From contig JBMNLH010000001.1 of assembly GCA_050952625.1 (NCBI GenBank), positions 1,504,001-1,568,000 of the forward strand: a DNA stretch of 64,000 nt, in the 5' to 3' direction. Below are positions 1 to 64,000 of this stretch, one piece after another. Both the position numbers and the translations under genes were made by a program. Position 1 is the first letter of the stretch. Each line of letters starts with the position of its first letter. This stretch comes from Bacillota bacterium (GTDB taxonomy: Bacteria > Bacillota > Ch66 > Ch109). The notes under the pieces were generated by a model. That model saw only the letters and a list, made by a program, of their open reading frames with translations, searched no databases and was not told the origin of the DNA.

Positions 1-88
1 ATATAATTGAAGAATGCCATCTCTTGTAACCAACAGTTATTAAGACTCGCTATATTTTCTAATTAGCAACTAAGGTAGGAGGCCAAAA

Positions 89-907
89 ATGCTCAGCTCG
101 GCTAAACTCAATTCAATCGTTTCTTTAATTACCAGCTTTAACAGCGTGCTGGTAGCTTTGTCCGGGGGAGTGGACAGTTCGGTGCTCCTGAAGCTGGCCG
201 TTAACTGCCTGGGGCCAGCTAAGGTGCTGGCTGTCACCATCCGTTCCGAAATCACTACCCCCGAAGAGCTAGCCATGGCGGCCCGCATTGCGCAAATCTG
301 CCAGGTCAACCACGAAGTTCTGACTGTGGCTGATCTGTTGGTGCCCGAATTCGCGGCAAACTCCCCGGAACGCTGCTACTACTGTAAGCTCAACCGTTTC
401 TGTCTGTTACAAGAGCTAGCCAGCAGCCGGGGCTATCAGGTTGTCGTGGATGGTTCCAACTGGTCCGACCAAGCCGACTACCGCCCGGGAATGCGAGCCT
501 TAAATGAGTTGGGCATCCGCAGTCCTTTGAGGGAATGTGGCTTCACCAAGGAGGATATCCGTCAATTGGCCAAGAGCTTTGGTCTCCCCAACTGGCAGCA
601 ACCCGCTAATGCCTGCCTGGCCTCCCGTTTTCCCTATGGAACACCTATTGCCGCGGAAGCTCTCGCTCAAGTGGCCAAAGGTGAAAGACTGCTGCTCTCC
701 CTCGGCCTCACTCAGTGCCGGCTCCGGCATCATGGCCCGATCGCCAGGATTGAGGTGGTTCCTGGAGAATTCCCGCTTATTCTGGATCCAGCTCACCGGG
801 AAGCAATCATAACCGGGCTTAAGCAGCTCGGCTATACCTATGTAACCCTTGATCTTCAAGGATACCGCACTGGGAGTCTTAACGAGGTTGTTTCCGTGTC
901 CCGGTGA
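89..907 (+). CDS. larE: ATP-dependent sulfur transferase LarE (PP-loop family)
   Basis: SGGVDS PP-loop, RCYYCK, DYRPG and ACLASRFPYG motifs; SD AGGAGG upstream. Confidence 0.9.
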   Translation: MLSSAKLNSIVSLITSFNSVLVALSGGVDSSVLLKLAVNCLGPAKVLAVTIRSEITTPEELAMAARIAQICQVNHEVLTVADLLVPEFAANSPERCYYCKLNRFCLLQELASSRGYQVVVDGSNWSDQADYRPGMRALNELGIRSPLRECGFTKEDIRQLAKSFGLPNWQQPANACLASRFPYGTPIAAEALAQVAKGERLLLSLGLTQCRLRHHGPIARIEVVPGEFPLILDPAHREAIITGLKQLGYTYVTLDLQGYRTGSLNEVVSVSR

Positions 908-1130
908 TTATTTTTTGAATGGCTTCAGTTATTTCAGCAGCAGTGCCACCAGCAAGCATGAATTTACCGTTGACCAAAACGATTGGGTAGGAATGGCCCT
1001 GGTTAATCAACTTTTCAACGTTAGGGTAGGTTCCATAAGATTTGAAATCTGTATCAATATAGCTAAGCTCGACCGTATCTGGATAGCGTTTTTGTAATTC
1101 CTTAGAGAACTCAGTTAATGCCTGCTCCAT
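879..1130 (-). CDS. Small thioredoxin-like fold protein (DUF1462/YuzD-like), no CxxC
   Basis: ATG 1 nt after the addA stop with AGAAGGA SD; VELSYID...YPIVLVNG pattern. Confidence 0.55.
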   Translation of the reverse strand: MEQALTEFSKELQKRYPDTVELSYIDTDFKSYGTYPNVEKLINQGHSYPIVLVNGKFMLAGGTAAEITEAIQKIITGTRKQPR

Positions 1131-1131
1131 T

Positions 1132-4100
1132 TTAGTTGATCCTTCTGGCTGCCCCAATGGATAAAAAGTAGAGGTATTTTTCTTTGACCGGACGCCGGAA
1201 AATAGACTCCACGGCCTGAGTATAGAGGCTCATTTGACCTTGATAACGTCTAACTAGCTCGTATAATTTATCGCTTTGACCAAAACCCAGCCAATCGGTC
1301 TTGTAATCGACTAACAGGAAACCATCTTCCTCCTCCGCCAGGCAGTCAATCACCCCTTGGATGATCACGCGCTCCTCACTACCGGCCGGCAGTTCCGGGT
1401 ACAGCTGATCCGCTGCCACTGCCAGGCTAAAGGGTAATTCGCGCAGGACCTGCCGGGCCTGAAGGATCCGCTGCCCTAAATTGCTGGCCCAAAATCTAGC
1501 AATCGCGTACGTGTCAACTGCTTCTGCCTGCTCGGGCGTCAGTATTTCCTTTTCTTGCAAAACCATGACTTGTCGCTTAATTCCTTTCCGATCCAGGGAG
1601 CCCCGCAAGTCAAGATGCTGCAGCACAAGATGCATGGCACTGCCCCGTTCGGCAGCGGTTAAGCCTCTTGCTTGCTGAACAAAACGAGGCTGGTCCGTGA
1701 AGCTCGTCCTTCTTGGCTGAAAAGGCACGCCGAGCCAGACGGGATTGTCATCGGCCGAGATCACTAAGTTCGTTTGTCCAGACTGAAAAAGGGAGGGTTC
1801 CCCGGCCTGATTAGCTTGATGTTCCGCCAACGCAGTTTTAGTGGCAGGGAGAGCTATACCGCTATCGCCTGCTGGTTTAGCTTGATCCGCCAGCGAAGTT
1901 TCAGTGGCAGAGAAAGCTTTACTGCTATCGCCTGCCGGTTTAGCTTGATCCGCCAGCGAAGAAGGGAGGAAAACTTCAAACGATTCCTCAGACAGTTCCC
2001 CAACCGTTTCCTCTGGCCCGGCACCAATAAAAGACTTGATTTCAGTGACCGATAGTTTAGCCCTTTTTCCGACAGCCGTTTGCCAGGGATACTGCCAGGC
2101 TAAACGCCGGTCAATCTCCGCTGCCATCTCGCTGGCGGGTAGGGGCTGCCCCTGCCTGACTAATTTCAGTAAATCTACGTCCTCTTTATCCTGAATCGCC
2201 GGACCGTGAATCGCCTCGGCCCGACCGAGCAGGCGCAAGCTGAATTGAGCAGCGGTAGGGCTGGTATTAGTTAAGAGTGTCTGATTCCCACTGGTGTTCT
2301 GGTCAGCCCCCAGACAGTCATTCTGGCTGATATCCCCGTCAGATGGTTCTGGCGTAAGATAACCATTGGGGTTTCTGGAAGCCTGATTCCCATCCGTCTT
2401 TCCGTCAGCCCCCGGACAACCGGTTGTAGCCCAGAGCGGTTGCCCCTGCGGATGCCGGGCCAAAGCTGGTCCCAGCCAATCCAGGTAACACCGGGCCTGG
2501 GCTAATTCAGGATCCGGCAGAGTTGGCCCGGCGATTTGAGCCGTCTGACACCAGGCCTTGATTTTCCGCGTTAGCCGCGACCCGGTGCCCACCAGGCAAA
2601 GCTTATCCCGCGCCCGGGTCATGGCTACGTATAACAACCGCATTTCTTCCGCCAGGGTTTCTAGTCTAATCTGTTGCGCCAAAGCCAGCTTGGCGAGAGT
2701 CGGGTACTTGATCAACCGTTTATAATCCACTAACTGGGGGCCAATCCCTAATTGTTTATGGGTGAGCAAAACGCCTTTCAGGTCATTCAGATTAAACTGG
2801 CGGCCCAGACCAGCCACGAATACCACTGGGAACTCTAAGCCTTTACTCTTATGAATGCTCATGATCCGCACGACATCTTCATTTTCACTCAGGGTCCGGG
2901 CCGAGCCCAGATCCTCCCCTTTTTCCCGCAACCGTTCGACAAAACGGAGGAAGTGGAACAGACCGCGAAAGGTGGTAGCTTCGTATTTGCCGGCCCAGGT
3001 TTGCAAGAGCCGCAGGTTGGCCTGACGTTGGGCTCCGCCGGGCATCCCGGCCACATAGTCGTAGTAGTCAGTCTTGTGCACGATTTCCCACAGCAAGGTG
3101 GTCAGCCGTTCGCGCCGGGCGATTGTCCGCCATTCCTCCAAGCGGGCTAAAAAAGCCTGAAGTTTCTCGGCCGTGGCTCCGCTCAGGTTAGCCGCAGCCG
3201 CCACGGTGGCCTCATAAAAGCCGCCTTCGCGATGGCTGGCCCTGATTTGGGCTAACTCGTCGGCGTTAAGGCCTACCAGTGGTGATCGGAGCACGGCAAC
3301 TAAAGGAATGTCTTGCCGGGGGTTATCAATGATTTGCAGGAGAGACAGGATGGTCTCCACCTCTCCGGCCGCAAAGTACCCGGTGCCCAGTTCGGCATAG
3401 AGCGGGATCCCCTGACGCCTGAATTCTTCCAGATAGACATTGGCCACTCCCCGGGTTGCCCGCATCAGGATCGCCACATCTCGAAAGGTGACCGGCCGGT
3501 GTTCTTCTGCTTTCGGATCCCAGATCAAGTCTCCCTGCTCTACCAGACGGCTGATTTGCCGGGCAATTACCCGCGCCTCCAAATCGGCTGTTTCCAACTG
3601 TTCTTCCGCTTCCAGTTGGGTCTGGGCCGCTGTTTCTTCAGCTACTCCCTCATTCTCCTCAGCTAATTCGTCAAACTCGTTCTCGGTATTCATTCCCAAG
3701 CTGGTGGTACGCTCAATTTCTCCGAGTTCTCTAAATTCTCTAGATTCTCTAGATTTACCAAAACCTTTAGATCCTTTATCTTCTCCGAATTCTCCAGGTT
3801 TTAAAGCTTCTAAGGATTTTCCAACTTCCTTGATTTCAGGGACATTTGCCAGGTTATCATCTTCCCGCTCGATCAGGAAAACATCTACGACCGGTGAGAG
3901 TGAAGTCCCACCCGCCGGCACCGGGGGGACCGCCAGGCCGCAGACCAATTCCGCTGCTTGGTCATAGGCCAGTTCCCCCACCTCAGGGGTCATGATCTGT
4001 CGAAAAAAGAAATTAACCCCATCCACAATCGCCTGGCTGCTGCGGAAATTCTCCCGCAGGTTGATTCGCCTTTCTCTCTGGCCTTGCTCGACGGAAAACT

Positions 4101-5487
4101 GTTGGTATTTTGTTAAAAACAAACCGGGGTCCGCCAGCCGAAACCGGTAAATGCTCTGTTTGACGTCGCCGACCATAAACAGGTTAGGCTGTGGGGACCG
4201 TTGCCGGGAAACCAGTTGCAAAATGGCTTCCTGAACCGCATTAATATCCTGGTATTCATCAACCAGGATCTCAACAAACCGGGCCTGCAGTTCCTCAGCC
4301 ACCGGGGAGGGTTTCAGTTCCCCAGGTGAAGCTCCCTCCTGGAGCAGAATCTGTAGGCAGTAGTGTTCTAAATCGTTAAAATCAACAATTCCCCGTTTGT
4401 TTTTCGCTTGACGGAAATTTTCGCCGAACTCCAAAACGAGCTGCACCAGGGTCCGCATCAATGGAGCAACCTGCTGCAAATCATTTAACTGCTCAGCCGG
4501 ACTCTGGGTGAAGTAGGTTTTTTGCAGACTGACAATCTGGTTTTTAACCTTATCTCGCAGGTTTTTGACCTGTTCCTGAATGACCGGGTCAATCGCATCC
4601 TTCTTCCGAATAGGCTTCAACCGGCCAAACTGAACCCCTTGGAAGCGTTGGGACAGTTTCTCCCACGTCCCGGAGCAAGCGGTCAACAGCCCTTGAACCA
4701 GATCCAAGTCAGCGTAAAGGTTATCTAGATAGGCCAGGGGGGCCTGCGGCCGGGCACAAAGATCAATGGCCTGGGCTAAACTCTGGCGGCACCCGGTCAG
4801 GTGTAAAGCGATATTCTGCTTAAGCTTGGCGCACCAGGCAAAATCATCCAAAGTCCCCTGTTCGGCCATGGCCAATTGGTCAGCGGCTTGCTGCAGCCAC
4901 TGCTTAGGCCAGGGGGTGCTGCGGGCAAACCGGTACAGATTTAGAATCAGCTCAATTAATCCCGCGTCATCGCGTTCGCCTCCGTAGCAATCAACCAGGG
5001 TCAGAAAAGCCTCGTTGTTAGTTTCATTGTTATCGCCCTGATATTTTGCTTCCAGCAGATCCTCCAGCACCTCTAACTGCAGCAGCCCGGCTTCGCCGTC
5101 ATCAGCCACCCGAAAACCGGGATCCAGATCCAGCCGGTAAAAATGCTGGCGCAGGACTTCCAGACAAAAAGAATGCAGCGTGGCAATCGAGGCGTGATTC
5201 AACAGGGTCAACTGCCGGCGCAGGTGCCGGTCCGTGGGATTGGCGTTTAATTCCCGCGTCAGCTCACGGCCAATCTTTTCCCGCATTTGCGCGGCCGCGG
5301 CGTTGGTGAAGGTGACAACCAGCAACCGATCAACATCAATCGGGTTTTCCCGATCTTTGAGGTAACTAATAATCCGTTCCACCAGGACCGAGGTTTTCCC
5401 GGCCCCGGCTGCAGCGGCAACTAACAGGTTACCGCCCCGGGCGTGAATCGCCTCTTGTTGCTGGGGGGTCCACCGCTCCTTACTCAC
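1132..5487 (-). CDS. addA: Helicase-exonuclease AddAB subunit AddA, with low-complexity insertions
   Basis: AAAGAGKT, TFTNAAA, VDEYQD, VGDVKQSIYRFR, SIHKSKGLEF and C-terminal nuclease QGVID...VDYKTD; paired with addB. Confidence 0.97.
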   Translation of the reverse strand: MSKERWTPQQQEAIHARGGNLLVAAAAGAGKTSVLVERIISYLKDRENPIDVDRLLVVTFTNAAAAQMREKIGRELTRELNANPTDRHLRRQLTLLNHASIATLHSFCLEVLRQHFYRLDLDPGFRVADDGEAGLLQLEVLEDLLEAKYQGDNNETNNEAFLTLVDCYGGERDDAGLIELILNLYRFARSTPWPKQWLQQAADQLAMAEQGTLDDFAWCAKLKQNIALHLTGCRQSLAQAIDLCARPQAPLAYLDNLYADLDLVQGLLTACSGTWEKLSQRFQGVQFGRLKPIRKKDAIDPVIQEQVKNLRDKVKNQIVSLQKTYFTQSPAEQLNDLQQVAPLMRTLVQLVLEFGENFRQAKNKRGIVDFNDLEHYCLQILLQEGASPGELKPSPVAEELQARFVEILVDEYQDINAVQEAILQLVSRQRSPQPNLFMVGDVKQSIYRFRLADPGLFLTKYQQFSVEQGQRERRINLRENFRSSQAIVDGVNFFFRQIMTPEVGELAYDQAAELVCGLAVPPVPAGGTSLSPVVDVFLIEREDDNLANVPEIKEVGKSLEALKPGEFGEDKGSKGFGKSRESREFRELGEIERTTSLGMNTENEFDELAEENEGVAEETAAQTQLEAEEQLETADLEARVIARQISRLVEQGDLIWDPKAEEHRPVTFRDVAILMRATRGVANVYLEEFRRQGIPLYAELGTGYFAAGEVETILSLLQIIDNPRQDIPLVAVLRSPLVGLNADELAQIRASHREGGFYEATVAAAANLSGATAEKLQAFLARLEEWRTIARRERLTTLLWEIVHKTDYYDYVAGMPGGAQRQANLRLLQTWAGKYEATTFRGLFHFLRFVERLREKGEDLGSARTLSENEDVVRIMSIHKSKGLEFPVVFVAGLGRQFNLNDLKGVLLTHKQLGIGPQLVDYKRLIKYPTLAKLALAQQIRLETLAEEMRLLYVAMTRARDKLCLVGTGSRLTRKIKAWCQTAQIAGPTLPDPELAQARCYLDWLGPALARHPQGQPLWATTGCPGADGKTDGNQASRNPNGYLTPEPSDGDISQNDCLGADQNTSGNQTLLTNTSPTAAQFSLRLLGRAEAIHGPAIQDKEDVDLLKLVRQGQPLPASEMAAEIDRRLAWQYPWQTAVGKRAKLSVTEIKSFIGAGPEETVGELSEESFEVFLPSSLADQAKPAGDSSKAFSATETSLADQAKPAGDSGIALPATKTALAEHQANQAGEPSLFQSGQTNLVISADDNPVWLGVPFQPRRTSFTDQPRFVQQARGLTAAERGSAMHLVLQHLDLRGSLDRKGIKRQVMVLQEKEILTPEQAEAVDTYAIARFWASNLGQRILQARQVLRELPFSLAVAADQLYPELPAGSEERVIIQGVIDCLAEEEDGFLLVDYKTDWLGFGQSDKLYELVRRYQGQMSLYTQAVESIFRRPVKEKYLYFLSIGAARRIN
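1800..1961. repeat. 63-bp tandem repeat (~2.5 copies) inside addA
   Basis: gctatcgcctgcyggtttagcttgatccgccagcgaag at 1861 and 1924; encodes SLADQAKPAGDS twice. Confidence 0.9.
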
Positions 5488-8400
5488 GACTGATCACCTT
5501 CCTTGCCAAGCTGCTCCCATAATTCCTTATCTGTCAGGTCACGCAGGTTGCGATAGCGGTTGCCGATTAGCGGATCAAACTGACAGATCGGCCGGAATCG
5601 GCAATAGGTACATGCTCGCTGTTTTTTAAGCTGATAGGGTTCCAGGGCCACCTCACCAGTCAGGATCGCTCGCCCTGCCTCCAACAAGGCCCGGCGCAGG
5701 TGCTGCCGCAGGAGTTTAAACTGTTCCCGGCTAATGACCGCTGAACGGCCGGTGAAGTTACCATCTTTTTTGAACCCCACCGGAATAAGGTCCGAGTTCC
5801 CGGTCAAACCCCGCTCCATCAGTTCGATTAGTTCCCGATCCCCGAGTACCAGGCCTTTGAGCTTATAACTCTGTCTGATCTTACGGGCAATCTCTTCTGG
5901 CGGCAGCGGGCCCTTAGCGTTAATCACCGGGTTTTTTAAGCCAAAGTAGAGGATCCCGCCTGGGAGAACCTCCTCCCCGTCGGCTAATTGGTTGTTGGCT
6001 TTATGGTTGTAAGCTATTTGGCTGTTGACTAATTGGTTGTTGGCTAATTGACCGTTAGCTAACCGGTTATCGAATAGCCGCCCGGCATTGGTTAAGGCTA
6101 CTTCTAAATACGTTAATAACTGCAGGTTCAACCCATAGTAAATTTCCGCCAGATTGAGCCGGGCAGCCCCGGACTTGTAATCAATGACCCGGACAAAACT
6201 CCCGGCAGCTGAGCGGGCCAGATCAAGCCGGTCAATGCGCCCAATCAGTTGCAACCGGGCTGCCTTCGGGCTAACCTGGTCCGCGTCCGTCGGTCGAGGA
6301 ATAACCAACTCTACTGGCGGCAATTCATCGGGGTAACCAAAGCCCAGTTCCAATTTGATAGGCCGAAAACTGCCGCAACGGGTCTGCTCCAGCAGGGCCC
6401 AAGCGGAATGGAGGACGATTTCCCGCAGTTTATGAATTAAATACCGCTGCCGCTGGGAGCCCAGCATTATTTCGTTCTTTAGCTGGGGTACCAGCTGTTC
6501 AATAATCTCCTCAATGATTGGCTGGCAGTCGGCCAGAGTTAGCGCGGTCCAATCCAGGCCGGTTGACAGCAGACGTTCCACAAAGTTTTTGAGAGCAGCG
6601 TGAAAGAATTGACCCAGATCCAGGGGCTGCAGCTTGGCGGTCTCTCTTTCGCGGACCGCCAGACCATACCGAACAAAATGAGCAAAAGGACAGGCCCGGA
6701 ATTGCTCGATGCGGGTCACACTCACCCGCAGGCGGGTGCCATAGAGTCCCACCCGAGTTGCGGGCTGCAGGCTGGTTTCTTGATTCTGGTGGAACAGGCC
6801 CCCGACCACAATGGCTGATGCGGGTCGGGCATGGCTGAGAGCCCAATTATAAACATCCCGCCATATGGGGCGAAGTTCTTGGCCGGTCTTCACCTCCCGC
6901 AGTTGACTGGTCAGGTAGGTAAAGGCGCGGATCGGGTGGGCGATAAAGCTGAGTTCATCACCGACCCCTGGTTCCAGTGGACAAACCGTTTCTTCAAGGT
7001 CAGGCAAAATTTCTTTCAACTCTTTGATCAGGGTGGAGGGAGTCAGGGCATTTCCTTCTTGATCTGCCAGGGAGTAACTCAACCATAAGTACTCACTGGC
7101 TCGGGTCAACCCCAGGTAAATCAGATACTGCTCATCAAAGAGGCTGCGTTGGTCTGTTGGGGCCAATTTCAGGCCGCTATTTAACAGGAGTTCGCGTTCT
7201 TGATCCGACAGCAGTCCCTGACTGGTAATTCTGGCAGGCAGGATTCCGTCATTGATCCCCAGCAAAAAGTTGGCCCGGACCCGGGGATTGCGTGATCGAT
7301 CCAGGGTCCCCACAAACACTTGATCCAACCCGGGCGGGATTAGGCCCAACCGGAGGTTTTCCAGCCCGGCTTCCAGCACCTTTAGATAATCTTCCACGGG
7401 CAGCTCTTGCTCCCCCAAGGCTTCCACTATTTCATCCAGGAGCAGGATAACCTGATTATAGAGCTGGGCATATTCCCGGGACCGGTCTAATCGGCCCGCG
7501 GCTTGGGCTTCCGTAGCCCAGACTTCCATTTTTTCCTTAACCCCCAAGTCAGTCAACAGTTGATAAAGAGCCAGGCTGATTTCCCGGACTGTCGAGCTTT
7601 CCTGAATCGCGGCACTAAAGCTCGCTAGTTCCCGCACCGCCGCTTCCTTGATCCGGTTAATCTCGGCTAGTTCCTCCACCTGTTTGGCTGAGGGCTCCCG
7701 GTCATCCCCGATTGAGTAATAACGGCGATAAGTCCAGGGTTGACCGTCAGTCCAGCGGGTTCCCCGGATACCATGGGCTAAAACGTAGTTTTCTAGGAGG
7801 TCCACTTCTTCCCGCGTTACCGAGATAAAATCAGTTTTTAGATAGCGGAAGACCGAGTCGTAAGCCCATCTGGTTCCCACCACCTCCAGGGCTGAGCGAA
7901 TCAGCTCTACCAACGGGTGATGCCGCACCGGTCGTTTATAGTCAATAAAGCAGGGGATGCCGTAATCGGCAAACACGCGATCCACAAGTTCGTCATAGAG
8001 GGTCAGATCCCGGGTCAGCACGGAAATATCCCGCCACCGATAACCCTGGTCGCGGGCTAAAGCAACAATCTCTCGGGCAACCCCCTCGATTTCAGCCCGG
8101 CGGTTATGGGCAGCGACCAGTTTGATGCCGGAGGCAACTCCCGCAAACGGTGGTCGAGGCCTGGTGAAGAAATGCTGTTCGAGATGTCTTAAAACCGGGT
8201 TGTTGGCGAAACGGCAGGCTGAAGTTTGGCATGCTTCCTTCGATGTCGGTTCAAAAACACAGGGGTCTTCAACCGTGACCCCGGCTTCCTGAGCCATTTC
8301 TAAGAGAGTATCGTAGGTTTGGTGAGTCCGGTAAAAGAGTTCTTGTTCATCCAAAGGCTGGCCTAGAATTGTCGGATCAAGACACAAAGCGACATTGACC

Positions 8401-9077
8401 CGGGCACTCACCGTTAACAGTTTGCTCAGCACCCGGTATTCCTGGGGGGTAAAGCCGCTGAAACCATCTACCCACACTTCGCTCCCCAAGCAGGTAGAAG
8501 AATAGGCCAGACGATCGGCCAATAGATTAAGGTAATCCTCGGGATCAGTAAAGCGTCCGGCCAGAAATTGTTCTAGATCAAGGTACAACAAGGCTAAGTC
8601 TTCTAGTTTATTACGTAACAAATTATTCTTAGCCCCGATGAACGCAGCCGCGCTAGTCAATTGGGCCGGGGTCAGGCAGTACATTTTCATTTCGGCAATT
8701 ACCCGGGCCAAGCTGTCCGAGAAATTGGGTTGTCGCGCCGCGCGGTAAAAAACCTTTAAATCATCCCGCCGCTGTTCTAATAAATTGCGCAGGACCATCC
8801 GCTTGCCGATTTCCCGCAGGTGTGGACGGGCCGCACCCCCGGCTTCCTGCAGCACCTTCCAGGCTAACCGGCGAAAACTGTAGACATGAGCACGCATTGT
8901 CCCATTCAGACCAGGCCAGGCTGCTAGTGCCGCTTCCATCTGAAAAGTACCTTGCTCCGGCACCAGGAGAATGATGCTCGAACCTTGGGGCCTTGCCTGC
9001 AATTCCTCAGCAATTTGGGCAAGGCAATAAGTAGTCTTTCCTGTCCCCGCCCGACCTAGAATAAAGCGCAAACTCAA
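5484..9077 (-). CDS. addB: Helicase-exonuclease AddAB subunit AddB
   Basis: GRAGTGKT, VPEQ, CPFAHF, GRIDRLD, IDYKSG and C-terminal Fe-S cysteines CTYCRFRPIC; TTG start at 9077 with GGGGGTGA SD. Confidence 0.96.
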   Translation of the reverse strand: MSLRFILGRAGTGKTTYCLAQIAEELQARPQGSSIILLVPEQGTFQMEAALAAWPGLNGTMRAHVYSFRRLAWKVLQEAGGAARPHLREIGKRMVLRNLLEQRRDDLKVFYRAARQPNFSDSLARVIAEMKMYCLTPAQLTSAAAFIGAKNNLLRNKLEDLALLYLDLEQFLAGRFTDPEDYLNLLADRLAYSSTCLGSEVWVDGFSGFTPQEYRVLSKLLTVSARVNVALCLDPTILGQPLDEQELFYRTHQTYDTLLEMAQEAGVTVEDPCVFEPTSKEACQTSACRFANNPVLRHLEQHFFTRPRPPFAGVASGIKLVAAHNRRAEIEGVAREIVALARDQGYRWRDISVLTRDLTLYDELVDRVFADYGIPCFIDYKRPVRHHPLVELIRSALEVVGTRWAYDSVFRYLKTDFISVTREEVDLLENYVLAHGIRGTRWTDGQPWTYRRYYSIGDDREPSAKQVEELAEINRIKEAAVRELASFSAAIQESSTVREISLALYQLLTDLGVKEKMEVWATEAQAAGRLDRSREYAQLYNQVILLLDEIVEALGEQELPVEDYLKVLEAGLENLRLGLIPPGLDQVFVGTLDRSRNPRVRANFLLGINDGILPARITSQGLLSDQERELLLNSGLKLAPTDQRSLFDEQYLIYLGLTRASEYLWLSYSLADQEGNALTPSTLIKELKEILPDLEETVCPLEPGVGDELSFIAHPIRAFTYLTSQLREVKTGQELRPIWRDVYNWALSHARPASAIVVGGLFHQNQETSLQPATRVGLYGTRLRVSVTRIEQFRACPFAHFVRYGLAVRERETAKLQPLDLGQFFHAALKNFVERLLSTGLDWTALTLADCQPIIEEIIEQLVPQLKNEIMLGSQRQRYLIHKLREIVLHSAWALLEQTRCGSFRPIKLELGFGYPDELPPVELVIPRPTDADQVSPKAARLQLIGRIDRLDLARSAAGSFVRVIDYKSGAARLNLAEIYYGLNLQLLTYLEVALTNAGRLFDNRLANGQLANNQLVNSQIAYNHKANNQLADGEEVLPGGILYFGLKNPVINAKGPLPPEEIARKIRQSYKLKGLVLGDRELIELMERGLTGNSDLIPVGFKKDGNFTGRSAVISREQFKLLRQHLRRALLEAGRAILTGEVALEPYQLKKQRACTYCRFRPICQFDPLIGNRYRNLRDLTDKELWEQLGKEGDQS
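5982..6071. repeat. 15-bp degenerate tandem repeat (6 units) inside addB
   Basis: ggctaattggttgtt-like units; encodes NRLANGQLANNQLVNSQIAYNHKANNQLAD. Confidence 0.85.
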
Positions 9078-9512
9078 GCGATCACCCCCCGCTACAAAAT
9101 AAACAAAGCGGGCCAAAAAATCTGGCCATCTTAATTATCATTTAAAATGAGTTATTACTATAATGCTTCGCTCAATGGTGGTCGATTTCCTCCCCGTCAG
9201 TTCGCTCCTTTTACCGTTGTTTTATGAATAATCATGACCGAGTCTAACCATAAGTTAATTTTTTCTGAGAAAAAGCTCTTTAGTTTAATTTATATGTAAA
9301 ATAATGGTAGCTCAGTTAAGAAAAGATTTGAGTTTCATCTTAAAATTGTAGTACACTTTTGTTATTGTTTTTCATCCTTTTCTCTAAATAAGTGACACGC
9401 AAAACATTAAGGGTTCGGTAGTAGTGTTATTATTGTTGAGCAGACAAGCAAAAACAAAGTAATTAATCTATTTAAGAAATAGTTCTACATATTATTTTAG
9501 GAGGGCTCCATA

Positions 9513-10575
9513 ATGCGTCTATTGCCAGTCGAAGAATTAAAACCGGGGATGAAGGTGGCTCGAAACATATTCGGAAACGACTTGTGTTTATTGTTAAGTG
9601 CCGGGGTTACCCTTACCCCATCTTTAATCGCTCGACTCAAAGAACTTGAATTTAACGGGATTTATATTCAGGACGATATTGTTGGTCAGATTGAAGTGCA
9701 AGATTTATTAAGCGAGAAAATAAAGGCTGAATCGATTAGTGTTATCCGTCAAACATTTGAAAAGGCAAAGCTAGGATCGAAAATTGACATTCGTCGGATC
9801 GCTAGTATTACAAATTCTATTCTGGATGAGGTGCTATCATGTTCTAATTTATTAGTTTCCATTGTGGATATGAGAAATAAAAGCTCTTATCATTTATCAC
9901 ATTCAATCTCTGTCTGTACTTTATCATTACTGACCGGGATTGCGCTAGGATACGACCAGTTAAAATTATTCCAGCTAGGGCTAGGAGCTTTTTTGCACGA
10001 TCTCGGTAAAAGCAGAATTGATCCAGCATTAATGATTAAACAACCACCTCATACCTCAAAAGAAGCGGCAATCATTCAGAGTCACTGTACAGAAGGCTTC
10101 GAGATTCTGCGGAGAATTCCCGAGTTAAATATTTTGTCGGCGCATATAGCTTTTCAACATCATGAACGCTTTGATGGAACCGGCTATCCGAGAGGAATCA
10201 AAGGGAACGAAATCCATCCTTTTGCCGCAATTGTTGCCGTGGCTAATGCCTACGATCTTGCTGGTTTCCCCGCCTCAAGGAACTGGCTTGTTCCCGGCTA
10301 AGGCTTTAGAAAAAATCCTGTCAGAGCGAAGTCGCGCCTTTGATCCAGAAATTGCCCTAGTCTTTGCCCACCAGGTATCTCCTTATCCGATCGGATGCAA
10401 TATTCGACTAAGTACCGGGGAAAATGCAATCGTTATCTCCACTCAAAAAAACTACCCCACCCGGCCAATCGTCAAGCTAATTACTGACCAACACGGTAAG
10501 GTTAGAACTAAATCGTTCCCCGAAATCGACCTTAGTCAGCACGAGGATATCAAAATTATTGAAGTATATACTTAG
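9513..10575 (+). pseudogene. HD-GYP domain protein, frameshifted at ~10257 (pseudogene or sequencing error)
   Basis: LHDLGK and HHERFDGTGYP in ORF 9513-10301; the continuation LLVS...FDP...YPIG..RLSTGE...RPIV is in another frame; removing one base after GAT restores the frame. Confidence 0.8.
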
Positions 10576-10664
10576 GCAGATCCTGACGGAGACTCGATCG
10601 AAATAGCTTCGGAGGTTCCTTGATTTAACTACCCCAATATTTGTTTATAAAATTTATAATTAAA

Positions 10665-10770
10665 GAGGATGGCTTGCGGTCAACAAGCTACCCTCGGTAG
10701 GAGACGCAGTACACCGGGTTTATTTAAAATCATTCTTCGACTTAGCCAGGATCATCCTGGCTTATTTTTT
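10665..10770 (+). ncRNA. Putative small structured RNA
   Basis: TATAAT at 10655; hairpin GAGGATGGCTTG/CAAGCTACCCTC; second stem CGGT/ACCG; terminator AGCCAGG/CCTGGCT plus T-run; no ORF. Confidence 0.35.
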
Positions 10771-10915
10771 ATTCCGGTTGTAATGCCGCCGGTACCACAG
10801 AACAAAAATTCCTGTTAGCACCGCTGGAGCAATTACCAGATGAAAACACCGATACTAGGCCTTAGTTTTTCTATAAAAATAAAAAGCGCAGTTAAACTAC
10901 GCTTTAGCATTCCTC

Positions 10916-10951
10916 TTTGTCCGGCTATTTGTCCGGCTGTTTGTCCGTATA
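10916..10951. repeat. Three 12-bp direct repeats (TTTGTCCG core) beyond the tRNA-Pro 3' end; possible integrase arm-type sites
   Basis: tttgtccggcta / tttgtccggctg / tttgtccgtata, about 110 bp from the tRNA CCA end. Confidence 0.6.
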
Positions 10952-11061
10952 GTCAAGGAAACCCAGAGAAATCAAGGGATGCTTAGAGAACATTCTGCCT
11001 GGCCCTCTTCATTATGAAAAACCTGAAACCCTTGATTATAAAGGATTCTCTGGAAAATTAA

Positions 11062-11138
11062 TGGTCGGGATGACAGGATTTGAACCTGCGGCCTCTTGGT
11101 CCCGAACCAAGCGCTCTACCAAGCTGAGCCACATCCCG
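11062..11138 (-). tRNA. tRNA-Pro (anticodon CGG)
   Basis: CGGGATG acceptor stem, CTTGG-TTCGGGA-CCAAG anticodon arm, GTTCAAATC T-loop, encoded CCA. Confidence 0.97.
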
Positions 11139-11149
11139 ACGCAAGTTAC

Positions 11150-11178
11150 ATTCTACAACAGGATATAACCAAAGTCAA
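11150..11178 (-). promoter_or_regulatory. Sigma-A promoter of tRNA-Pro
   Basis: TTGACT-17nt-TAGAAT on the minus strand just upstream of the tRNA. Confidence 0.75.
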
Positions 11179-11306
11179 GACTAAGGTCTCTTACTTGTGT
11201 TTTAACTTATGAAAAATAGCAATAATACACAAGCTGCCAATTACCAAAAACACCTTGGAACATTATAATTAGTTTAACGATTAGATGATCATCATTAACT
11301 GATGGC

Positions 11307-11954
11307 TTACTCTTCTCTTTTTAATAAGCCGTCTGGTTGGGACTGATTCCTTCTATACACTACGTAACCAAGACCGGCAACTAAAAATAAAACTAAGATT
11401 ATTGGCAACCAGTAGTGCTGGATGGACCGGGACACTCTAAACCAGCCTTCACCTAGAAACCGACCCAAACTAACAAATAGAACAACCCAGAATATTCCGC
11501 CTATATAGGCATAAAGTGCAAAAGTACGGTAAGGCAAGTGACTTATGCCTGCAAAATAAGCCATAAAATGTCGAACACCCGGCACAAAATAACCGATAGG
11601 AAGAGCAAACTTGCCAAACCGGTTAAACCACTTCTCGACCTGATCAATTCTTTTTTGCGTCAGTCCAATCCGGTTTCCAAAACGATCTATAATGGGGATT
11701 CCAATGTTTCGTCCAATTAAAAAACTGATTGTTACTCCGGTTAAACTGCCGATAATGGCCGAAATAAGTGTTGGCACGTATTCCAGCCGACCAGCATACA
11801 CTAAATACCCGATAAAAACCATAACTGTTTCTTCTGGCAGCGGTAAGCCGACCATGCCACCGGCTAGAAACCAAAATATCGCTAAATAACCGTAGTGCGA
11901 AACCAGGACACTTGCATTTTCAAACATCATTACTGTAGGATTTTCAAACCTCAT
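11307..11954 (-). CDS. DedA family membrane protein
   Basis: GLPLPEE, F.R.G and FVPGVRH motifs; TM segments. Confidence 0.9.
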   Translation of the reverse strand: MRFENPTVMMFENASVLVSHYGYLAIFWFLAGGMVGLPLPEETVMVFIGYLVYAGRLEYVPTLISAIIGSLTGVTISFLIGRNIGIPIIDRFGNRIGLTQKRIDQVEKWFNRFGKFALPIGYFVPGVRHFMAYFAGISHLPYRTFALYAYIGGIFWVVLFVSLGRFLGEGWFRVSRSIQHYWLPIILVLFLVAGLGYVVYRRNQSQPDGLLKREE

Positions 11955-12006
11955 TCAATTTAAACAGTTTTTATTTCGACGATTTAATTGCTATTCCTGC
12001 TTTAAC

Positions 12007-12486
12007 TTATAAGTTTCTAAACATACGCTTCGGGTAGATGGTACTTTCAGGGGCAACCGGACAGAACCCCATTTTTGTCCAAAAAGGGACGCTGCTTTTA
12101 TAGGAATGAAGTAAAACTTTATTATAGCCAAGTTCCTGAATGATTAAGAACAGGCAATTAACCACTTTTTTCCCAATTCCCTTTCCTCGCTCTCCATTGG
12201 GAATACATAAGAAGTCAATATTTATGGTCTGGATTTCCGCAATAAACTTAACCTGGAGTTGAGTGACTTTAAGATAATGTCGTTGGTGACGTAACGGCTT
12301 TGAAGCATCTCGCTCCCAGCAATAGATCCGACTGAGCGAGCGATCCGGAATGTGCCCGTTCTTTTCTTTGGAAAAACCGCTTACCACTAACCGCCAGCAA
12401 ATTGCTTCATCTAGAGCAGATTGAAGTGTTTCCGCGACCTGATCAAGGTGGTAATCAGTCGGCCATTTGGCTATTTTTTGGTTCAT
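12007..12486 (-). CDS. GNAT-family N-acetyltransferase-like protein
   Basis: RGKGIGKK acetyl-CoA motif and FWTKMGF; ATG at 12486 with GAGGTG SD. Confidence 0.65.
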   Translation of the reverse strand: MNQKIAKWPTDYHLDQVAETLQSALDEAICWRLVVSGFSKEKNGHIPDRSLSRIYCWERDASKPLRHQRHYLKVTQLQVKFIAEIQTINIDFLCIPNGERGKGIGKKVVNCLFLIIQELGYNKVLLHSYKSSVPFWTKMGFCPVAPESTIYPKRMFRNL

Positions 12487-12501
12487 CCGGCACCTCTCTT
12501 T

Positions 12502-12643
12502 CTTTTCGTGCGCCCCCCATGCCGGTGGGGCACAACACCGATACACGCCTCACCCCTTAACTTCTTTGCGTCTTACGCAATTTATTCTTGTTAGCTTCTT
12601 GTTAGACATCCATACCCGCTAGACACAACCACCAATGAAAAGA
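12502..12643 (+). repeat. Two degenerate copies of the CATG-hairpin-CACAACCAC-ATGAAAAT site
   Basis: ccccatgccggtggggcacaacac at ~12515 and catccatacccgctagacacaaccaccaatgaaaa at ~12607. Confidence 0.55.
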
Positions 12644-12809
12644 ACACAACAATAAAAATCAATAAAAATAAAAGCGTTATTTACTTGTCCTCATGATTAC
12701 AACCACGGATAAAAATATCTTATATTCCTACCAAAATACTGATTTAAACACAAGGCCAACGAACAATCGAGGCAGAGGGTTTTTGGCCTCTGCCTCTAAT
12801 CATTCATCT

Positions 12810-14564
12810 TTAGTTCAAATTTATATGAGCACTGCCGGTATTCGCATCCCAGAAAACCTTCCCGCCCAAGGCCTGACTAACAAACCGGAGGGGGACGAGA
12901 GTCCGTTCTTCCTGGATCTTCGCCGGAACATCCAGTTTGACATTTTTCCCGTTCACTTTAGCCCGAGTAGAACCGATCGGCAACTCAACCTTAGTCTTAC
13001 CTTTCGTGGCTATTACGGTCCTGGTTTCGCCTTCCCAACCAACCTCAGCCCCCAGGGCTTCAAAAATTTTTCGGACAGGCACCAGGATTCGGTCATTTTC
13101 CATGGTTGGCGGGACCTCTGCTAGTTCGAAATAGATTCTCTCGTCGTTGATAAAGATAGGAATTTGATTAAGAACCACCAATCCAGCACTAATTCCCCGT
13201 TCCCGACCGTCTGACAGGGAATTGGCGATGTCACCCATGACTAATAACTCGGAAGAACCTCCGCCATCCAGGGCCATCGCTTCTACCGCCCCAAGTTCCA
13301 GCATTATATCGGCTAATTCGTCAAAAGTTACGCCGACGCTAGTTTCTTGTCGGCCATCCACCACGACCATCAGGACTTCTCCTTTAGCCGTCAACCCAAT
13401 GGCGGTGCGAGGGTGACGAGCCCAGAGGCCGCTATCTAATCCTTCTTTATTAATCGGTACAGTCTTGCAGCCCTTGCTTAACAGTTGGGGGCCGTTGGAG
13501 ATCATATGTAAGATATCTGGTTTATCTTTCAGATCCACCTCTAAAACAACCGTATCGCCGACGCTAAAGTGTTGGGCATAGTTCGTACACGTTCCTTTGA
13601 AGGAAATCACGACCCCACCCGGCGGAATAGTTGTGCTGCCATTAATTATTTCAGCAACTTTAAGCTTGCCTTGGAAATCTTTTTTCAGAACTAGCTCAGT
13701 ACAAATTCCTCCATCTTCCCCATTATTAGTCGTATTTTGGCCAAACATTGAGTTGTAAACTGCTATGCCATTAGCTGTTTCGCAAGGACGATTCATGGCA
13801 TCCACCCGGAAGATTAATTTCTTGTCGGGCAAGCGGAGAGTAGTATAGGGCAAAAATTGATCGATGTAGATGTCCTTATTAGTTGTGATGATCAATGAAG
13901 TTGCTGCTCTGGGACTCTGTACCATCAACTTCTGATCAATTATTGTCGTGTCAATGACACTCCGTTGGCCGCCCGGATAAAAGAACGGACCGTTGATCGC
14001 CGCAATCGCGCCGTAGGGCTGACTGATATTAGTCAGGGTGCTTAGCTTGTTAAACCCGTCTCCAGCGAGGACTGGCCTGATCTCTACCCAGGGCTGATTG
14101 GGATCCACCTTAACATAATGAATATTAACCGGGCTATTATCACTGAGAACCTTGGCCATTGAGGAGTAGCTTATTCCCTTGTCTAAGGTCTTGGTTTCCA
14201 GTAAAACTGGTTTGGTAGAAACCGGGGGCTGACTGATTGAGCTAGGCATAGTGGAATTACTATTTGTTGGGGGACTGCCGTTGTCGGTCCTAGTATCACT
14301 GCTTGATGGTGCCGGTTCACTATCAGAAGTCAAATCATTACTATCGTTACTTTTCTTATTATCATTACTATCTATTAATGAATTGTCAGGATTGCTCAAA
14401 GAGGTGTCTTCATTCTGGGCAACGCTAGTAATCTTAGCTTTAACCGACTCACTTGGAACCTCTGCCCCCAGAGGCAACGCAACCCCCAGATTAAATAAGA
14501 AGAGAAAAGCGGTTATGCCGCCAGCTGCTTTCAGTCGACTTCGTTTAAAAGACTCAAGAACCAT
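12810..14564 (-). CDS. Secreted phosphodiester glycosidase (NAGPA-like) with C-terminal copper-amine-oxidase-N (stalk) domain
   Basis: Signal peptide, Ser/Asn-rich linker, AAINGPFF, HPRTAIG, VDGRQ, ALDGGGSS; C-terminal RTLVPLRFVSQALG. Confidence 0.88.
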   Translation of the reverse strand: MVLESFKRSRLKAAGGITAFLFLFNLGVALPLGAEVPSESVKAKITSVAQNEDTSLSNPDNSLIDSNDNKKSNDSNDLTSDSEPAPSSSDTRTDNGSPPTNSNSTMPSSISQPPVSTKPVLLETKTLDKGISYSSMAKVLSDNSPVNIHYVKVDPNQPWVEIRPVLAGDGFNKLSTLTNISQPYGAIAAINGPFFYPGGQRSVIDTTIIDQKLMVQSPRAATSLIITTNKDIYIDQFLPYTTLRLPDKKLIFRVDAMNRPCETANGIAVYNSMFGQNTTNNGEDGGICTELVLKKDFQGKLKVAEIINGSTTIPPGGVVISFKGTCTNYAQHFSVGDTVVLEVDLKDKPDILHMISNGPQLLSKGCKTVPINKEGLDSGLWARHPRTAIGLTAKGEVLMVVVDGRQETSVGVTFDELADIMLELGAVEAMALDGGGSSELLVMGDIANSLSDGRERGISAGLVVLNQIPIFINDERIYFELAEVPPTMENDRILVPVRKIFEALGAEVGWEGETRTVIATKGKTKVELPIGSTRAKVNGKNVKLDVPAKIQEERTLVPLRFVSQALGGKVFWDANTGSAHINLN

Positions 14565-14732
14565 TTTTAACCTCCTTAAATTCTACGTATAATAGCTGAT
14601 TCAACATTCCAGTTTAATTCCATTTTACTTTATAACGTTACAAACACTATGAGGGAAACACAAAACCGAACTATTTATATTCGACTTGGTCTATAGTTAT
14701 TTGACCACCCAGGCTCATAAATTGTTCCCTAA

Positions 14733-14794
14733 GTGAACTCGTTCAGCTTCACCGAAGATCGAGAGTTTAGAGGGGGTCTGCTCTACTTGAAGTT
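14733..14794 (-). mobile_element. Degenerate non-autonomous IS200/IS605/IS607-like right-end element
   Basis: Minus strand aacttcaagtagagcagacc...gaagctgaacgagttcac aligns with the copy at 36060-36123. Confidence 0.6.
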
Positions 14795-14892
14795 TAAGCC
14801 CGGATTTGTCATTTTTAGTATAATACCACCTGTATGAAGGCTTTTAGAATTCGTATTAAAAATGGAAAAACTCAAAAATCGCTTAGATCTCA

Positions 14893-16185
14893 TTAATTTC
14901 CACCGAGAATTAAGCGATTCAAATCATCCCAGAACCCGGGATACGAAATGTTAACGGCCTCTGCTCGAGTTAAGCGAACCGGGTCCAGGGTCAGCAGTCC
15001 GGCAATTCCCATGGCCATGGCTAAGCGGTGATCCCCGAAGGAATCCACTTCGGCACCGTTAAACTTGGCTGAACCTCGCACCCAAAAGCCATCGGACATT
15101 TCTTCTATCTCAACCCCAAGGGCTCTTAGGTTATCACAGATTGCTTTAATCCGGTCCGTCTCTTTAACCCGCAACTCCTGAGCACCGCGCACCACTGACT
15201 CGCCCTTAGCACTCGCCATAGCCACGGCCAGGATCGGTATTTCATCAATTAAGGTCGGGATTATCTCTCCCCCGATATCTACTCCCTTTAGGGGGGCAGA
15301 CCGGACGATCAGGTCAGCTACGGCTTCTCCACCAAGCAGCCGCTCATTAATCGTTTGGATTGAGGCACCCATCTGACGCAGCACCTTAATTACCCCGGTT
15401 CGGCTTGGATTAATGCCGACATCCCGCAAGATGAGCTCAGAACCAGGCACCAGACTGGCGGCCACCAGCCAAAAGGCCGCTGAGGAGATATCGCCGGGAA
15501 TCGTATATTCCTGGGGTGACAGTTCATGACCGCCGGTTAAGTGGATAACCTTGTCCTTTACTTGAAGTCTAGCCCCCATCGCTTTGAGCATTCTTTCTGT
15601 ATGATCCCGGGAAGGAGCCAGTTCCCTTATTTCTGTCTCTCCCTCAATCCCTAAGGCAGCTAGCAATATGGCGGATTTGACTTGGGCACTGGCGACCGGC
15701 AAGCGATAACTGATTGGGCGCAGTTGCCCCCCTTTAATAACCAACGGGGCGTAGACCCCATTTTTTCGACCTTCAATACTAGTTCCCATGAGCATTAACG
15801 GTTTGATTACCCGACCCATGGGTCGATTCCGCAAAGAATCATCACCCGTAAGGATCGTCAAAAAGGAATAGCTGGCCACCATACCAGCTAATAGGCGCAT
15901 AGTCGTTCCTGAGTTACCGCAATCCAGAACATTTGATGGTTCTCGCAAGCCTCGAAGGCCGTTTCCATGCACTTCCAAGACTTTTTCCTTATCTTCTACC
16001 GTAATGCCTAAACCTCGAAGACAACGAACAGTCGCTAGGGTATCCTCGGACCGCAGGAAATTTCGAACTATGCTTCGTCCTTGGGCCAAGGCACCAAAGA
16101 TAACCGCCCGGTGGGAGATAGACTTGTCTGGCGGAACGTGCAGTTCACCAGTTAATGGGCTGCCGCCTTGAATCATAACATCCAT
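14893..16185 (-). CDS. aroA: 3-phosphoshikimate 1-carboxyvinyltransferase
   Basis: DKSISHR, DCGNSGTTMRL, ASAQVKS, RDHTE, LRVKETDR, DHRLAM motifs. Confidence 0.97.
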   Translation of the reverse strand: MDVMIQGGSPLTGELHVPPDKSISHRAVIFGALAQGRSIVRNFLRSEDTLATVRCLRGLGITVEDKEKVLEVHGNGLRGLREPSNVLDCGNSGTTMRLLAGMVASYSFLTILTGDDSLRNRPMGRVIKPLMLMGTSIEGRKNGVYAPLVIKGGQLRPISYRLPVASAQVKSAILLAALGIEGETEIRELAPSRDHTERMLKAMGARLQVKDKVIHLTGGHELSPQEYTIPGDISSAAFWLVAASLVPGSELILRDVGINPSRTGVIKVLRQMGASIQTINERLLGGEAVADLIVRSAPLKGVDIGGEIIPTLIDEIPILAVAMASAKGESVVRGAQELRVKETDRIKAICDNLRALGVEIEEMSDGFWVRGSAKFNGAEVDSFGDHRLAMAMGIAGLLTLDPVRLTRAEAVNISYPGFWDDLNRLILGGN

Positions 16186-16297
16186 TTGAGACTACTCCTT
16201 AAAACAAATCGTATTGTGCTTAAAGAATATAATACCATTAGTATTGCCATCCTATGTCAGCCAATGACAAAAAGAGTTAATCCTCGGGCTTGGGCGG

Positions 16298-16732
16298 TTA
16301 TAATGCAAAGACTAATCCTAAAGTAATAAGAATATGAATGGCAAAAAAACGAGCACTCAATCTTTCAATTCGCCAATCCATCAAATTGGAACTAAACTCG
16401 GCTTTTCCGGCTAATACTCTCAAAACGGGGATTAACTTTAGGCCATGCCAGATCTCGAAGGTAATGAATAAACCGGTTAAGATGCGATAAAGGGGTATAT
16501 TAATCCCGATCAAGGCTAAAACAAAATAGCCGCCTTCTAATAATAATGCCAAACCAATCAGAAAAACAAAAAGGTTAACTGGGACCGGTTCAGTACTAGT
16601 TATAGTCTCTAATTCTTCAAGCAGCATTTCTTCAAATCGTTCGGGCTGGCCACGAAGAATCTGAATAAGGTAGTAAGCGTAGAAGACTAGAATTAACGTC
16701 CCAAAAATTACCAACCATCCTTTAACCCACAT
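16298..16732 (-). CDS. Hypothetical membrane protein (~4 TM)
   Basis: Hydrophobic segments; GAGGGA SD before GTG. Confidence 0.7.
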   Translation of the reverse strand: MWVKGWLVIFGTLILVFYAYYLIQILRGQPERFEEMLLEELETITSTEPVPVNLFVFLIGLALLLEGGYFVLALIGINIPLYRILTGLFITFEIWHGLKLIPVLRVLAGKAEFSSNLMDWRIERLSARFFAIHILITLGLVFAL

Positions 16733-16927
16733 TTAATTAATCCCTCTTTTCATCAAACTAAACTCTGAAATAATAACACTTATTGGTTTACTCCGCAGCA
16801 GTTTACTCCGGCGGCCGGCTAAACGGGAAAAACCGCTGGCCTCGGTCATTCATCGAACTCATGCGGTGTGGGGTATTGCTATAAGGAGTTTTTAATCAGC
16901 AAATTAGCAGTTTTTAAACAGAGATTT

Positions 16928-16954
16928 ATTCTGCAAGCAAATTATAAATCCTGC
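16928..16954 (-). promoter_or_regulatory. Sigma-H-like promoter
   Basis: GCAGGA-17nt-GAAT, same spacing as B. subtilis spoVG. Confidence 0.6.
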
Positions 16955-17037
16955 CTAAAACAAAAACACCTGCCAAAAAAGTTGAAGGTGTTATTGAAGG
17001 TGTCGAGGTATTCAGCTAACCTCAGCCGGTCATGTTA

Positions 17038-18144
17038 TTACTGATTATACTCGTTATCTGCTTGCAGCCTGCTTTTTTGGCGAGCATTTTTTAGTACGTT
17101 CCGATAATGCACCTGACTAAGCACCTGTTCATTAAAACGTAAAGCAGCCAGTCGGAAGCCGTGTTTGAGGGACAGTTGATAAATCTCAGTTATTCTCTCT
17201 GGTTGGTACTCCCGGCCAAGACTATAGCTGTCAAATCGCTCCTCTAAAGCCAGAATCATGGTTTCCGCCATACAGGCGTAGGTTAAACGCGGGGGAAAAC
17301 CAAAGTTAAAACCAAAATCCACATCGCCGGGAACTTCCAGAACCCCGCCATCAAAAACCAGAACATCATCTCGTTCCTGCGCGACCCGCTCCGAGGTATC
17401 CCGCGGCCGGGCAACATCGCAGATGATTGCCCCCGGTTTTAAGTATTCGGGCTGGATTAAGGCCCCGGGAGAACTGGAGGTCGCCAGGATTACGTCAGCC
17501 TTTCTCACTGACTCAGCCACGTTGGTCGAGTAGTCTACTGAGATTGACTCACCATAATACCGACGAATTAATTTGGCTGTTTCCTCAAGACGCGGTTCAT
17601 TTCGAGCCATCAGGGTCAGGTTATGGACTTCATTAGCCAGGATACTGGAAACAGCTAACCCGATTGAACCAGTCGCTCCCACCACCACTACGGTCGCTTT
17701 CTTCAGGTCAATGTCCATAATCTGGGCCGCCTGTCGGGTACCGGCAATCGCGGTGGCCGCGGTTAGGCTGTTGCCAGTAGTTACACCAATCTTCAAATGG
17801 CGGGCGACGGTTAATCCGGCATCACCAACCACTGAAGTAAAAGCACCCAAGCCCAGTATGCGAGCTCCTAATTTTTCCGCTAGCTTTCCCGCTTCAATAA
17901 TTCGCTGTAAAACGAAAGAAGCGGGCAGTTCCACCATCTGACGAGAAGTTAAGGTTATGGCCAGAAAATTACCTCTTGTTTTCGCGTGTTTCGATTCAAC
18001 TCCGGTAATTTCCGATATCCGCAGGGGCGGGAGTTTCGTCAGCAGCCGATTAATCCATGCTTGGGGGAGATGCTTTATCAACTTATATTTCCGATAAAAA
18101 TCGTCAATAGTGAGCGGATGGATTAGGAAAGCAAATTGATTCAT
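17038..18144 (-). CDS. Acyl-ACP reductase (AAR)-like NAD(P)-binding protein (COG5322-type)
   Basis: FAFLIHP, TTGNSLTA, VVGATGSIG, YACMAETMILALE (catalytic-type Cys) and YSLGR parallel cyanobacterial AAR motifs. Confidence 0.8.
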   Translation of the reverse strand: MNQFAFLIHPLTIDDFYRKYKLIKHLPQAWINRLLTKLPPLRISEITGVESKHAKTRGNFLAITLTSRQMVELPASFVLQRIIEAGKLAEKLGARILGLGAFTSVVGDAGLTVARHLKIGVTTGNSLTAATAIAGTRQAAQIMDIDLKKATVVVVGATGSIGLAVSSILANEVHNLTLMARNEPRLEETAKLIRRYYGESISVDYSTNVAESVRKADVILATSSSPGALIQPEYLKPGAIICDVARPRDTSERVAQERDDVLVFDGGVLEVPGDVDFGFNFGFPPRLTYACMAETMILALEERFDSYSLGREYQPERITEIYQLSLKHGFRLAALRFNEQVLSQVHYRNVLKNARQKSRLQADNEYNQ

Positions 18145-18242
18145 TAAACGACTGATCCTCCGTTTTTTTCGATTACGTATTTATGCCTATTAGGCATTTA
18201 TTATCCTATTTTTCACATGACAAATATGGATTAATAAGTCAA

Positions 18243-19643
18243 CTAACGTCCAATCAGACCTTTAACGGCTGATCGGGCACCCCGCCAGGCTAATGACGCG
18301 ATTCCCTGGTTGACAAAAATCTGTTCCAGAGCAGAAATCACATAATCAATCTGTGACCGCTCAATAATCAGGGGGGGCTCCAGTCGGATAACGTTTGGAT
18401 TATTAAGGGTATAAGCAGTGATTATTCCATGTTGCTCTAGTAATTGACCGGCCACGATTGAGGCAAAGTATTCTTCCGCTAATTTCTTGACTGTTCCACC
18501 GGTGAGGGTATTCAGGAGACGTGAGTTTGGTGAAGCAAACTCAATACCAATTAACAAGCCCCGGCCACGAACCTCAGCCATGACGGGGTATTTTTGGGCT
18601 AACTCTTGCAGTCTTTCGAGAAAGTAGCATCCGTTAATGCGGGCTTTATTAGCCAGATCTTCTTCGATCAGCAACTGAATAGAGGCCATCGCCCCGGCCG
18701 CGGCTAGGGTATTGCCCCCAAAAGTAGAGGTGTGCAGGGCCGCTCGTTCCATCCGACCGTAGCCAGCCTCCCAAATTTTATCCGTCGTGATATAGGCACC
18801 AATCGGCATCATGCCCCCGCCCAGCGACTTGCCCAAACACAGAATATCTGGTACTACCTGTTCCTCTTCACAGGCAAATACTGACCCGGTCCGGCCAAAA
18901 CCGGTCTGGATTTCATCAAGAATTAGCAAGGTCCCGTAACGGGAACATAGGTCTCGCACCGCTGCAAGGTATCCTGACGGCGGAACCCGAACGCCGGCTT
19001 CCCCTTGAATCGGCTCCAAGATAACCGCCGCCACATCTTTACGAGCCAATCGGGTTTCCAGTCGGGTCACGTCGCCAAATGGGACCGCCTCTACCGCCGG
19101 AACCAGGGGTTCAAACGGGGTTTGATATCTAGCGCGGCCGGTGACTGATAAAGCCCCAAACGTTTTGCCGTGAAAAGAGTTTTCCGCATGAATAATCGTT
19201 TTCCGGCTAGTAGCGATCCGGGCTAGCTTTAAGGCTCCCTCGACTGCTTCTGCACCACTATTGCCAAAAAATGACCGATTCAAAGCCCCTGGCGTAATCT
19301 TGGCCAGATTAGCGGCCAGCAGGCTAGCCACCACCCCCATTGAGGCCTGCAGGAGATTGGGAAAATCCATGACCTTTTCTAAGGCCTGCCATATTTCTGG
19401 GCGATTATGCCCAAAATTCATCGCCCCGTAGGCCCCTAACAAGTCAAGGTAGCGGCGGCCAGTATCATCCCAGATATACATCCCCTCAGCTCGAACATAT
19501 TTTCGATCAAAACCAATCAACCGTAACATATTGTATAACTCCGGGTTAACATGTTGGCGGTATAGTTCTCCTAACTGCTCCCGCGAGATGATAGTGGCAT
19601 CTTCCAAACGATATAAATCTACTTTTTCCTTCAGTCTAGCCAT
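18243..19643 (-). CDS. Class III PLP-dependent aminotransferase
   Basis: NSGAEAVEGA, SFHGKT, EPIQGEAG, DEIQTGFGRTG, LGKSLGGG, HTSTFGGN; ATG at 19643 with AGGAGG SD. Confidence 0.92.
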   Translation of the reverse strand: MARLKEKVDLYRLEDATIISREQLGELYRQHVNPELYNMLRLIGFDRKYVRAEGMYIWDDTGRRYLDLLGAYGAMNFGHNRPEIWQALEKVMDFPNLLQASMGVVASLLAANLAKITPGALNRSFFGNSGAEAVEGALKLARIATSRKTIIHAENSFHGKTFGALSVTGRARYQTPFEPLVPAVEAVPFGDVTRLETRLARKDVAAVILEPIQGEAGVRVPPSGYLAAVRDLCSRYGTLLILDEIQTGFGRTGSVFACEEEQVVPDILCLGKSLGGGMMPIGAYITTDKIWEAGYGRMERAALHTSTFGGNTLAAAGAMASIQLLIEEDLANKARINGCYFLERLQELAQKYPVMAEVRGRGLLIGIEFASPNSRLLNTLTGGTVKKLAEEYFASIVAGQLLEQHGIITAYTLNNPNVIRLEPPLIIERSQIDYVISALEQIFVNQGIASLAWRGARSAVKGLIGR

Positions 19644-19781
19644 GGATATCCTCCTGTTGTGCACAATTTTGTACACATAATCTACATAATAGATTATACA
19701 TATATTTTTCAATTTTATGCAAGGAAATTTTTTCTATAATAGGGTTCTTTCAGTGATTATTGGAATGCTAGGTCAAGGCTA

Positions 19782-20882
19782 TCATCGGTGGCGGAGAGAA
19801 ACCGTTATACTCCCCAGGTCCGCGTTCAGCCGAATCCGTCCTTGCCCATCGCCTAATTGGGTGACTCTTTTATTGCCTTCAATTTTCCAGGGACTTTGCT
19901 CTGACCAATTAACAGAACCACGGTTAGCCTCAGCTTCCAGGATGGCATTTGAGTTGTCGGGAATTTGTACCTCAATTGAGCCCATTGCGGTCCGCAGGTC
20001 CCAGTTGTGAGCCACCGGGTAATCGGTCCGGACGTTAATCTGTCCTTTGTCTGCCTCAATCACCAGATCACCTTGGCAGTCTCTGACAACAACCATGCCT
20101 AGGTTAGATTTTAAGACCATATTCCCTTGTCCGTTTTCCACCCGGATATTTCCCGAATTATTTTCTACCGCCACTTTGCCCTGGCACCCTTTCACCACGG
20201 TCTCCCCCAGATTATTGATAATACCCAGATCGCCGGCCAAATCTTCAACAGATACCTGACCGGCCTTGTTATCAACCTCCAGGTTTAAATTGGGCGGTAA
20301 TTCAATATCGTGATTGACTCGGACACCCCGTTGGTTTGGTCCTTCATCAACTCGAATCAGCAAAGGATCTCCTGGTGTTACTTTAACCTCAGCGAGCTGT
20401 TCTTGACCGGAATTGCCATCTGATATCTGACCTTTAACGTGAATCTGCCCATCCTGCGAAGCCCGAACTTTAACCCCGCCCAACTTATTTTCTATCCGCA
20501 CCCCCTGGCCTTGATAATCGCCGATTGGAGCTAATTCAAACGAACGGCTGACACTCCGGTGTGGCCCCAAGTTAGTTAATTCATCCCTTAATTCCCAAAA
20601 GGGGGTCTTGGGCACCCAGGCTCCGACCGCCAAACCACCCGAAATAAGGGCTAAGATCAGCAGACTGCCCAGGCTCCACCGAATCCGAGTCTCCGGGCCA
20701 AACTGACGGTATCGCCACAAATACTCCAACCCCAAAAGAACCAGGAGCAAGGGCCACCACCGGGTCAGGTAACTAAAGGTAACGTAGGGGGTGAGGTTCT
20801 GGATTAACCAAGCCGCGCCTAACCCAATGAGCGAAACAGCCAGAGTGATTACGCCTACTCGCACCGGTTCTCGCTTATTCAT
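19782..20882 (-). CDS. Membrane-anchored DUF4097 beta-strand repeat (LiaG-like) protein
   Basis: N-terminal TM segments with WWPLLLVLLGLE; repeated G.I.V beta-solenoid units. Confidence 0.8.
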   Translation of the reverse strand: MNKREPVRVGVITLAVSLIGLGAAWLIQNLTPYVTFSYLTRWWPLLLVLLGLEYLWRYRQFGPETRIRWSLGSLLILALISGGLAVGAWVPKTPFWELRDELTNLGPHRSVSRSFELAPIGDYQGQGVRIENKLGGVKVRASQDGQIHVKGQISDGNSGQEQLAEVKVTPGDPLLIRVDEGPNQRGVRVNHDIELPPNLNLEVDNKAGQVSVEDLAGDLGIINNLGETVVKGCQGKVAVENNSGNIRVENGQGNMVLKSNLGMVVVRDCQGDLVIEADKGQINVRTDYPVAHNWDLRTAMGSIEVQIPDNSNAILEAEANRGSVNWSEQSPWKIEGNKRVTQLGDGQGRIRLNADLGSITVSLRHR

Positions 20883-21858
20883 CTTGGTCTAATACCTCCT
20901 TCCGTGGCGACCGAGTCCGGTAGAGGATCAGTAACCCCAAGCCGATTAAAACAATCGGTCCTCCGAGCATTCGGATATACTTTTCCACTAACAGACTAGG
21001 GAAAAGGTTATTTAACAGAAGCAAGGCCCCGGCTCCGATCAAGATATAGGCAACAATCGCGCTGTACCGTTTTGTCTGCGGATTAGTCTGAGAAGTCAGG
21101 GGCATCTCAGGCGGAACCGGTTGCCGGATATCTGACGCGACCGGGTCGGATATGGTTAATTCTACTTCCCCACTTACTGAAGCTTTCTCGTCGCCGGTTG
21201 TCCAAGCAGATGAAGACGCCTCTCCTGCGGGGTATTGATTTGAAACACCGGGGTCGATCCGGTCCGAATCATTTTGGGCCGAACTGCCGCCCACATTGAA
21301 ACCACTCGTTCCGGTTGCTGTTCCTGGCTGAACAGTCGATGAAAACGGTCCGGCTGACCGGGAAGCATCTGGGCCGGGATTCTGGGTCATCGGGTTTTTC
21401 AAGCCAATTGACTTCCACTCAAAAAATCCTCGGTCTAGTATCCGGCCGGTTCGATTTAGGTCCCCCGCAATCTGCTGAGTATCAAAAATCGTGTATAACA
21501 TTAGGACCGGTATCACCAAACCGTTTAAAAAATCAAGGTTTAGCACTTCACTTAGAAAGATAGTCCCAACAAAGATCAACAGAGTCTGCAAGCCGCGATT
21601 CATTAAACCTAGATACATGTAGCCACCACCGGGGATTATAGACAACAGCAAGGCTAAGCCGCGGCTCTTTGACTGTCCTGGTTCAAGCTGCACCCAACTC
21701 GCTTCAGTTGATTGACTGCTCTTACCTAAGGCACTTGTTGCGCAGCTTCGACAGTAAATTTGTCCATTGACTGAAACCGTACAACTGCTGCAGATTGGTT
21801 GCCTGCAACTGTGGCAGTGTTCAACCTCTGGGGCGGATGGATGGTAAATACAGGACAT
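20875..21858 (-). CDS. B-box zinc-finger membrane protein
   Basis: CxxH...CxxC...CxxC...CxxC N-terminus; IPGGGYMYLG TM2-like segment; C-terminal TM hairpin. Confidence 0.8.
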   Translation of the reverse strand: MSCIYHPSAPEVEHCHSCRQPICSSCTVSVNGQIYCRSCATSALGKSSQSTEASWVQLEPGQSKSRGLALLLSIIPGGGYMYLGLMNRGLQTLLIFVGTIFLSEVLNLDFLNGLVIPVLMLYTIFDTQQIAGDLNRTGRILDRGFFEWKSIGLKNPMTQNPGPDASRSAGPFSSTVQPGTATGTSGFNVGGSSAQNDSDRIDPGVSNQYPAGEASSSAWTTGDEKASVSGEVELTISDPVASDIRQPVPPEMPLTSQTNPQTKRYSAIVAYILIGAGALLLLNNLFPSLLVEKYIRMLGGPIVLIGLGLLILYRTRSPRKEVLDQDE

Positions 21859-21884
21859 TTTTCTTTTCCCCCTTATCTACACTT

Positions 21885-21963
21885 GTGTTTTACTCAGTCA
21901 GCAGGCTAGACTGGATCGAAAACTAGGTGATGCATATCGCCAATCGCTGACTTTTTATAACAT
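21885..21963 (-). repeat. Internally deleted copy of the GTGTTTT...AAAACAC long-hairpin repeat
   Basis: Minus strand gtcagcgattggcgat...ccagtctagcctgctgactgagtaaaacac matches the 55092 and 55285 copies. Confidence 0.8.
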
Positions 21964-22055
21964 GGTGTGTACGTGCTTAGCGAGGTTTAAACCTTAGCAG
22001 CCTTTGCGTTAAAAACTCATAGTGAGCACCTCACCCCTCACACCTAACAACTGCC

Positions 22056-22625
22056 CTAGATCAGCCAGAAAACCAACAAACTGTAAAACGAGCCAACAAC
22101 CTCTATCCGCACATTCCACAAAAAGTCTTCTACTGCCTGACCGGTGCTGGCATCCAACTGAAACAAACTGAAAAATTCTTGCCAGGGACTATTTTGAACA
22201 AGTGAGATGATTTCTTTCCCCAAGGAATAACTGCCCCAGTCTGTAAAAAACAACCAGGTAGCAGCTAGCGCAGCCCCCAGGTTAATTAGTGAGCCCCACA
22301 AATCAGACTGGCTGTTGGTCCCTTCAGGCTTTGTTAGCCTGGTCCACCGAGCAGCGGCTCGCTCAATCAGCTTCGGTTTCGCCTGCTTAAGCGCAACTTC
22401 TTTATCCGCTAGAGCTACTTGTTCCATGATTGCAGCCAACAATTCCGGAGGCGGTTCGCCGGCGGGGAATTCACTCAGCACCTGGTCTAATTCCGCCCAA
22501 GCTTTCAGCTCTTGCTGACATAAGATGCATTCTGCCAGATGTTGTTCAATTCCTTGTCTGGAACAACCATCGACTGCCCCGTCTCGGTAATTGGGCAGTT
22601 GTCTTTGCACTTGTCGGCATCTCAA
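22056..22625 (-). CDS. Zinc-binding anti-sigma factor (zf-HC2, RsiW-like)
   Basis: C...HLAECILC motif and TM segment; follows the ECF sigma; TTG start with GGGGGTG SD. Confidence 0.85.
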   Translation of the reverse strand: MRCRQVQRQLPNYRDGAVDGCSRQGIEQHLAECILCQQELKAWAELDQVLSEFPAGEPPPELLAAIMEQVALADKEVALKQAKPKLIERAAARWTRLTKPEGTNSQSDLWGSLINLGAALAATWLFFTDWGSYSLGKEIISLVQNSPWQEFFSLFQLDASTGQAVEDFLWNVRIEVVGSFYSLLVFWLI

Positions 22626-23208
22626 TTCCCACACCCCCTTTTTCCGGGTTGTTTTCCTTTTTAATTCGCTCTTTTAACATCACCCGGGCTCGATAGAGCC
22701 GAGTTTCCACGGTTCGAGCCGGGATTGTTAAGGTTTCCGCAATCCTTTCGTAAGAAAAACCATGATAGTAGTGCAACACCAGGACTAAACGGTACTTTTC
22801 CGGCAAAGAATCCAGGAGAAATCGAACTCGCTCTGCCTCCTCCTTTTTCAGATATATTTCCTCCGGAGTAAGATTTAGTAATTGCTCCTGACGACTCATA
22901 AGCCCAAATCCGCGAGTCAGTTTATCCTTAATCGATAATGATTGATGCCGGTGTTTCCTAAGCCAATCAACTACTTTGTTGCTGGCTACCCGATAAATCC
23001 AGGTAGCAAAACGGGCTTCGCCGCGAAAACTGCTCAGGTTTCGATAAACTTGGAGGAAAATCTCCTGGGTTAAATCACGGGCATCCTCGCCGAACCCCAC
23101 CATCTGGCCGGCCAGGTTATAGATTGGACCCTGGTATCGCTCTACTAACTGAGCAAAGGCCTGCCGATCTCCTTGAATCACAAGTCGGACCAATTCTTCA
23201 TCCCCCAA
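22546..23208 (-). CDS. ECF RNA polymerase sigma factor (SigW-like)
   Basis: AFAQLVERY, DLTQEIF, FATWIYRVA, SYERIA, TVETRLYRAR. Confidence 0.92.
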   Translation of the reverse strand: MGDEELVRLVIQGDRQAFAQLVERYQGPIYNLAGQMVGFGEDARDLTQEIFLQVYRNLSSFRGEARFATWIYRVASNKVVDWLRKHRHQSLSIKDKLTRGFGLMSRQEQLLNLTPEEIYLKKEEAERVRFLLDSLPEKYRLVLVLHYYHGFSYERIAETLTIPARTVETRLYRARVMLKERIKKENNPEKGGVGIEMPTSAKTTAQLPRRGSRWLFQTRN

Positions 23209-23479
23209 GGGTCCAATCCCCCCTTCGTTGCTGATTTTAGTCTTATATATTTAGACGCGATCTTTGGATATGGTACTTCATTTTGGCTCAAAATAATTGT
23301 GATCGAAATATCTGAAGTATGACGAATGATCAACCCGGCTAATATTAAAACTAACCTTAAAAATTAGGTTAGCCCAAATATCCCGCTTCTACAAGCCGTT
23401 TAGTCCGGCCAGGATAAATACTTTATATCAGAGACTAATGAGCTAACATTTTGCGAACCGCAAAGGGGGTGATTCGCAA

Positions 23480-23620
23480 TTGGAACTTAATCAGCTAGAT
23501 AGAATTCCTTTAGCCAACCTTACTGATCATGAGCTTCAGATGCTTCGGCAGTTAGAAGAAAAATTCAATGACCGCTACTATCTGATTGCTTTTCAGAAGC
23601 CTGACGAAGAAAGATTTTAA
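23480..23620 (+). CDS. Small 46-aa protein, not in the ORF track
   Basis: SD GGGGGTGA then TTG; MELNQLDRIPLANLTDHELQMLRQLEEKFNDRYYLIAFQKPDEERF. Confidence 0.7.
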   Translation: MELNQLDRIPLANLTDHELQMLRQLEEKFNDRYYLIAFQKPDEERF

Positions 23621-23765
23621 CCGGCACCACAGAGGACATTCGGCACTTGAAGTATTTTTCTATCAGCTAAAGGAAAGCTTATAAAAGATACGCTTAAAAA
23701 ATTCGGGCAGGCTAGCTTTTTTAGTATCTGTATTTTTAATGATTAGAGGGCGAGGCGAGAAAAAA

Positions 23766-24239
23766 GTGCCGGATAGAATTGAAAAGTATCTGGTCTCCAA
23801 TAGTTTAAGCATGACCCGGGACTATGCTAACCGTGAAGAACCCTTCAAACTAAATCAAGGCGAGCGTTCGGTCCTGGGCTACTTCCCTAGTAGTACTAAA
23901 GCGGACAAAGCTGTTGAGCAACTGAAAAACATGGGTATCAAGACCGTCCAATTAGACCGTGTCAGCCGCTATGGCGTAAGCAATGATGGTGAATACAACA
24001 CTCCCCTGACCGGAACCGCCTCCACGCAAACCGGGTTAAGCCTTTTTTCGACTGAGATTGGCGAGATTGCCGACCCCAGTGCCCGAGTTCTCCTGGGAGC
24101 TGACCCTTCAGTTAGTGGTATGGCTAGCCGTGGCTATGGTATGGCAGGCGGCTACCCGTTTCTAGTGACGGTTGTGACTGACGATAACCAGGCTGACGAA
24201 GTGACCCGAATTATTGAAGCGCATGGCGGGTATGTCTAG
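23766..24239 (+). CDS. Hypothetical protein, probably co-transcribed with the SpoIID-like gene
   Basis: Long ORF 29 nt upstream of the SpoIID-like gene; start uncertain. Confidence 0.65.
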   Translation: MPDRIEKYLVSNSLSMTRDYANREEPFKLNQGERSVLGYFPSSTKADKAVEQLKNMGIKTVQLDRVSRYGVSNDGEYNTPLTGTASTQTGLSLFSTEIGEIADPSARVLLGADPSVSGMASRGYGMAGGYPFLVTVVTDDNQADEVTRIIEAHGGYV

Positions 24240-24268
24240 AGGTCTAAATAAAGGAGGGGGATTTAATC

Positions 24269-25255
24269 ATGGGTCGAAGGAAAAAATCAAGTTTGGCAGT
24301 ATTTCTGACACTGTTCCTTATCTGCATCTTCATTCTAGCTGGCTGTGATCAACCACAGCAGAAACCGGGTGGCCAGACCGCACTCCCGGCAATCCCGGGG
24401 CCAATCAACAAAGGGGCCGGAGTTGAACCAGAACTGCTGGTTTATCTGGATGATCAAAAAAGGGTCCAGAGTATGCCCATGGAAAAATACATTCAGGGAG
24501 TAGTCGCCGGAGAAATGGAGCCGGACTGGCCGGAAAATGCCCTGGCCGCTCAGGCAATTTTAGCTCGAACCTTCACGCTGCAAAAAATTGCGGAAAAAAA
24601 TAAGTTAGAAAACCGTAATGCTCATGCCTCGACAAACGAAAAAGAATTCCAGGCTTATGATGCCTCCAAAATTAACGACCGTATCAAAAATGCCGTTGAA
24701 AAAACACGCGGCCAGGTCCTGGTCCACAATGGCAACTACATTCGGGCCTGGTTTCACGCCTACAGCGGCGGCAAAACCGCTACAGCTCAAGAAGGTTTAG
24801 ATTTTAATCAAGGACCAACCCCTTATATCCAGTCGATCGATGACTCTAGTTTTGACCAGGGGATTCCGGCAGAAGTCCGGAACTGGACCGCCAGCTTTTC
24901 GCTGGATCGGGTTCGAACTGCGGTTAGACAAGTAACGGGTAAGGACCCTGGTGCGGTAACTAGGATTGAGATTGTGAAACGCTCCGAATCCGGTCGGGCA
25001 GCGACCCTGCGGGTCAACAACACGGAAGTAAACGGTAATGATTTCCGGCTGGCACTTGACAGCACAACCCTCAAGTCAACCTTAATCACTGATATTAAGA
25101 TTGCTAACAGCAAAGCGGTTTTTCAAGGGAAAGGTTATGGACATGGTGTGGGGATGTCCCAATGGGGGGCCCGGGTGATGGCCGAACAAGGAAAAAATCC
25201 GGAAGAGATTGCTTTGAATTATTTCCGGAATTGTCAAGTGGTGAAATTATGGTAG
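24269..25255 (+). CDS. SpoIID/LytB domain lipoprotein (lytic transglycosylase)
   Basis: Lipobox LAGC; YIQGVVAGEM, ALAAQAILART, GYGHGVGMSQWGA. Confidence 0.9.
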   Translation: MGRRKKSSLAVFLTLFLICIFILAGCDQPQQKPGGQTALPAIPGPINKGAGVEPELLVYLDDQKRVQSMPMEKYIQGVVAGEMEPDWPENALAAQAILARTFTLQKIAEKNKLENRNAHASTNEKEFQAYDASKINDRIKNAVEKTRGQVLVHNGNYIRAWFHAYSGGKTATAQEGLDFNQGPTPYIQSIDDSSFDQGIPAEVRNWTASFSLDRVRTAVRQVTGKDPGAVTRIEIVKRSESGRAATLRVNNTEVNGNDFRLALDSTTLKSTLITDIKIANSKAVFQGKGYGHGVGMSQWGARVMAEQGKNPEEIALNYFRNCQVVKLW

Positions 25256-25470
25256 ACAATAATCAAGATGCTGGTTGTCCTCTATGTAACAGTCTCATCT
25301 CATTACATCAAGTTTGTCCCCAATGTTACCAAACCTTGCTTGATGGTGGCCGGGTAGAGGACTTTTTAGCTCCGTATGCGCCATATGAAGAACTAGATAC
25401 GGATTGGGAACCATGCACTCACTTGATTTATTGCCCGGCCTGTGGTCAGGATTGGCGAGTGACAATCTAA
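25249..25470 (+). CDS. Small Zn-ribbon protein
   Basis: CPLC, CPQC, CxH and CPAC; ATG overlaps the end of the SpoIID-like gene. Confidence 0.7.
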   Translation: MVDNNQDAGCPLCNSLISLHQVCPQCYQTLLDGGRVEDFLAPYAPYEELDTDWEPCTHLIYCPACGQDWRVTI

Positions 25471-25504
25471 CCGGCCTGCCTCCGCGAAGAAGACCTAACT
25501 CCGC

Positions 25505-25698
25505 TATTAGATTGGGAGTCTTTGATTTAGATAAACGCAGGCATCAAACCTGTCTTGGATTAAAGGATGATGCCTGCTTTATCTTTAGCTGTTTTTGGGA
25601 AATCGTCAGTTTCACTGGCGGAAGGCATACCTGGTGCGCTTAACTGACTTATCCGCTATTTTCATAGGTGGTTGTGTCCTTGGGGCATGGGTTATTAA
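25505..25698 (-). repeat. CATG-hairpin-CACAACCAC-ATGAAAAT site (25657-25698) followed by a degenerate long-hairpin cargo
   Basis: Minus strand taataacccatgccccaaggacacaaccacctatgaaaata; stem GCAGGCATCA (25537) / TGATGCCTGC (25568) identical to the 55-kb repeat. Confidence 0.7.
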
Positions 25699-25715
25699 TA
25701 AGTTGGCTAACCGAG

Positions 25716-25964
25716 TTACTGATCGATAATCTCTTCGCTCGTATCCGGTATTGCGTAAAAAACTACCAGATCATTTTCCTTCAAAAGATAATCACCCATC
25801 TGAACACTACCATTCACAATAGCCATATAGGCCATTTCTCCGGGTATCCCTAATCGTTCGCCCAACTGAGCCAAGACTGTCCCATCCTCAACCTCAATTT
25901 CCGTCCAGTAGGAAGTCTCATCCGTCATGTATAAGGAACTAACTATCTCGACTAATACCAGCAA
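25716..25964 (-). CDS. MoaD/ThiS-like beta-grasp protein lacking C-terminal GG
   Basis: GT...L..RLGIP....AIVNG.....YLLKENDLVVF pattern; AAGGAG SD. Confidence 0.7.
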   Translation of the reverse strand: MLVLVEIVSSLYMTDETSYWTEIEVEDGTVLAQLGERLGIPGEMAYMAIVNGSVQMGDYLLKENDLVVFYAIPDTSEEIIDQ

Positions 25965-26092
25965 TCTAGACTACTCCTTTATCACTACGCTCTCTGCTGT
26001 AAAGTAGTATTAGTCACAAATTATAAATTCATCCCCGCTCCGCTGAAGCCGATAGGAATCGCACTTAGTTCACATGAATACTGTAGACATTA

Positions 26093-26581
26093 TTAGGTAA
26101 TCTTTTCTAATGAATGATCAATAGTTTCTAACCCCATAAATCCCTGTTGACGCAGGGCCTCATACAAAATCACCGCCACTGAGTTGGACAGGTTGAGTGA
26201 ACGCGCTTCCTGACGTATGGGAATGCGCATACACCGCTCCGCGTTGTCTTTTAGCAATGTGAACGGGAGTCCTTTAGTCTCTTTGCCAAAAACTAGAAAA
26301 CTATCCGAGGGAAAGCAAAATGAGGTGTAAGGTTTACCTCCTTTAGTTGTTGCAAAAAAGAAACTGTTTCTGGGGTGACTTGCAAAGAGTTCCTGGAAGC
26401 TGTCATGGTAACGGATATCTACTAAATGCCAGTAGTCCAAACCGGCTCGTTTAAGATAACGGTCATCAGTCGAAAAACCTAACGGTCGAACCAAATGAAG
26501 GATAGTGCCAGTAGCTGCACAGGTTCGGGCAATATTCCCTGTGTTATATGGTATCTCCGGTTCCACCAGAACAATATGCAT
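26093..26581 (-). CDS. trmL: tRNA (cytidine/uridine-34 2'-O)-methyltransferase
   Basis: PEIPYNTGNIARTC, RAGLDYW, FGKETKGL, RSLNLSN. Confidence 0.95.
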   Translation of the reverse strand: MHIVLVEPEIPYNTGNIARTCAATGTILHLVRPLGFSTDDRYLKRAGLDYWHLVDIRYHDSFQELFASHPRNSFFFATTKGGKPYTSFCFPSDSFLVFGKETKGLPFTLLKDNAERCMRIPIRQEARSLNLSNSVAVILYEALRQQGFMGLETIDHSLEKIT

Positions 26582-26722
26582 ACTTTGGATCCGTTCCTTT
26601 CTAGGTTTTATAGATTAAGTATACCCAAACGTCAGCTGCTCTTTATTAGCTAAGAGGCTTTCAGGGCAGTCTGCTCTACTCCGACAAAAACTACGCGCGT
26701 GTTTTAACTCGGTAATTTTTCC

Positions 26723-27409
26723 TTATCTGCTGGCAAGCTTCTTCTGAGTTAGTACCTGCCAATCTGCTTCAGAACAGAAGGGACGCAAGGGAATTGACTG
26801 ATAATCTCTGGCTCCTCGAAAAGGGTTATCGGCTCGGTCTGCTTCAAACCGAATCAGTTCCAGCATCATCTTCTCGTAACCGGACCAGGCTACATTAGCC
26901 CCCTGAATATTAAGAAACCCTTGTTCCGCAGCCAGTCGGATAAACTCGCCAATCCCGGCCGCCACCACCCCGTAAACCATTGTTTGGGCCTCGTCAGTCA
27001 TTGGCGTGCAGATATAGAGCCGACAGATTAGGGTGCGGTGAGGGTAAACGGTGCATAAGCCTTCCTGCAAAAAAATACAGGGGGAGGAGCGTAAACGGGG
27101 AAGCCCCTTACTCAGAAGTTCTTGATCAAAATACCGCTGGATAAACTCAGTCGGTTTTACACCTAATGATTCATGCAGCCAACCAAAGGAGATGGCGTCC
27201 GGCAGGACAAAACACTCCCGGCAACAGTTAACTGAGCAGCCCCGACAGGGTCCTTGTTTTTCCGCCAAATAGGCCTTATAAATCTGAGCATCATCGCACC
27301 AGGGCTGAATAGCTTCAATCAGATCTTGCACCGTCGCCCTGTCATCATGGATCGCCAGGTCCAGCCCCCAAACCTCTTCAATTAAACAAGGGAAGAATTC
27401 TGCTTTCAT
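26723..27409 (-). CDS. YkgJ-family cysteine-cluster protein
   Basis: CRGCSVNCC, PCIFL...CTVY..R..ICRLY.C. Confidence 0.8.
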   Translation of the reverse strand: MKAEFFPCLIEEVWGLDLAIHDDRATVQDLIEAIQPWCDDAQIYKAYLAEKQGPCRGCSVNCCRECFVLPDAISFGWLHESLGVKPTEFIQRYFDQELLSKGLPRLRSSPCIFLQEGLCTVYPHRTLICRLYICTPMTDEAQTMVYGVVAAGIGEFIRLAAEQGFLNIQGANVAWSGYEKMMLELIRFEADRADNPFRGARDYQSIPLRPFCSEADWQVLTQKKLASR

Positions 27410-27445
27410 GCAAAAACCTTTCTTAAATTAAACAAAGTACCTAAA

Positions 27446-27500
27446 ATAAGCACTTACTAGAATAAGCACTTAGATAGAATAAGCATCCAGAATAAGTGCC
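27446..27500. repeat. Degenerate tandem repeat (AATAAGCAC core, 4 units)
   Basis: aataagcacttactag aataagcacttagatag aataagcatccag aataagtgcc. Confidence 0.75.
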
Positions 27501-27502
27501 TA

Positions 27503-27520
27503 GTGAACTCGTTCAGCTTC
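27503..27520 (-). mobile_element. Terminal fragment of the IS200/IS605/IS607-like right-end element
   Basis: gtgaactcgttcagcttc, identical to 14733-14750 and to the reverse complement of 36106-36123. Confidence 0.55.
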
Positions 27521-27596
27521 ATATCATTTTACTGCCATAAGAACATGATAGGCAATTTGGCATTCAGTTATCAAACTACTTTACATAGCACTTGTT

Positions 27597-27648
27597 GAAG
27601 ATACTAATAGAAGATACTAATAGAAGATACTAATAGAAGACACTAATA
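27597..27648. repeat. 13-bp tandem repeat (~4 units)
   Basis: gaagatactaata repeated. Confidence 0.9.
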
Positions 27649-28407
27649 CTTTATTACCGGTAACAGCAAATCAGGAAGCTCCCAGAGCGATTTAATTCGC
27701 CACGTGCATTCAGGGAAGGGCGGTTGAAGGGAGTGACTATACCAAATCGTTTTCATCCCAGCTCCCCGAGCTCCACTGATATCGGATATCGGATTGTCCC
27801 CGATATGAACAGTTACCCCCGGCTCTAACCCCAACTGGGTCAAAGTGAGTTCAAAAATCTTCGGATTTGGTTTGGCCACGCCTACCTCGTTGGAAAAAGT
27901 CAGCACCTTGAAAAAATGGTCAATATTTTCGCGTTTTAACAACTGCCGTAATACCTGGCCGGGTGAAGTGCCTGTATTACAGATCAGGCCAATTTTTAGG
28001 CGCGGGCTTAGAGCCGTTAAAGCTTCTCTAACCCCGTCAATCAGCGGTGGAGCTTCCTCCAGAAACATGGCCATATAAGCCGGTTCAACGGCCCGATAAA
28101 TCGCCTCGGTTTGCGGTACTCCTATCCGGGAGAGCAGCTCTAGGATCTGTTCTTCCGGCGTGAAATCAAGTCCCTCCTGCAGCTGGAGATCCAGGGTATA
28201 CTGCCTAATCGCCTGCAGTTCATGCGCTATTGTCTCTTCCGGGATAACCCAGCCAGCCTGTTTCAGACTCTGCATGACCCGGGAAACCCGTTTTGTCTCA
28301 AAAATTGGAAATTGGTCCCCCAAATAAAACAAAGTATCCCAAAAATCAAAGGTTATTCCCTGCAAAGCTGGCTTATTACCAACAAATTCCTGTTTTCTGC
28401 AATTCAT
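27643..28407 (-). CDS. HAD-family hydrolase
   Basis: FDFWDTL motif I, KPNPKIF and HIGDNPISDISGA; start uncertain. Confidence 0.88.
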   Translation of the reverse strand: MNCRKQEFVGNKPALQGITFDFWDTLFYLGDQFPIFETKRVSRVMQSLKQAGWVIPEETIAHELQAIRQYTLDLQLQEGLDFTPEEQILELLSRIGVPQTEAIYRAVEPAYMAMFLEEAPPLIDGVREALTALSPRLKIGLICNTGTSPGQVLRQLLKRENIDHFFKVLTFSNEVGVAKPNPKIFELTLTQLGLEPGVTVHIGDNPISDISGARGAGMKTIWYSHSLQPPFPECTWRIKSLWELPDLLLPVIKY

Positions 28408-28475
28408 AAAACTCACAACCTTAACTTTATCTTGATGGGACATAGGGACATATTTACCATCCCGGTTTAGATTAC

Positions 28476-28590
28476 TAACCGCATGCCTGTTAGGCACAAC
28501 CACGGATGAAAATAACACAAACTGCGAGAGAAACGTGTTATTTTCTGACTAACCGCCCATTCCCTAAGGTCACAAACTAAATGTTAAAAA
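28476..28590 (+). repeat. Site - short hairpin cargo - site compound repeat
   Basis: taaccgcatgcctgttaggcacaaccacggatgaaaat + aacac...gtgtt + attttctgactaaccgcccattccctaaggtcacaaac. Confidence 0.8.
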
Positions 28591-28741
28591 ATATAGTAAA
28601 GCTTCCCGTCCTAGAAATAATCTAGTATTATTTAACGGTGAAGACTAAAACTTGTTTCCAAAACACAGGCTATTCTCTAAGTTCGCTAACCAGGTATTGT
28701 TTTGGATGGAATTTAGTATTGTTACGGAGGGCACGATCAGG

Positions 28742-29611
28742 ATGATTGACCAAGACTACCCGTCGATTAATTCTACATTGGAATCTAAGCAACATACCAA
28801 TCAGGTTCCAGCAAAAGATGACTGCCAACTAAGCCTGGCTTATTTACGCTGGATCCTGTCCCGAGTTCGCCGGGCAATCAAAGACTTTAGCCTAATTGAA
28901 CCCAATGATCGCATTGCCGTGGGAATTTCTGGGGGCAAGGACAGTATCGCCCTTCTTCACCTGCTGGCTCGCTTACGATCATATCGTGGGTTTAATTTTG
29001 AGCTAATCCCAATCCATTTGTCCCTTGGCTGGGAAGGTCTAGGGCTAATGGGGCCTGAGCTTCCCCCCCTGCAACAGTACTGCGCTAATCTAAACCTACC
29101 CCTCTATATTGAAAAAACTCAAATAGCGGAAATAGTTTTTGTCGCCAGACAGGAGTCTAACCCCTGTTCGCTGTGTGCCAAGATGCGACGCGGGGCTTTA
29201 CACAACACAGCCTTAGCCCTGGGCTGCAACAAGGTTGCCCTGGGACATCATGCTGACGATGTAGTTGAGACTCTCTTTCTTAATCTCTTCTACACTGGGA
29301 AGCTGGGCACCTTCTCGCCGCGGACGTATCTTAGCAAAAAAAATCTGGTTCTGATCCGGCCGATGGTGTATCTACCGGAGCGAGCCCTCCAATCTTTAAC
29401 CAGAAGCCTAAATCTCCCTATCATTGTAAACCCCTGTCCGGCCAGCGGCCAAACCAAAAGGCAGGAAATGAAAAAGATTGTCAACTTCCTGGAATCACGT
29501 TATCCGGATGTTCGGGAGAAAGTCCTCACAGCCTTGGGCAACCGCGACTTGGACGAACAGTGGTTGCGGTCCGGCAGGGGAGGGAGGAGGATTGATTCTT
29601 CTGCTGATTAA
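28742..29611 (+). CDS. ttcA: tRNA 2-thiocytidine biosynthesis protein TtcA family
   Basis: SGGKDS, PCSLCAKMRRG, LGHHADD, IRPM, NPCP; GGAGGG upstream. Confidence 0.88.
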   Translation: MIDQDYPSINSTLESKQHTNQVPAKDDCQLSLAYLRWILSRVRRAIKDFSLIEPNDRIAVGISGGKDSIALLHLLARLRSYRGFNFELIPIHLSLGWEGLGLMGPELPPLQQYCANLNLPLYIEKTQIAEIVFVARQESNPCSLCAKMRRGALHNTALALGCNKVALGHHADDVVETLFLNLFYTGKLGTFSPRTYLSKKNLVLIRPMVYLPERALQSLTRSLNLPIIVNPCPASGQTKRQEMKKIVNFLESRYPDVREKVLTALGNRDLDEQWLRSGRGGRRIDSSAD

Positions 29612-29619
29612 TTCTCATG

Positions 29620-29667
29620 GCTGATTTTATTTTCATGTGATTGATTTTCATGTGATTGATTTTCATG
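29620..29667. repeat. 15-bp tandem repeat
   Basis: ttttcatgtgattga units. Confidence 0.75.
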
Positions 29668-29744
29668 CTGGTTGACGCAATGAGTACGATGACACTGATG
29701 ATGGCCCTGATGGTTGCTGTTATCAGGATGAAATAGTGAAGCAG

Positions 29745-30599
29745 CTAGAGTATGGCCGAATTAAGCGATGTTAATAAATAAACCAGTAGCACAGCAGTTC
29801 CTCCTCCAATGAGAGAGCTCAACAGATTGACCAGATCATTATTGACCCACGGCCAACCCCGGGTCGGTCGAGACAACTTATGGCAGTGTTCGGTTTTCTC
29901 CGTCACTTTACCGCAAACCTGGCACTGGTACTGAATTTGCACTGTTGCCCCCAAAAAACTGTCCGCGAAACAACCAACCAATCCACTGACTAAACTGACC
30001 AGGATCACACTACTCATGGGTAATATGGGGGTAGTTAATAACTGTCCTACTTCAGCTACCATACCGGTCAAAGCAGCCCCGGCCGCCGCCGCCGCTGTCC
30101 CGGCTAAAGATACCCCGCCAGAAGTACCAGGAGCGACCCTTCGTCCAGTTAAAACCGACCGAGTGCCTCCGCGACTAAGGACTCCCAATTCAGTTGCCCA
30201 AGTATCAGCGTTGACAGTGGCCATAGTTCCGATAAACAGCGCGAAGAAATGAGGGTCAGGCCCCAGCAGCGAATTTATTAATGCCACCAGCGCGCCAGCT
30301 CCGCCATTAGCTAATACCTGTCCCAGATCTCGCCGGCCGGTTTTGGCAAAATCCTGCTCAACTCCCTGTTTATCCCGGCGTCGATAGCCGGACAGGACAC
30401 TGGCAGACAGAAAAAAAGCGGCCAGAATCGCCAACCAGACCCATCCCCCAAAGCCCGTAATCACTGTTCCCACGAGCAATGCTCCGACCAAGCCGCTAGC
30501 AGAAAGGGCCTGTTTATAATATCCCGCCAGAGCCCCAAGCAAGCTCACCAGGAATCCCCAAATTAACACCCGGGCGATCTCCCTTCTTAAAATAATCAC
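29745..30599 (-). CDS. DUF92 (TMEM19-like) membrane protein
   Basis: GRRDLGQVLANG, NADTWATELG, GTSGGVS..GT, DSFLGA, NNDLVN. Confidence 0.9.
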   Translation of the reverse strand: MIILRREIARVLIWGFLVSLLGALAGYYKQALSASGLVGALLVGTVITGFGGWVWLAILAAFFLSASVLSGYRRRDKQGVEQDFAKTGRRDLGQVLANGGAGALVALINSLLGPDPHFFALFIGTMATVNADTWATELGVLSRGGTRSVLTGRRVAPGTSGGVSLAGTAAAAAGAALTGMVAEVGQLLTTPILPMSSVILVSLVSGLVGCFADSFLGATVQIQYQCQVCGKVTEKTEHCHKLSRPTRGWPWVNNDLVNLLSSLIGGGTAVLLVYLLTSLNSAIL

Positions 30600-30753
30600 T
30601 CTTAGTATTTTAGCATATCCTCGATGATGTCTGTCTTATCGACCAAAAATGAACTAGCTTTATAAACTAAAAAACCATGCATAAATAGATGGCAAATGCT
30701 AAAACTTAACATTGAAAAGATATAGTTTACTACACCAAAAGGAGGTGCGATTT

Positions 30754-30951
30754 TTGAATCAACTGACCAATCGTGAGCTCTTACTTCTGGAAGAAAACTT
30801 AAAAATGGAAGCTAGTATGGCTACTTTTGCCCAGAGCTGTGTACACCTGGTTTCTGACCCCCAGCTACGGGCACTGTGCCAGAGAATTGCCCAGGACCAC
30901 CATAACGACTATCAGGGATTATCCCGCTATATTAATATGCGAAATATGTAA
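30754..30951 (+). CDS. Small spore-coat-associated protein
   Basis: AAGGAGGTG SD then TTG; LT.RELL.LE...DPQL..LC...A..H pattern; upstream GCATA forespore-type promoter candidate. Confidence 0.75.
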   Translation: MNQLTNRELLLLEENLKMEASMATFAQSCVHLVSDPQLRALCQRIAQDHHNDYQGLSRYINMRNM

Positions 30952-30970
30952 ATAAAGGAGGTGTGTATCC

Positions 30971-31438
30971 ATGGCCCAGCATATGAATCCAAACTATTCA
31001 GCCATGGCGACCACTGGTGCGGTAGGAACCACCGGAACTACGATAAGTAGTGCCGGCGGTATAGGCTTGACAGACCGAGACTTGTTCCAAATCATGCTAA
31101 ATGAACACAAACTCATGACGATGTCGATGACTACCACAATTCTGGAAGCGGTTAATCCCCAGTTGCGCCAAGATTGTATAAATGTTCTCAATAAAAACTT
31201 TGATCATCAAAGGATGATTTGGGAAGCGATGCACCAACGGGGCTGGTACCAGGTCCAAATGGCGACCCCTCAGGAAATGCAGCGGATGCAGCAGCAACTA
31301 AGCCAGCAAACCTATCCGCAACAACAACCGTATAATCAACAGCAAACACATACGCAGCAGACGTTTCACCAACAACCTTACATGCAGCATTCATATACGC
31401 AACAACCCTATTCTCAATCGTTTACGCAACGCTCATAA
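30971..31438 (+). CDS. Spore coat protein (CotF domain) with Gln-rich tail
   Basis: LTDRD...EAVNPQLR...M.QRGWY; Q/P/Y/T repeats. Confidence 0.8.
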   Translation: MAQHMNPNYSAMATTGAVGTTGTTISSAGGIGLTDRDLFQIMLNEHKLMTMSMTTTILEAVNPQLRQDCINVLNKNFDHQRMIWEAMHQRGWYQVQMATPQEMQRMQQQLSQQTYPQQQPYNQQQTHTQQTFHQQPYMQHSYTQQPYSQSFTQRS

Positions 31439-31462
31439 ATAAAGAACAGACCAAAAAGGCCA

Positions 31463-31491
31463 TAAAGTCCTGGTTGCTAACCAGGACTTTA
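31463..31491. terminator. Intrinsic terminator
   Basis: taaagtcctggtt-gct-aaccaggacttta. Confidence 0.8.
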
Positions 31492-31666
31492 ATACTTGAC
31501 TATTCCCTTCACGCTAAAATCAACTTCGCATGTATTGACTTGGTTAACAGTCCTACCTGGAAACAATAATCAAAGATTTAAACCGCTAATTGCTAACCTT
31601 CAAGGAGTTAAATGAGAAGGAAGCAAAAAACCGTACCCCTTGTTTTCTTCAAATCCAGCAGCTGAA

Positions 31667-32053
31667 ATGGAGGGAAAAGATATTAGACATCATCTATTAT
31701 CTTTACTAATAAAATATTTCCTTATCGCGCTTACCTTAGCCCTTTTGCTGCCTCCTTTTGGAAATTATAGTGTTGGGATGACCTTTATCATTGCCGTACC
31801 CATAACTCTAGTCCTGTATAGCCTCAGCGACCTGATGGTGCTGCCTCTTGCCGGTAACCGAAACACAAGCATTCTAAATACTTTTCTGGCTAGCCTAATA
31901 ATCTGGGCAAGTCTTTATGTTCTGCCGGACTTTACTCTTTCCTGGTTTGGCATCCTGATCAGTTCACTGGCGGTGGGGATTAATGAATGGTTCTTCCACC
32001 GTTGGTTGTTACGAAACGGCATCGTTCTTCTAGTTAATAACAAATTAAAATAG
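31667..32053 (+). CDS. YndM/DUF2512-family membrane protein
   Basis: L.IK., DLMVLP..GN and EWFFHRWL motifs; 4 TM segments. Confidence 0.8.
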   Translation: MEGKDIRHHLLSLLIKYFLIALTLALLLPPFGNYSVGMTFIIAVPITLVLYSLSDLMVLPLAGNRNTSILNTFLASLIIWASLYVLPDFTLSWFGILISSLAVGINEWFFHRWLLRNGIVLLVNNKLK

Positions 32054-32138
32054 CAAAAACAGGGCTTCCTTGACAGGTATAGCCCTGAATTTTCTTCCGT
32101 TTATTCCTACAGGTAAAATAAGTTTTAAACTGCTCAAT

Positions 32139-32495
32139 CTAAGCAGATGCTTTTTCCGTTTTAGACTCTGAATTGACTTTAATTGATTCTCTAGGACCAC
32201 TAGCATTCTGATTTTCAGAAGAGGCCGCCGGACTCTCCACTGGTTTTTCTTCCACCTTTTCATAGGCATCACTAAAATCTGGCGTCGCTTCTCGGCCAGG
32301 AAGAGGTTTACCAGTATATTCCGCATGATCCTTACAATAAAAACCGCTTCCCTTGAAAAGAATTCCGACATTTCTGGAGATAATTCTTTTAATCGGCCCA
32401 TGGCAATTAGGGCAATTTTCCAAGGCCGGCTCAGTTATTTTTTGCGTAAACTGCATTTTGCCACATTGGTCACATCGGTAATCATAGGTCGGCAA
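32139..32495 (-). CDS. FmdB-family zinc-ribbon protein
   Basis: PTYDYRCDQCG...CPNC...FKGSGFY. Confidence 0.88.
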   Translation of the reverse strand: MPTYDYRCDQCGKMQFTQKITEPALENCPNCHGPIKRIISRNVGILFKGSGFYCKDHAEYTGKPLPGREATPDFSDAYEKVEEKPVESPAASSENQNASGPRESIKVNSESKTEKASA

Positions 32496-32602
32496 CTATT
32501 CTCCCTCCCTCTAGCCTTTTATTTAAAATAAAACTTACAGTATCTGTTATAAACCATATTAAACCGGTTTGTCAATATTTTAGGACTATTGGTGGATCGA
32601 GT

Positions 32603-32688
32603 TATTAAGAAAATAACACGTTCCTTATCGTTTGGGTTATTTTCATCTGTGGTTGTGCTTAACGGGCATGGGTGGTTAATAATAAAAT
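32603..32688 (-). repeat. Site plus short hairpin cargo, near-copy of 28476-28552
   Basis: Minus strand attttattattaaccacccatgcccgttaagcacaaccacagatgaaaataacccaaac...aacgtgttattttcttaataac. Confidence 0.8.
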
Positions 32689-32690
32689 TA

Positions 32691-32715
32691 GGAGGACCGG
32701 ATTTTCGGCCCTCCC
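32691..32715 (-). terminator. Intrinsic terminator
   Basis: ggaggaccg/cggccctcc stem with flanking A/T runs. Confidence 0.6.
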
Positions 32716-32883
32716 AATTTTACCCAAAACCTATATACCCGAAAACAGGAATACATGTACACGGGATACTCCAACTATGTACTTAGTTCTCTGCATCCGG
32801 GAAACAACTTGGTTATTGGACCTCTCCACATATCGCACAACTAACACGGCCGTCTTCCGTCATGCTCGAAGATAATAGGGCGA

Positions 32884-33096
32884 CTATTCGATTACAGCCA
32901 GTACATCCCCCTGGTTTACTACGTCGCCAATTTTGCAGTTGATTTCTTTAACAGTGCCACTTTCCGGAGCAAAAATGGGGTTTTCCATCTTCATGGATTC
33001 CAGAACGATTACTTCATCGTCTTCTTCAACAGATGCGCCAACTTCGACATTGATCGCAATAATTTTTCCTACCATCGGGGCCTCAACGTTTGCCAC
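32884..33096 (-). CDS. Stand-alone biotin carboxyl carrier protein
   Basis: APMVGK...LESMKMEN biotinylation motif. Confidence 0.9.
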   Translation of the reverse strand: MANVEAPMVGKIIAINVEVGASVEEDDEVIVLESMKMENPIFAPESGTVKEINCKIGDVVNQGDVLAVIE

Positions 33097-33474
33097 TTAA
33101 CATCCCTCCTGAAAATTATAGCCTAACCTCACTGGGGTCAGCTTTATCCTTGAAGTTTAACTGATCGGATTCGCGGGTTAACCATAAAATCTTCTCGGTT
33201 AGCGGCCGTGGTTGTGTGATATGTGGACAAATCTACGAAATCCCAGAAATAGTGTTTCCCAAATTCCACATGCTACTCCTCTGAGAAACCTTTCTCTAAC
33301 TCTACCATATTCGACACGTTGTTCTATAAATCCTTCATATTCCCAGAAATATAGATAAAATTCTATCCTGGAAATTGTCTGTATCAGACACCTCTTTCTT
33401 ATTCAACACGGGCTACAAATCTCCTGCTAATTGCTGAAATTAAATCCACTAGTTTCTGCTTTTTCTCACTGCTG

Positions 33475-34122
33475 TTATAATTTCCATTCCTTCCCGTATC
33501 GCATTGGTCGTTTCAGGATGAATTTCTGCTCTCGGGGGTAGGCCCGGCACCAATCCGGTTCGAAGCTCCAATCAGCTTTAAAAATTACCTCTAGCTGCTT
33601 AAAATATTCAACCGGATTTGATTTCATATCCAAACCTCGGGCTTTGAGTTCCTTGCTAAGAGCCTGATTAACTTCCATTTCATATGCCTCCAGCCGGTCA
33701 AAAAATTCTTTCCAAATACCTACTCCCTCTTCCTCCCAAATACTACAGCCCGGACAGACATAGAAACGACAAACAGATTCCCTTAGTTCGGGGGCCCAAC
33801 GGCACCCTCCTTCCAGGGAATGAAACTGGCAACGAAAATCGCCATCTTTATCTTCGAGGCGATCGACTGACATATATTCTTCTAGAATAGTGATCCGCGG
33901 CATGGAAAAAATAACCTTGATTGCCTCCGGGTCATTCGCCAGCAAATAGGCAAAATCAGTGGGGTAGTAGGTCGGGTTATAGTAGCAGCAACCCTTGGCA
34001 TCTTCCCGAGGACAGTCCCAGCATAAAGAACATTCGATCCAGCTGCGTAACCCCAGGTTGTGGAAAACAATCTCAAAAGATCGTTCCCGCCAATTGTCAG
34101 GTCCGGTTGACTCCTTAACCAA
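33475..34122 (-). CDS. Cys-rich hypothetical protein (distant YkgJ-like)
   Basis: CSLCWDC...GCC...CQFH...GGC......R..VCRFYVC; GGAGGGAG SD. Confidence 0.7.
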   Translation of the reverse strand: MVKESTGPDNWRERSFEIVFHNLGLRSWIECSLCWDCPREDAKGCCYYNPTYYPTDFAYLLANDPEAIKVIFSMPRITILEEYMSVDRLEDKDGDFRCQFHSLEGGCRWAPELRESVCRFYVCPGCSIWEEEGVGIWKEFFDRLEAYEMEVNQALSKELKARGLDMKSNPVEYFKQLEVIFKADWSFEPDWCRAYPREQKFILKRPMRYGKEWKL

Positions 34123-34265
34123 CAGACGCTCTCCCTCCCTTCGGATTTACGGTTATTATAACACGAGGTTAGAGGCTGTGGACTTTTTTCCGGAAAAAAG
34201 TCAGCCTCATTCTTTACCTGATTATCATACCAAACAGGATCAGCTAAGCTGTAACCCGCAATTTC

Positions 34266-35447
34266 TTAGGGACGGCAAGACGGACAAGGTCGAAATCCCC
34301 CCTCAACGGCTTCCTCCCGAGTATTATAAAGCACTCGATTTTTTGCACTAGGTAAGTTGGAGCAGGTCGACCGGTGAAAAACCCGACTGTTTTTATTGCC
34401 GATAAACTGTTCGGTATTCCCAGAAGCGTTATTAGCCATAGGTTTTGAAGCAGCCGAATCAATATTCACAAAATCCGATTGTAGAGGACCGGCTAATTTT
34501 TCAATGCTTATCTTTTCACCATCGGAGGCAAAAATAAGTGTTCCTTCCTGGTCGGTCCGGTAAACCTCTATCCCAGCCCTGTTTAATCCGGTAAGGGTTT
34601 CCGAGTGAGGGTGGCCATAGTCATTGTCCACTCCCACTGAAATCACGGCGTGTTTAGGGCGGACCGCATTTAAGAACGGCAGTGTTGTCGAACTCCGGCT
34701 GCCGTGATGGCCGACCTTAAGAACGTCTGACTTAAGTAAGGGCGTTACCCAACTTGAAGTAAGCATTTCTCTTTCTGATTGCGCCTCTGCATCTCCGGTA
34801 AACAAAAAGGAGGTCGCGCCATACTGAATCCGGGTTACCACTGACCAGTCGTTTAAACTCTCATAAGCCGTGCCGCAAGGGGCTAAAATGATCGCGTTTA
34901 AATTCTCTTGATCAATAATGGATACGCCCGCTTTGGCAGTAGTTACAGTCAAAGATTTAGCGTTAATCGCCTGTAGAACATCCTCAAAGGTCTTAGTATT
35001 ATTAGTTATTCGAGGGAGATAAACTTGGCCAATTTCCAAATCCTTGATTACATTATCCAAACCGCCAATGTGGTCTTCATGCGGATGGGTCCCGATCAGG
35101 TAGTCAATCTTTCTTATGCCTTGCTGCTGGAGATAGGATACAACGGCTGGTCCGTCCGCATTGTTGCCGGCATCGATCAGCATCGTTTGTCTATTCGGCA
35201 ACTGGATCAGGATAGAATCTGCCTGCCCGACATTTAGAAAGTGGACTTTAAGCTGGTCGGTCAACAATTGATCAGTATCCGGCGGATGCTCCTGGCCGGT
35301 TTCCGAGGGAGGGACAGTCGTATACTCCGGGCTTCTACTCTGGAACAGGCCGCAGCCGGGACCGGTTAAAAGGAAGATCAATGATAGGATAAACAGGATC
35401 AATAGGACAACAAATCTTGACCTCTGTTGCGTCTTCTGTTTCATCAT
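34266..35447 (-). CDS. ComEC/Rec2-type metallo-beta-lactamase-fold lipoprotein with C-terminal Ada metal-binding domain
   Basis: VGQAD, THPHEDHIGG, FTGDAE, KVGHHGS, YGHPH, YRTD; FHRSTC...FRPCPSCRP. Confidence 0.9.
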   Translation of the reverse strand: MMKQKTQQRSRFVVLLILFILSLIFLLTGPGCGLFQSRSPEYTTVPPSETGQEHPPDTDQLLTDQLKVHFLNVGQADSILIQLPNRQTMLIDAGNNADGPAVVSYLQQQGIRKIDYLIGTHPHEDHIGGLDNVIKDLEIGQVYLPRITNNTKTFEDVLQAINAKSLTVTTAKAGVSIIDQENLNAIILAPCGTAYESLNDWSVVTRIQYGATSFLFTGDAEAQSEREMLTSSWVTPLLKSDVLKVGHHGSRSSTTLPFLNAVRPKHAVISVGVDNDYGHPHSETLTGLNRAGIEVYRTDQEGTLIFASDGEKISIEKLAGPLQSDFVNIDSAASKPMANNASGNTEQFIGNKNSRVFHRSTCSNLPSAKNRVLYNTREEAVEGGFRPCPSCRP

Positions 35448-35460
35448 GAAGCCTCTTCTC

Positions 35461-35670
35461 TCAGTCCTTAAAAAGTTCGTTAGTCAGCTGCTTAAGATAC
35501 TGCTTCCGGCTTACCGTGGTGGTCTGGTTAATGGTTATTTTAATATCCAGCACATCACCCTCCTTGGCCTCCGCTGGAATTAATGCCCGGGGCAGATTAA
35601 AGGTTTTCTGAGCCAACTGCTGGGCTTCAATAACTGCCCACTCTTCCTCAAACCGATCAATAATAAACAA
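35461..35670 (-). CDS. DUF3006 domain protein
   Basis: IIDRFE...AVIE...LP...AKEGDVL. Confidence 0.88.
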   Translation of the reverse strand: MFIIDRFEEEWAVIEAQQLAQKTFNLPRALIPAEAKEGDVLDIKITINQTTTVSRKQYLKQLTNELFKD

Positions 35671-35681
35671 AACCTACCCCC

Positions 35682-35963
35682 CTATAAAAGTTCTTCCATG
35701 AATTTTTCCACATACTTAACACCAGAATCCGTAACTTCTACCGCTTCCAAAATACAGATTGACGGACTATTTTGTCCCTGCTCAATAAACTCAACTCCAT
35801 TTATTAAGCCTTCTTCCTGCATCTCGGCAATTAGGTCGATAAATTCACGATAAGTTAGCCCATCTTCACTTACATAATCCATAATATCGGGATTGTTGCC
35901 AATAAGCAAATCGCTAAGTATGCCGCACTTAAATATCTCTTTTTCTCTTGACTCAGCAACCAC
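35682..35963 (-). CDS. Small winged-helix (YjcQ-like) protein
   Basis: MQEEGLINGV...VTDSGVKY pattern. Confidence 0.6.
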   Translation of the reverse strand: MVAESREKEIFKCGILSDLLIGNNPDIMDYVSEDGLTYREFIDLIAEMQEEGLINGVEFIEQGQNSPSICILEAVEVTDSGVKYVEKFMEELL

Positions 35964-36034
35964 TTGTTAACCCCTTTCTTATTATCCAATCTGCATGAAA
36001 GCTTGGGCATTAACTCGGTCAGCAGATTTTATTG

Positions 36035-36123
36035 TTCTGATGGGGGTTACCTTGTTCAAAACTTCAGGTGGAGTAGATTCTCCACCTGAAACCCCGATGT
36101 TCAGCGAAGCTGAACGAGTTCAC
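36035..36123 (+). mobile_element. Non-autonomous IS200/IS605/IS607-like element (right-end/omega-RNA-like scaffold, no transposase)
   Basis: Hairpins TTCAGGTGGAG/CTCCACCTGAA and GTTCAGC/GCTGAAC ending GAGTTCAC; two further copies in the window. Confidence 0.65.
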
Positions 36124-36186
36124 TTTCATCACTGACAAATCTCCGGGAATTGCCAACCAGCCGGAATGACTTGAACTAACCCTTAT

Positions 36187-37473
36187 TTAGACCCAGCCTC
36201 GCATTTTCACGGCCTGGGCAACGCGGTTAATTGAGATAACATAAGCAGCATCACGCATATACAGATTCCGTTGCTGCGCCAGTTCCCAAACGGCTTTAAA
36301 GGCAGCCGTCATCTTAAGGTCAAGTTTCTCTAACACTTCATCCTTTTCCCAATAAAAATTCGAATTCGACTGAACCTGTTCAAAATAACTGCAGGTAACG
36401 CCACCGGCATTTGCCAGAAAATCAGGAATCACAAAGATGTTCCGCTCTTTAATTATCTCATCCACGTCTGGGGTTGTCGGCCCATTGGCTCCCTCTGCAA
36501 TCACCTTAACCTGACTGCTGATTTTATTCACATTAGCTTGAGTAATCTGATTCTCTAGGGCAGCCGGAATCAGGATGTCGACCTCCTGGGCAATCCAGTC
36601 TTCTCCCGACAGTATCTCACACCCAAGGTCCCGCGCTTTATCCTTATCCAGACTACCAAAAGAATCGACAATCCCCTGTAGGGCTACTACATCTAACCCA
36701 TCCTTCTTGCGGAAGGTATAGGATTGCTTATCGGCAAAATCCCAACACGAAACTGCGATTACCCGGCCGCCCAACTGTTGATACAACAACGCAGCGTATT
36801 GCGCCACATTACCAAAACCCTGAATACTAGCCGTGGTATCCTCAGGTTTAATGTTTAGGGCTTTCAGGGCTTCCCGCAGAGTATAGATAACGCCAAAACC
36901 AGTCGCTTCGGTCCGGCCCAAAGAACCACCCATGCCGACTGGTTTTCCCGTAATAAACCCCGGATATCTCCCGCCGTGAATAGTCTCGAACTCATCAAGC
37001 ATCCAAAGCATATGTTTGGCATTGGTCATCACGTCTGGTGCCGGCACGTCCAGACAAGGTCCCATGTCTTTAGCTATTTTTCTAACATAGCCCCGACACA
37101 GTCTTTCCTGTTCCTTCTCCGTTAAACTGCGTGGATCACAAATAATTCCGCCTTTACCACCGCCCAGCGGAATATCCACCACCGCACACTTCCAGGTCAT
37201 CCACATTGACAGGGCACGTATTGTATCAATTGTTTCTTGCGGATGAAAACGGATGCCCCCCTTGGCTGGTCCCCGGGCATCATTGTGTTGGATGCGATAA
37301 CCGTTAAAAATCTTGGCACTCCCATCCTCCATCTGTACCGGAATGGTAAAATGATACTCTCGCATCGGTTGACGCAGGAGTTCCCGGGTTGCTTCATCAA
37401 GCCCAATAATACTAGCCACTTTATCAAATTGAGCCTGGGCGTTCTTGTAGGGATTATAGGCACTTTCACTCAT
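36187..37473 (-). CDS. gdhA: Glutamate dehydrogenase (Glu/Leu/Phe/Val dehydrogenase family)
   Basis: RGPAKGGIRF, MTWKC, GGGKGG, DVPAPD, GRTEATG, QGFGNV, EGANGP, ANAGGV. Confidence 0.93.
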   Translation of the reverse strand: MSESAYNPYKNAQAQFDKVASIIGLDEATRELLRQPMREYHFTIPVQMEDGSAKIFNGYRIQHNDARGPAKGGIRFHPQETIDTIRALSMWMTWKCAVVDIPLGGGKGGIICDPRSLTEKEQERLCRGYVRKIAKDMGPCLDVPAPDVMTNAKHMLWMLDEFETIHGGRYPGFITGKPVGMGGSLGRTEATGFGVIYTLREALKALNIKPEDTTASIQGFGNVAQYAALLYQQLGGRVIAVSCWDFADKQSYTFRKKDGLDVVALQGIVDSFGSLDKDKARDLGCEILSGEDWIAQEVDILIPAALENQITQANVNKISSQVKVIAEGANGPTTPDVDEIIKERNIFVIPDFLANAGGVTCSYFEQVQSNSNFYWEKDEVLEKLDLKMTAAFKAVWELAQQRNLYMRDAAYVISINRVAQAVKMRGWV

Positions 37474-37599
37474 TGATTGTTATACCCTCCCATTTTTTAG
37501 ATATTAGATTTCTAAGTTGCATTATATAGCGATTTTCGACCTATTTCAAGGATCTTCAACAATGTATACCTGGATAATAATCCCGTCCGATCAGATTAA

Positions 37600-37618
37600 A
37601 AAGAGCCCGAAGGCTCTT
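37600..37618 (-). terminator. Intrinsic terminator
   Basis: aagagcc-cgaa-ggctctt with an A-run on the + strand. Confidence 0.7.
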
Positions 37619-37647
37619 AGCAGTAATCCTTATATTAAAGTTAAAGG

Positions 37648-38376
37648 CTATTGTTGGGGGATCTGGTTTAGCATATTGGTCATATCCATCACTTGAACAC
37701 CGGCCGGTAATTGGAATTTTTCCGCTGGCTGCGGCCCTATTTGTAGGTTCTTGAACTCCATAACGGCTTTTCCTTCTTGAGAATCTACTTCAATTCTGAT
37801 CGGAATGCCGTAATCTTCCCGGACCCACATTTTACACTCTTCCTTACCGTCAGCCGTGGTAATTACCACTACTTTACAAGTTACCCCATCGTAAACTGTT
37901 GAATCGACAATCTTATATTTGTCTGGCTTAGTGTCAATATCCTCCGTATAATCAAGCGGCGTCTCTTTGAGGTTGCTTTGATCCGGCGTTATCTTAATGG
38001 CCATGTCCTCCTCGGCCATATAATTATACATGGTTACCCCATCATAAATAGTAACAACCGTTTGCCCCTCAACCGTAGTCTCCATCCTGGTCTTATGGCC
38101 TTGCACCCAAAATTTTCCATTAATAGTGTTGCTTTTATCTTTATAAGTATAGTCATAGGACATTCCTTCGATTTGTTTTGCTTTAGCCAACAAACTGATT
38201 GGCGAATCGTCATTGGCTGGCGGGGCGTTTTGTTGAGTATCAGGTTGACTGCTATTCGGAGGCTGACTGTTCGTGTTTTGACTTCCGCCGCCACACCCAA
38301 TTAGCGCGATGCTTAATAAGCCAATAAGTAACCAGAGAAACAAGTTTTTTAGACACAAGTATTTTGTTTTTTTCAT
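37648..38376 (-). CDS. Lipoprotein, LolA-like/DUF4412-type fold
   Basis: Lipobox LIGC, Ser/Gln linker, GKFWV..KTRME, KMWV...GIPIRIE, F.LPAG. Confidence 0.75.
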   Translation of the reverse strand: MKKTKYLCLKNLFLWLLIGLLSIALIGCGGGSQNTNSQPPNSSQPDTQQNAPPANDDSPISLLAKAKQIEGMSYDYTYKDKSNTINGKFWVQGHKTRMETTVEGQTVVTIYDGVTMYNYMAEEDMAIKITPDQSNLKETPLDYTEDIDTKPDKYKIVDSTVYDGVTCKVVVITTADGKEECKMWVREDYGIPIRIEVDSQEGKAVMEFKNLQIGPQPAEKFQLPAGVQVMDMTNMLNQIPQQ

Positions 38377-38541
38377 TTTAGACTTCCTCCCGTTTTTGTC
38401 TTCATCTAATCAAGAGCCCCTCTAAAAACGGCTGCAAACCTCCTTTCTAATAAAAAGGTATATATATTTTCAACGGTCAGGTTATGTATTCCTGCCAGAC
38501 TAAAATATTCTATATAAAAAATAAAAAATGGCTCGACTCAA

Positions 38542-38573
38542 GAAAAATCCCGCAAAGGCTTGCGGAATTTTTC
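38542..38573. terminator. Terminator hairpin related to those at 42046 and 44753
   Basis: gaaaaatcccgcaa-aggc-ttgcggaattttt. Confidence 0.75.
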
Positions 38574-38628
38574 TTTCTGGGGTTCAATGGCATCGGGTTA
38601 TTAATAATTTAGGTTGTAAGCGAGTCTC

Positions 38629-40068
38629 TTAACTTGCAGTAGATTCACTAATGACTTCTACTACGATCCCGTCGCTGATCTCTAATTCAACAGTACTGCC
38701 GGTTTGCAGTTCGGTAAAAGCCACGGTTTCTCCATCTTGTTTAATGACCGCATTCTTGTCAACCTCATAAGTGTACAGGGTTGCACCGACTTTAACCTCA
38801 ATCTGTTTTTTCCCGGTGCTTCCATTGAGCATAACCGTCGTTAGCTCGCCGGTCACAGTAGTAATATAACTGTCCACCTCTAGCGCAACTACTTTGTCAT
38901 TTACTACCGTAGCTTCAATCTCCTGACCGGGTTTAAGATGTTCGATTGTCGCTGATTTACCATTTAATCTAATAGTAACATCCTCAGTCAGGTCATAGGT
39001 TATATTTATCCCGTCTACCTTTAAAGTGATACTGGTTACATTATTAACCGTAACAATCGATTCTAAGGTGCCTTCAATTTTTTCATCTTCCTCAACCGGT
39101 TGGGTATCGGTTGCTTTATCGGAGCGAATAAAGAGGACCACTCCGTTTGGATCAATGATGACTTCTACGTTGCTATTGACTTTCAATTGTTTAAGCTCAG
39201 CTCTTTTCTTATTTACAAAAATAATTGATTCTTTAGTTACGTCTACAGTAATTGATTTGCCATTTTCTTTTTTAATTGTTAACGTTCCGGTATTTTTATC
39301 TTCCACCCTTATTTTGGTCAGGACCCCCTCGATATCTTGATTTTCCTCATCATCCGTCGCTTTGTTCTTGCCTGGGAAAAGTTTTTCCATTTTGTCCAAC
39401 AAAACGGACATTTCCGCTCTGGTTATTGGTTTATTGGGTTGGAAGCTTCGATCCGGGTTACCAATCATTAACTTCAAGATAAACATTTGTTGAACATAGG
39501 CTTTAGCCCAAGCTGGGATCTCATCAGCATCTATGAAGTTGAGATCAGTTATTTGTTCCTCAAGTTCACTGTTATCAAAAGCCCGCAAGGCCAGGACCGC
39601 GATCTCATAACGCTTGGCTGGTTTATTAGGCTGGAAATTAGCTAAATCTTTCTCCGTCAAAATCCCTCTCTCATACGCAACGGCAACATATCCTCGGGCC
39701 CAATCCGGTATTTTCTTGCTGTTCTTTAACTTATTTGTCGAAGCCTGTTCGGCCTCATCTTCCAAGCCCAGGAGCCGAACCAGCATGACAATCGCTTCAG
39801 CATGGGTAATCGGCTTGTTAGGCTGGAAAGTTGAATCTTCGTAGCCATTGATAACCCGTCTCATATTCATTTTGGTCATGGCCTCTTCTGCCCAATGGCC
39901 AGGAATGTCAATTAGCAAGCACACTTTTTGGGCTTTGGCTTTTTTCGCTTGACCTGGGGGGACTTTTTTCCAAGGGGTAGCCCAGGCTACCGACGCCATA
40001 AGATTAAACAAAAGGGTAAAAACTAATAAATAACTGATTTTTCGTTTTAATCCACCCATTTTCAGCAT
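38629..40068 (-). CDS. S-layer homology (SLH) domain protein with C-terminal beta-repeat modules
   Basis: Signal peptide, PPGQAKK, three SLH repeats (FQPNKPITRAE), repeated G.L...G..VE modules. Confidence 0.88.
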   Translation of the reverse strand: MLKMGGLKRKISYLLVFTLLFNLMASVAWATPWKKVPPGQAKKAKAQKVCLLIDIPGHWAEEAMTKMNMRRVINGYEDSTFQPNKPITHAEAIVMLVRLLGLEDEAEQASTNKLKNSKKIPDWARGYVAVAYERGILTEKDLANFQPNKPAKRYEIAVLALRAFDNSELEEQITDLNFIDADEIPAWAKAYVQQMFILKLMIGNPDRSFQPNKPITRAEMSVLLDKMEKLFPGKNKATDDEENQDIEGVLTKIRVEDKNTGTLTIKKENGKSITVDVTKESIIFVNKKRAELKQLKVNSNVEVIIDPNGVVLFIRSDKATDTQPVEEDEKIEGTLESIVTVNNVTSITLKVDGINITYDLTEDVTIRLNGKSATIEHLKPGQEIEATVVNDKVVALEVDSYITTVTGELTTVMLNGSTGKKQIEVKVGATLYTYEVDKNAVIKQDGETVAFTELQTGSTVELEISDGIVVEVISESTAS

Positions 40069-40114
40069 CTCCTTTTCTTTATTTAACTAGTCGCGCCTCT
40101 ATATTCACCTTCAC

Positions 40115-41229
40115 CTATTTTGTATCGTTATTATCCTTCTTCTTTTTGTCCCGATCATCTTTGTCTCTATCACCTTTGATTTTATCGTCTTTATCCCTAT
40201 CGCCTTTATCCCTGTCGTGTTTATCCCTATCGTTTTTGTCCTTTTTATTTTTATCTCTATTATCTCTGTCCCTATCGTCTTTTTTGTTCTTTTCGTTGGC
40301 CGTTTTCGCTTGACCAGGATTAGACTTAATATCTTTTTCTTTGTTTGGCTCGTTGGACCGCTTCTTACCTGCTCCGTTATTTGCCCCAGTCTTGTCTTTG
40401 TCAAACTCATTCTTATTTTTGCTTGACCCATTTTTTAAATTAATATTGCGATTGCCTTTGATCTGGCTGCGATATTTGTCAGACCATTGTTTGATTTTTA
40501 GATCCCTCAAACTCCTGGTTTTTAGATCAGTGTCCTTAAGGTTTGGTTCATCCTTTAGGGCATCTTGGTAGAGTAAAAATCGCCCGGTAGAAACCCCAGT
40601 TTGCTTGGCTTGCTGCTGCAATTTCGGCTCAGCCTTGGTGATCAGCACCTCGACCGGGATATTGACAGTTTCTACGGAACTAACAATAGCCTGAAAAACC
40701 AGTTCCTCTTCTACTACCGGCCTCGCGCTAACCGCTACGGCCGGATCGGCTTGAACAATTGTCGTAAAGACCACATTCTCTTTGTTCGGGTCTAAATAAT
40801 GCTGTTGGATCGCGACAGCAATTAAATCAGCGATCGCGGTATAGACATTTTTGCCGATTACCGGCACACTCACCAACAGAAGTTTACCTTCATCGTTATA
40901 CCCTATCCCGTCAATAACGCAGCTGTTTTGATCAACACTCAATTCTAAACTAGGATTAATATCCAAAGAAACATGAGCCACGGCCACCGGCATAGCCGCT
41001 CGATAGAAATACCAACCGACCAGCATGATGATCATGCCGCCGCGGCGATTGAACTCCATCTAATCCATTTTGACCGGGAACTAAGTGGCAGTTGAGTCTT
41101 GATTTCCTCTCCGACCATTACCTTCTCGGCTGGCCGGGGCACTTCATGAAATTCACCCTCCCGAGTCATGATAATACAAGATCTGGGGCTTATTTCCATT
41201 ACGATACCTTGAACTTCTTTACCCATCAT
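40115..41229 (-). pseudogene. rsgI: Anti-sigma-I factor RsgI, frameshifted at ~41036 (pseudogene or sequencing error)
   Basis: N-terminal GIVMEI...IMTREGEF, TM split across frames, VSLDINPSLEL periplasmic domain, D/K/R-rich tail. Confidence 0.85.
40125..40290. repeat. 15-bp degenerate tandem repeat encoding the DRDKD-type charged tail of RsgI
   Basis: ttatccctatcgyyt-like units. Confidence 0.8.
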
Positions 41230-41954
41230 GACTCCCCCTCGCTGGCTAGCTGAATATAATTTCTGAGGTAGGTGAATTCATCCGCATAATATAAAATCAA
41301 GGTGACGGCAATAATGTACCGACGACCGCGCTCAACTGTCTTGGCGCTAACTCCCATTTGTTCCACCAGTTGTTTAATTGGCAGCTTCTTTTTGGTCAGT
41401 AAGAATTCTAATAGGAGTGTGTTTTTAACCAAAAAGGCAGCTATTCGCAACAAGGTCTTCCGGTAATCAGCATGCTGCGGCGAAGATTTAACCAAATCCT
41501 GAAAGGAAATTTTAAATTTTTTTAGTAATTGATTAAACTGTTGAATTTCTTCTCCCCGTTCCCGGGCGATTTCTTGATCCCAGTAATTATCCCAGGCCGG
41601 CTGAATCTCTAAGCTAGCTGCTACCTGGTTTTGCTCACTGGTACCAACCAGAGGGACGATTTTTTGATAATACCGGTTTTCTTTTCGCCAATAATCATTC
41701 AATCGACTCCGGATGACAATCCGGGCAAAGGCTAAAAACGGTGCCCCCTTATCCGGCTGATAAATCTCAATTGCCTGGTTTAACGCAATCAAGGCAATAC
41801 TTAATTCATCATCCACCCCCCACTCCAGCTTTTTCCCCGCTAGAGCGCAGGCGGTTTGACTAACAAAGGGTCGGCACATCGCTATCAGCTTTTCTCGGGC
41901 CGCACTGTCACCAGCCATGGTCTGATGCAGCAAGGTGTTTAGATCATGATCCAT
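41226..41954 (-). CDS. sigI: RNA polymerase sigma-I factor
   Basis: DDELSIALIA.NQAI, FL.FA..VI..RL.DY.RKE, SPQH.D.R, KTVERGRRYIIA. Confidence 0.93.
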   Translation of the reverse strand: MDHDLNTLLHQTMAGDSAAREKLIAMCRPFVSQTACALAGKKLEWGVDDELSIALIALNQAIEIYQPDKGAPFLAFARIVIRSRLNDYWRKENRYYQKIVPLVGTSEQNQVAASLEIQPAWDNYWDQEIARERGEEIQQFNQLLKKFKISFQDLVKSSPQHADYRKTLLRIAAFLVKNTLLLEFLLTKKKLPIKQLVEQMGVSAKTVERGRRYIIAVTLILYYADEFTYLRNYIQLASEGES

Positions 41955-41998
41955 TTAGCTTACCTCAGATCAGCCGCGTTTCCAGCCTTAGTAATTAA

Positions 41999-42030
41999 TA
42001 CGAATCAGGGATGGGTTTTGTTGGGGGGGT
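41999..42030 (-). promoter_or_regulatory. Sigma-I-type autoregulatory promoter
   Basis: ACCCCCCCAACAAAA...CGTA upstream of sigI, matching the C-tract/A-tract -35 and CGWA -10 consensus. Confidence 0.75.
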
Positions 42031-42045
42031 ACTTGGAAATAAAGC

Positions 42046-42073
42046 AAAAAAATCCCGTAAAGCCTTACGGGAT
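42046..42073 (-). terminator. Terminator hairpin
   Basis: aaaaaaatcccgtaa-agcc-ttacgggat. Confidence 0.75.
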
Positions 42074-42218
42074 AAAAGCAGAAAATAAATGAATCCACTT
42101 AAGATGCTAGAATAAACATTTCGTCATAACTTATCTAAATCCTGCTTGTTTTGTATTTAAACATGTGGAAAATATATCCACTCCGAGGTTGTTTATCCTA
42201 TTAGCGTTCCCTGGGTGC

Positions 42219-44565
42219 TCAAGAGTTAGTTAAATCGTTAACAATCCTGACAATTAACTCTTTAGGCTCTGAACTACAGCTGTTAATTCGCTCTGTAGAA
42301 ACTATTTCCGCGAATACCTTGACAATATCCGGATCAAACTGGGTTCCGGCATTCCTTTTTAGCTCTTCGATCGCCGCTTCCCGACTTAAAGCCGAACGAT
42401 AGGGTCTGGCACTGGTCATGGCATCGTAGGCATCGGCTACGGCTATAATCCTGGCTGCCAGAGGAATTTCCTTCCCTACTAGGCCATACGGATAACCTTT
42501 GCCATCCCATCTTTCATGATGAGCCAGGACATATTTGGCCAATGATGAAAATTTATTAACGGAATTCATAATGCGGTAGCCGGTTTCCGAATGACGCCTT
42601 ATTTTATCCATTTCTAAATCGTTAAGACTGCCCGGCTTTTCCAAGATCCGGTCATCAACTATGATTTTCCCTATATCATGCATTAATCCCGCTATCCGCA
42701 GCTCATGAAGATCATCGTTGCTTAAAGCTAAAGCGGTCCCGAACGCTTCACATAGCTGACTAACCCGGATGGAATGCTGTCGTTCTCGAAGGTTTTTTTC
42801 AAATAAAGCCTTCACGATCACTTCAAGGGTCCTATGTCTTACGCTGGAACTTTCAACCAGTTTCTGTCGGTACATGTTGTCTTCGGCTTTTTTAATTACA
42901 GATGTTATATCAGTCTGGATATCCCACTTTGTTTCCCAGCCAAAAGCGATTGATAAAATGATAGAATTCACATTTTCGCGAGAAATTTTACTATTTATTC
43001 GCCTGACAATCTTGGCGGCTTGCTCTGAATTAGTTTTAGGTAAGAGAATTACAAATTCATCCCCGCCAATGCGGGCAATAATATCATCTGCCCGACATTC
43101 TTTTTTTATAATCTCGACCGCTCGTTTTAAGAGTTTATCGCCAATTGACACTGACAGACAATAAGGTAGTTTTGAATCGTTCCTTTTCCTCATATAATAG
43201 CTTTTCGATCTTCTTGCGTTCAGTTACGTCCAGGATAATAGTCGCACACTGCCGTGGGCGTGGGGAATAGGCAATCACTTCGTAATACTGGTCAGTTTCT
43301 GGATAATAGCACTCATACTGCCAAGTCTCGCCATTCATTGCAACCTGACCATATCGTTCAATCATGCAACGTTTCGTTTTCGGTAAAACTTCAAGCATAG
43401 TTCGACCAATGATCTTTTCCCGTTTTAACTCGGTTAGCCGCTCATAGCTTTCGTTAACGTCAAGAAACCGACAATCAACAACCGTTCCGGCTTCATCGCA
43501 GATCACTTCATGAACAGCAACCCCTTGCTTCATCTGAGTAACCAGCAGTCGATATTTTTCTTCACTCTGCCGAAGCGTCTCTTCCGTCTTTTTACGCAGC
43601 AAGGTCACCCCGATGCCATCCGCCACGATCTGTAATAGACTAACATCTTCCTTCTGCCATTGCCGGGGAACGAGACAATCGTCAAAACCAATGTACCCCC
43701 AAAACTCGTTCCCACAGTAAATTGGGAGGATTAGAATTGAGATAATCCCCTGTGGTACTAAATATTTTTGCTCCGATTGGTCCATTTCGGCAACGATCCT
43801 CATATAGGGGCGACGTGCTTGCAGCACCTTGAGCAGGTACGGTGAGGCATTGCGATAAGGCAGACGCTGCAAACAACAGGCATCAATTTGAGGGGTGATC
43901 CCAGCCGCAGTTGCCTCATGTATTTGTGTCATACATAAGCCCACTTCAGGATCATTTTCATTTTGAAAGATATAAACTCGACTCACTTGCGAAACTTCCC
44001 GCAAAATATGTAAAACACGGTTCAATTGCTTATCGATATCATTAGGTTCCATAAGAACCTTCATGCAACTTGCTGCGGCTGCCTCATAATCAAGACGCCG
44101 CCGCAGTTCCTTTTCGGCCCGTTTTTGCTCAGTGATATCTCTGATTGCTCCTTGATAGCCAATAAACCTGCCGGTGCTGTCCTTTCTAATCACCGCGTTG
44201 ATCAGGACAGAAATAATGGTGCCATCTTTCTTGCGCAAGCTGGCTGGATAGTCTTTAGCTGCTCCCTGTTCCAGGATAACCCTGAGAAATCGGGCCCGTT
44301 CCGCTGGATCTGCATACAGCTCACTAACGTTAACCGTCTTTAGCTCTTCCCGGCTATCGTAGCCTAAAGTTTTGATTAAGGCATCATTAAAATCAAGAAA
44401 AGAGCCATCTGCAGACGTAATAAAGACACTATCGCGAGAAGTAACGAAAAATGCCCGGTATGTGTCTTCGCTTTCTTTACAAATCATTTCCATTAGTTGG
44501 TGCTTGATCGACTCTTCCGCAATATAGATATCTTTTATTTCACTCTCCTGATTATTGCTCATCAT
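42219..44565 (-). pseudogene. PAS-GAF-PAS-(deleted)-GGDEF/HD-GYP protein with an internal deletion at ~43150
   Basis: Upstream ORF ends at the start of a PAS domain (ERFKTTLLSV); downstream frame begins mid-GGDEF (SIGDKLL...RIGGDEF) and has an intact HD-GYP (HDIGK, HHERWDGKGYP). Confidence 0.8.
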
Positions 44566-44752
44566 TGAACCTCCACAGTAAGATAATTGTCCTTATCCGT
44601 GGCAGCATTCGATATTACAATAACAAACACGTATAAACTCACTTATCTTATTTCAAATATTGTATATTAATGACGGCTTTTATTGTTTCTACTCTGTTTC
44701 CAAATAATCCTGCTTTTGTATACTATGTTTTGCAGCTTTTGCAAAAATAAAT

Positions 44753-44778
44753 AAAAAACCCGCAAAATCTTGCGGGAT
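44753..44778 (-). terminator. Terminator of tRNA-Lys
   Basis: aaaaaacccgcaa-aatc-ttgcggg. Confidence 0.75.
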
Positions 44779-44790
44779 AAGGGTTTCAAC

Positions 44791-44866
44791 TGGTGCGCCA
44801 TCAGGGATTCGAACCCCGGACCCTCCGATTAAGAGTCGGATGCTCTACCAGCTAAGCTAATGGCGC
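44791..44866 (-). tRNA. tRNA-Lys (anticodon CTT)
   Basis: GCGCCAT acceptor stem, TCCGA-CTCTTAA-TCGGA anticodon arm, GTTCGAATC T-loop, CCA. Confidence 0.97.
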
Positions 44867-44954
44867 GCAATATGACAAAATATAATCAAAATATAATCTA
44901 TAATCCTATTAGACTTGGGACCGCGATTTAATCGCTGTACTTGAAGCACTACAT

Positions 44955-44983
44955 ATTTTAGCACCGGGTTCTGGGGGTGTCAA
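44955..44983 (-). promoter_or_regulatory. Sigma-A promoter of tRNA-Lys
   Basis: TTGACA-17nt-TAAAAT on the minus strand. Confidence 0.75.
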
Positions 44984-45060
44984 CCCGAACTTGAAAAGTT
45001 GATTTGATAAATAGCCCTGTCCATTTTCGAGTTAACAGTTAGTTTGCCATTATATTAGCT

Positions 45061-45480
45061 TCACAACCTCCTATACTCCGGCAGAATATGATCCAGCCAA
45101 TCATGAAAGCGTTCAAAGATTAAGCCCACCACAAACCAGGCTGGGGCGTAATCCAGCCGGATTAAACCATCCAGGGTATACCGCGTATAACCGCGGTAAT
45201 CCCAAGGACAGGACCCTAAGACTGACTGTAGCGTCCAGCCAGCCGCATACTCGATCATCAGGATCACAGCGGCCCAAACCATGCCCCGGGCCAGCCAAGG
45301 CATGGTGCGGATCTGATCATGGAGTGATTCTAAAAACACGGCTGAGCCGTAGATCGGGAGCATCCAGAGATAGGTAAAGCCGCTCAAATTTAGATCCCCC
45401 CGTAATAAAGAGCCCAAGCCGGTCCAAAATATTTCAATAACCCAACCCATTATCCCGTAGATGAAAAAACGAACTATCAT
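45061..45480 (-). CDS. CmpB/TMEM229-like membrane protein (putative ABC transporter permease)
   Basis: RFFIYG..GW..E, WMLPIYG, CPWDY, GLIRLDY.P.W. Confidence 0.85.
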   Translation of the reverse strand: MIVRFFIYGIMGWVIEIFWTGLGSLLRGDLNLSGFTYLWMLPIYGSAVFLESLHDQIRTMPWLARGMVWAAVILMIEYAAGWTLQSVLGSCPWDYRGYTRYTLDGLIRLDYAPAWFVVGLIFERFHDWLDHILPEYRRL

Positions 45481-45532
45481 GAATTTAGTTTTACACCCAT
45501 CAAACCGAGTATGCTACCGAGTTATTGGTATG

Positions 45533-46828
45533 TTATGGGTACATCCGGTAAAGCATCCGGGGAAAAGGAATCGCTTCGCGCACGTGATCCAACCCGCAGA
45601 TCCAAGCGACAGTGCGTTCGATTCCGAGTCCAAAACCGGCATGGGGTACTGAGCCATAACGGCGCAGATCGAGATACCACTCAAACGCCTCGCGAGGCAA
45701 GTCATGCTCATCCAACCGCTGTTCTAAGAGGGTTAGATCGTCGATCCGCTGACCACCGCCAATAATCTCGCCATAACCTTCCGGAGCCAGCAGATCCGCA
45801 CCCAGCACGACTTCTGGCTGATTTGGGTCCGGCTTCATATAAAAAGCCTTTAAGGCCGTTGGATAACGATGGACAAAAACCGGGGACTTGAAGTTTTCCG
45901 AAATCAAGGTCTCCTCTGGAGCCCCAAAATCATCTCCCCACTCGAACTCTACCCCTTTCTGCCGCAAAATCTCGACGGCCTCCGTGTAGCTTAGCCGGGG
46001 AAAAGGCACAGAGATTGATGCCAAACGGTCCGTGTCGCGGTCTAGGGTCTTTAAATCTTCCCGGCACCGGTGGAGGACTCGGTCAATCACGAACATGATC
46101 ATCTCTTCCTGGAGGCGCATATTATCGTCTAGGTCGTAAAAAGCCATCTCCGCTTCCAACATCCAAAACTCCATCAGGTGGCGCCGGGTCTTAGATTTTT
46201 CCGCCCGAAAGGTTGGTCCAAAACAGTAAACCTTCCCCAACGCTAAGGCCGTTGCCTCGCTGTATAATTGACCGCTTTGGGATAGAAAGGCTGGATCCCC
46301 ATGATAGTCAATCTCAAACAGGGTCGTTGTGCCTTCGCAGGCCGCTGGCGTAATAATCGGGGCATCGGCCAAGATAAATTCTCGCTGATAAAAGAATTCT
46401 CGCAAGGCATGTTCAATCTCTGACCGAATCCGCAAAATAGCACTCTGCCTCGGTGTTCGCATCCACAGATGGCGTCGGTCAGCCAAAAAGTCAACCCCAT
46501 GTTCTTTATGGGTAATCGGGTATTCAGCCGCCAGACTAATTACCTCTAATCGGGTGACCTGTAGTTCGTAACCGCCCACAGCCCGAGGCTCTTCCCGCAC
46601 GGTTCCCCAAACGCGCAAGGAGGACTCCTGCGTTAATGAATTAGCCTTGGCCCAAGTCTCCTGATCCACCTCTTTTTTCACCAGGACCCCTTGGACCAGG
46701 CCACTGCCATCCCGCAGGATGAGAAACTGGATTTTGCCCGAGGATCTCTTGTTATAAAGCCAGCCCTGCAGCATAACTTCTTCACCCAGGTGTTGGTTGA
46801 GGTGTTTAATCGAAACCCCTTGAAGCAT
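45533..46828 (-). CDS. asnS: Asparagine--tRNA ligase
   Basis: [53 protein letters not shown]. Confidence 0.96.
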
Positions 46829-46939
46829 ACAACCTTGCCGCCCCCCGTTTCGGCACGTCGCGCTGAGTAATCCTCCTTCGTTCCGGCGCTCGGCGTTCTG
46901 AAGACGCTGCGCTACGGCTATTCTGAAAACCGCTACCCA

Positions 46940-47735
46940 ATTTCTATAAAACTCCGGCCGCCGGTCATTAAAGAGGTGGTTGTGGATATTAAGCGTTTTT
47001 TCTAAAGCCCTGGCCGGATCTACCTCAGTTACGGCTACTTTCTCTTCCTGCTCATCTAAACGGAATTTAAGCTCGCCTCTTACATCAACCACCTGGCTTC
47101 CCCCGGTAAACCGAAGGTCTTCATTGTCCCGTTGCTCACTACCCACCCGGTTTGCCGTCACGGTAATAACCGAGTTTTCTAGAGACCGGGTCAGCATCGC
47201 CTGCTGGCAATAGGGCAGCACTAAATTAGTCGGATGACAGATGATCTGAGCCCCCTGCAGGGCTAAAGAACGGGCTGCCTCGGGAAAGAACCAGTCAAAG
47301 CAAATCATCACACCTATCCGAAGACCCGGGGCGATATCAAAAACGGTTAATCCCTAGATCGCCGGGACCGAACCAAACTTTTTCTTTGTAGAATAAATGG
47401 GTTTTCCGATACTTGCCGATATAGCCGGTCGGTCCCACAATAACCGCGGAGTTAAAAAATTTGTCCTGGCTTGAGTCGTACTCCGGCAACCCAGCGACAA
47501 TGACCATATTTCGTTCAGCCGCCAGCCGCATCAACCGCTGGGTCGTATTTCCCTGCGGAATTTCTTCCGAAAGGGACCTTACTTCTGCTTTGGATTCAAA
47601 CAAATACCCGGAATTAAAAAGTTCCGGCAGGACCATCAAATCTGCCTCCACTTCAGCCAAAGCAGCCTCCACCCGGGCAATATTTGCGTCAACTTGGCCA
47701 AACTCCGGGGCAAACTGAAAAACACCCACTCGCAT
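46940..47735 (-). pseudogene. Nitrilase/carbon-nitrogen hydrolase family protein, frameshifted at ~47353, no stop before asnS
   Basis: E-K-C triad LPELF, YRKTHLF and ICFDW split across two frames by an extra G in a GGG run; the domain ends at DRRPEFY. Confidence 0.8.
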
Positions 47736-48199
47736 AACTGCTCTTTCCCTCCACTTTAATTAATACCTAATATTCTTTCCTAATTTCATGAAAACCATTG
47801 TCCTTTAAACTTCACCTAATCAGGCGGCTTATAATCCCCTCTGAGCCCTGTTCCAGGCTTAATTATTTAGATTATTCGCCGCGACTGTATCTATTCCTTC
47901 CCGCAAGATAAGCCTGAGTATTTACCGGGCACTAAACTATAACAAAATTCTAATAATTCGACATTCTTTCCAATGGAAATATGTGCAGATTTGTCTAAAA
48001 TAGATACTAAGACCTTAAGAAACGATATATACTGCAGTTTAATATTAGTATTTGTTATATTTTCTCCAATTAAATCAATAAAGGCAGGGATAATCCAGGG
48101 TGAGATCTAATAAAAAATGCGATTGCGTCCTTCTAAGAAAAAAAACGCGAACAAACACCCCTGTTTTTTGTTTCGAAGACTATCGAAGCAACCAGGAAG

Positions 48200-49699
48200 A
48201 TGGTGAATAGAACAATGAATCACCTTAATATTATGTCAACAAAGCGGCGGAAAATCGAGGAGGCGTTAAATAATTTTAAACAGTGCCAATCAGACATCAT
48301 CAATTTTTTGCCTGACGCCACTTTTGTTATTGACCGCGAAGGAAAGGTTATCGCTTGGAATCAAGCTATTGAAGAAATGACCGGCATTATGGCTCAAGAC
48401 ATCCTGGGTAAGGGCAATTATGAATATGCCATTCCGTTTCACGGTAATAGAAAACCCATTTTAATTGATCTGATCTTTACACCGAATAAAGAAGTAGAAA
48501 AAGACTATTTGTTCATCAAAAATGATCGAGAAGCCTTGGTGGCGGAAACTCCTCTGCTCAATATTAATGGAAAAAAAGCTATTCTCTGGACCAAAGCGAC
48601 CCCCTTATACGACAGTCATGGCCAGATAATCGGGGCAATTGAATCTATCCGAGATATCACTGAGCTCAGGAAAGCCGAGCAAGCCCTGGAAGCAGAAAGA
48701 CAGCGACTATATGCTGTATTAAATGAACTGCCGGCAATGCTCTTTCTCCTGGCAAGAGATTACTCTTTTCGTTTTGTGAACCGGTTTTTTCAGGAACGAT
48801 ATGGTAACCCTGAAAGAAAAACCTGCTACGAATTAATGTATCATCGCCTAACCCCGTGTGAAAACTGTCCTACCAGTAAGGTTTTTCAAACCCAAAAACC
48901 CCAGGAGTGGATATGGAATTCCCCGGATGAGCGGACCTATACCATCTATGACTATCCCTTTATCGATGTTGACGGGACCTTGTTAGTCTTGGAAATGGGG
49001 ATTGATATCACAGAACGCAAAAAACTAGAACAAGAAATCCTGCGGTTGGACCGGCTAAATCTAATAGGTGAAATGGCTGCCGGACTGGCGCATGAGATCC
49101 GGAACCCGATGACTACGGTCAGGGGCTTTCTGCAAATACTGAGCAATAAAAAGAGTCAAACTGAATACCGGACATATTATAACTTAATGATTGAGGAATT
49201 GGATCAAGCTAATATGATAATAACTGAGTTCCTCTCCCTGGCCAAGAATAAGGTCGTTCATTTACAGGCCCAAAATCTCAATGAAATAGTCATGAGTCTA
49301 TATCCTTTAATCAAGGCCGACGCTTTACTGACTGATAAATACGTTCAATTAGATCTAGGCGAGATACCGGTTTTAAAACTGGATCTAAAAGAGATTCGTC
49401 AACTTATTCTCAATCTAGCCCGCAATGGGTTAGAAGCCATGTCCCCGGGCGGCGTTTTAACTATCTCAACTTTTATCGACAACGAGGCCGTGGTTCTTTC
49501 GGTCAAGGATCAAGGAAAGGGAATCGAACCTGAATTGTTGGAAAAACTAGGCACACCTTTTTTAACGACGAAAGATACTGGTACCGGTCTCGGATTACCA
49601 ATTTGCTACAGCATTGCTGCCCGTCATCACGCAAAGATTAAAGTGGACACAGATTCAACCGGCACCTGCTTTTATGTTCGGTTCAAACAAATAGTTTAA
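48200..49699 (+). CDS. Orphan cytoplasmic PAS-domain histidine kinase (sporulation-kinase-like)
   Basis: Two PAS domains; AAGLAHEIRNPMTTVRGFLQ H-box, N, G1, F and G2 boxes; no adjacent response regulator. Confidence 0.9.
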   Translation: MVNRTMNHLNIMSTKRRKIEEALNNFKQCQSDIINFLPDATFVIDREGKVIAWNQAIEEMTGIMAQDILGKGNYEYAIPFHGNRKPILIDLIFTPNKEVEKDYLFIKNDREALVAETPLLNINGKKAILWTKATPLYDSHGQIIGAIESIRDITELRKAEQALEAERQRLYAVLNELPAMLFLLARDYSFRFVNRFFQERYGNPERKTCYELMYHRLTPCENCPTSKVFQTQKPQEWIWNSPDERTYTIYDYPFIDVDGTLLVLEMGIDITERKKLEQEILRLDRLNLIGEMAAGLAHEIRNPMTTVRGFLQILSNKKSQTEYRTYYNLMIEELDQANMIITEFLSLAKNKVVHLQAQNLNEIVMSLYPLIKADALLTDKYVQLDLGEIPVLKLDLKEIRQLILNLARNGLEAMSPGGVLTISTFIDNEAVVLSVKDQGKGIEPELLEKLGTPFLTTKDTGTGLGLPICYSIAARHHAKIKVDTDSTGTCFYVRFKQIV

Positions 49700-49710
49700 A
49701 TCAATTCGTT

Positions 49711-49843
49711 ATTTATTGCTAACCGCCCATATCCGTTAGGCACAACCACCTATGAAAATATCGGACATATGTCATCCTGAGCGTGAGCGAAGGATCTAGC
49801 TTAAGTCTATTAACATTTACCGCATATATCTATTTCGCTCTAA
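49711..49843 (+). repeat. Site plus REP-like cargo (GTCATCCTGAGCG..AGCGAAGGATCT) plus TATTTC-N4-TAA end
   Basis: atttattgctaaccgcccatatccgttaggcacaaccacctatgaaaata ... gtcatcctgagcgtgagcgaaggatct ... tatttcgctctaa. Confidence 0.75.
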
Positions 49844-49976
49844 GGAATATATAAAAAAGGATGCAGGTATACCTTACCGGTTTACAACAGATGCTTAATT
49901 TGTTAAAATGCACTTGTCATTGTCTCTGCTTATCCGTCTTGAGCTTACTCAAAATTATCGGTATAGGAGAGTGGAT

Positions 49977-51623
49977 ATGAGGAACTACAACCAGAACCTT
50001 CCCCACGTAGCCTATTTTTGTATGGAGTATGGCCTGCATGAAGAGTTTCAAATTTATGCTGGTGGTCTGGGGATTTTAGCTGGAGACCACATGAAATCCG
50101 CCGGTGACCTGAAAGTGCCACTGGTCGGTATTGGTTTGCTCTGGCGCCACGGTTACACGACCCAGTACATCGGCGAAGATGGACGACCGTATGATGTTTA
50201 TCCCAATAATGAATATGATTTTCTTCAAGACACAGGAGTATCGGTGCCAGTTGTAATTCGGGGAAGACAGGTGATCTGTAAGGTTTGGAAGGTCGATAAG
50301 TACGGCAATGCCCCATTATACCTTCTAGACACAGATATTCCAGAAAACGAAGACCGTTGGATTACTGGAAAACTATACGGAGGATATAGCGAGACCCGGA
50401 TCGCCCAGGAAATGGTCCTGGGGATTGGTGGAATCCGCGCCCTCCGAGCCTTAGGAATAAGAATAGATGTCTACCATTTTAACGAAGGTCATGCGATCTT
50501 CGCCGGTATTGAGCTTATTCGAGAAAAAATGCAGCAAGGTTATAGTTTCGAAGCAGCCTGGGATATGGTCCGCAATCAAACCGTTTTTACAACCCATACG
50601 CCAGTGCCGGCCGGCAATGAATCGCACAACCTGGATGTTCTGGAACATATGGGTGCTTTTAATGGCCTGAACCGTGAACAAATGTATCGCTTGGGTGGCG
50701 ACCCATTCGGGATGACCATTGCCGCCTTGCGTTTATCACGTATGGCCAATGCCGTCGCCCAATTACACGGCGAAACCGCCCGGCGGATGTGGAAAGATGT
50801 TAGCGGCTCGTCTCCCATCATGGCCATTACCAATGGGGTGCATACCCGAACCTGGTGGGACCCGAGAATTCGTGAAGCTTATAAAAAAGGACTTGACCTG
50901 TGGGAACCCCATATGTTGGCCAAACACGACCTGATCAAAGAAGTTGAGGCACGAAACGGAGTGAAGCTTAACCCGGAAGCCTTGTTAATTGGCTTTGCCC
51001 GGCGAGCTGCTCCCTACAAGCGGAGTGACTTTATCTTCCGGCAGCCAGAAATTATAGAGCCTCTGCTGCGGGAAGGAAAGATCCAGTTAATTTTTGCGGG
51101 TAAAGCTCATCCCAACGATGACATGGGTAAGAGTATTATCTCAAATCTCTATCACGCTTCCCAACGCTACCCCAATAGTGTCGTATTTCTCCAGAACTAC
51201 GATATGAAGATTGGTCGTCTGTTAACCAGCGGTTCGGATGTTTGGCTCAATAACCCGCGCCGGCCTCAAGAAGCCAGCGGCACTTCCGGGATGAAGGCGG
51301 CCATGAACGGGGTACTCAATATGAGCACTCTGGATGGCTGGTGGCCGGAAGGCTGTGAACACGGGGTTACCGGTTGGCAGATTGGCGATGGTTACGAAGG
51401 TCACGATCAGGACCACCACGACCTGCAGTCTCTGTATCAAGTGCTGCTTAACGAAGTGGTACCCACCTTCTATGATAACCGGACCCGGTGGATTCAGATG
51501 ATGCAAGCCAGCATTGATATGTCGCACCACAAGTTTTCTGCGGAACGAATGGTTCAGGAATACTACGGTCGATTGTATACCATGGCCGGAGAAGCCTGGA
51601 AACAAGCTGCCGCCGGAAAATAG
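49977..51623 (+). CDS. glgP: Alpha-glucan (glycogen) phosphorylase
   Basis: YAGGLGILAGD, NEGH, FTTHTPVPAG, FARR...YKR, EASGTSGMKA PLP motif. Confidence 0.95.
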   Translation: MRNYNQNLPHVAYFCMEYGLHEEFQIYAGGLGILAGDHMKSAGDLKVPLVGIGLLWRHGYTTQYIGEDGRPYDVYPNNEYDFLQDTGVSVPVVIRGRQVICKVWKVDKYGNAPLYLLDTDIPENEDRWITGKLYGGYSETRIAQEMVLGIGGIRALRALGIRIDVYHFNEGHAIFAGIELIREKMQQGYSFEAAWDMVRNQTVFTTHTPVPAGNESHNLDVLEHMGAFNGLNREQMYRLGGDPFGMTIAALRLSRMANAVAQLHGETARRMWKDVSGSSPIMAITNGVHTRTWWDPRIREAYKKGLDLWEPHMLAKHDLIKEVEARNGVKLNPEALLIGFARRAAPYKRSDFIFRQPEIIEPLLREGKIQLIFAGKAHPNDDMGKSIISNLYHASQRYPNSVVFLQNYDMKIGRLLTSGSDVWLNNPRRPQEASGTSGMKAAMNGVLNMSTLDGWWPEGCEHGVTGWQIGDGYEGHDQDHHDLQSLYQVLLNEVVPTFYDNRTRWIQMMQASIDMSHHKFSAERMVQEYYGRLYTMAGEAWKQAAAGK

Positions 51624-51655
51624 TATCCCGGCGATTGTATCAGAACCGATAATTT

Positions 51656-51691
51656 AACCCTGGGGAGTTTAACTGCTCCCTAGGGTTTTTT
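51656..51691 (+). terminator. Intrinsic terminator
   Basis: aaccctggggag/ctccctagggtt plus T-run. Confidence 0.8.
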
Positions 51692-51844
51692 CATCGGCCT
51701 TGCGGCCTCACCATAATGCCATGAAAAATCAATCGCGCTGTGTTTTAACGAAGGTCAGCGTTTGGCGATTTACATCATTTTATTTCGTTCCCAGTCTAGC
51801 CTGCTGACCGAGCTAAAACACAAGCGCGGTTATTTTCAGAGTTA
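51692..51844 (+). repeat. Variant site plus internally deleted long-hairpin cargo (51740-51821) plus TATTTTC-AGAG-TTA end
   Basis: catcggccttgcggcctcac...atgaaaaat; gtgttttaacgaaggtcagcg...ctgctgaccgagctaaaacac; tattttcagagtta. Confidence 0.8.
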
Positions 51845-51904
51845 GGATAAACTTTAAATTCAAGGGCAATATTAAAATAGTCTAGATGAATCAAGCTTAG
51901 GAGG

Positions 51905-53122
51905 TTGAATGAGATCAACACTCATTTATCATCTAAATCATCAACAATTAATTATAGATTAGATCCAAAACCATTCCTGGCGCAAGTAGACAAACGAATA
52001 CACGATTTATGCCTCCAAGGAAACGAACCAGTTCACGAGGTAATCAATCATCTATTAAAGGCTGGTGGCAAGAGGATTCGGCCCACCTTAGCCTTTATTT
52101 CTGCTTCTTTTAAATCAGCTGACTGGGAACCAACTAATTGGGAAAACCTGGTAGATGCTGCTTCCGCCATTGAAATGATCCATATGGCTTCACTAGTTCA
52201 TGATGATATTATTGACCAAGCAACGACTCGAAGAGGGACAGAAACAATTAATCAAAAATGGGGGAACCTTACCGCGGTCCTGGCTGGTGACTACCTCTTC
52301 TCCTCCGCCTTCAATCTGCTGACAGCCCGACAGAACTACCCGGTTCTCCTATCTGTAACCAACGCTATCCGACTAATGTGTGAAGGTGAAATTAATCAGG
52401 CAGCCCAGACCTATAACTACAGGCAAACAGAAGAGAACTACCTGGACAATATCTATAAGAAAACCGCCTGTCTCTTTGCCGCCAGTTGTCAAGCGGGAGC
52501 AATTACTGCCCTGCTGCCGGCGGAACATGTCCGGTTAATCAACCATTTTGGCCTTTACCTGGGTTATGCCTACCAAATTTTAGATGATATCCTTGATCTG
52601 ATCGGTGATCCAAATGAACTTGGCAAACCGGTCGGGAGTGATTTAGCCCGCGGTATCTTAACCCTGCCTATACTTCGACTCCTCCAGGATGAGCAACAAG
52701 GAGCCTGGCTGAAACCTATTCTTGACCGCCAACAGATCTCGGCTGAAGAAATTGCGCTGACGGTCACCCGTTTAGCTGATGGTGATGCCTTTCTCTATAG
52801 TCTGGATAGGGTTTTCCAGATGTTCGATGCTGCTTATCAATCAATCTATGGCCTGCCCCAGGTACCGGCACGTTTAGCGATGTGGGAAATAGCTGGCCAG
52901 TTGCTGGAAAAACCCCTGTTAATGGTGGAGAAAAGCCTGACTTCTTTAGGGCTGACAATGCCCTTGCGTCGGGAAACGAGCAACCCAATCTATCCTCAGC
53001 AAGAGCAGCTCAATAATCAAACTTTCGCCGCTGACTACCCTGATGACTACCCTTTAGACAATTATGTTTCTGCCTGGCAGTCAAAGTTTGTCTTCAGCTT
53101 TTCTGGCCAGACAATCGGATAA
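51905..53122 (+). CDS. Polyprenyl diphosphate synthase (HepT-like) with C-terminal extension
   Basis: GGKRIRP, HDDIID (FARM), RRG, KTA, QILDDILD (SARM). Confidence 0.9.
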   Translation: MNEINTHLSSKSSTINYRLDPKPFLAQVDKRIHDLCLQGNEPVHEVINHLLKAGGKRIRPTLAFISASFKSADWEPTNWENLVDAASAIEMIHMASLVHDDIIDQATTRRGTETINQKWGNLTAVLAGDYLFSSAFNLLTARQNYPVLLSVTNAIRLMCEGEINQAAQTYNYRQTEENYLDNIYKKTACLFAASCQAGAITALLPAEHVRLINHFGLYLGYAYQILDDILDLIGDPNELGKPVGSDLARGILTLPILRLLQDEQQGAWLKPILDRQQISAEEIALTVTRLADGDAFLYSLDRVFQMFDAAYQSIYGLPQVPARLAMWEIAGQLLEKPLLMVEKSLTSLGLTMPLRRETSNPIYPQQEQLNNQTFAADYPDDYPLDNYVSAWQSKFVFSFSGQTIG

Positions 53123-53123
53123 A

Positions 53124-54167
53124 ATGAAAAGATTAAATATAGCCCGCTTTATTATACATACCCTCCCTCATGTGGAACGAGAGCTCAAATACTGGCAAAA
53201 TTTCGCCCACCAATCGCCAGACCTGAATCTACAGGAACAGGCTTTAAAAAGCATAAAACTAAAGCGGTTCCATGCCCAAGGGGGAAGTGTATATGCCTGC
53301 TGGCACCCCCATTGGGATACTGTTTTGACCCCCCTGATTGTGGCGGTGCAAACGATCAGCGATTATTTAGATAATCTCTGCGATAGGATGCAGTTAACTG
53401 ATCCGGACGCCTTCCGGGTCCTGCACTTAGCCTTCTTAGACGCCCTTAATCCAGACGCGGCACTCAAAGATTACTATCAGCTATATCCGAACAAAAACGA
53501 TGGGGGTTATTTAGCCCAGCTAGTTGTCCGCTCCCAGCGGCTGGTCCGGCTTTTGCCTGGTTTCCCGGTTATTCAGGATTTCCTTGGCTATCTGGCCTCA
53601 CTCTACTGTGATCTCCAGGTTTATAAACACATGGATCTGGCTAACCGAGAGTCAACTTTAAAGGCCTGGGCTGAAAAAAACGGCACCAAATTCCCAACTA
53701 TCGCCTGGTGGGAATTTTCCGCCGCTACCGGCTCTACCCTGGCGGTATTTGCTTTACTTGCAGCCGCTACCCAACCTCAACTGAATAGCCGGGAAGCTGA
53801 CCAAATTTTTAAATCATATTTTCCCTGGATTTGTGGGTTACATATTCTACTTGATTATTATATTGATCAACACGAGGACCGGCTGGGCGGTGACCTAAAC
53901 TTTGTTTTCTACTATCCTGATCCGGCCTCAGTCCCGCAAAGACTAGGCTATTTTGTGCGTCAAGCAATTGAGCAGGCTCAAAACTTACCGGATCCGGAAT
54001 TTCATACGACAATCGTCAAAGGGCTGCCCGCTCTTTACCTCTCTGACCCCAAGGTGAAACAACAGGGACTAGACTCTGCTGCTCGTTACCTAATAACCCA
54101 AGCCGGCTCAGGAACCCATAAGCTCTATCGATTGTGCCGTGCTTTGCGCTGTTTGCGGGCAGTTTAG
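53124..54167 (+). CDS. ytpB: Tetraprenyl-beta-curcumene synthase family (YtpB/DUF2600)
   Basis: KRFH.QGG, QTISDYLDNLCD, DLQVYKH, WWEFSAATGSTL, YFPWI.GLHILLDY.IDQ.ED, YLSDPK. Confidence 0.88.
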   Translation: MKRLNIARFIIHTLPHVERELKYWQNFAHQSPDLNLQEQALKSIKLKRFHAQGGSVYACWHPHWDTVLTPLIVAVQTISDYLDNLCDRMQLTDPDAFRVLHLAFLDALNPDAALKDYYQLYPNKNDGGYLAQLVVRSQRLVRLLPGFPVIQDFLGYLASLYCDLQVYKHMDLANRESTLKAWAEKNGTKFPTIAWWEFSAATGSTLAVFALLAAATQPQLNSREADQIFKSYFPWICGLHILLDYYIDQHEDRLGGDLNFVFYYPDPASVPQRLGYFVRQAIEQAQNLPDPEFHTTIVKGLPALYLSDPKVKQQGLDSAARYLITQAGSGTHKLYRLCRALRCLRAV

Positions 54168-54253
54168 TTATGGTGAAAGAACCTATCTGAAAGGACTTGT
54201 CGTTATTATCGCGAAATAATAAACAAGGAATTAATTTTAGCGAGGCAACTAAC

Positions 54254-55084
54254 ATGACTACCTTAAAATTAGCGATTATCCAATTTCCCCGCCGCCTTGA
54301 TGATCTTAAGAGCAACACTGAACTCATGGCCGGCTATGTAGCCAGATTAGCCGCAGATACGACGGATACAGATGTAGTCTTATTGCCCGAAGGATGGTTG
54401 GGGCCAAAACTGATCCCACTCGCTCAATACGAAGGGATCATGGATCAGGTTTTCTCCCGGTTAAAACCGCTCAATTGCCTGCTGGTTTCAGGGGCTCAAT
54501 ATGTCATAGTTGACGACCAGGTTTTTTGTCGAGGCCTGGTCTTGAGTCAGCACTTACCTAAGCCCATTCCTTTCGATAAACTGTTCCCCTCCCAGGCAGT
54601 TGGCGAAAGAAGCTTTGTTGCTCCGGGTACTGAATTGCCCGTCTTTAAGCATAAAGGTGTTTCGCTGGGTGTCGCCCTGTGCGTCGATTTATTTTACCCC
54701 GAGGTCGTCCGAAATCTGGCTTTGCGCGGAGTCAGCCTTGTTTTAAACCCGGCCAACATTCCCCGTAGCCGGATGGCCCTCTGGCAGGGCCTTGGAGTCG
54801 CCCGGGCTTGCGAAAACACCGTTTTCGTTGCCATGGCCAATAACACCGAAACGAGTTACGCTGATGGCCGAAAAATTATGGGGGAGAGCTTTGTGGCTTA
54901 CCCGGATGGACAAAAACTGGTCAATTTCGGGAGAGAAGCCGGGATATTTTACCTTACGCTAGACCTGCAATTAATTAATCGGGTAAGGGAAAGGTGGCCT
55001 TACCTGGAGGACGTTCGAACAAGAACCCTGACTCTTGACGGCAGATGTGCTTTCCGTAGCTTGGCTAATCAAATCAAGAACTGA
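54254..55084 (+). CDS. Carbon-nitrogen hydrolase (nitrilase superfamily)
   Basis: LLPE, DK and LCVDLFYPE triad; ARACEN; R..WPYL.D. Confidence 0.85.
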   Translation: MTTLKLAIIQFPRRLDDLKSNTELMAGYVARLAADTTDTDVVLLPEGWLGPKLIPLAQYEGIMDQVFSRLKPLNCLLVSGAQYVIVDDQVFCRGLVLSQHLPKPIPFDKLFPSQAVGERSFVAPGTELPVFKHKGVSLGVALCVDLFYPEVVRNLALRGVSLVLNPANIPRSRMALWQGLGVARACENTVFVAMANNTETSYADGRKIMGESFVAYPDGQKLVNFGREAGIFYLTLDLQLINRVRERWPYLEDVRTRTLTLDGRCAFRSLANQIKN

Positions 55085-55091
55085 TCGCTGA

Positions 55092-55250
55092 GTGTTTTTA
55101 ACGAAGGTCAGCGATTGGGATCTACATCAAAAAACGAACATAGCTGGGGATCAGCAGGCATCACTGTCTGAGCCTGAAAGGCGAGTTTGATGCCTGCCCG
55201 AAGCCGACGAGGTTCGTTCCCAGTTTAGCCTGCTGACCGAGTAAAAACAC
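55092..55250 (+). repeat. Full-length ~160-bp long-hairpin repeat, copy 1
   Basis: GTGTTTTT/AAAAACAC ends with nested stems GGTCAGC/GCTGACC, GCAGGCATCA/TGATGCCTGC and GCC/GGC. Confidence 0.92.
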
Positions 55251-55284
55251 AAGCGACTTAATAACACATGAAATCCGACGCGCC

Positions 55285-55443
55285 GTGTTTTTACGTAGGT
55301 CAGCGATTGGCGATTTACATCAGAGAACGGAGGCGGCTGAGGATCAGCAGGCATCACTGTCTGAGCCTGAAAGGCGAGTTTGATGCCTGCCCGAAGCCGA
55401 CGAGGTTCGTTCCCAGTCTAGCCTGCTGACCGAGTAAAAACAC
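55285..55443 (+). repeat. Full-length ~160-bp long-hairpin repeat, copy 2
   Basis: Near-identical to copy 1 over its 3' ~100 bp; separated from it by a CACATGAAAT site remnant. Confidence 0.92.
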
Positions 55444-55462
55444 AAGCAACTATTATTCTCCG

Positions 55463-56818
55463 TTACTTAACCGGGACAACGAACCTGTCCCCCTGTCCTA
55501 CAAGTCGGTTGCAGTTCTCTATGACTTCCCTTTCATTAATCGTGAGCAATTCCCGATTAAACATGACTACCCGGCCGTCGATAATTGTCGTCTCCACGTC
55601 CGAAGCGCGGGCAGCATAAACCAGACGAGATACGGGATCTACTTCGGTCTCGGGTAAACTGTGAACTTGATTCAGGTTCACGATGATTAAATCAGCCCGT
55701 TTCCCCACCTCCAGGCTCCCGATCTCTTCCTCCAGGCCCATGGCGCGTGCCCCGCTCAGGGTAGCCATTTCCAGCACTCGGGCTGCCGGCATGGCGGTTG
55801 GCCCGTAACGCACCTTATGAATCAAAGCAGCTAAGCGCATTTCTTGGAACATATCCAAATTATTCGCACAAGGGGCCCCATCTGCCCCTAGGGCCACTGT
55901 AATCCCTTTTTCCAGATACTCGGGTACCGGGGCTAGGCCGGAAGCCAGTTTGAGGTTGGAACTCGGACAGTGCACGACGCTCGTCCCGGTCTGGCGCAGA
56001 ATCTCGATTTCCGAATCATCCAGCCAGATACAATGCGCCAGCAGCAGATTCGGCCCGGTTAAGCCAAGCTCATGCAGGTAGATAATATTCCGGGCACCTC
56101 TTTCCCGCTGAATTAACCCTACCTCGCTCCGGTTCTCAGAGGCATGCGTATGGATCATGACCCCATAGTAATCCGCCAACCGGGCTACTTCCCGCAGCAA
56201 ATCGTCCGTACAGGAAACAGCAAACCGGGGCTGAAACGCAAAACGAATCCGGCCGTCATCCCGGCCGTGCCACTTCTCGAGGAGGCGAACGCTTTCCTGA
56301 ATCGAATCAGTTGCCTTTTCCCGCAGCCCAGCCGGTACTCCCTCCCCACAGTCCATCATTACTTTGCCGCTAACTGCGCGCAACCCATTTTCCAAAATAG
56401 CCTGGAAAGCGGCGTCGGTATGGTGGACCGTCTCCATATCCATGATGCAGGTCGTTCCGCCGCGAAACAATTCGGCACAGCCGAGCATCGCGGAATAATA
56501 GAGAGACTCCTCATTATGCGCGGCTTCTAACGGCCAGATTCGCTGCCGCAGCCAATCCAAGAGCTCCAGGTCATCCGCCTGGCCTCGAAACAAGGTCTGG
56601 CTGAGGTGAATGTGTGCCTGAATCAAACCCGGCATAACTATTTTCCCCGTAGCCTCAATAACCAGGTCAAAATCCGCTGGGTCTATAGGTGGCTGCGGTT
56701 TCGGGATAATTGAGGCGATTCTTTTTCCTTCAATAATTATATCCGCCTGATAAATGTCTCTTTGCGAATTCATCGTAATCAGTTGTCCATTTCGGATCAG
56801 AATCCTTTGTATAGTCAT
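55463..56818 (-). CDS. Amidohydrolase, 5'-deoxyadenosine/MTA-SAH deaminase family
   Basis: PGLIQAHIH, HTHASE, LAHCIW, HCPSSNLKLASG, LGADGA, GSLEVGKRAD. Confidence 0.9.
   Translation of the reverse strand: MTIQRILIRNGQLITMNSQRDIYQADIIIEGKRIASIIPKPQPPIDPADFDLVIEATGKIVMPGLIQAHIHLSQTLFRGQADDLELLDWLRQRIWPLEAAHNEESLYYSAMLGCAELFRGGTTCIMDMETVHHTDAAFQAILENGLRAVSGKVMMDCGEGVPAGLREKATDSIQESVRLLEKWHGRDDGRIRFAFQPRFAVSCTDDLLREVARLADYYGVMIHTHASENRSEVGLIQRERGARNIIYLHELGLTGPNLLLAHCIWLDDSEIEILRQTGTSVVHCPSSNLKLASGLAPVPEYLEKGITVALGADGAPCANNLDMFQEMRLAALIHKVRYGPTAMPAARVLEMATLSGARAMGLEEEIGSLEVGKRADLIIVNLNQVHSLPETEVDPVSRLVYAARASDVETTIIDGRVVMFNRELLTINEREVIENCNRLVGQGDRFVVPVK
55467..55498 (-). repeat. REP-like palindrome GGGGACAGGTT-N3-TGTCCCGGTTAA
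   Basis: Second copy at 63663-63694; this copy forms the last codons of the deaminase. Confidence 0.7.
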
Positions 56819-57035
56819 AGCCCTCAAACCTTTCTCAACCAGTTCCATCTCCATTAACCAGACCCATATTTGTCCAAGGCACCCTTAAGTCGAATATCTT
56901 TCTTAAATTTTTAGATCACCCAACTCATCATCATTATTATAAATTATTATAACCGTTTTCCTTTTTTCTGTTTTCTTGTGCTTTTATAGCGAAGGTGTTA
57001 TCCTAAATACAAAATAAAGATGGAGGGAAATTCCG

Positions 57036-57473
57036 ATGTTTATGCAAGCCTATACTCCGGAACAAGCTGCCACTGGCAAGATGGAAAATGGACGAGATGT
57101 TATTATCCTATATGTTAAAGAATTTAGTCGGCAGTGCCAGGAAGTTAATCAAAGCGGCCTTAACCATTATCGTTATAATTGGTACCACAACGCCGAAAAA
57201 AATGCCTATGTCCTTCATGTCTCCTGGGAAGATAAGGTAAGCTTAGCGGTTCGTTTTGATCAGCAGCATTTTGCTCTCCTGGCCGCCATGGTGGAGCCCA
57301 AAGATGTCATTCTGACAACTATCCCGATAACCGAACTGGTAGCCAAAGCAAAAGAAAGTGGCAACAGCGTCCTTGATTTTACCGGGCCAGTCGTAACTTT
57401 CAGCCAACTAATTTTTGATGATCCGAAACAATATCTAGAACCGTCTGAATTAACCAACGCCCAACTCAATTAA
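57036..57473 (+). CDS. Hypothetical protein
   Basis: GGAGGG SD, ATG, 145-aa ORF. Confidence 0.75.
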   Translation: MFMQAYTPEQAATGKMENGRDVIILYVKEFSRQCQEVNQSGLNHYRYNWYHNAEKNAYVLHVSWEDKVSLAVRFDQQHFALLAAMVEPKDVILTTIPITELVAKAKESGNSVLDFTGPVVTFSQLIFDDPKQYLEPSELTNAQLN

Positions 57474-57482
57474 CATTGGGTG

Positions 57483-58271
57483 CTACCAGTCCATCTTTAA
57501 AATCATCCCATCAGAGGCAGCGATGACCGGTATTCCAACTTCGCTTGACATTTGTTTAGCTGATATGGCCGGATCACTCTTGACCAGGGTCATACCAAAA
57601 TGCGTGAGGATCCCAAGTTTAACCTTAGGGCTTGCCTCAGTTAAAATCCTTCGGGCGTCATCCAAACAAAGATGGACTAATCCTCCCGGGCCAGTTGGTG
57701 AAAAGCGAACTGTATTCATGATGATGATGTCCGCGCTGTATAATTTCGGTAGTTCCGGAAAAAAAGCGGTATCAGCGATAAACGCGACCGAAATTGTACC
57801 CAACTGCAGTTTTAGACCATAAGTTTCCACGCCATGCCGATGCCGAACCGTTGTTTCAAATTTGATCCCTCCTACTTGATATTGCCCCCAGGCTTGCAGG
57901 GGCACGATCTCCTCCACGTAGTTTCGAACGTATTGAAAGACTACCGGTTCCTCTTCCAAGGCATCCGGTGGGGCAAATACTTTTCCCCGCCGGATGGATC
58001 CACCTTGGGTCATGGCTTCAATCATGACATTTGCATCACAGGAGTGATCCACGTGCCGGTGGGATAGAATGATGGCATCTAGTTTTAAAGGGTCAAGCTT
58101 GGGCTTGCCTTGATAGACTTTAACTAGCGTGCCTGGTCCAGGGTCAATCAACAAATGCGTTCCTTCATAAGCTAGCCAAATCCCGGCTGAAGATCGAAGC
58201 TGTTGCGATACGACATACCTTGCTCCAGCCGTACCCATAAACTTTATAAAATTTCCAAGTTGTCTAGGCAA
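57483..58271 (-). CDS. MBL-fold metallo-hydrolase (RNase Z/PhnP-like)
   Basis: FMGTAGAR, IDPGPG, SHRHVDH, ADT, THFG; TTG start with GAGGTG SD. Confidence 0.85.
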   Translation of the reverse strand: MPRQLGNFIKFMGTAGARYVVSQQLRSSAGIWLAYEGTHLLIDPGPGTLVKVYQGKPKLDPLKLDAIILSHRHVDHSCDANVMIEAMTQGGSIRRGKVFAPPDALEEEPVVFQYVRNYVEEIVPLQAWGQYQVGGIKFETTVRHRHGVETYGLKLQLGTISVAFIADTAFFPELPKLYSADIIIMNTVRFSPTGPGGLVHLCLDDARRILTEASPKVKLGILTHFGMTLVKSDPAISAKQMSSEVGIPVIAASDGMILKMDW

Positions 58272-58314
58272 CGTTTTACACCTCATACTGCTACAATACT
58301 AACTTAAACTAGTC

Positions 58315-59310
58315 TTAGACTAAGATTTCATTTTCCCACCAGGGCTTTAAGATAACTTTGGCAATCCGCTCATACTCCTGACTTTTTTTAATTTCCTCCA
58401 AGAAACGGGCTCCCTCCGGCCGGAAGAAAATTTCGACTATCTTTTTTCTGGTCTCCTCAAGTTCAATCACACTTAAGATGCGGGCCTCCTTTTGGGAAAA
58501 CCAAAACAGCGCATTCATCGTGTTTATCCACACCGGAACTAAATGTTCCTGTATTTGCTTGGTTGGACCAACGGTCCCCAGATCCAGACAACCGCTAATC
58601 AACTGACACAATGTAACTGGATCCTGTTGATATTTGCGGTGCATACTTTTGATATAACTGTTTAACATTTCGATGTAGTGAATGCATACCTCTGGATTAA
58701 CCGTCGCGTAATAATCAATTAGCCGGACCAAAAACTGATAATTATCCTCATCCTCCTTCTTAGAATCAGTATAGTCGAACCAGGAAATCTCATAGGCTGC
58801 GATCTGGTCAATAATTGGAGCACCGAGGGCAAAACTTTTTAGATCAATGGGTTCGTTCGCGTCAACCACAAAAAAAAGCCGCATCCCTTTGCCAATCGAC
58901 TCACCCCGATATGCCCGACTTAGTGCCTTGCTGACCACAAAGTTTCGCATGAAACGTTCTCTATCTTTGCGGTCTCGTTCAACATAGATTCCTCCCGGGG
59001 CCAACGCTCCCCGCACAAAAAAAGGACGTCGAACACTCCGTTCCGAGAAATCCTCCTGGATATCTTCTTTTATTCTGCGAAAAATCGCGCCGTATAACTC
59101 CCGGCAGGCTAAAATGGCTGTTTCCAGATCGATAAAACGGGTGATAAATGAATCACTAAACAGTATACAATCTAAAAAAATCTGTTTTCTGGCTTCTGTG
59201 TAGTCAAAAAGAAAATCATAATAGTAACGCAACTTATCCCGGGCATCAGCCTCATCAAAATCCTCAATAAAGGAGGAAAACCCAAGGATGTCAATAAAAG
59301 CTGTAATCAT
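58315..59310 (-). CDS. Hypothetical protein with class III nucleotidyl-cyclase-like N-terminal domain
   Basis: AFIDILGFS, FSDS, RGALAPG and AL.RAY..E pattern; helical C-terminus; AAAGGA SD. Confidence 0.6.
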   Translation of the reverse strand: MITAFIDILGFSSFIEDFDEADARDKLRYYYDFLFDYTEARKQIFLDCILFSDSFITRFIDLETAILACRELYGAIFRRIKEDIQEDFSERSVRRPFFVRGALAPGGIYVERDRKDRERFMRNFVVSKALSRAYRGESIGKGMRLFFVVDANEPIDLKSFALGAPIIDQIAAYEISWFDYTDSKKEDEDNYQFLVRLIDYYATVNPEVCIHYIEMLNSYIKSMHRKYQQDPVTLCQLISGCLDLGTVGPTKQIQEHLVPVWINTMNALFWFSQKEARILSVIELEETRKKIVEIFFRPEGARFLEEIKKSQEYERIAKVILKPWWENEILV

Positions 59311-59585
59311 CTGATGCTATTCCTTTCGTTACACTTAAGGCCTAAAAACACTCATAAAACTATCTCCTAATTCCAACCCGCCTTACTTCTCAGACTTATA
59401 TTTTCGACCTATTATTCTGCTAATCCTGCCCAAACATCATCATTAGGTTAAGATTGAAATAAAATTCTGAACAACAAATTTGGTTAATTTGTTTTATGAA
59501 TCAACAATTATCCAGCATTTATTCGGTTCAACCGGCCAATAATATATTTTGAAAAGGAGGCTGATTAGTTTTCTTTAAAAAAATT

Positions 59586-59987
59586 GTGATGCTGTTGACC
59601 TTGGGAGCGCTGCTTTGATGCAGCCCGCAAGCTTTATCAGCAGTCCCGGATAGGTCTATCCGGCATCTAGAAAGCACCAGTTTAGTTGGAGTGGCAGAGG
59701 TTATCGAAGTGCAGGCGACTGCTTATTGCCCATGTCACAAATGCTGCGGTAAAACAGATAAAATCACTTATACGGGCAAAGTGGCCAAGCGCGACCACAC
59801 CATCGCAGTTGACCCGAAGCTAATCCCGCTGGGAAGCCGGGTATATATTGAAGGTTTGGGCATTAGGTATGCGGAAGACATCGGGGGAGCGATAAAAAAT
59901 AAGCATATCGATATCTATATGGATAGTCACGAAGCTGCCTTGGCCTTTGGAGTTCAAACGTTAAAAGTATACGTCATGAAGCAGTAG
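59586..59987 (+). pseudogene. 3D-domain (cell-wall hydrolase-like) protein whose signal peptide contains an in-frame TGA at 59616
   Basis: ATAYC, IAVDP..IPLGSRVYI, AEDIGGAIK..HIDIY; upstream in-frame KKIVMLLTLGALL*CSPQ. Confidence 0.7.
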
Positions 59988-60008
59988 GTCATTCCTACTG
60001 CTTTCTTT
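59979..60008 (+). terminator. Intrinsic terminator
   Basis: aagcagtagg-tcatt-cctactgctt plus T-rich tail. Confidence 0.8.
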
Positions 60009-60131
60009 AATACCAACCAAACAATTTCCCATACCTCCTGAAACAGCTTTAGTCTTGGTCAGACCGGATTAAATGCATAACTATCAACAAAACCGAAAAG
60101 AATAAACATGAAAGAACACATAATGGAAGAG

Positions 60132-60166
60132 CACATAATCAACAACATAATCAACAACATAATCAA
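60132..60166. repeat. 12-bp tandem repeat (3 units)
   Basis: acataatcaaca units. Confidence 0.8.
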
Positions 60167-60184
60167 ATGAAAGGAATGACGGAG

Positions 60185-60370
60185 ATGACTCAATTAAACC
60201 AACAAGAATTGCAAAACTTAAGACACTTGATCGGTTCTCACGAAACGGCGAGTCAAAAACTGCGGACATACGCTCAACAAACGAATGACACTCAAATCAG
60301 ACAAATGTTTGAAAAATCGGCGCAGGAAGCCCAAAACACCAAGCACAAATTAATGTCATTCTTAAGTTAA
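60185..60370 (+). CDS. Small spore-coat-associated protein
   Basis: LNQ.ELQNLRHLIG.H....KL..YAQ...D.QI.QMF; precedes a CotF-like gene. Confidence 0.8.
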   Translation: MTQLNQQELQNLRHLIGSHETASQKLRTYAQQTNDTQIRQMFEKSAQEAQNTKHKLMSFLS

Positions 60371-60383
60371 GGAGGTAAAAAAC

Positions 60384-60626
60384 ATGCAAGATAAAGATAT
60401 GGTTAATGATGTTTTGTCCATGATCAACAGCAGTCTGACCGGTTATGCCAACGTTATAGCTCAAACAGCTAATCCCCAACTACGGCAGACTATCCAGCAA
60501 ATAAGGGATAATGACGAAAGATTTCAGTACGATCTCTTTAAACTAGCCGAACAAAAAGGGTATTACCAACCGGCTCAATCCGCCAGCCAAAATGATATCC
60601 AGCAGGTTCGGTCACAGTTAAGTTAA
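60384..60626 (+). CDS. Spore coat protein (CotF domain)
   Basis: MQDKDMVNDVL...NPQLRQT...QKGYY; AAGGAGG SD. Confidence 0.88.
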   Translation: MQDKDMVNDVLSMINSSLTGYANVIAQTANPQLRQTIQQIRDNDERFQYDLFKLAEQKGYYQPAQSASQNDIQQVRSQLS

Positions 60627-60736
60627 ATTAGTTGGGTTAGAATTGGTTAGGTTAGGTTTGGTTAGAATTAGCTAGGTTTAGTATTACTTCCATTGTGGGT
60701 TGTACTTAGCAGGCATAAGTGGTTAGTTGAGAAATA

Positions 60737-60770
60737 AAAAGTTAGGGATTAAGCTTAATCCTTAACTTTT
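60737..60770. terminator. Bidirectional terminator between convergent genes
   Basis: aaaagttagggatt/aatccttaactttt. Confidence 0.75.
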
Positions 60771-61625
60771 TATTTTTTCCCACATATTATCAACTTCTGT
60801 TTGAATCCGCGCCATTTCCTCCGGCGTCATCAAAGAAAACCGATCCTGCCGGTTCAAGTAATCGGCGACCGGTTTGCGTTTGCTTGGCTTGAAGGTTACG
60901 CGATAATCTCCCTGCTGATACTCGGCTAATACCCATAACCCGGTTTGGACCGCTAACCGGCCTATGTCGATGGTATCTTCTGAATTATATCCCCAGCCAA
61001 CCGGACAGGGAGATAAAACCTGGAGATAAGCCGGGCCAGGTGCCTCCATCGCCTTGGCAACCTTCTCCATTAGATCTTTCGGGTAGGAAACACAGGCAGA
61101 AGCGACATAGGGAATATTATGAGCATCGGCAATTCGCAGCATATCTTTCTTGTTTCTCTCTTTGCCGCGCGGGGTAGTTGAAGAAAAAGCACCAAATGGG
61201 GTGGCCCCGCTGCGCTGGTTGCCGGTATTCATGTAGGCTTCATTGTCATAGCACAAAAAGATAAATTTTTCGCCTCTTTCCATTGCCCCGGACAGAGCCT
61301 GCAAACCGATATCGAAGGTGCCGCCATCTCCGGCTAGCCCTAATACGGTCGCCTTCTCTTTCCCTTTTCGTCTTAACCCGGCGACTAAACCAGAAACCAT
61401 GGCCCCGGTTCCCGGCATAACTGAATTGACAACCGGGATATCAAAAGCCATTTGCGGATAAAAAGTGGTTACCCCCATCAAACAACACGGCGGTGTCACA
61501 ATTACGGTTTCTTTGCCCAGGACCTTTAAAGCCAGGCGCACGGCTAAAGTACCCCCGCAACCGGCACAGGTAAAACTGCCATACAACAATTCTTCGGTCG
61601 GCAGATCTTTAAAGCTGGCCATCAC
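60762..61625 (-). CDS. porB: 2-oxoacid (pyruvate):ferredoxin oxidoreductase beta subunit
   Basis: CAGCG, GDGGTFDIG...YDNEAYMNTG TPP motif, SPCP. Confidence 0.9.
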   Translation of the reverse strand: MMASFKDLPTEELLYGSFTCAGCGGTLAVRLALKVLGKETVIVTPPCCLMGVTTFYPQMAFDIPVVNSVMPGTGAMVSGLVAGLRRKGKEKATVLGLAGDGGTFDIGLQALSGAMERGEKFIFLCYDNEAYMNTGNQRSGATPFGAFSSTTPRGKERNKKDMLRIADAHNIPYVASACVSYPKDLMEKVAKAMEAPGPAYLQVLSPCPVGWGYNSEDTIDIGRLAVQTGLWVLAEYQQGDYRVTFKPSKRKPVADYLNRQDRFSLMTPEEMARIQTEVDNMWEKIKS

Positions 61626-61626
61626 T

Positions 61627-62808
61627 TCACCTCAATCCTATAAAGTTAACTGCTTTGACAGTGCCCGGCTCCCTTGCCGCTTGTTCAAGTTTGGTGAACA
61701 TCGCCTCAAACTCGTCCAATCGGATATCTCGCCCACCTAGTCCTCCAATGAAATTAAGGCCAGGTGGTCGGACCGCATGGTCATAAAGAGAAGCTTTAAT
61801 CTCGGTAAACAAGGCCCCTTCGTTACCGTAGGAATAGTTGCGGTCTAACACGCCAAAGGCTTTGGTTTTAGCCAGGACCCTAGCCACTTCCTGCGCTGGA
61901 AATGGCCGGAAGGAACGGACCTTAAGGACACCGACCTTCTTCCCCATGGCTCGTAGCTTTTGGGCGGCCACGCGGGCAGTGCCAGTAAAAGACCCCATCG
62001 TTACCAGGATATACTCCGCGTCATCACAGGAGTATTCTTTAATTAAACCGCCATGGTTGCGGCCGAATAGTTGCTCAAACTCAACCGCCAGATCCGTGAT
62101 TCTTTGCCGAGCAGCCTCCATCGCTGCCTGTTGGTGATACTTATACTCGGCAAAAACCTCAGGGGTAGCCCCAAAGCAAAAAGTAGTCGGGTTACTAAAA
62201 TCCACCGCATACTTGGCCTGGTAAGGCGGTAAATACGCCTGAACCTCTTCCGGCGCCGGCAGATCAACCAATTCTTCCGTATGAGAAAGAACAAAGCCAT
62301 CCAGGTTGACCATCACCGGAGTAAGCACAGCCGGGTCCTCAGCCAAGCGGTAGGCCTGCAAACAGGTATCAAAGGCCTCCTGGGCATTTTCCACAAAAAG
62401 TTGGATCCAGCCGGTATCGCGTTGGGAAATCGCATCCTGCTGGTCACCCCAAATAGTCCAGGGAGCTGCCATGCTGCGGTTGACCACTGGCATAACCATC
62501 GGAAATCGACTGCCGCTGACATAAGGGAGCATTTCGGCCATATACGCCAACCCCTGCGAGGAAGTAGCCGTGAAAACCCGGCACCCGGCGCAAGCCGCTC
62601 CGTAACAGGCGGATAGGGCCGCGTGTTCCGATTCGACACGAATGAAATCCGCATCCACTTCTCGATTGGCCACAAATTGAGAGATTTTTTCCACTATTGA
62701 AGATTGAGGGGTAATGGGGTAGGCGGCAATAACTTCCGGTTGAATATACTTGACAGCGTAAGCCACAGCGTGGTTACCACTTAAAAATTTGCGTTCGCGC
62801 ATTTTCAC
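61627..62808 (-). CDS. porA: 2-oxoacid:ferredoxin oxidoreductase alpha subunit
   Basis: AYPITPQ, VESEH, TATSSQGL, DGFVLSH, GLGGRD. Confidence 0.92.
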   Translation of the reverse strand: MKMRERKFLSGNHAVAYAVKYIQPEVIAAYPITPQSSIVEKISQFVANREVDADFIRVESEHAALSACYGAACAGCRVFTATSSQGLAYMAEMLPYVSGSRFPMVMPVVNRSMAAPWTIWGDQQDAISQRDTGWIQLFVENAQEAFDTCLQAYRLAEDPAVLTPVMVNLDGFVLSHTEELVDLPAPEEVQAYLPPYQAKYAVDFSNPTTFCFGATPEVFAEYKYHQQAAMEAARQRITDLAVEFEQLFGRNHGGLIKEYSCDDAEYILVTMGSFTGTARVAAQKLRAMGKKVGVLKVRSFRPFPAQEVARVLAKTKAFGVLDRNYSYGNEGALFTEIKASLYDHAVRPPGLNFIGGLGGRDIRLDEFEAMFTKLEQAAREPGTVKAVNFIGLR

Positions 62809-63062
62809 CCCTCCTCTACCATATCGATCGCATCTTTACGACATTCCTTGGCACAAATCCCGCATCCCTTGCAAAACTCCAAATCAATCATGACTGCTTC
62901 TTCGCCCCTTTGCATCGCCCCATCGGGACAATACACCCAACAAAGCAGACAAAGATTGCACTTTTCATGGTCGACGACTGGTCGGAAAGTTCTCCAGGAG
63001 CCGGTGGTTATCGGTCGATTGGGATTGAGCAGATGGGGAGCGGATGGTAAGGCTTCAGTCAA
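62805..63062 (-). CDS. porD: 2-oxoacid:ferredoxin oxidoreductase delta (2x[4Fe-4S]) subunit
   Basis: TGSWR..RP, CNLCLLCWVYCP, CKGCGICAKEC. Confidence 0.92.
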   Translation of the reverse strand: MTEALPSAPHLLNPNRPITTGSWRTFRPVVDHEKCNLCLLCWVYCPDGAMQRGEEAVMIDLEFCKGCGICAKECRKDAIDMVEEG

Positions 63063-63634
63063 TGAAGATCCCCTCCTTGACGATAAATATGGGCTTCCTC
63101 ATAGGCCCGCCGGGCGGTAAGTTGGTTAATCTCTTCCTGGTTGCCGGGGAATAGCTCAGTAATCGCTTTGGCCAGGGATTCTAGGGTGACTAAGCCCGAA
63201 GCCCGACAAGCCGCCCCGACCATGGCGGTGTTGACAATAGGTTTGTGTAGGATTTCTAAAGCAATTCGGGTCGCATTGACGAGAATTACTTCGAAGTTGT
63301 CCGTAATCGCCTTGGTTTTAAATTCGGCCGGCATTTCACTGGCGTTAACCACAATCTTGCCGCCTGGCTTCAGTCCTTCGGTCACGTTAGTCAACTTGAT
63401 CAAGCTTTTATCCAGGATTACGACCATATTGGGTTCATAAATCTGACTCCGGTCCAGAATTGGGACCGAATCTACCTTAGTAAAGGATAATACGGGTGCT
63501 CCTCGGCGTTCCGCCCCAAAAGATGGAAATGACTGGGCAAAACTGTCCCCATACACGGAAGCGGCCAAGCCAAAGATTCTGGCCGCTGTCACCGCACCCT
63601 GACCACCTCGACCATGCCACCTGATCTGATACAA
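63059..63634 (-). CDS. porC: 2-oxoacid:ferredoxin oxidoreductase gamma subunit
   Basis: HGRGGQGAVT, FGAERRGAP, NTAMVGA. Confidence 0.92.
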   Translation of the reverse strand: MYQIRWHGRGGQGAVTAARIFGLAASVYGDSFAQSFPSFGAERRGAPVLSFTKVDSVPILDRSQIYEPNMVVILDKSLIKLTNVTEGLKPGGKIVVNASEMPAEFKTKAITDNFEVILVNATRIALEILHKPIVNTAMVGAACRASGLVTLESLAKAITELFPGNQEEINQLTARRAYEEAHIYRQGGDLH

Positions 63635-63662
63635 GTTGCCTCACCCCCTATTATTTATTGTG

Positions 63663-63694
63663 GGTCACGGGGACAGGTTAACTGTCCCGGTTAA
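63663..63694 (+). repeat. REP-like palindrome GGGGACAGGTT-N3-TGTCCCGGTTAA
   Basis: ggtcacggggacaggttaactgtcccggttaa; matches the reverse complement of 55467-55498. Confidence 0.7.
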
Positions 63695-63703
63695 CCAAAA
63701 ATT

Positions 63704-64000
63704 TTAAAAACCCAGGTCCTCATTGACGACTAAGACTCGGAAATCGCTGAGCCGGGGCTTTCGTTCCAGGATCACCGTGATGGCACAAATTCGGCCTGGA
63801 GACTTACAGTCAATGCAAAAACCGGTTTTCGCACAGGGTGTATCAATATTAAGTCTCTTGGCGGCTAATGGAGCGGCTAAAGCCTTAATTCTTTTTAGCC
63901 CTTCATCAACGTCGCCGACCAACTTATTCCGACCGACTACCAGAATTACCTTTTTGGGACCAAAAATCATCGAGGCAACCCGATTACCATTGCCATCAAT
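63704..64000 (-). CDS. LUD-domain (lactate utilization-like) protein, 5' part outside the window
   Basis: IDGNGNRVA.MIFGPKKV..VVG.NK, PC..TG.C.DC.SP.RIC, E.LGF. Confidence 0.88.
   Translation of the reverse strand: MDGNGNRVASMIFGPKKVILVVGRNKLVGDVDEGLKRIKALAAPLAAKRLNIDTPCAKTGFCIDCKSPGRICAITVILERKPRLSDFRVLVVNEDLGF

Follow-up and report, generated by a model that had tools for sequence, protein, structure and literature searches.

IS110-group elements are described as lacking TIRs, inserting sequence-specifically and carrying a long left end (LE) with a bridge RNA, and for IS621 a 22-bp donor was reported to be enough when the bridge RNA is given in trans (PMC11208160). Recognition of the donor arm only ("half-match") reportedly can drive excision and off-target insertion (10.64898/2026.08.31.748434), and tandem noncoding repeat units at IS110 loci are reported to retain left-donor matches (10.64898/2026.08.14.744561). 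In the proteobacterium Pseudomonas putida, the IS110-family element ISPpu9 has given rise to the MITE-like MITEPpu9 (PMC12288879), which carries an sRNA gene (ssr9) and is present in 8 copies beside its master IS. REP/BIME/REPIN sequences are high copy, intergenic, hairpin forming, mosaic and sometimes tandem, and an enzyme encoded by a single-copy gene is believed to mobilize them in trans (PMC3116915). The PATEs derived from IS200/IS605 are described as gene-less miniatures of a TIR-less IS, made of LE and right end (RE) and lying beside a short specific motif (PMC10055086, PMC3201880).

The DNA analyzed here is a stretch of 64,000 nucleotides (the window) from the 2.9-Mb genome G000, in which the initial annotation had described a dispersed ~50-bp site and read it as part of a candidate cassette system. 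From sequence comparison, we consider it quite likely that the site is the LE of an IS110-family IS of ~1.65 kb and that the window copies are gene-less LE+RE miniatures, on the basis of tip identity with the full-length IS, presence or absence of whole units, RE-like target sites and head-to-tail arrays. The full-length relatives of the window copies share with the IS110 group the recombinase domains, the lack of TIRs, a ~270-nt LE, a short RE and sequence-specific insertion. In contrast, the window copies lack the recombinase and the bridge-RNA region and keep only ~45 nt of LE and ~15 to 20 nt of RE, insertion is into targets that look like the RE of the element itself, and the recombinase gene of this clade is interrupted at an A7/A8 run (7 of 7 copies examined). 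MITEPpu9 also differs from the units described here, of which there are ~93, each of 74 bp (up to ~200 bp), in Firmicutes-type anaerobes and in a genome that lacks a master copy. Hu et al. (2026) and Xie et al. (2026) describe in preprints similar head-to-tail short noncoding units, whose boundaries keep left-donor-like (RE-tip-like) sequence; however, those are adjacent to a transposase, whereas the units here are dispersed genome-wide, far from any recombinase gene. With these precedents known in MITEPpu9 and in the tandem units at IS110 loci, the roughly ninety miniatures would be an ordinary if neat relic of mobile DNA and no new cassette-capture system.

The repeat, present in the window and the rest of the genome, reads TAACCGCCCATGCC-N5-GGCACAACCAC-NN-ATGAAAATA over ~40 to 45 bp and has the annotated small central hairpin with AACCRC direct repeats on either side. 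An nhmmer profile built from copies in the genome itself identified 93 cores in G000 (E <= 0.01), and 5 strong and 4 weak copies in the window (Table 1), which were also recovered by a search for direct and inverted repeats. The reversed-pattern control gave no matches across 41 genomes. The pattern ATTTTC-N4-TAACCRCC with up to 2 mismatches matched the window six times versus 1.07 expected, and two of the six were real copies. Among the copies listed initially, those at 12607, 25657(-), 28476, 32638(-) and 49711 were strong, and those at ~12515 and 28540 were weak and degenerate. The supposed variant at 51692 neither aligned with the copies nor matched the core and is the upstream flank of a family-C element, described below; the supposed remnants at ~35995 and 55265 also lacked a core match by nhmmer, the former lying at or next to a family-C member and the latter being the linker between two family-C MITEs.

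Table 1. Copies of the repeat and family-C elements in the window (window positions)
Feature	Position	Strand	Details
Weak degenerate fragment of IS left end (core)	12516..12536	+	nhmmer E 0.096
~160-bp block	12577..12739	+	Missing in congener G001; one degenerate miniature and a partial second unit; left flank ends TCTTAC
Degenerate miniature of this block	12603-12641 (LE core), 12674-12688 (RE-like end)		Strong nhmmer match 12608-12641(+), E 7e-7
Partial second unit of this block	12689-12739		Weak, degenerate nhmmer match 12698-12716, E 0.076
Solo left-end fragment	25657..25697	-	Core then GCGGA, without right end; strong nhmmer match 25658-25691(-), E 2e-9; within ~410-bp segment that is missing in G001 and also carries a small ThiS-like ORF
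Complete 74-bp type-A miniature	28476..28549	+	TTAC before it (28472-28475); hairpin 1, 28484-28488/28492-28496; hairpin 2, 28508-28518 (GAAAATAACAC) with 28535-28545 (GTGTTATTTTC); terminates in ...TCTGAC; strong nhmmer match 28482-28513(+), E 1e-9; missing in G001
Older degenerate left-end half-site	28550..28577	+	nhmmer 28551-28575, E 1.1; in both G000 and G001
Complete 74-bp type-A miniature	32605..32678	-	Core 32639-32677 (strong nhmmer match, (-), E 3e-10); hairpin and right end 32602-32634; also in G001
Truncated element	49720..49806	+	Core 49721-49759 (strong nhmmer match, (+), E 1e-10), then GGACATAT, then 5' half of type-B palindrome (49765-49800); without right end; missing in G001
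Degenerate left-end fragment	60698..60727	-	nhmmer 60698-60724, E 0.006; directly follows terminator-like hairpin and ATTTCTCAAC; absent from initial annotation
Family-C member	36001-36027		
Internally deleted family-C member, outside the element	51741..51826	+	
Two tandem full-length family-C MITEs, outside the element	55096-55255 and 55286-55447	+	

A miniature consists of the LE tip (TAACC...ATGAAAATA), a short or expanded linker and the last ~15 to 20 nt of the RE (...TATTTTCTTAC). The modal length of complete units was 74 bp, 13 of 20 short units in G000 being exactly 74 nt, and units reached ~200 bp when nested palindromes were included. A same-strand RE motif followed within 260 nt for 29 of the 93 G000 cores, the only copies to keep a recognizable right end, compared with 4/93 on the opposite strand, 2/93 upstream and 10/930 in random windows. 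Because GAAAATA in the LE is complementary to TATTTTC in the RE, every miniature folds into hairpin 2. The next ATTTTC of the initial annotation forms the 3' arm of this hairpin, and GAAAAT of the core forms its 5' arm. The two-hairpin fold was kept in all 8 units folded, and the two hairpins of one unit were unlike each other. The LE and RE pieces are separated by a short loop in type A and by a nested palindrome of 75 bp in type B, and the GAAAATA-TATTTTC interval was 2 to 9 nt in G017, ~14 nt in type A, ~25 nt in G005 and ~110 nt in type B. The NN dinucleotide and the hairpin 1 loop covaried with type A versus type B; core variant and "cargo" type go together as subfamilies instead of recombining freely. 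Units sometimes form head-to-tail arrays.

Full-length relatives of ~1.65 kb encode a recombinase with DEDD_Tnp_IS110 and Transposase_20 domains, lack TIRs and have a short RE. Full-length copies in 8 other genomes of the phylum could be tested in 12 cases. All 12 carried the core as their left tip, with the recombinase gene ~265 nt downstream, and the right tip ended in YTATTTTCKTRYTAA, the motif closing the "cargo" hairpins of the window. On contig G006:C5, the core was at the left boundary, the recombinase gene started 270 nt downstream and the right boundary read ...GGTCTATTTTCGTGC/TAA (slash, boundary); the 1,657-bp contig L129 is an entire IS, from ...TAACCCCCCATGCC... to ...GGTTATTTTCTTAT/TAA. 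With the L129 recombinase as query, 30 loci were found in 401 genomes of the phylum. A same-strand core lay ~265 nt upstream at 12 of the 14 loci with at least 71% identity, the exceptions being L234 (contig too short) and L242 (N terminus broken), and at 0 of the 16 loci with at most 51% identity. All 12 core-bearing IS ended in [CT]TATTTTC[GT]T[AG][CT]TAA at +1.5 to +1.68 kb. Three copies in G127, a complete genome, differed by 0 to 4 mismatches in ~1,655 nt from the first core bases to the RE motif but were unrelated outside the IS (41 to 44 of 55 upstream positions differed), indicating that the core travels with the IS. The ~270-nt LE upstream of the gene was a conserved structured region with 63 predicted pairs, of which 17 showed compensatory changes; covariation was seen in 2 of the 5 pairs of hairpin 1. 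The left flanks of full-length IS (GGATTTCGAAC, CTATTTCAATC, ...TTACT and ...TTAGT) were like those of the miniatures.

In the IS-bearing genomes, the counts of cores and recombinase matches were 8 and 5 in G127, 3 and 3 in G066 and also in G203, 4 and 3 in G386, and 5 and 1 in G395. These genomes have few or no extra cores; therefore, miniatures and master copies were never seen thriving together. No cognate full-length IS or recombinase was found in G000 (95.9% complete, with a 1.73-Mb contig); only the first ~50 nt of the IS matched by blastn, and the nearest IS110 recombinase was 45% identical with unrelated ends. The element-rich G005 and G017, which are fragmented MAGs, gave no IS110 match at all. 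Multicopy IS are frequently lost from MAGs, although this general point carries no weight as evidence here. Given this lack of a cognate IS in G000 and a difference of 5 to 19% between its copies and their nearest relatives, the elements of G000 are probably orphans and for the most part fossil.

Comparison with the congener G001 showed that whole units had come or gone. Four of the five strong window copies were missing at the orthologous G001 loci, clean 74-bp insertions occurred only in G001 at L167 and L172, insertions of 60 bp and 100 bp only in G000, and the two genomes differed by 74 bp at C1:1002.5 kb. Some G000-specific blocks were bigger or messier than a single unit (25.6 kb, 28.5 kb and C4:252.7 kb). 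The differences take out whole units, with breakpoints at the unit edges rather than at a crossover within the site. In all five clean junctions the left flank ended in TTAC or TTAT; units sit after T-rich ...TTAY and next to TAA, and these ...TTAY/TAA sites resemble the element's own right end. A handful of junctions suggests AA or TAA as the exact crossover ("core") nucleotides. The distribution was patchy, with the element in 6 of 41 relatives and, among 185,579 species genomes, at 38 loci in about 14 assemblies.

The site would thus be the first ~45 nt of the LE of a specific IS110-family clade, in which ~270 nt of structured noncoding sequence, encoding the bridge RNA in the IS110 group, precede the gene for the DEDD/RuvC-like and Tnp domains. 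The clade's recombinase and bridge RNA may have mobilized the miniatures in trans, and a preference for RE-tip-like sites would yield tandem arrays. Whatever was located between the two end pieces, or entered there afterwards, would resemble interchangeable cargo. From the initial proposal, this retains the substrate of a site-specific recombinase encoded elsewhere and the variable GAAAAT-ATTTTC stretch, but not the cassettes.

An unlikely alternative is that the units are preexisting REP-like targets, with the IS inserted into the hairpin 2 loop and the core being flanking target DNA. Targeting of repeated elements is known for IS110-family elements (PMC11208160), and the type-B palindrome shows that insertions into this loop do happen. 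However, the core was 100% identical among the G127 copies, and the identity set in right at its first bases, whereas free G000 miniatures differ by 5 to 19%. Moreover, genomes with the IS contain hardly any unoccupied unit, the repeat-collapsed contigs L129 and G386:C43 start at the core and stop at the RE motif, and the segment directly after the core pairs with sequence beside the start codon, with compensatory changes. We find it rather less credible that an IS200/IS605 TnpA or a RAYT moved the units to sites 3' of TTAC, as PATE- or REP-like single-strand elements of the HUH (Y1) type. The units are directional, lack TIRs and have subterminal hairpins, the TTAC/TTAT flanks recall IS608, which inserts 3' of TTAC (PMC3201880), and all four element-rich genomes had a Y1 gene. 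Yet both tips match the IS110-family IS, and enzyme family and ends differ from those of PATEs; no core was found at the ends of IS605 copies in G000, G017 and G005 (nhmmer, E <= 1); and transposition as single strands should leave a strand bias, which was absent, 25 copies on the 1.73-Mb contig being co-oriented and 35 anti-oriented with replication. A REPIN consists of two REPs in inverted orientation and is linked to a Y1 RAYT, whereas the unit here is directional with two unlike hairpins and IS110 ends. Y1 genes were present in 27 of 41 relatives, mostly without the element, and the RAYT-like gene of G000 was flanked by another repeat and not found in G005 and G017. A Y2 transposase search gave no match, but none in control genomes either, so absence is not shown.

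The cassette system itself, with attC- or dif-like sites capturing and spreading unrelated palindromes, now appears very improbable. The GAAAATA-TATTTTC segment does vary, the L163 locus is type B in G000 and type A in G001, and at L154 an otherwise shared element differs exactly by having or lacking the B palindrome. Nevertheless, nested insertion or slippage should produce such gain and loss without cassette exchange, the site is the end of an IS, which the initial annotation had itself named as a ground for rejecting cassettes, the closing ATTTTC-NTAC is the right tip of that IS, core variant is linked to cargo type, and a second core followed the first in only a few of 93 cases. Integron attC sites likewise are folded, with a conserved stem base and variable central part, but here, as the initial annotation recognized, there are no RYYYAAC/GTTRRRY boxes, and no protein-coding cassette was found between two sites. 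Neither shuffled cargo on identical cores at many loci, circular cargo-only molecules nor a codistributed dedicated integrase was found. Least probable of all is a host-selected functional element (terminator, sRNA or protein-binding site) rather than selfish DNA. Although several copies directly follow terminator-like hairpins and T runs and the two-hairpin fold is maintained, the copies show no orientation bias despite genes strongly co-oriented with replication, are present or absent between congeners with a patchy phylogenetic distribution, and have no Rfam match; the only gene families repeatedly found next to them are large paralogous ones.

Of the annotated cargo, the 28.5/32.6-kb hairpin and, at 49.77 kb, the half-palindrome GTCATCCTGAGCG are indeed preceded by a core. 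The GTGTTTT...AAAACAC element (family C) is instead a MITE with TIRs that is unrelated to the site. Only 1 of its 125 copies lies beside a core, and its distribution is independent of the site; the presumed site-cargo-site tandem at 55.3 kb is two such elements in tandem. The extended 5' consensus of family C often includes ...ATGAAAAAT..., and 11 of 65 copies had GAAAA(A)T no more than 40 nt upstream.

The source genome comprises 2.9 Mb in nine contigs (45% G+C) and belongs to a sporulating, Firmicute-type anaerobe in which SpoIID, AddAB, and proteins with Cu_amine_oxidN1 domains are present. Public records bearing the same repeat are labeled Syntrophomonadaceae, Moorellaceae, and similar. 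The repeated site, hereafter the core, has a consensus of ~40 to 45 bp, TAACCGCCCATGCC-N5-GGCACAACCAC-NN-ATGAAAATA. A repeat search of the window joined the copies listed in the table, and an iterated nhmmer profile gave four weak matches in the window in addition to five strong ones (E values of 7e-7 to 1e-10). When the whole genome was scanned with a profile, as the initial annotation had recommended, 93 core copies were found, and a 20-position core pattern gave 48 matches with 0 for its reversed control. Core scans at the family and class levels (six and seven genomes, respectively) added nothing to the scan of 41 relatives. The dispersed repeat noticed in the window was thus confirmed, but the presumed variant at 51692 and the remnants at ~35995 and 55265 are no copies of it and lie at or beside members of family C, a MITE with GTGTTTT...AAAACAC ends.

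Profiling of IS110-type recombinases revealed, in another genome, G006, a core-like match ~250 nt upstream of an IS110-type recombinase gene with DEDD_Tnp_IS110 and Transposase_20 domains. At this locus, the left flank (...GGATTTCGAAC) is followed by TAACCGGCCATGCC...GGCACAACCAATCATGAAAATAGG..., a 270-nt noncoding stretch, and the recombinase gene; the right boundary (...GGTCTATTTTCGTGC|TAA), which lies ~1.65 kb beyond the start, is followed by unrelated DNA. A 1,657-bp public contig, L129, holds this element complete with both tips (...TAACCCCCCATGCCCGCAGGGCACAACCAC... to ...GGTTATTTTCTTAT|TAA), and its tips are nearer to the source-genome repeats than those of G006. The L129 recombinase was searched against 401 genomes of the phylum, which yielded 30 loci. 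Among loci with at least 71% identity, 12 of 14 had a same-strand core ~265 nt upstream; of the two exceptions, one is on a contig that is too short, and the other has a broken N terminus. Loci with 51% identity or less carried no core (0/16). The recombinase domains of the full-length relatives matched PF01548 (E = 1e-29) and PF02371 (E = 1e-14). The 12 testable full-length copies span eight genomes, and the right end is [CT]TATTTTC[GT]T[AG][CT]TAA in all 12. The closed genome G127 has three copies that are identical over ~1,655 nt (0 to 4 mismatches), a span that starts with the first bases of the core and reaches this right-end (RE) motif; the flanking DNA outside this span is unrelated. 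Because identity extends from the core to the RE motif between unrelated flanks, the core is the traveling left-end (LE) tip of an insertion sequence (IS), not its target. The core formed the left boundary in 12/12 full-length copies, so that the site is the end of an IS, a case that the initial annotation had itself set against its cassette reading.

Comparison of both tips showed that the miniatures of the source genome, which are gene-less units, consist of the LE tip and the RE tip of this IS110 clade. By 3' neighbor, the 93 cores fell into 20 of type A, 28 of type B, and 45 of neither type, 40 of which were solitary. In type A, the core is followed by a hairpin (GAAAATAACAC-loop-GTGTTATTTTC), TTAC, and usually TAA. 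In type B, it is followed by GCGGACATAT, a palindrome of ~75 bp (GTCATCCTGAGCG...CGCTCAGAATGAC, family B), and a tail, and the complete ones end in ...CTATTTTCTTAC TAA. The GAAAAT of the core pairs as a 5' arm; the next ATTTTC noted in the initial annotation is therefore the 3' arm of the same hairpin. A two-hairpin shape was common to all eight units folded, and the interior of hairpin 2 measured 2 to 9 nt in genome G017, ~14 nt in type A, ~25 nt in genome G005, and ~110 nt in type B. The G017 units, of 56 to 60 bp, form head-to-tail arrays. The RE motif, sought up to 260 nt downstream, was present 3' of 29 of the 93 cores, compared with 4/93 on the opposite strand, 2/93 upstream, and 10/930 in random windows (~1 per 93). 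By this motif, the remaining 64 cores are LE-only fragments, and about one copy in three is complete.

No cognate full-length IS or recombinase gene was found in the source genome, where all 93 copies are gene-less, and G005 and G017 gave no match to an IS110 recombinase. Few spare cores were found in genomes that carry the master IS. Of the 20 short units, 13 were exactly 74 nt long, and nearest-neighbor identity among units was 81 to 95%, one segmental duplicate excepted. Given this divergence of 5 to 19% from the nearest copy, the miniature population of the source genome looks orphaned and mostly old.

The modules 3' of the core had been taken as interchangeable cargo of a cassette system. 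The NN dinucleotide and the hairpin 1 loop of the core differ between types A and B, and a core variant tied to its 3' type indicates a subfamily pattern rather than free exchange. In 33 of its 65 copies, the B palindrome is without an intact core, several of these having a decayed core upstream, and at locus L154 it is precisely absent in a congener, G001, from an element that both genomes otherwise share. Both observations indicate a nested palindrome that was gained or lost separately. Few cores in the source genome have a second core downstream, the supposed cargo is noncoding, and the family C element is adjacent to a core in only 1 of 125 copies, which removes it from the list of cargo. 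With the core assigned to an IS end, the cassette reading was abandoned, and we judge the intuition of a recombination site to have been right. In other Syntrophomonadaceae-labeled MAGs (L117, L118, L125, L126, and L128), the core is followed by other modules, e.g., ...GATTAACCACAGATGAACACAGATT..., so the loop of the miniature hosts passengers that differ between lineages. A segment of ~410 bp at 25.6 kb contains, next to a solo core, a small ThiS/MoaD-like ORF of ~70 amino acids, identified by eye on the minus strand; this is the one candidate seen for a gene that travels with a core.

Presence and absence of the copies were compared with G001, a member of the same genus whose DNA is syntenic to the window at 91 to 95% identity. 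Of the five strong copies in the window, four (12.6, 25.66, 28.47, and 49.71 kb) are missing at the orthologous positions of G001, and the 32.64-kb copy is common to both genomes. At two loci, L167 and L172, G001 has a copy that the source genome lacks, in the form of a clean insertion of 74 bp; further unit-sized differences are listed in the table. The comparison of filled and empty loci, which had been proposed to define a crossover, revealed differences of whole units with edges at the unit ends. At clean junctions, the left flank closed with a T-rich run followed by TTAC or TTAT (5/5), three of the five lying directly behind terminator-like hairpins, and TAA was located 3' of the element in 13 to 14 of 20 type A units. 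The left flanks of the full-length IS are ATTTC-N4-like. There was no long target-site duplication (identity of the 5' flank was 0.48 to the copy's own 3' end and 0.46 to other copies), and no terminal inverted repeats were found under any boundary choice; the unit is directional, with ends TAACCGCC... and ...TTTTCTTAC. In four public runs compared with window positions 16801 to 36800, no contig skipped a unit, and neither circles nor transcripts were observed. These runs were used as Logan contigs only, and their breakage at repeats (25652-25690, 28494-28520, and 32608-32636) bears neither way on excision; one contig of run X8 spans the 25.66-kb copy.

Several other enzymes were considered as movers of the units. 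IS608, which uses a Y1 (HUH) transposase, has a TTAC target according to the excerpt cited (PMC3201880), and the TTAC target and hairpins of the units pointed to a Y1 transposase. However, the IS605 ends in the source genome, G017, and G005 are unrelated and without the core, and a short likeness in the LE hairpin (CCCNTGCC-loop-GGCA) does not extend. A TnpB remnant on contig C4, 290 nt from a core, was judged a coincidence. The initial annotation had proposed a test of co-occurrence with an HUH nuclease; Y1 genes were found in 27 of 41 relatives, most of which lack the element. A RAYT-like gene on contig C5 is flanked by another repeat, has no core beside it, and has no counterpart in G005 or G017. 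Sharing of ends or hairpins with a Y1-transposase element, as expected of an IS200/IS605 PATE or a REP-RAYT system, was not seen at these loci, and no replication-strand bias was found (25 co-oriented and 35 anti-oriented cores on the 1.73-Mb contig C1), nor any gene-orientation bias. A search for Y2 transposases gave no match in the source genome and none in control genomes either, and is therefore uninformative; tyrosine recombinases gave 10 matches in the source genome. No gene family of interest recurred beside cores; the sole recurrent neighbors, SLH-type surface proteins and ABC ATPases, are both large paralogous families. In contrast to integron attC sites, the cores lack R''/R' boxes (RYYYAAC...GTTRRRY), a misfit that the initial annotation had correctly recognized, and no cassette ORFs were found between them.

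The units lack the recombinase gene with DEDD (RuvC-like) and Tnp domains of an autonomous IS110 element, and they resemble nonautonomous IS110 derivatives in sharing both tips with the IS, in having no terminal inverted repeats, in being directional, and in whole-unit presence or absence. Their sites are T-rich (...TTAY|TAA), as are the left flanks of the full-length IS. On these comparisons, the units are classified as nonautonomous IS110-family derivatives, and not as REP/RAYT, PATE, or attC elements.

The LE of the full-length clade is conserved and structured, with 63 predicted pairs, 17 of which show compensatory changes; hairpin 1 covaries. It contains an RE-tip-like segment, ATTTTCTGCTAC, and an LE-tip-like segment, CTAACCTAACC. 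IS110-group elements encode a bridge RNA in a long LE, according to the part of PMC11208160 cited here, and the structured LE fits a candidate bridge-RNA coding region. Rfam searches returned only two tRNAs in the window at gathering thresholds, only chance-level matches on a terminator in L167 among eight unit-bearing loci at E ≤ 5, and no match at four full-length IS loci at E ≤ 1. By analogy with IS621, the units were probably moved in trans by the recombinase and bridge RNA of the clade. In the excerpts cited, a 22-bp IS621 donor is enough when the bridge RNA is supplied in trans (PMC11208160), recognition by the donor arm only (half-match) leads to excision and off-target insertion (preprint 10.64898/2026.08.31.748434), and tandem noncoding units at IS110 loci retain left-donor matches (10.64898/2026.08.14.744561), which together make movement in trans plausible. 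The presumed target would resemble the element's own right tip, in the form ATTTTCTTAC|TAA, and each copy would thereby become a landing site for the next, giving the G017 arrays and the core-A-core-B composites of the source genome. Because the GAAAATA of the LE and the TATTTTC of the RE are complementary, hairpin 2 would form once the interior was lost, and its loop may tolerate or attract other small palindromes. Tentatively, and with our own expectation leaning somewhat against it, the 74-bp units might be the smallest natural bridge-recombinase substrates, bare guide-less donor ends copied in trans by half-match, which, beside any site resembling their own right tip, seeded REP-like families and arrays across several anaerobic Firmicute lineages, outlived the master IS, and came to offer landing pads, or loops as hosts, to other small palindromes. 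If so, part of the unexplained REP-like DNA in Gram-positive anaerobes would derive from IS110 ends.

The one named precedent found for nonautonomous IS110 derivatives is MITEPpu9 of Pseudomonas putida, a MITE-like IS110-family derivative with eight copies and an sRNA gene in the excerpt of its description (PMC12288879). A 2026 preprint, in the part cited, also places tandem noncoding units next to IS110 transposases (10.64898/2026.08.14.744561). Relative to these accounts, the clade, its hosts, the unit size (74 bp, lacking both a gene and a guide RNA), and the ~93 copies appear to be new, as do the genome-wide spread without a master copy and the nested palindromes. Literature searches on Syntrophomonas repeats, nested small repeats, and miniature IS110 derivatives, with ISfinder and supplements outside their scope, gave no account of this repeat. 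Small dispersed repeats in cyanobacteria were reportedly treated by Elhai et al. in 2008. The present assignment accounts for a prominent family of repeats, with 93 copies in 2.9 Mb, of an uncultured, syntroph-type digester anaerobe and removes the tempting interpretation of a new cassette system as wrong. It also provides a natural case of tiny gene-less, guide-less derivatives of a bridge-recombinase IS, of use for defining the minimal donor needs and off-target (half-match) behavior of bridge recombinases. Annotators should treat the cores, the nested palindromes, and the unrelated MITE as mobile DNA to be masked and should not call them as small genes or regulatory RNAs.

Coordinates of cores, unit-sized differences, and other features in the window (W) and on contigs of the source genome (C1, C4, C5)
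Feature	Position	Remark
Core, repeat search	W 12596	
Core, repeat search	W 25657(-)	
Core, repeat search	W 28467	
Core, repeat search	W 28542	
Core, repeat search	W 32638(-)	
Core, repeat search	W 49712	
Core, weak profile match	W 60698-60724(-)	missing from the initial annotation
Difference from G001	C1:1002.5 kb	74-bp unit
Difference from G001	C1:1628.0 kb	60-bp core-only block
Difference from G001	C1:1019.0 kb	100-bp block
Segment with ThiS/MoaD-like ORF	W ~25600-26010	absent from G001
Family B	W 49765-49800	65 copies genome-wide, e.g., C1:252.2 kb
Family C	W 55096-55255	
Family C	W 55286-55447	
Family C	W 51741-51826	
Family C	W 21882-21959(-)	
Family C	W 16802-16861(-)	
Family C	W 36001-36027(-)	
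~85-bp repeat	W 14731-14797	
~85-bp repeat	W 36041-36124(-)	
83-bp block	W 14794-14876	missing from G001 at 14.8 kb
REP-like motif	W 55467-55503	
REP-like motif	W 63658-63694	
15-bp periodic repeat	W 40125-40297	within ORF 40115-41059(-)
IS200/IS605	C1:1582.7-1584.5 kb	16 kb past the window
TnpB remnant	C4:105.5 kb	
RAYT-like gene	C5:74050-74877	

Further repeats were recorded in and around the window. Family C is a MITE of ~163 bp with terminal inverted repeats of ~25 bp (TGTGTTTTAACGAAGGTCAGC...) and 125 copies in the source genome, often in tandem arrays of two to six; its extended 5' consensus often has ...ATGAAAAAT.... At 21.9 kb, G001 has a shorter version of the element, and a gap of 204 bases was seen at this place in one public contig. 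The family B palindrome is REPIN-like, and about half of its copies are nested in IS110 miniatures; many copies have a further insert of ~55 bp (...CATGCGTTGACCGCACCACGATAAACGAATAATGG...) in the 3' arm, and another subfamily, which has a longer loop, occurs on its own. No RAYT gene flanked by the family B palindrome was found. A repeat family of ~85 bp (AAGTGAACTCGTTCAGCTTC...), next to one member of which the 83-bp block lies, has dozens of copies in G001 and in another genome, G004, and G001 has a 3-kb insertion at 36.0 kb. The RAYT-like Y1 gene on C5, which encodes 275 amino acids with a C-terminal HTH, is flanked by a REP-like motif (...GGGACAGGTTC... / GAACCGTCCCCGTGG) that is also found dispersed through the window; the two probably constitute a separate REP-RAYT pair. 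The IS200/IS605 element of the source genome has a frameshifted tnpA and an intact tnpB of 482 amino acids, and its left flank ends in TTTAC. The 15-bp periodic repeat is a low-complexity coding repeat. Homologues of the clade recombinase in the database numbered 7,479 at E ≤ 1e-60, many of them metagenomic, and formed classes of ~312 to 326 and ~412 to 419 amino acids. In all seven copies examined (L225:1590-1600, L129, L235, L236, L238, L241, and L257), the recombinase gene is split at an A7/A8 run (GCAGGAAAAAAA(A)GTCC), for which A9 would be in frame, a pattern that may reflect programmed transcriptional slippage or frameshifting.
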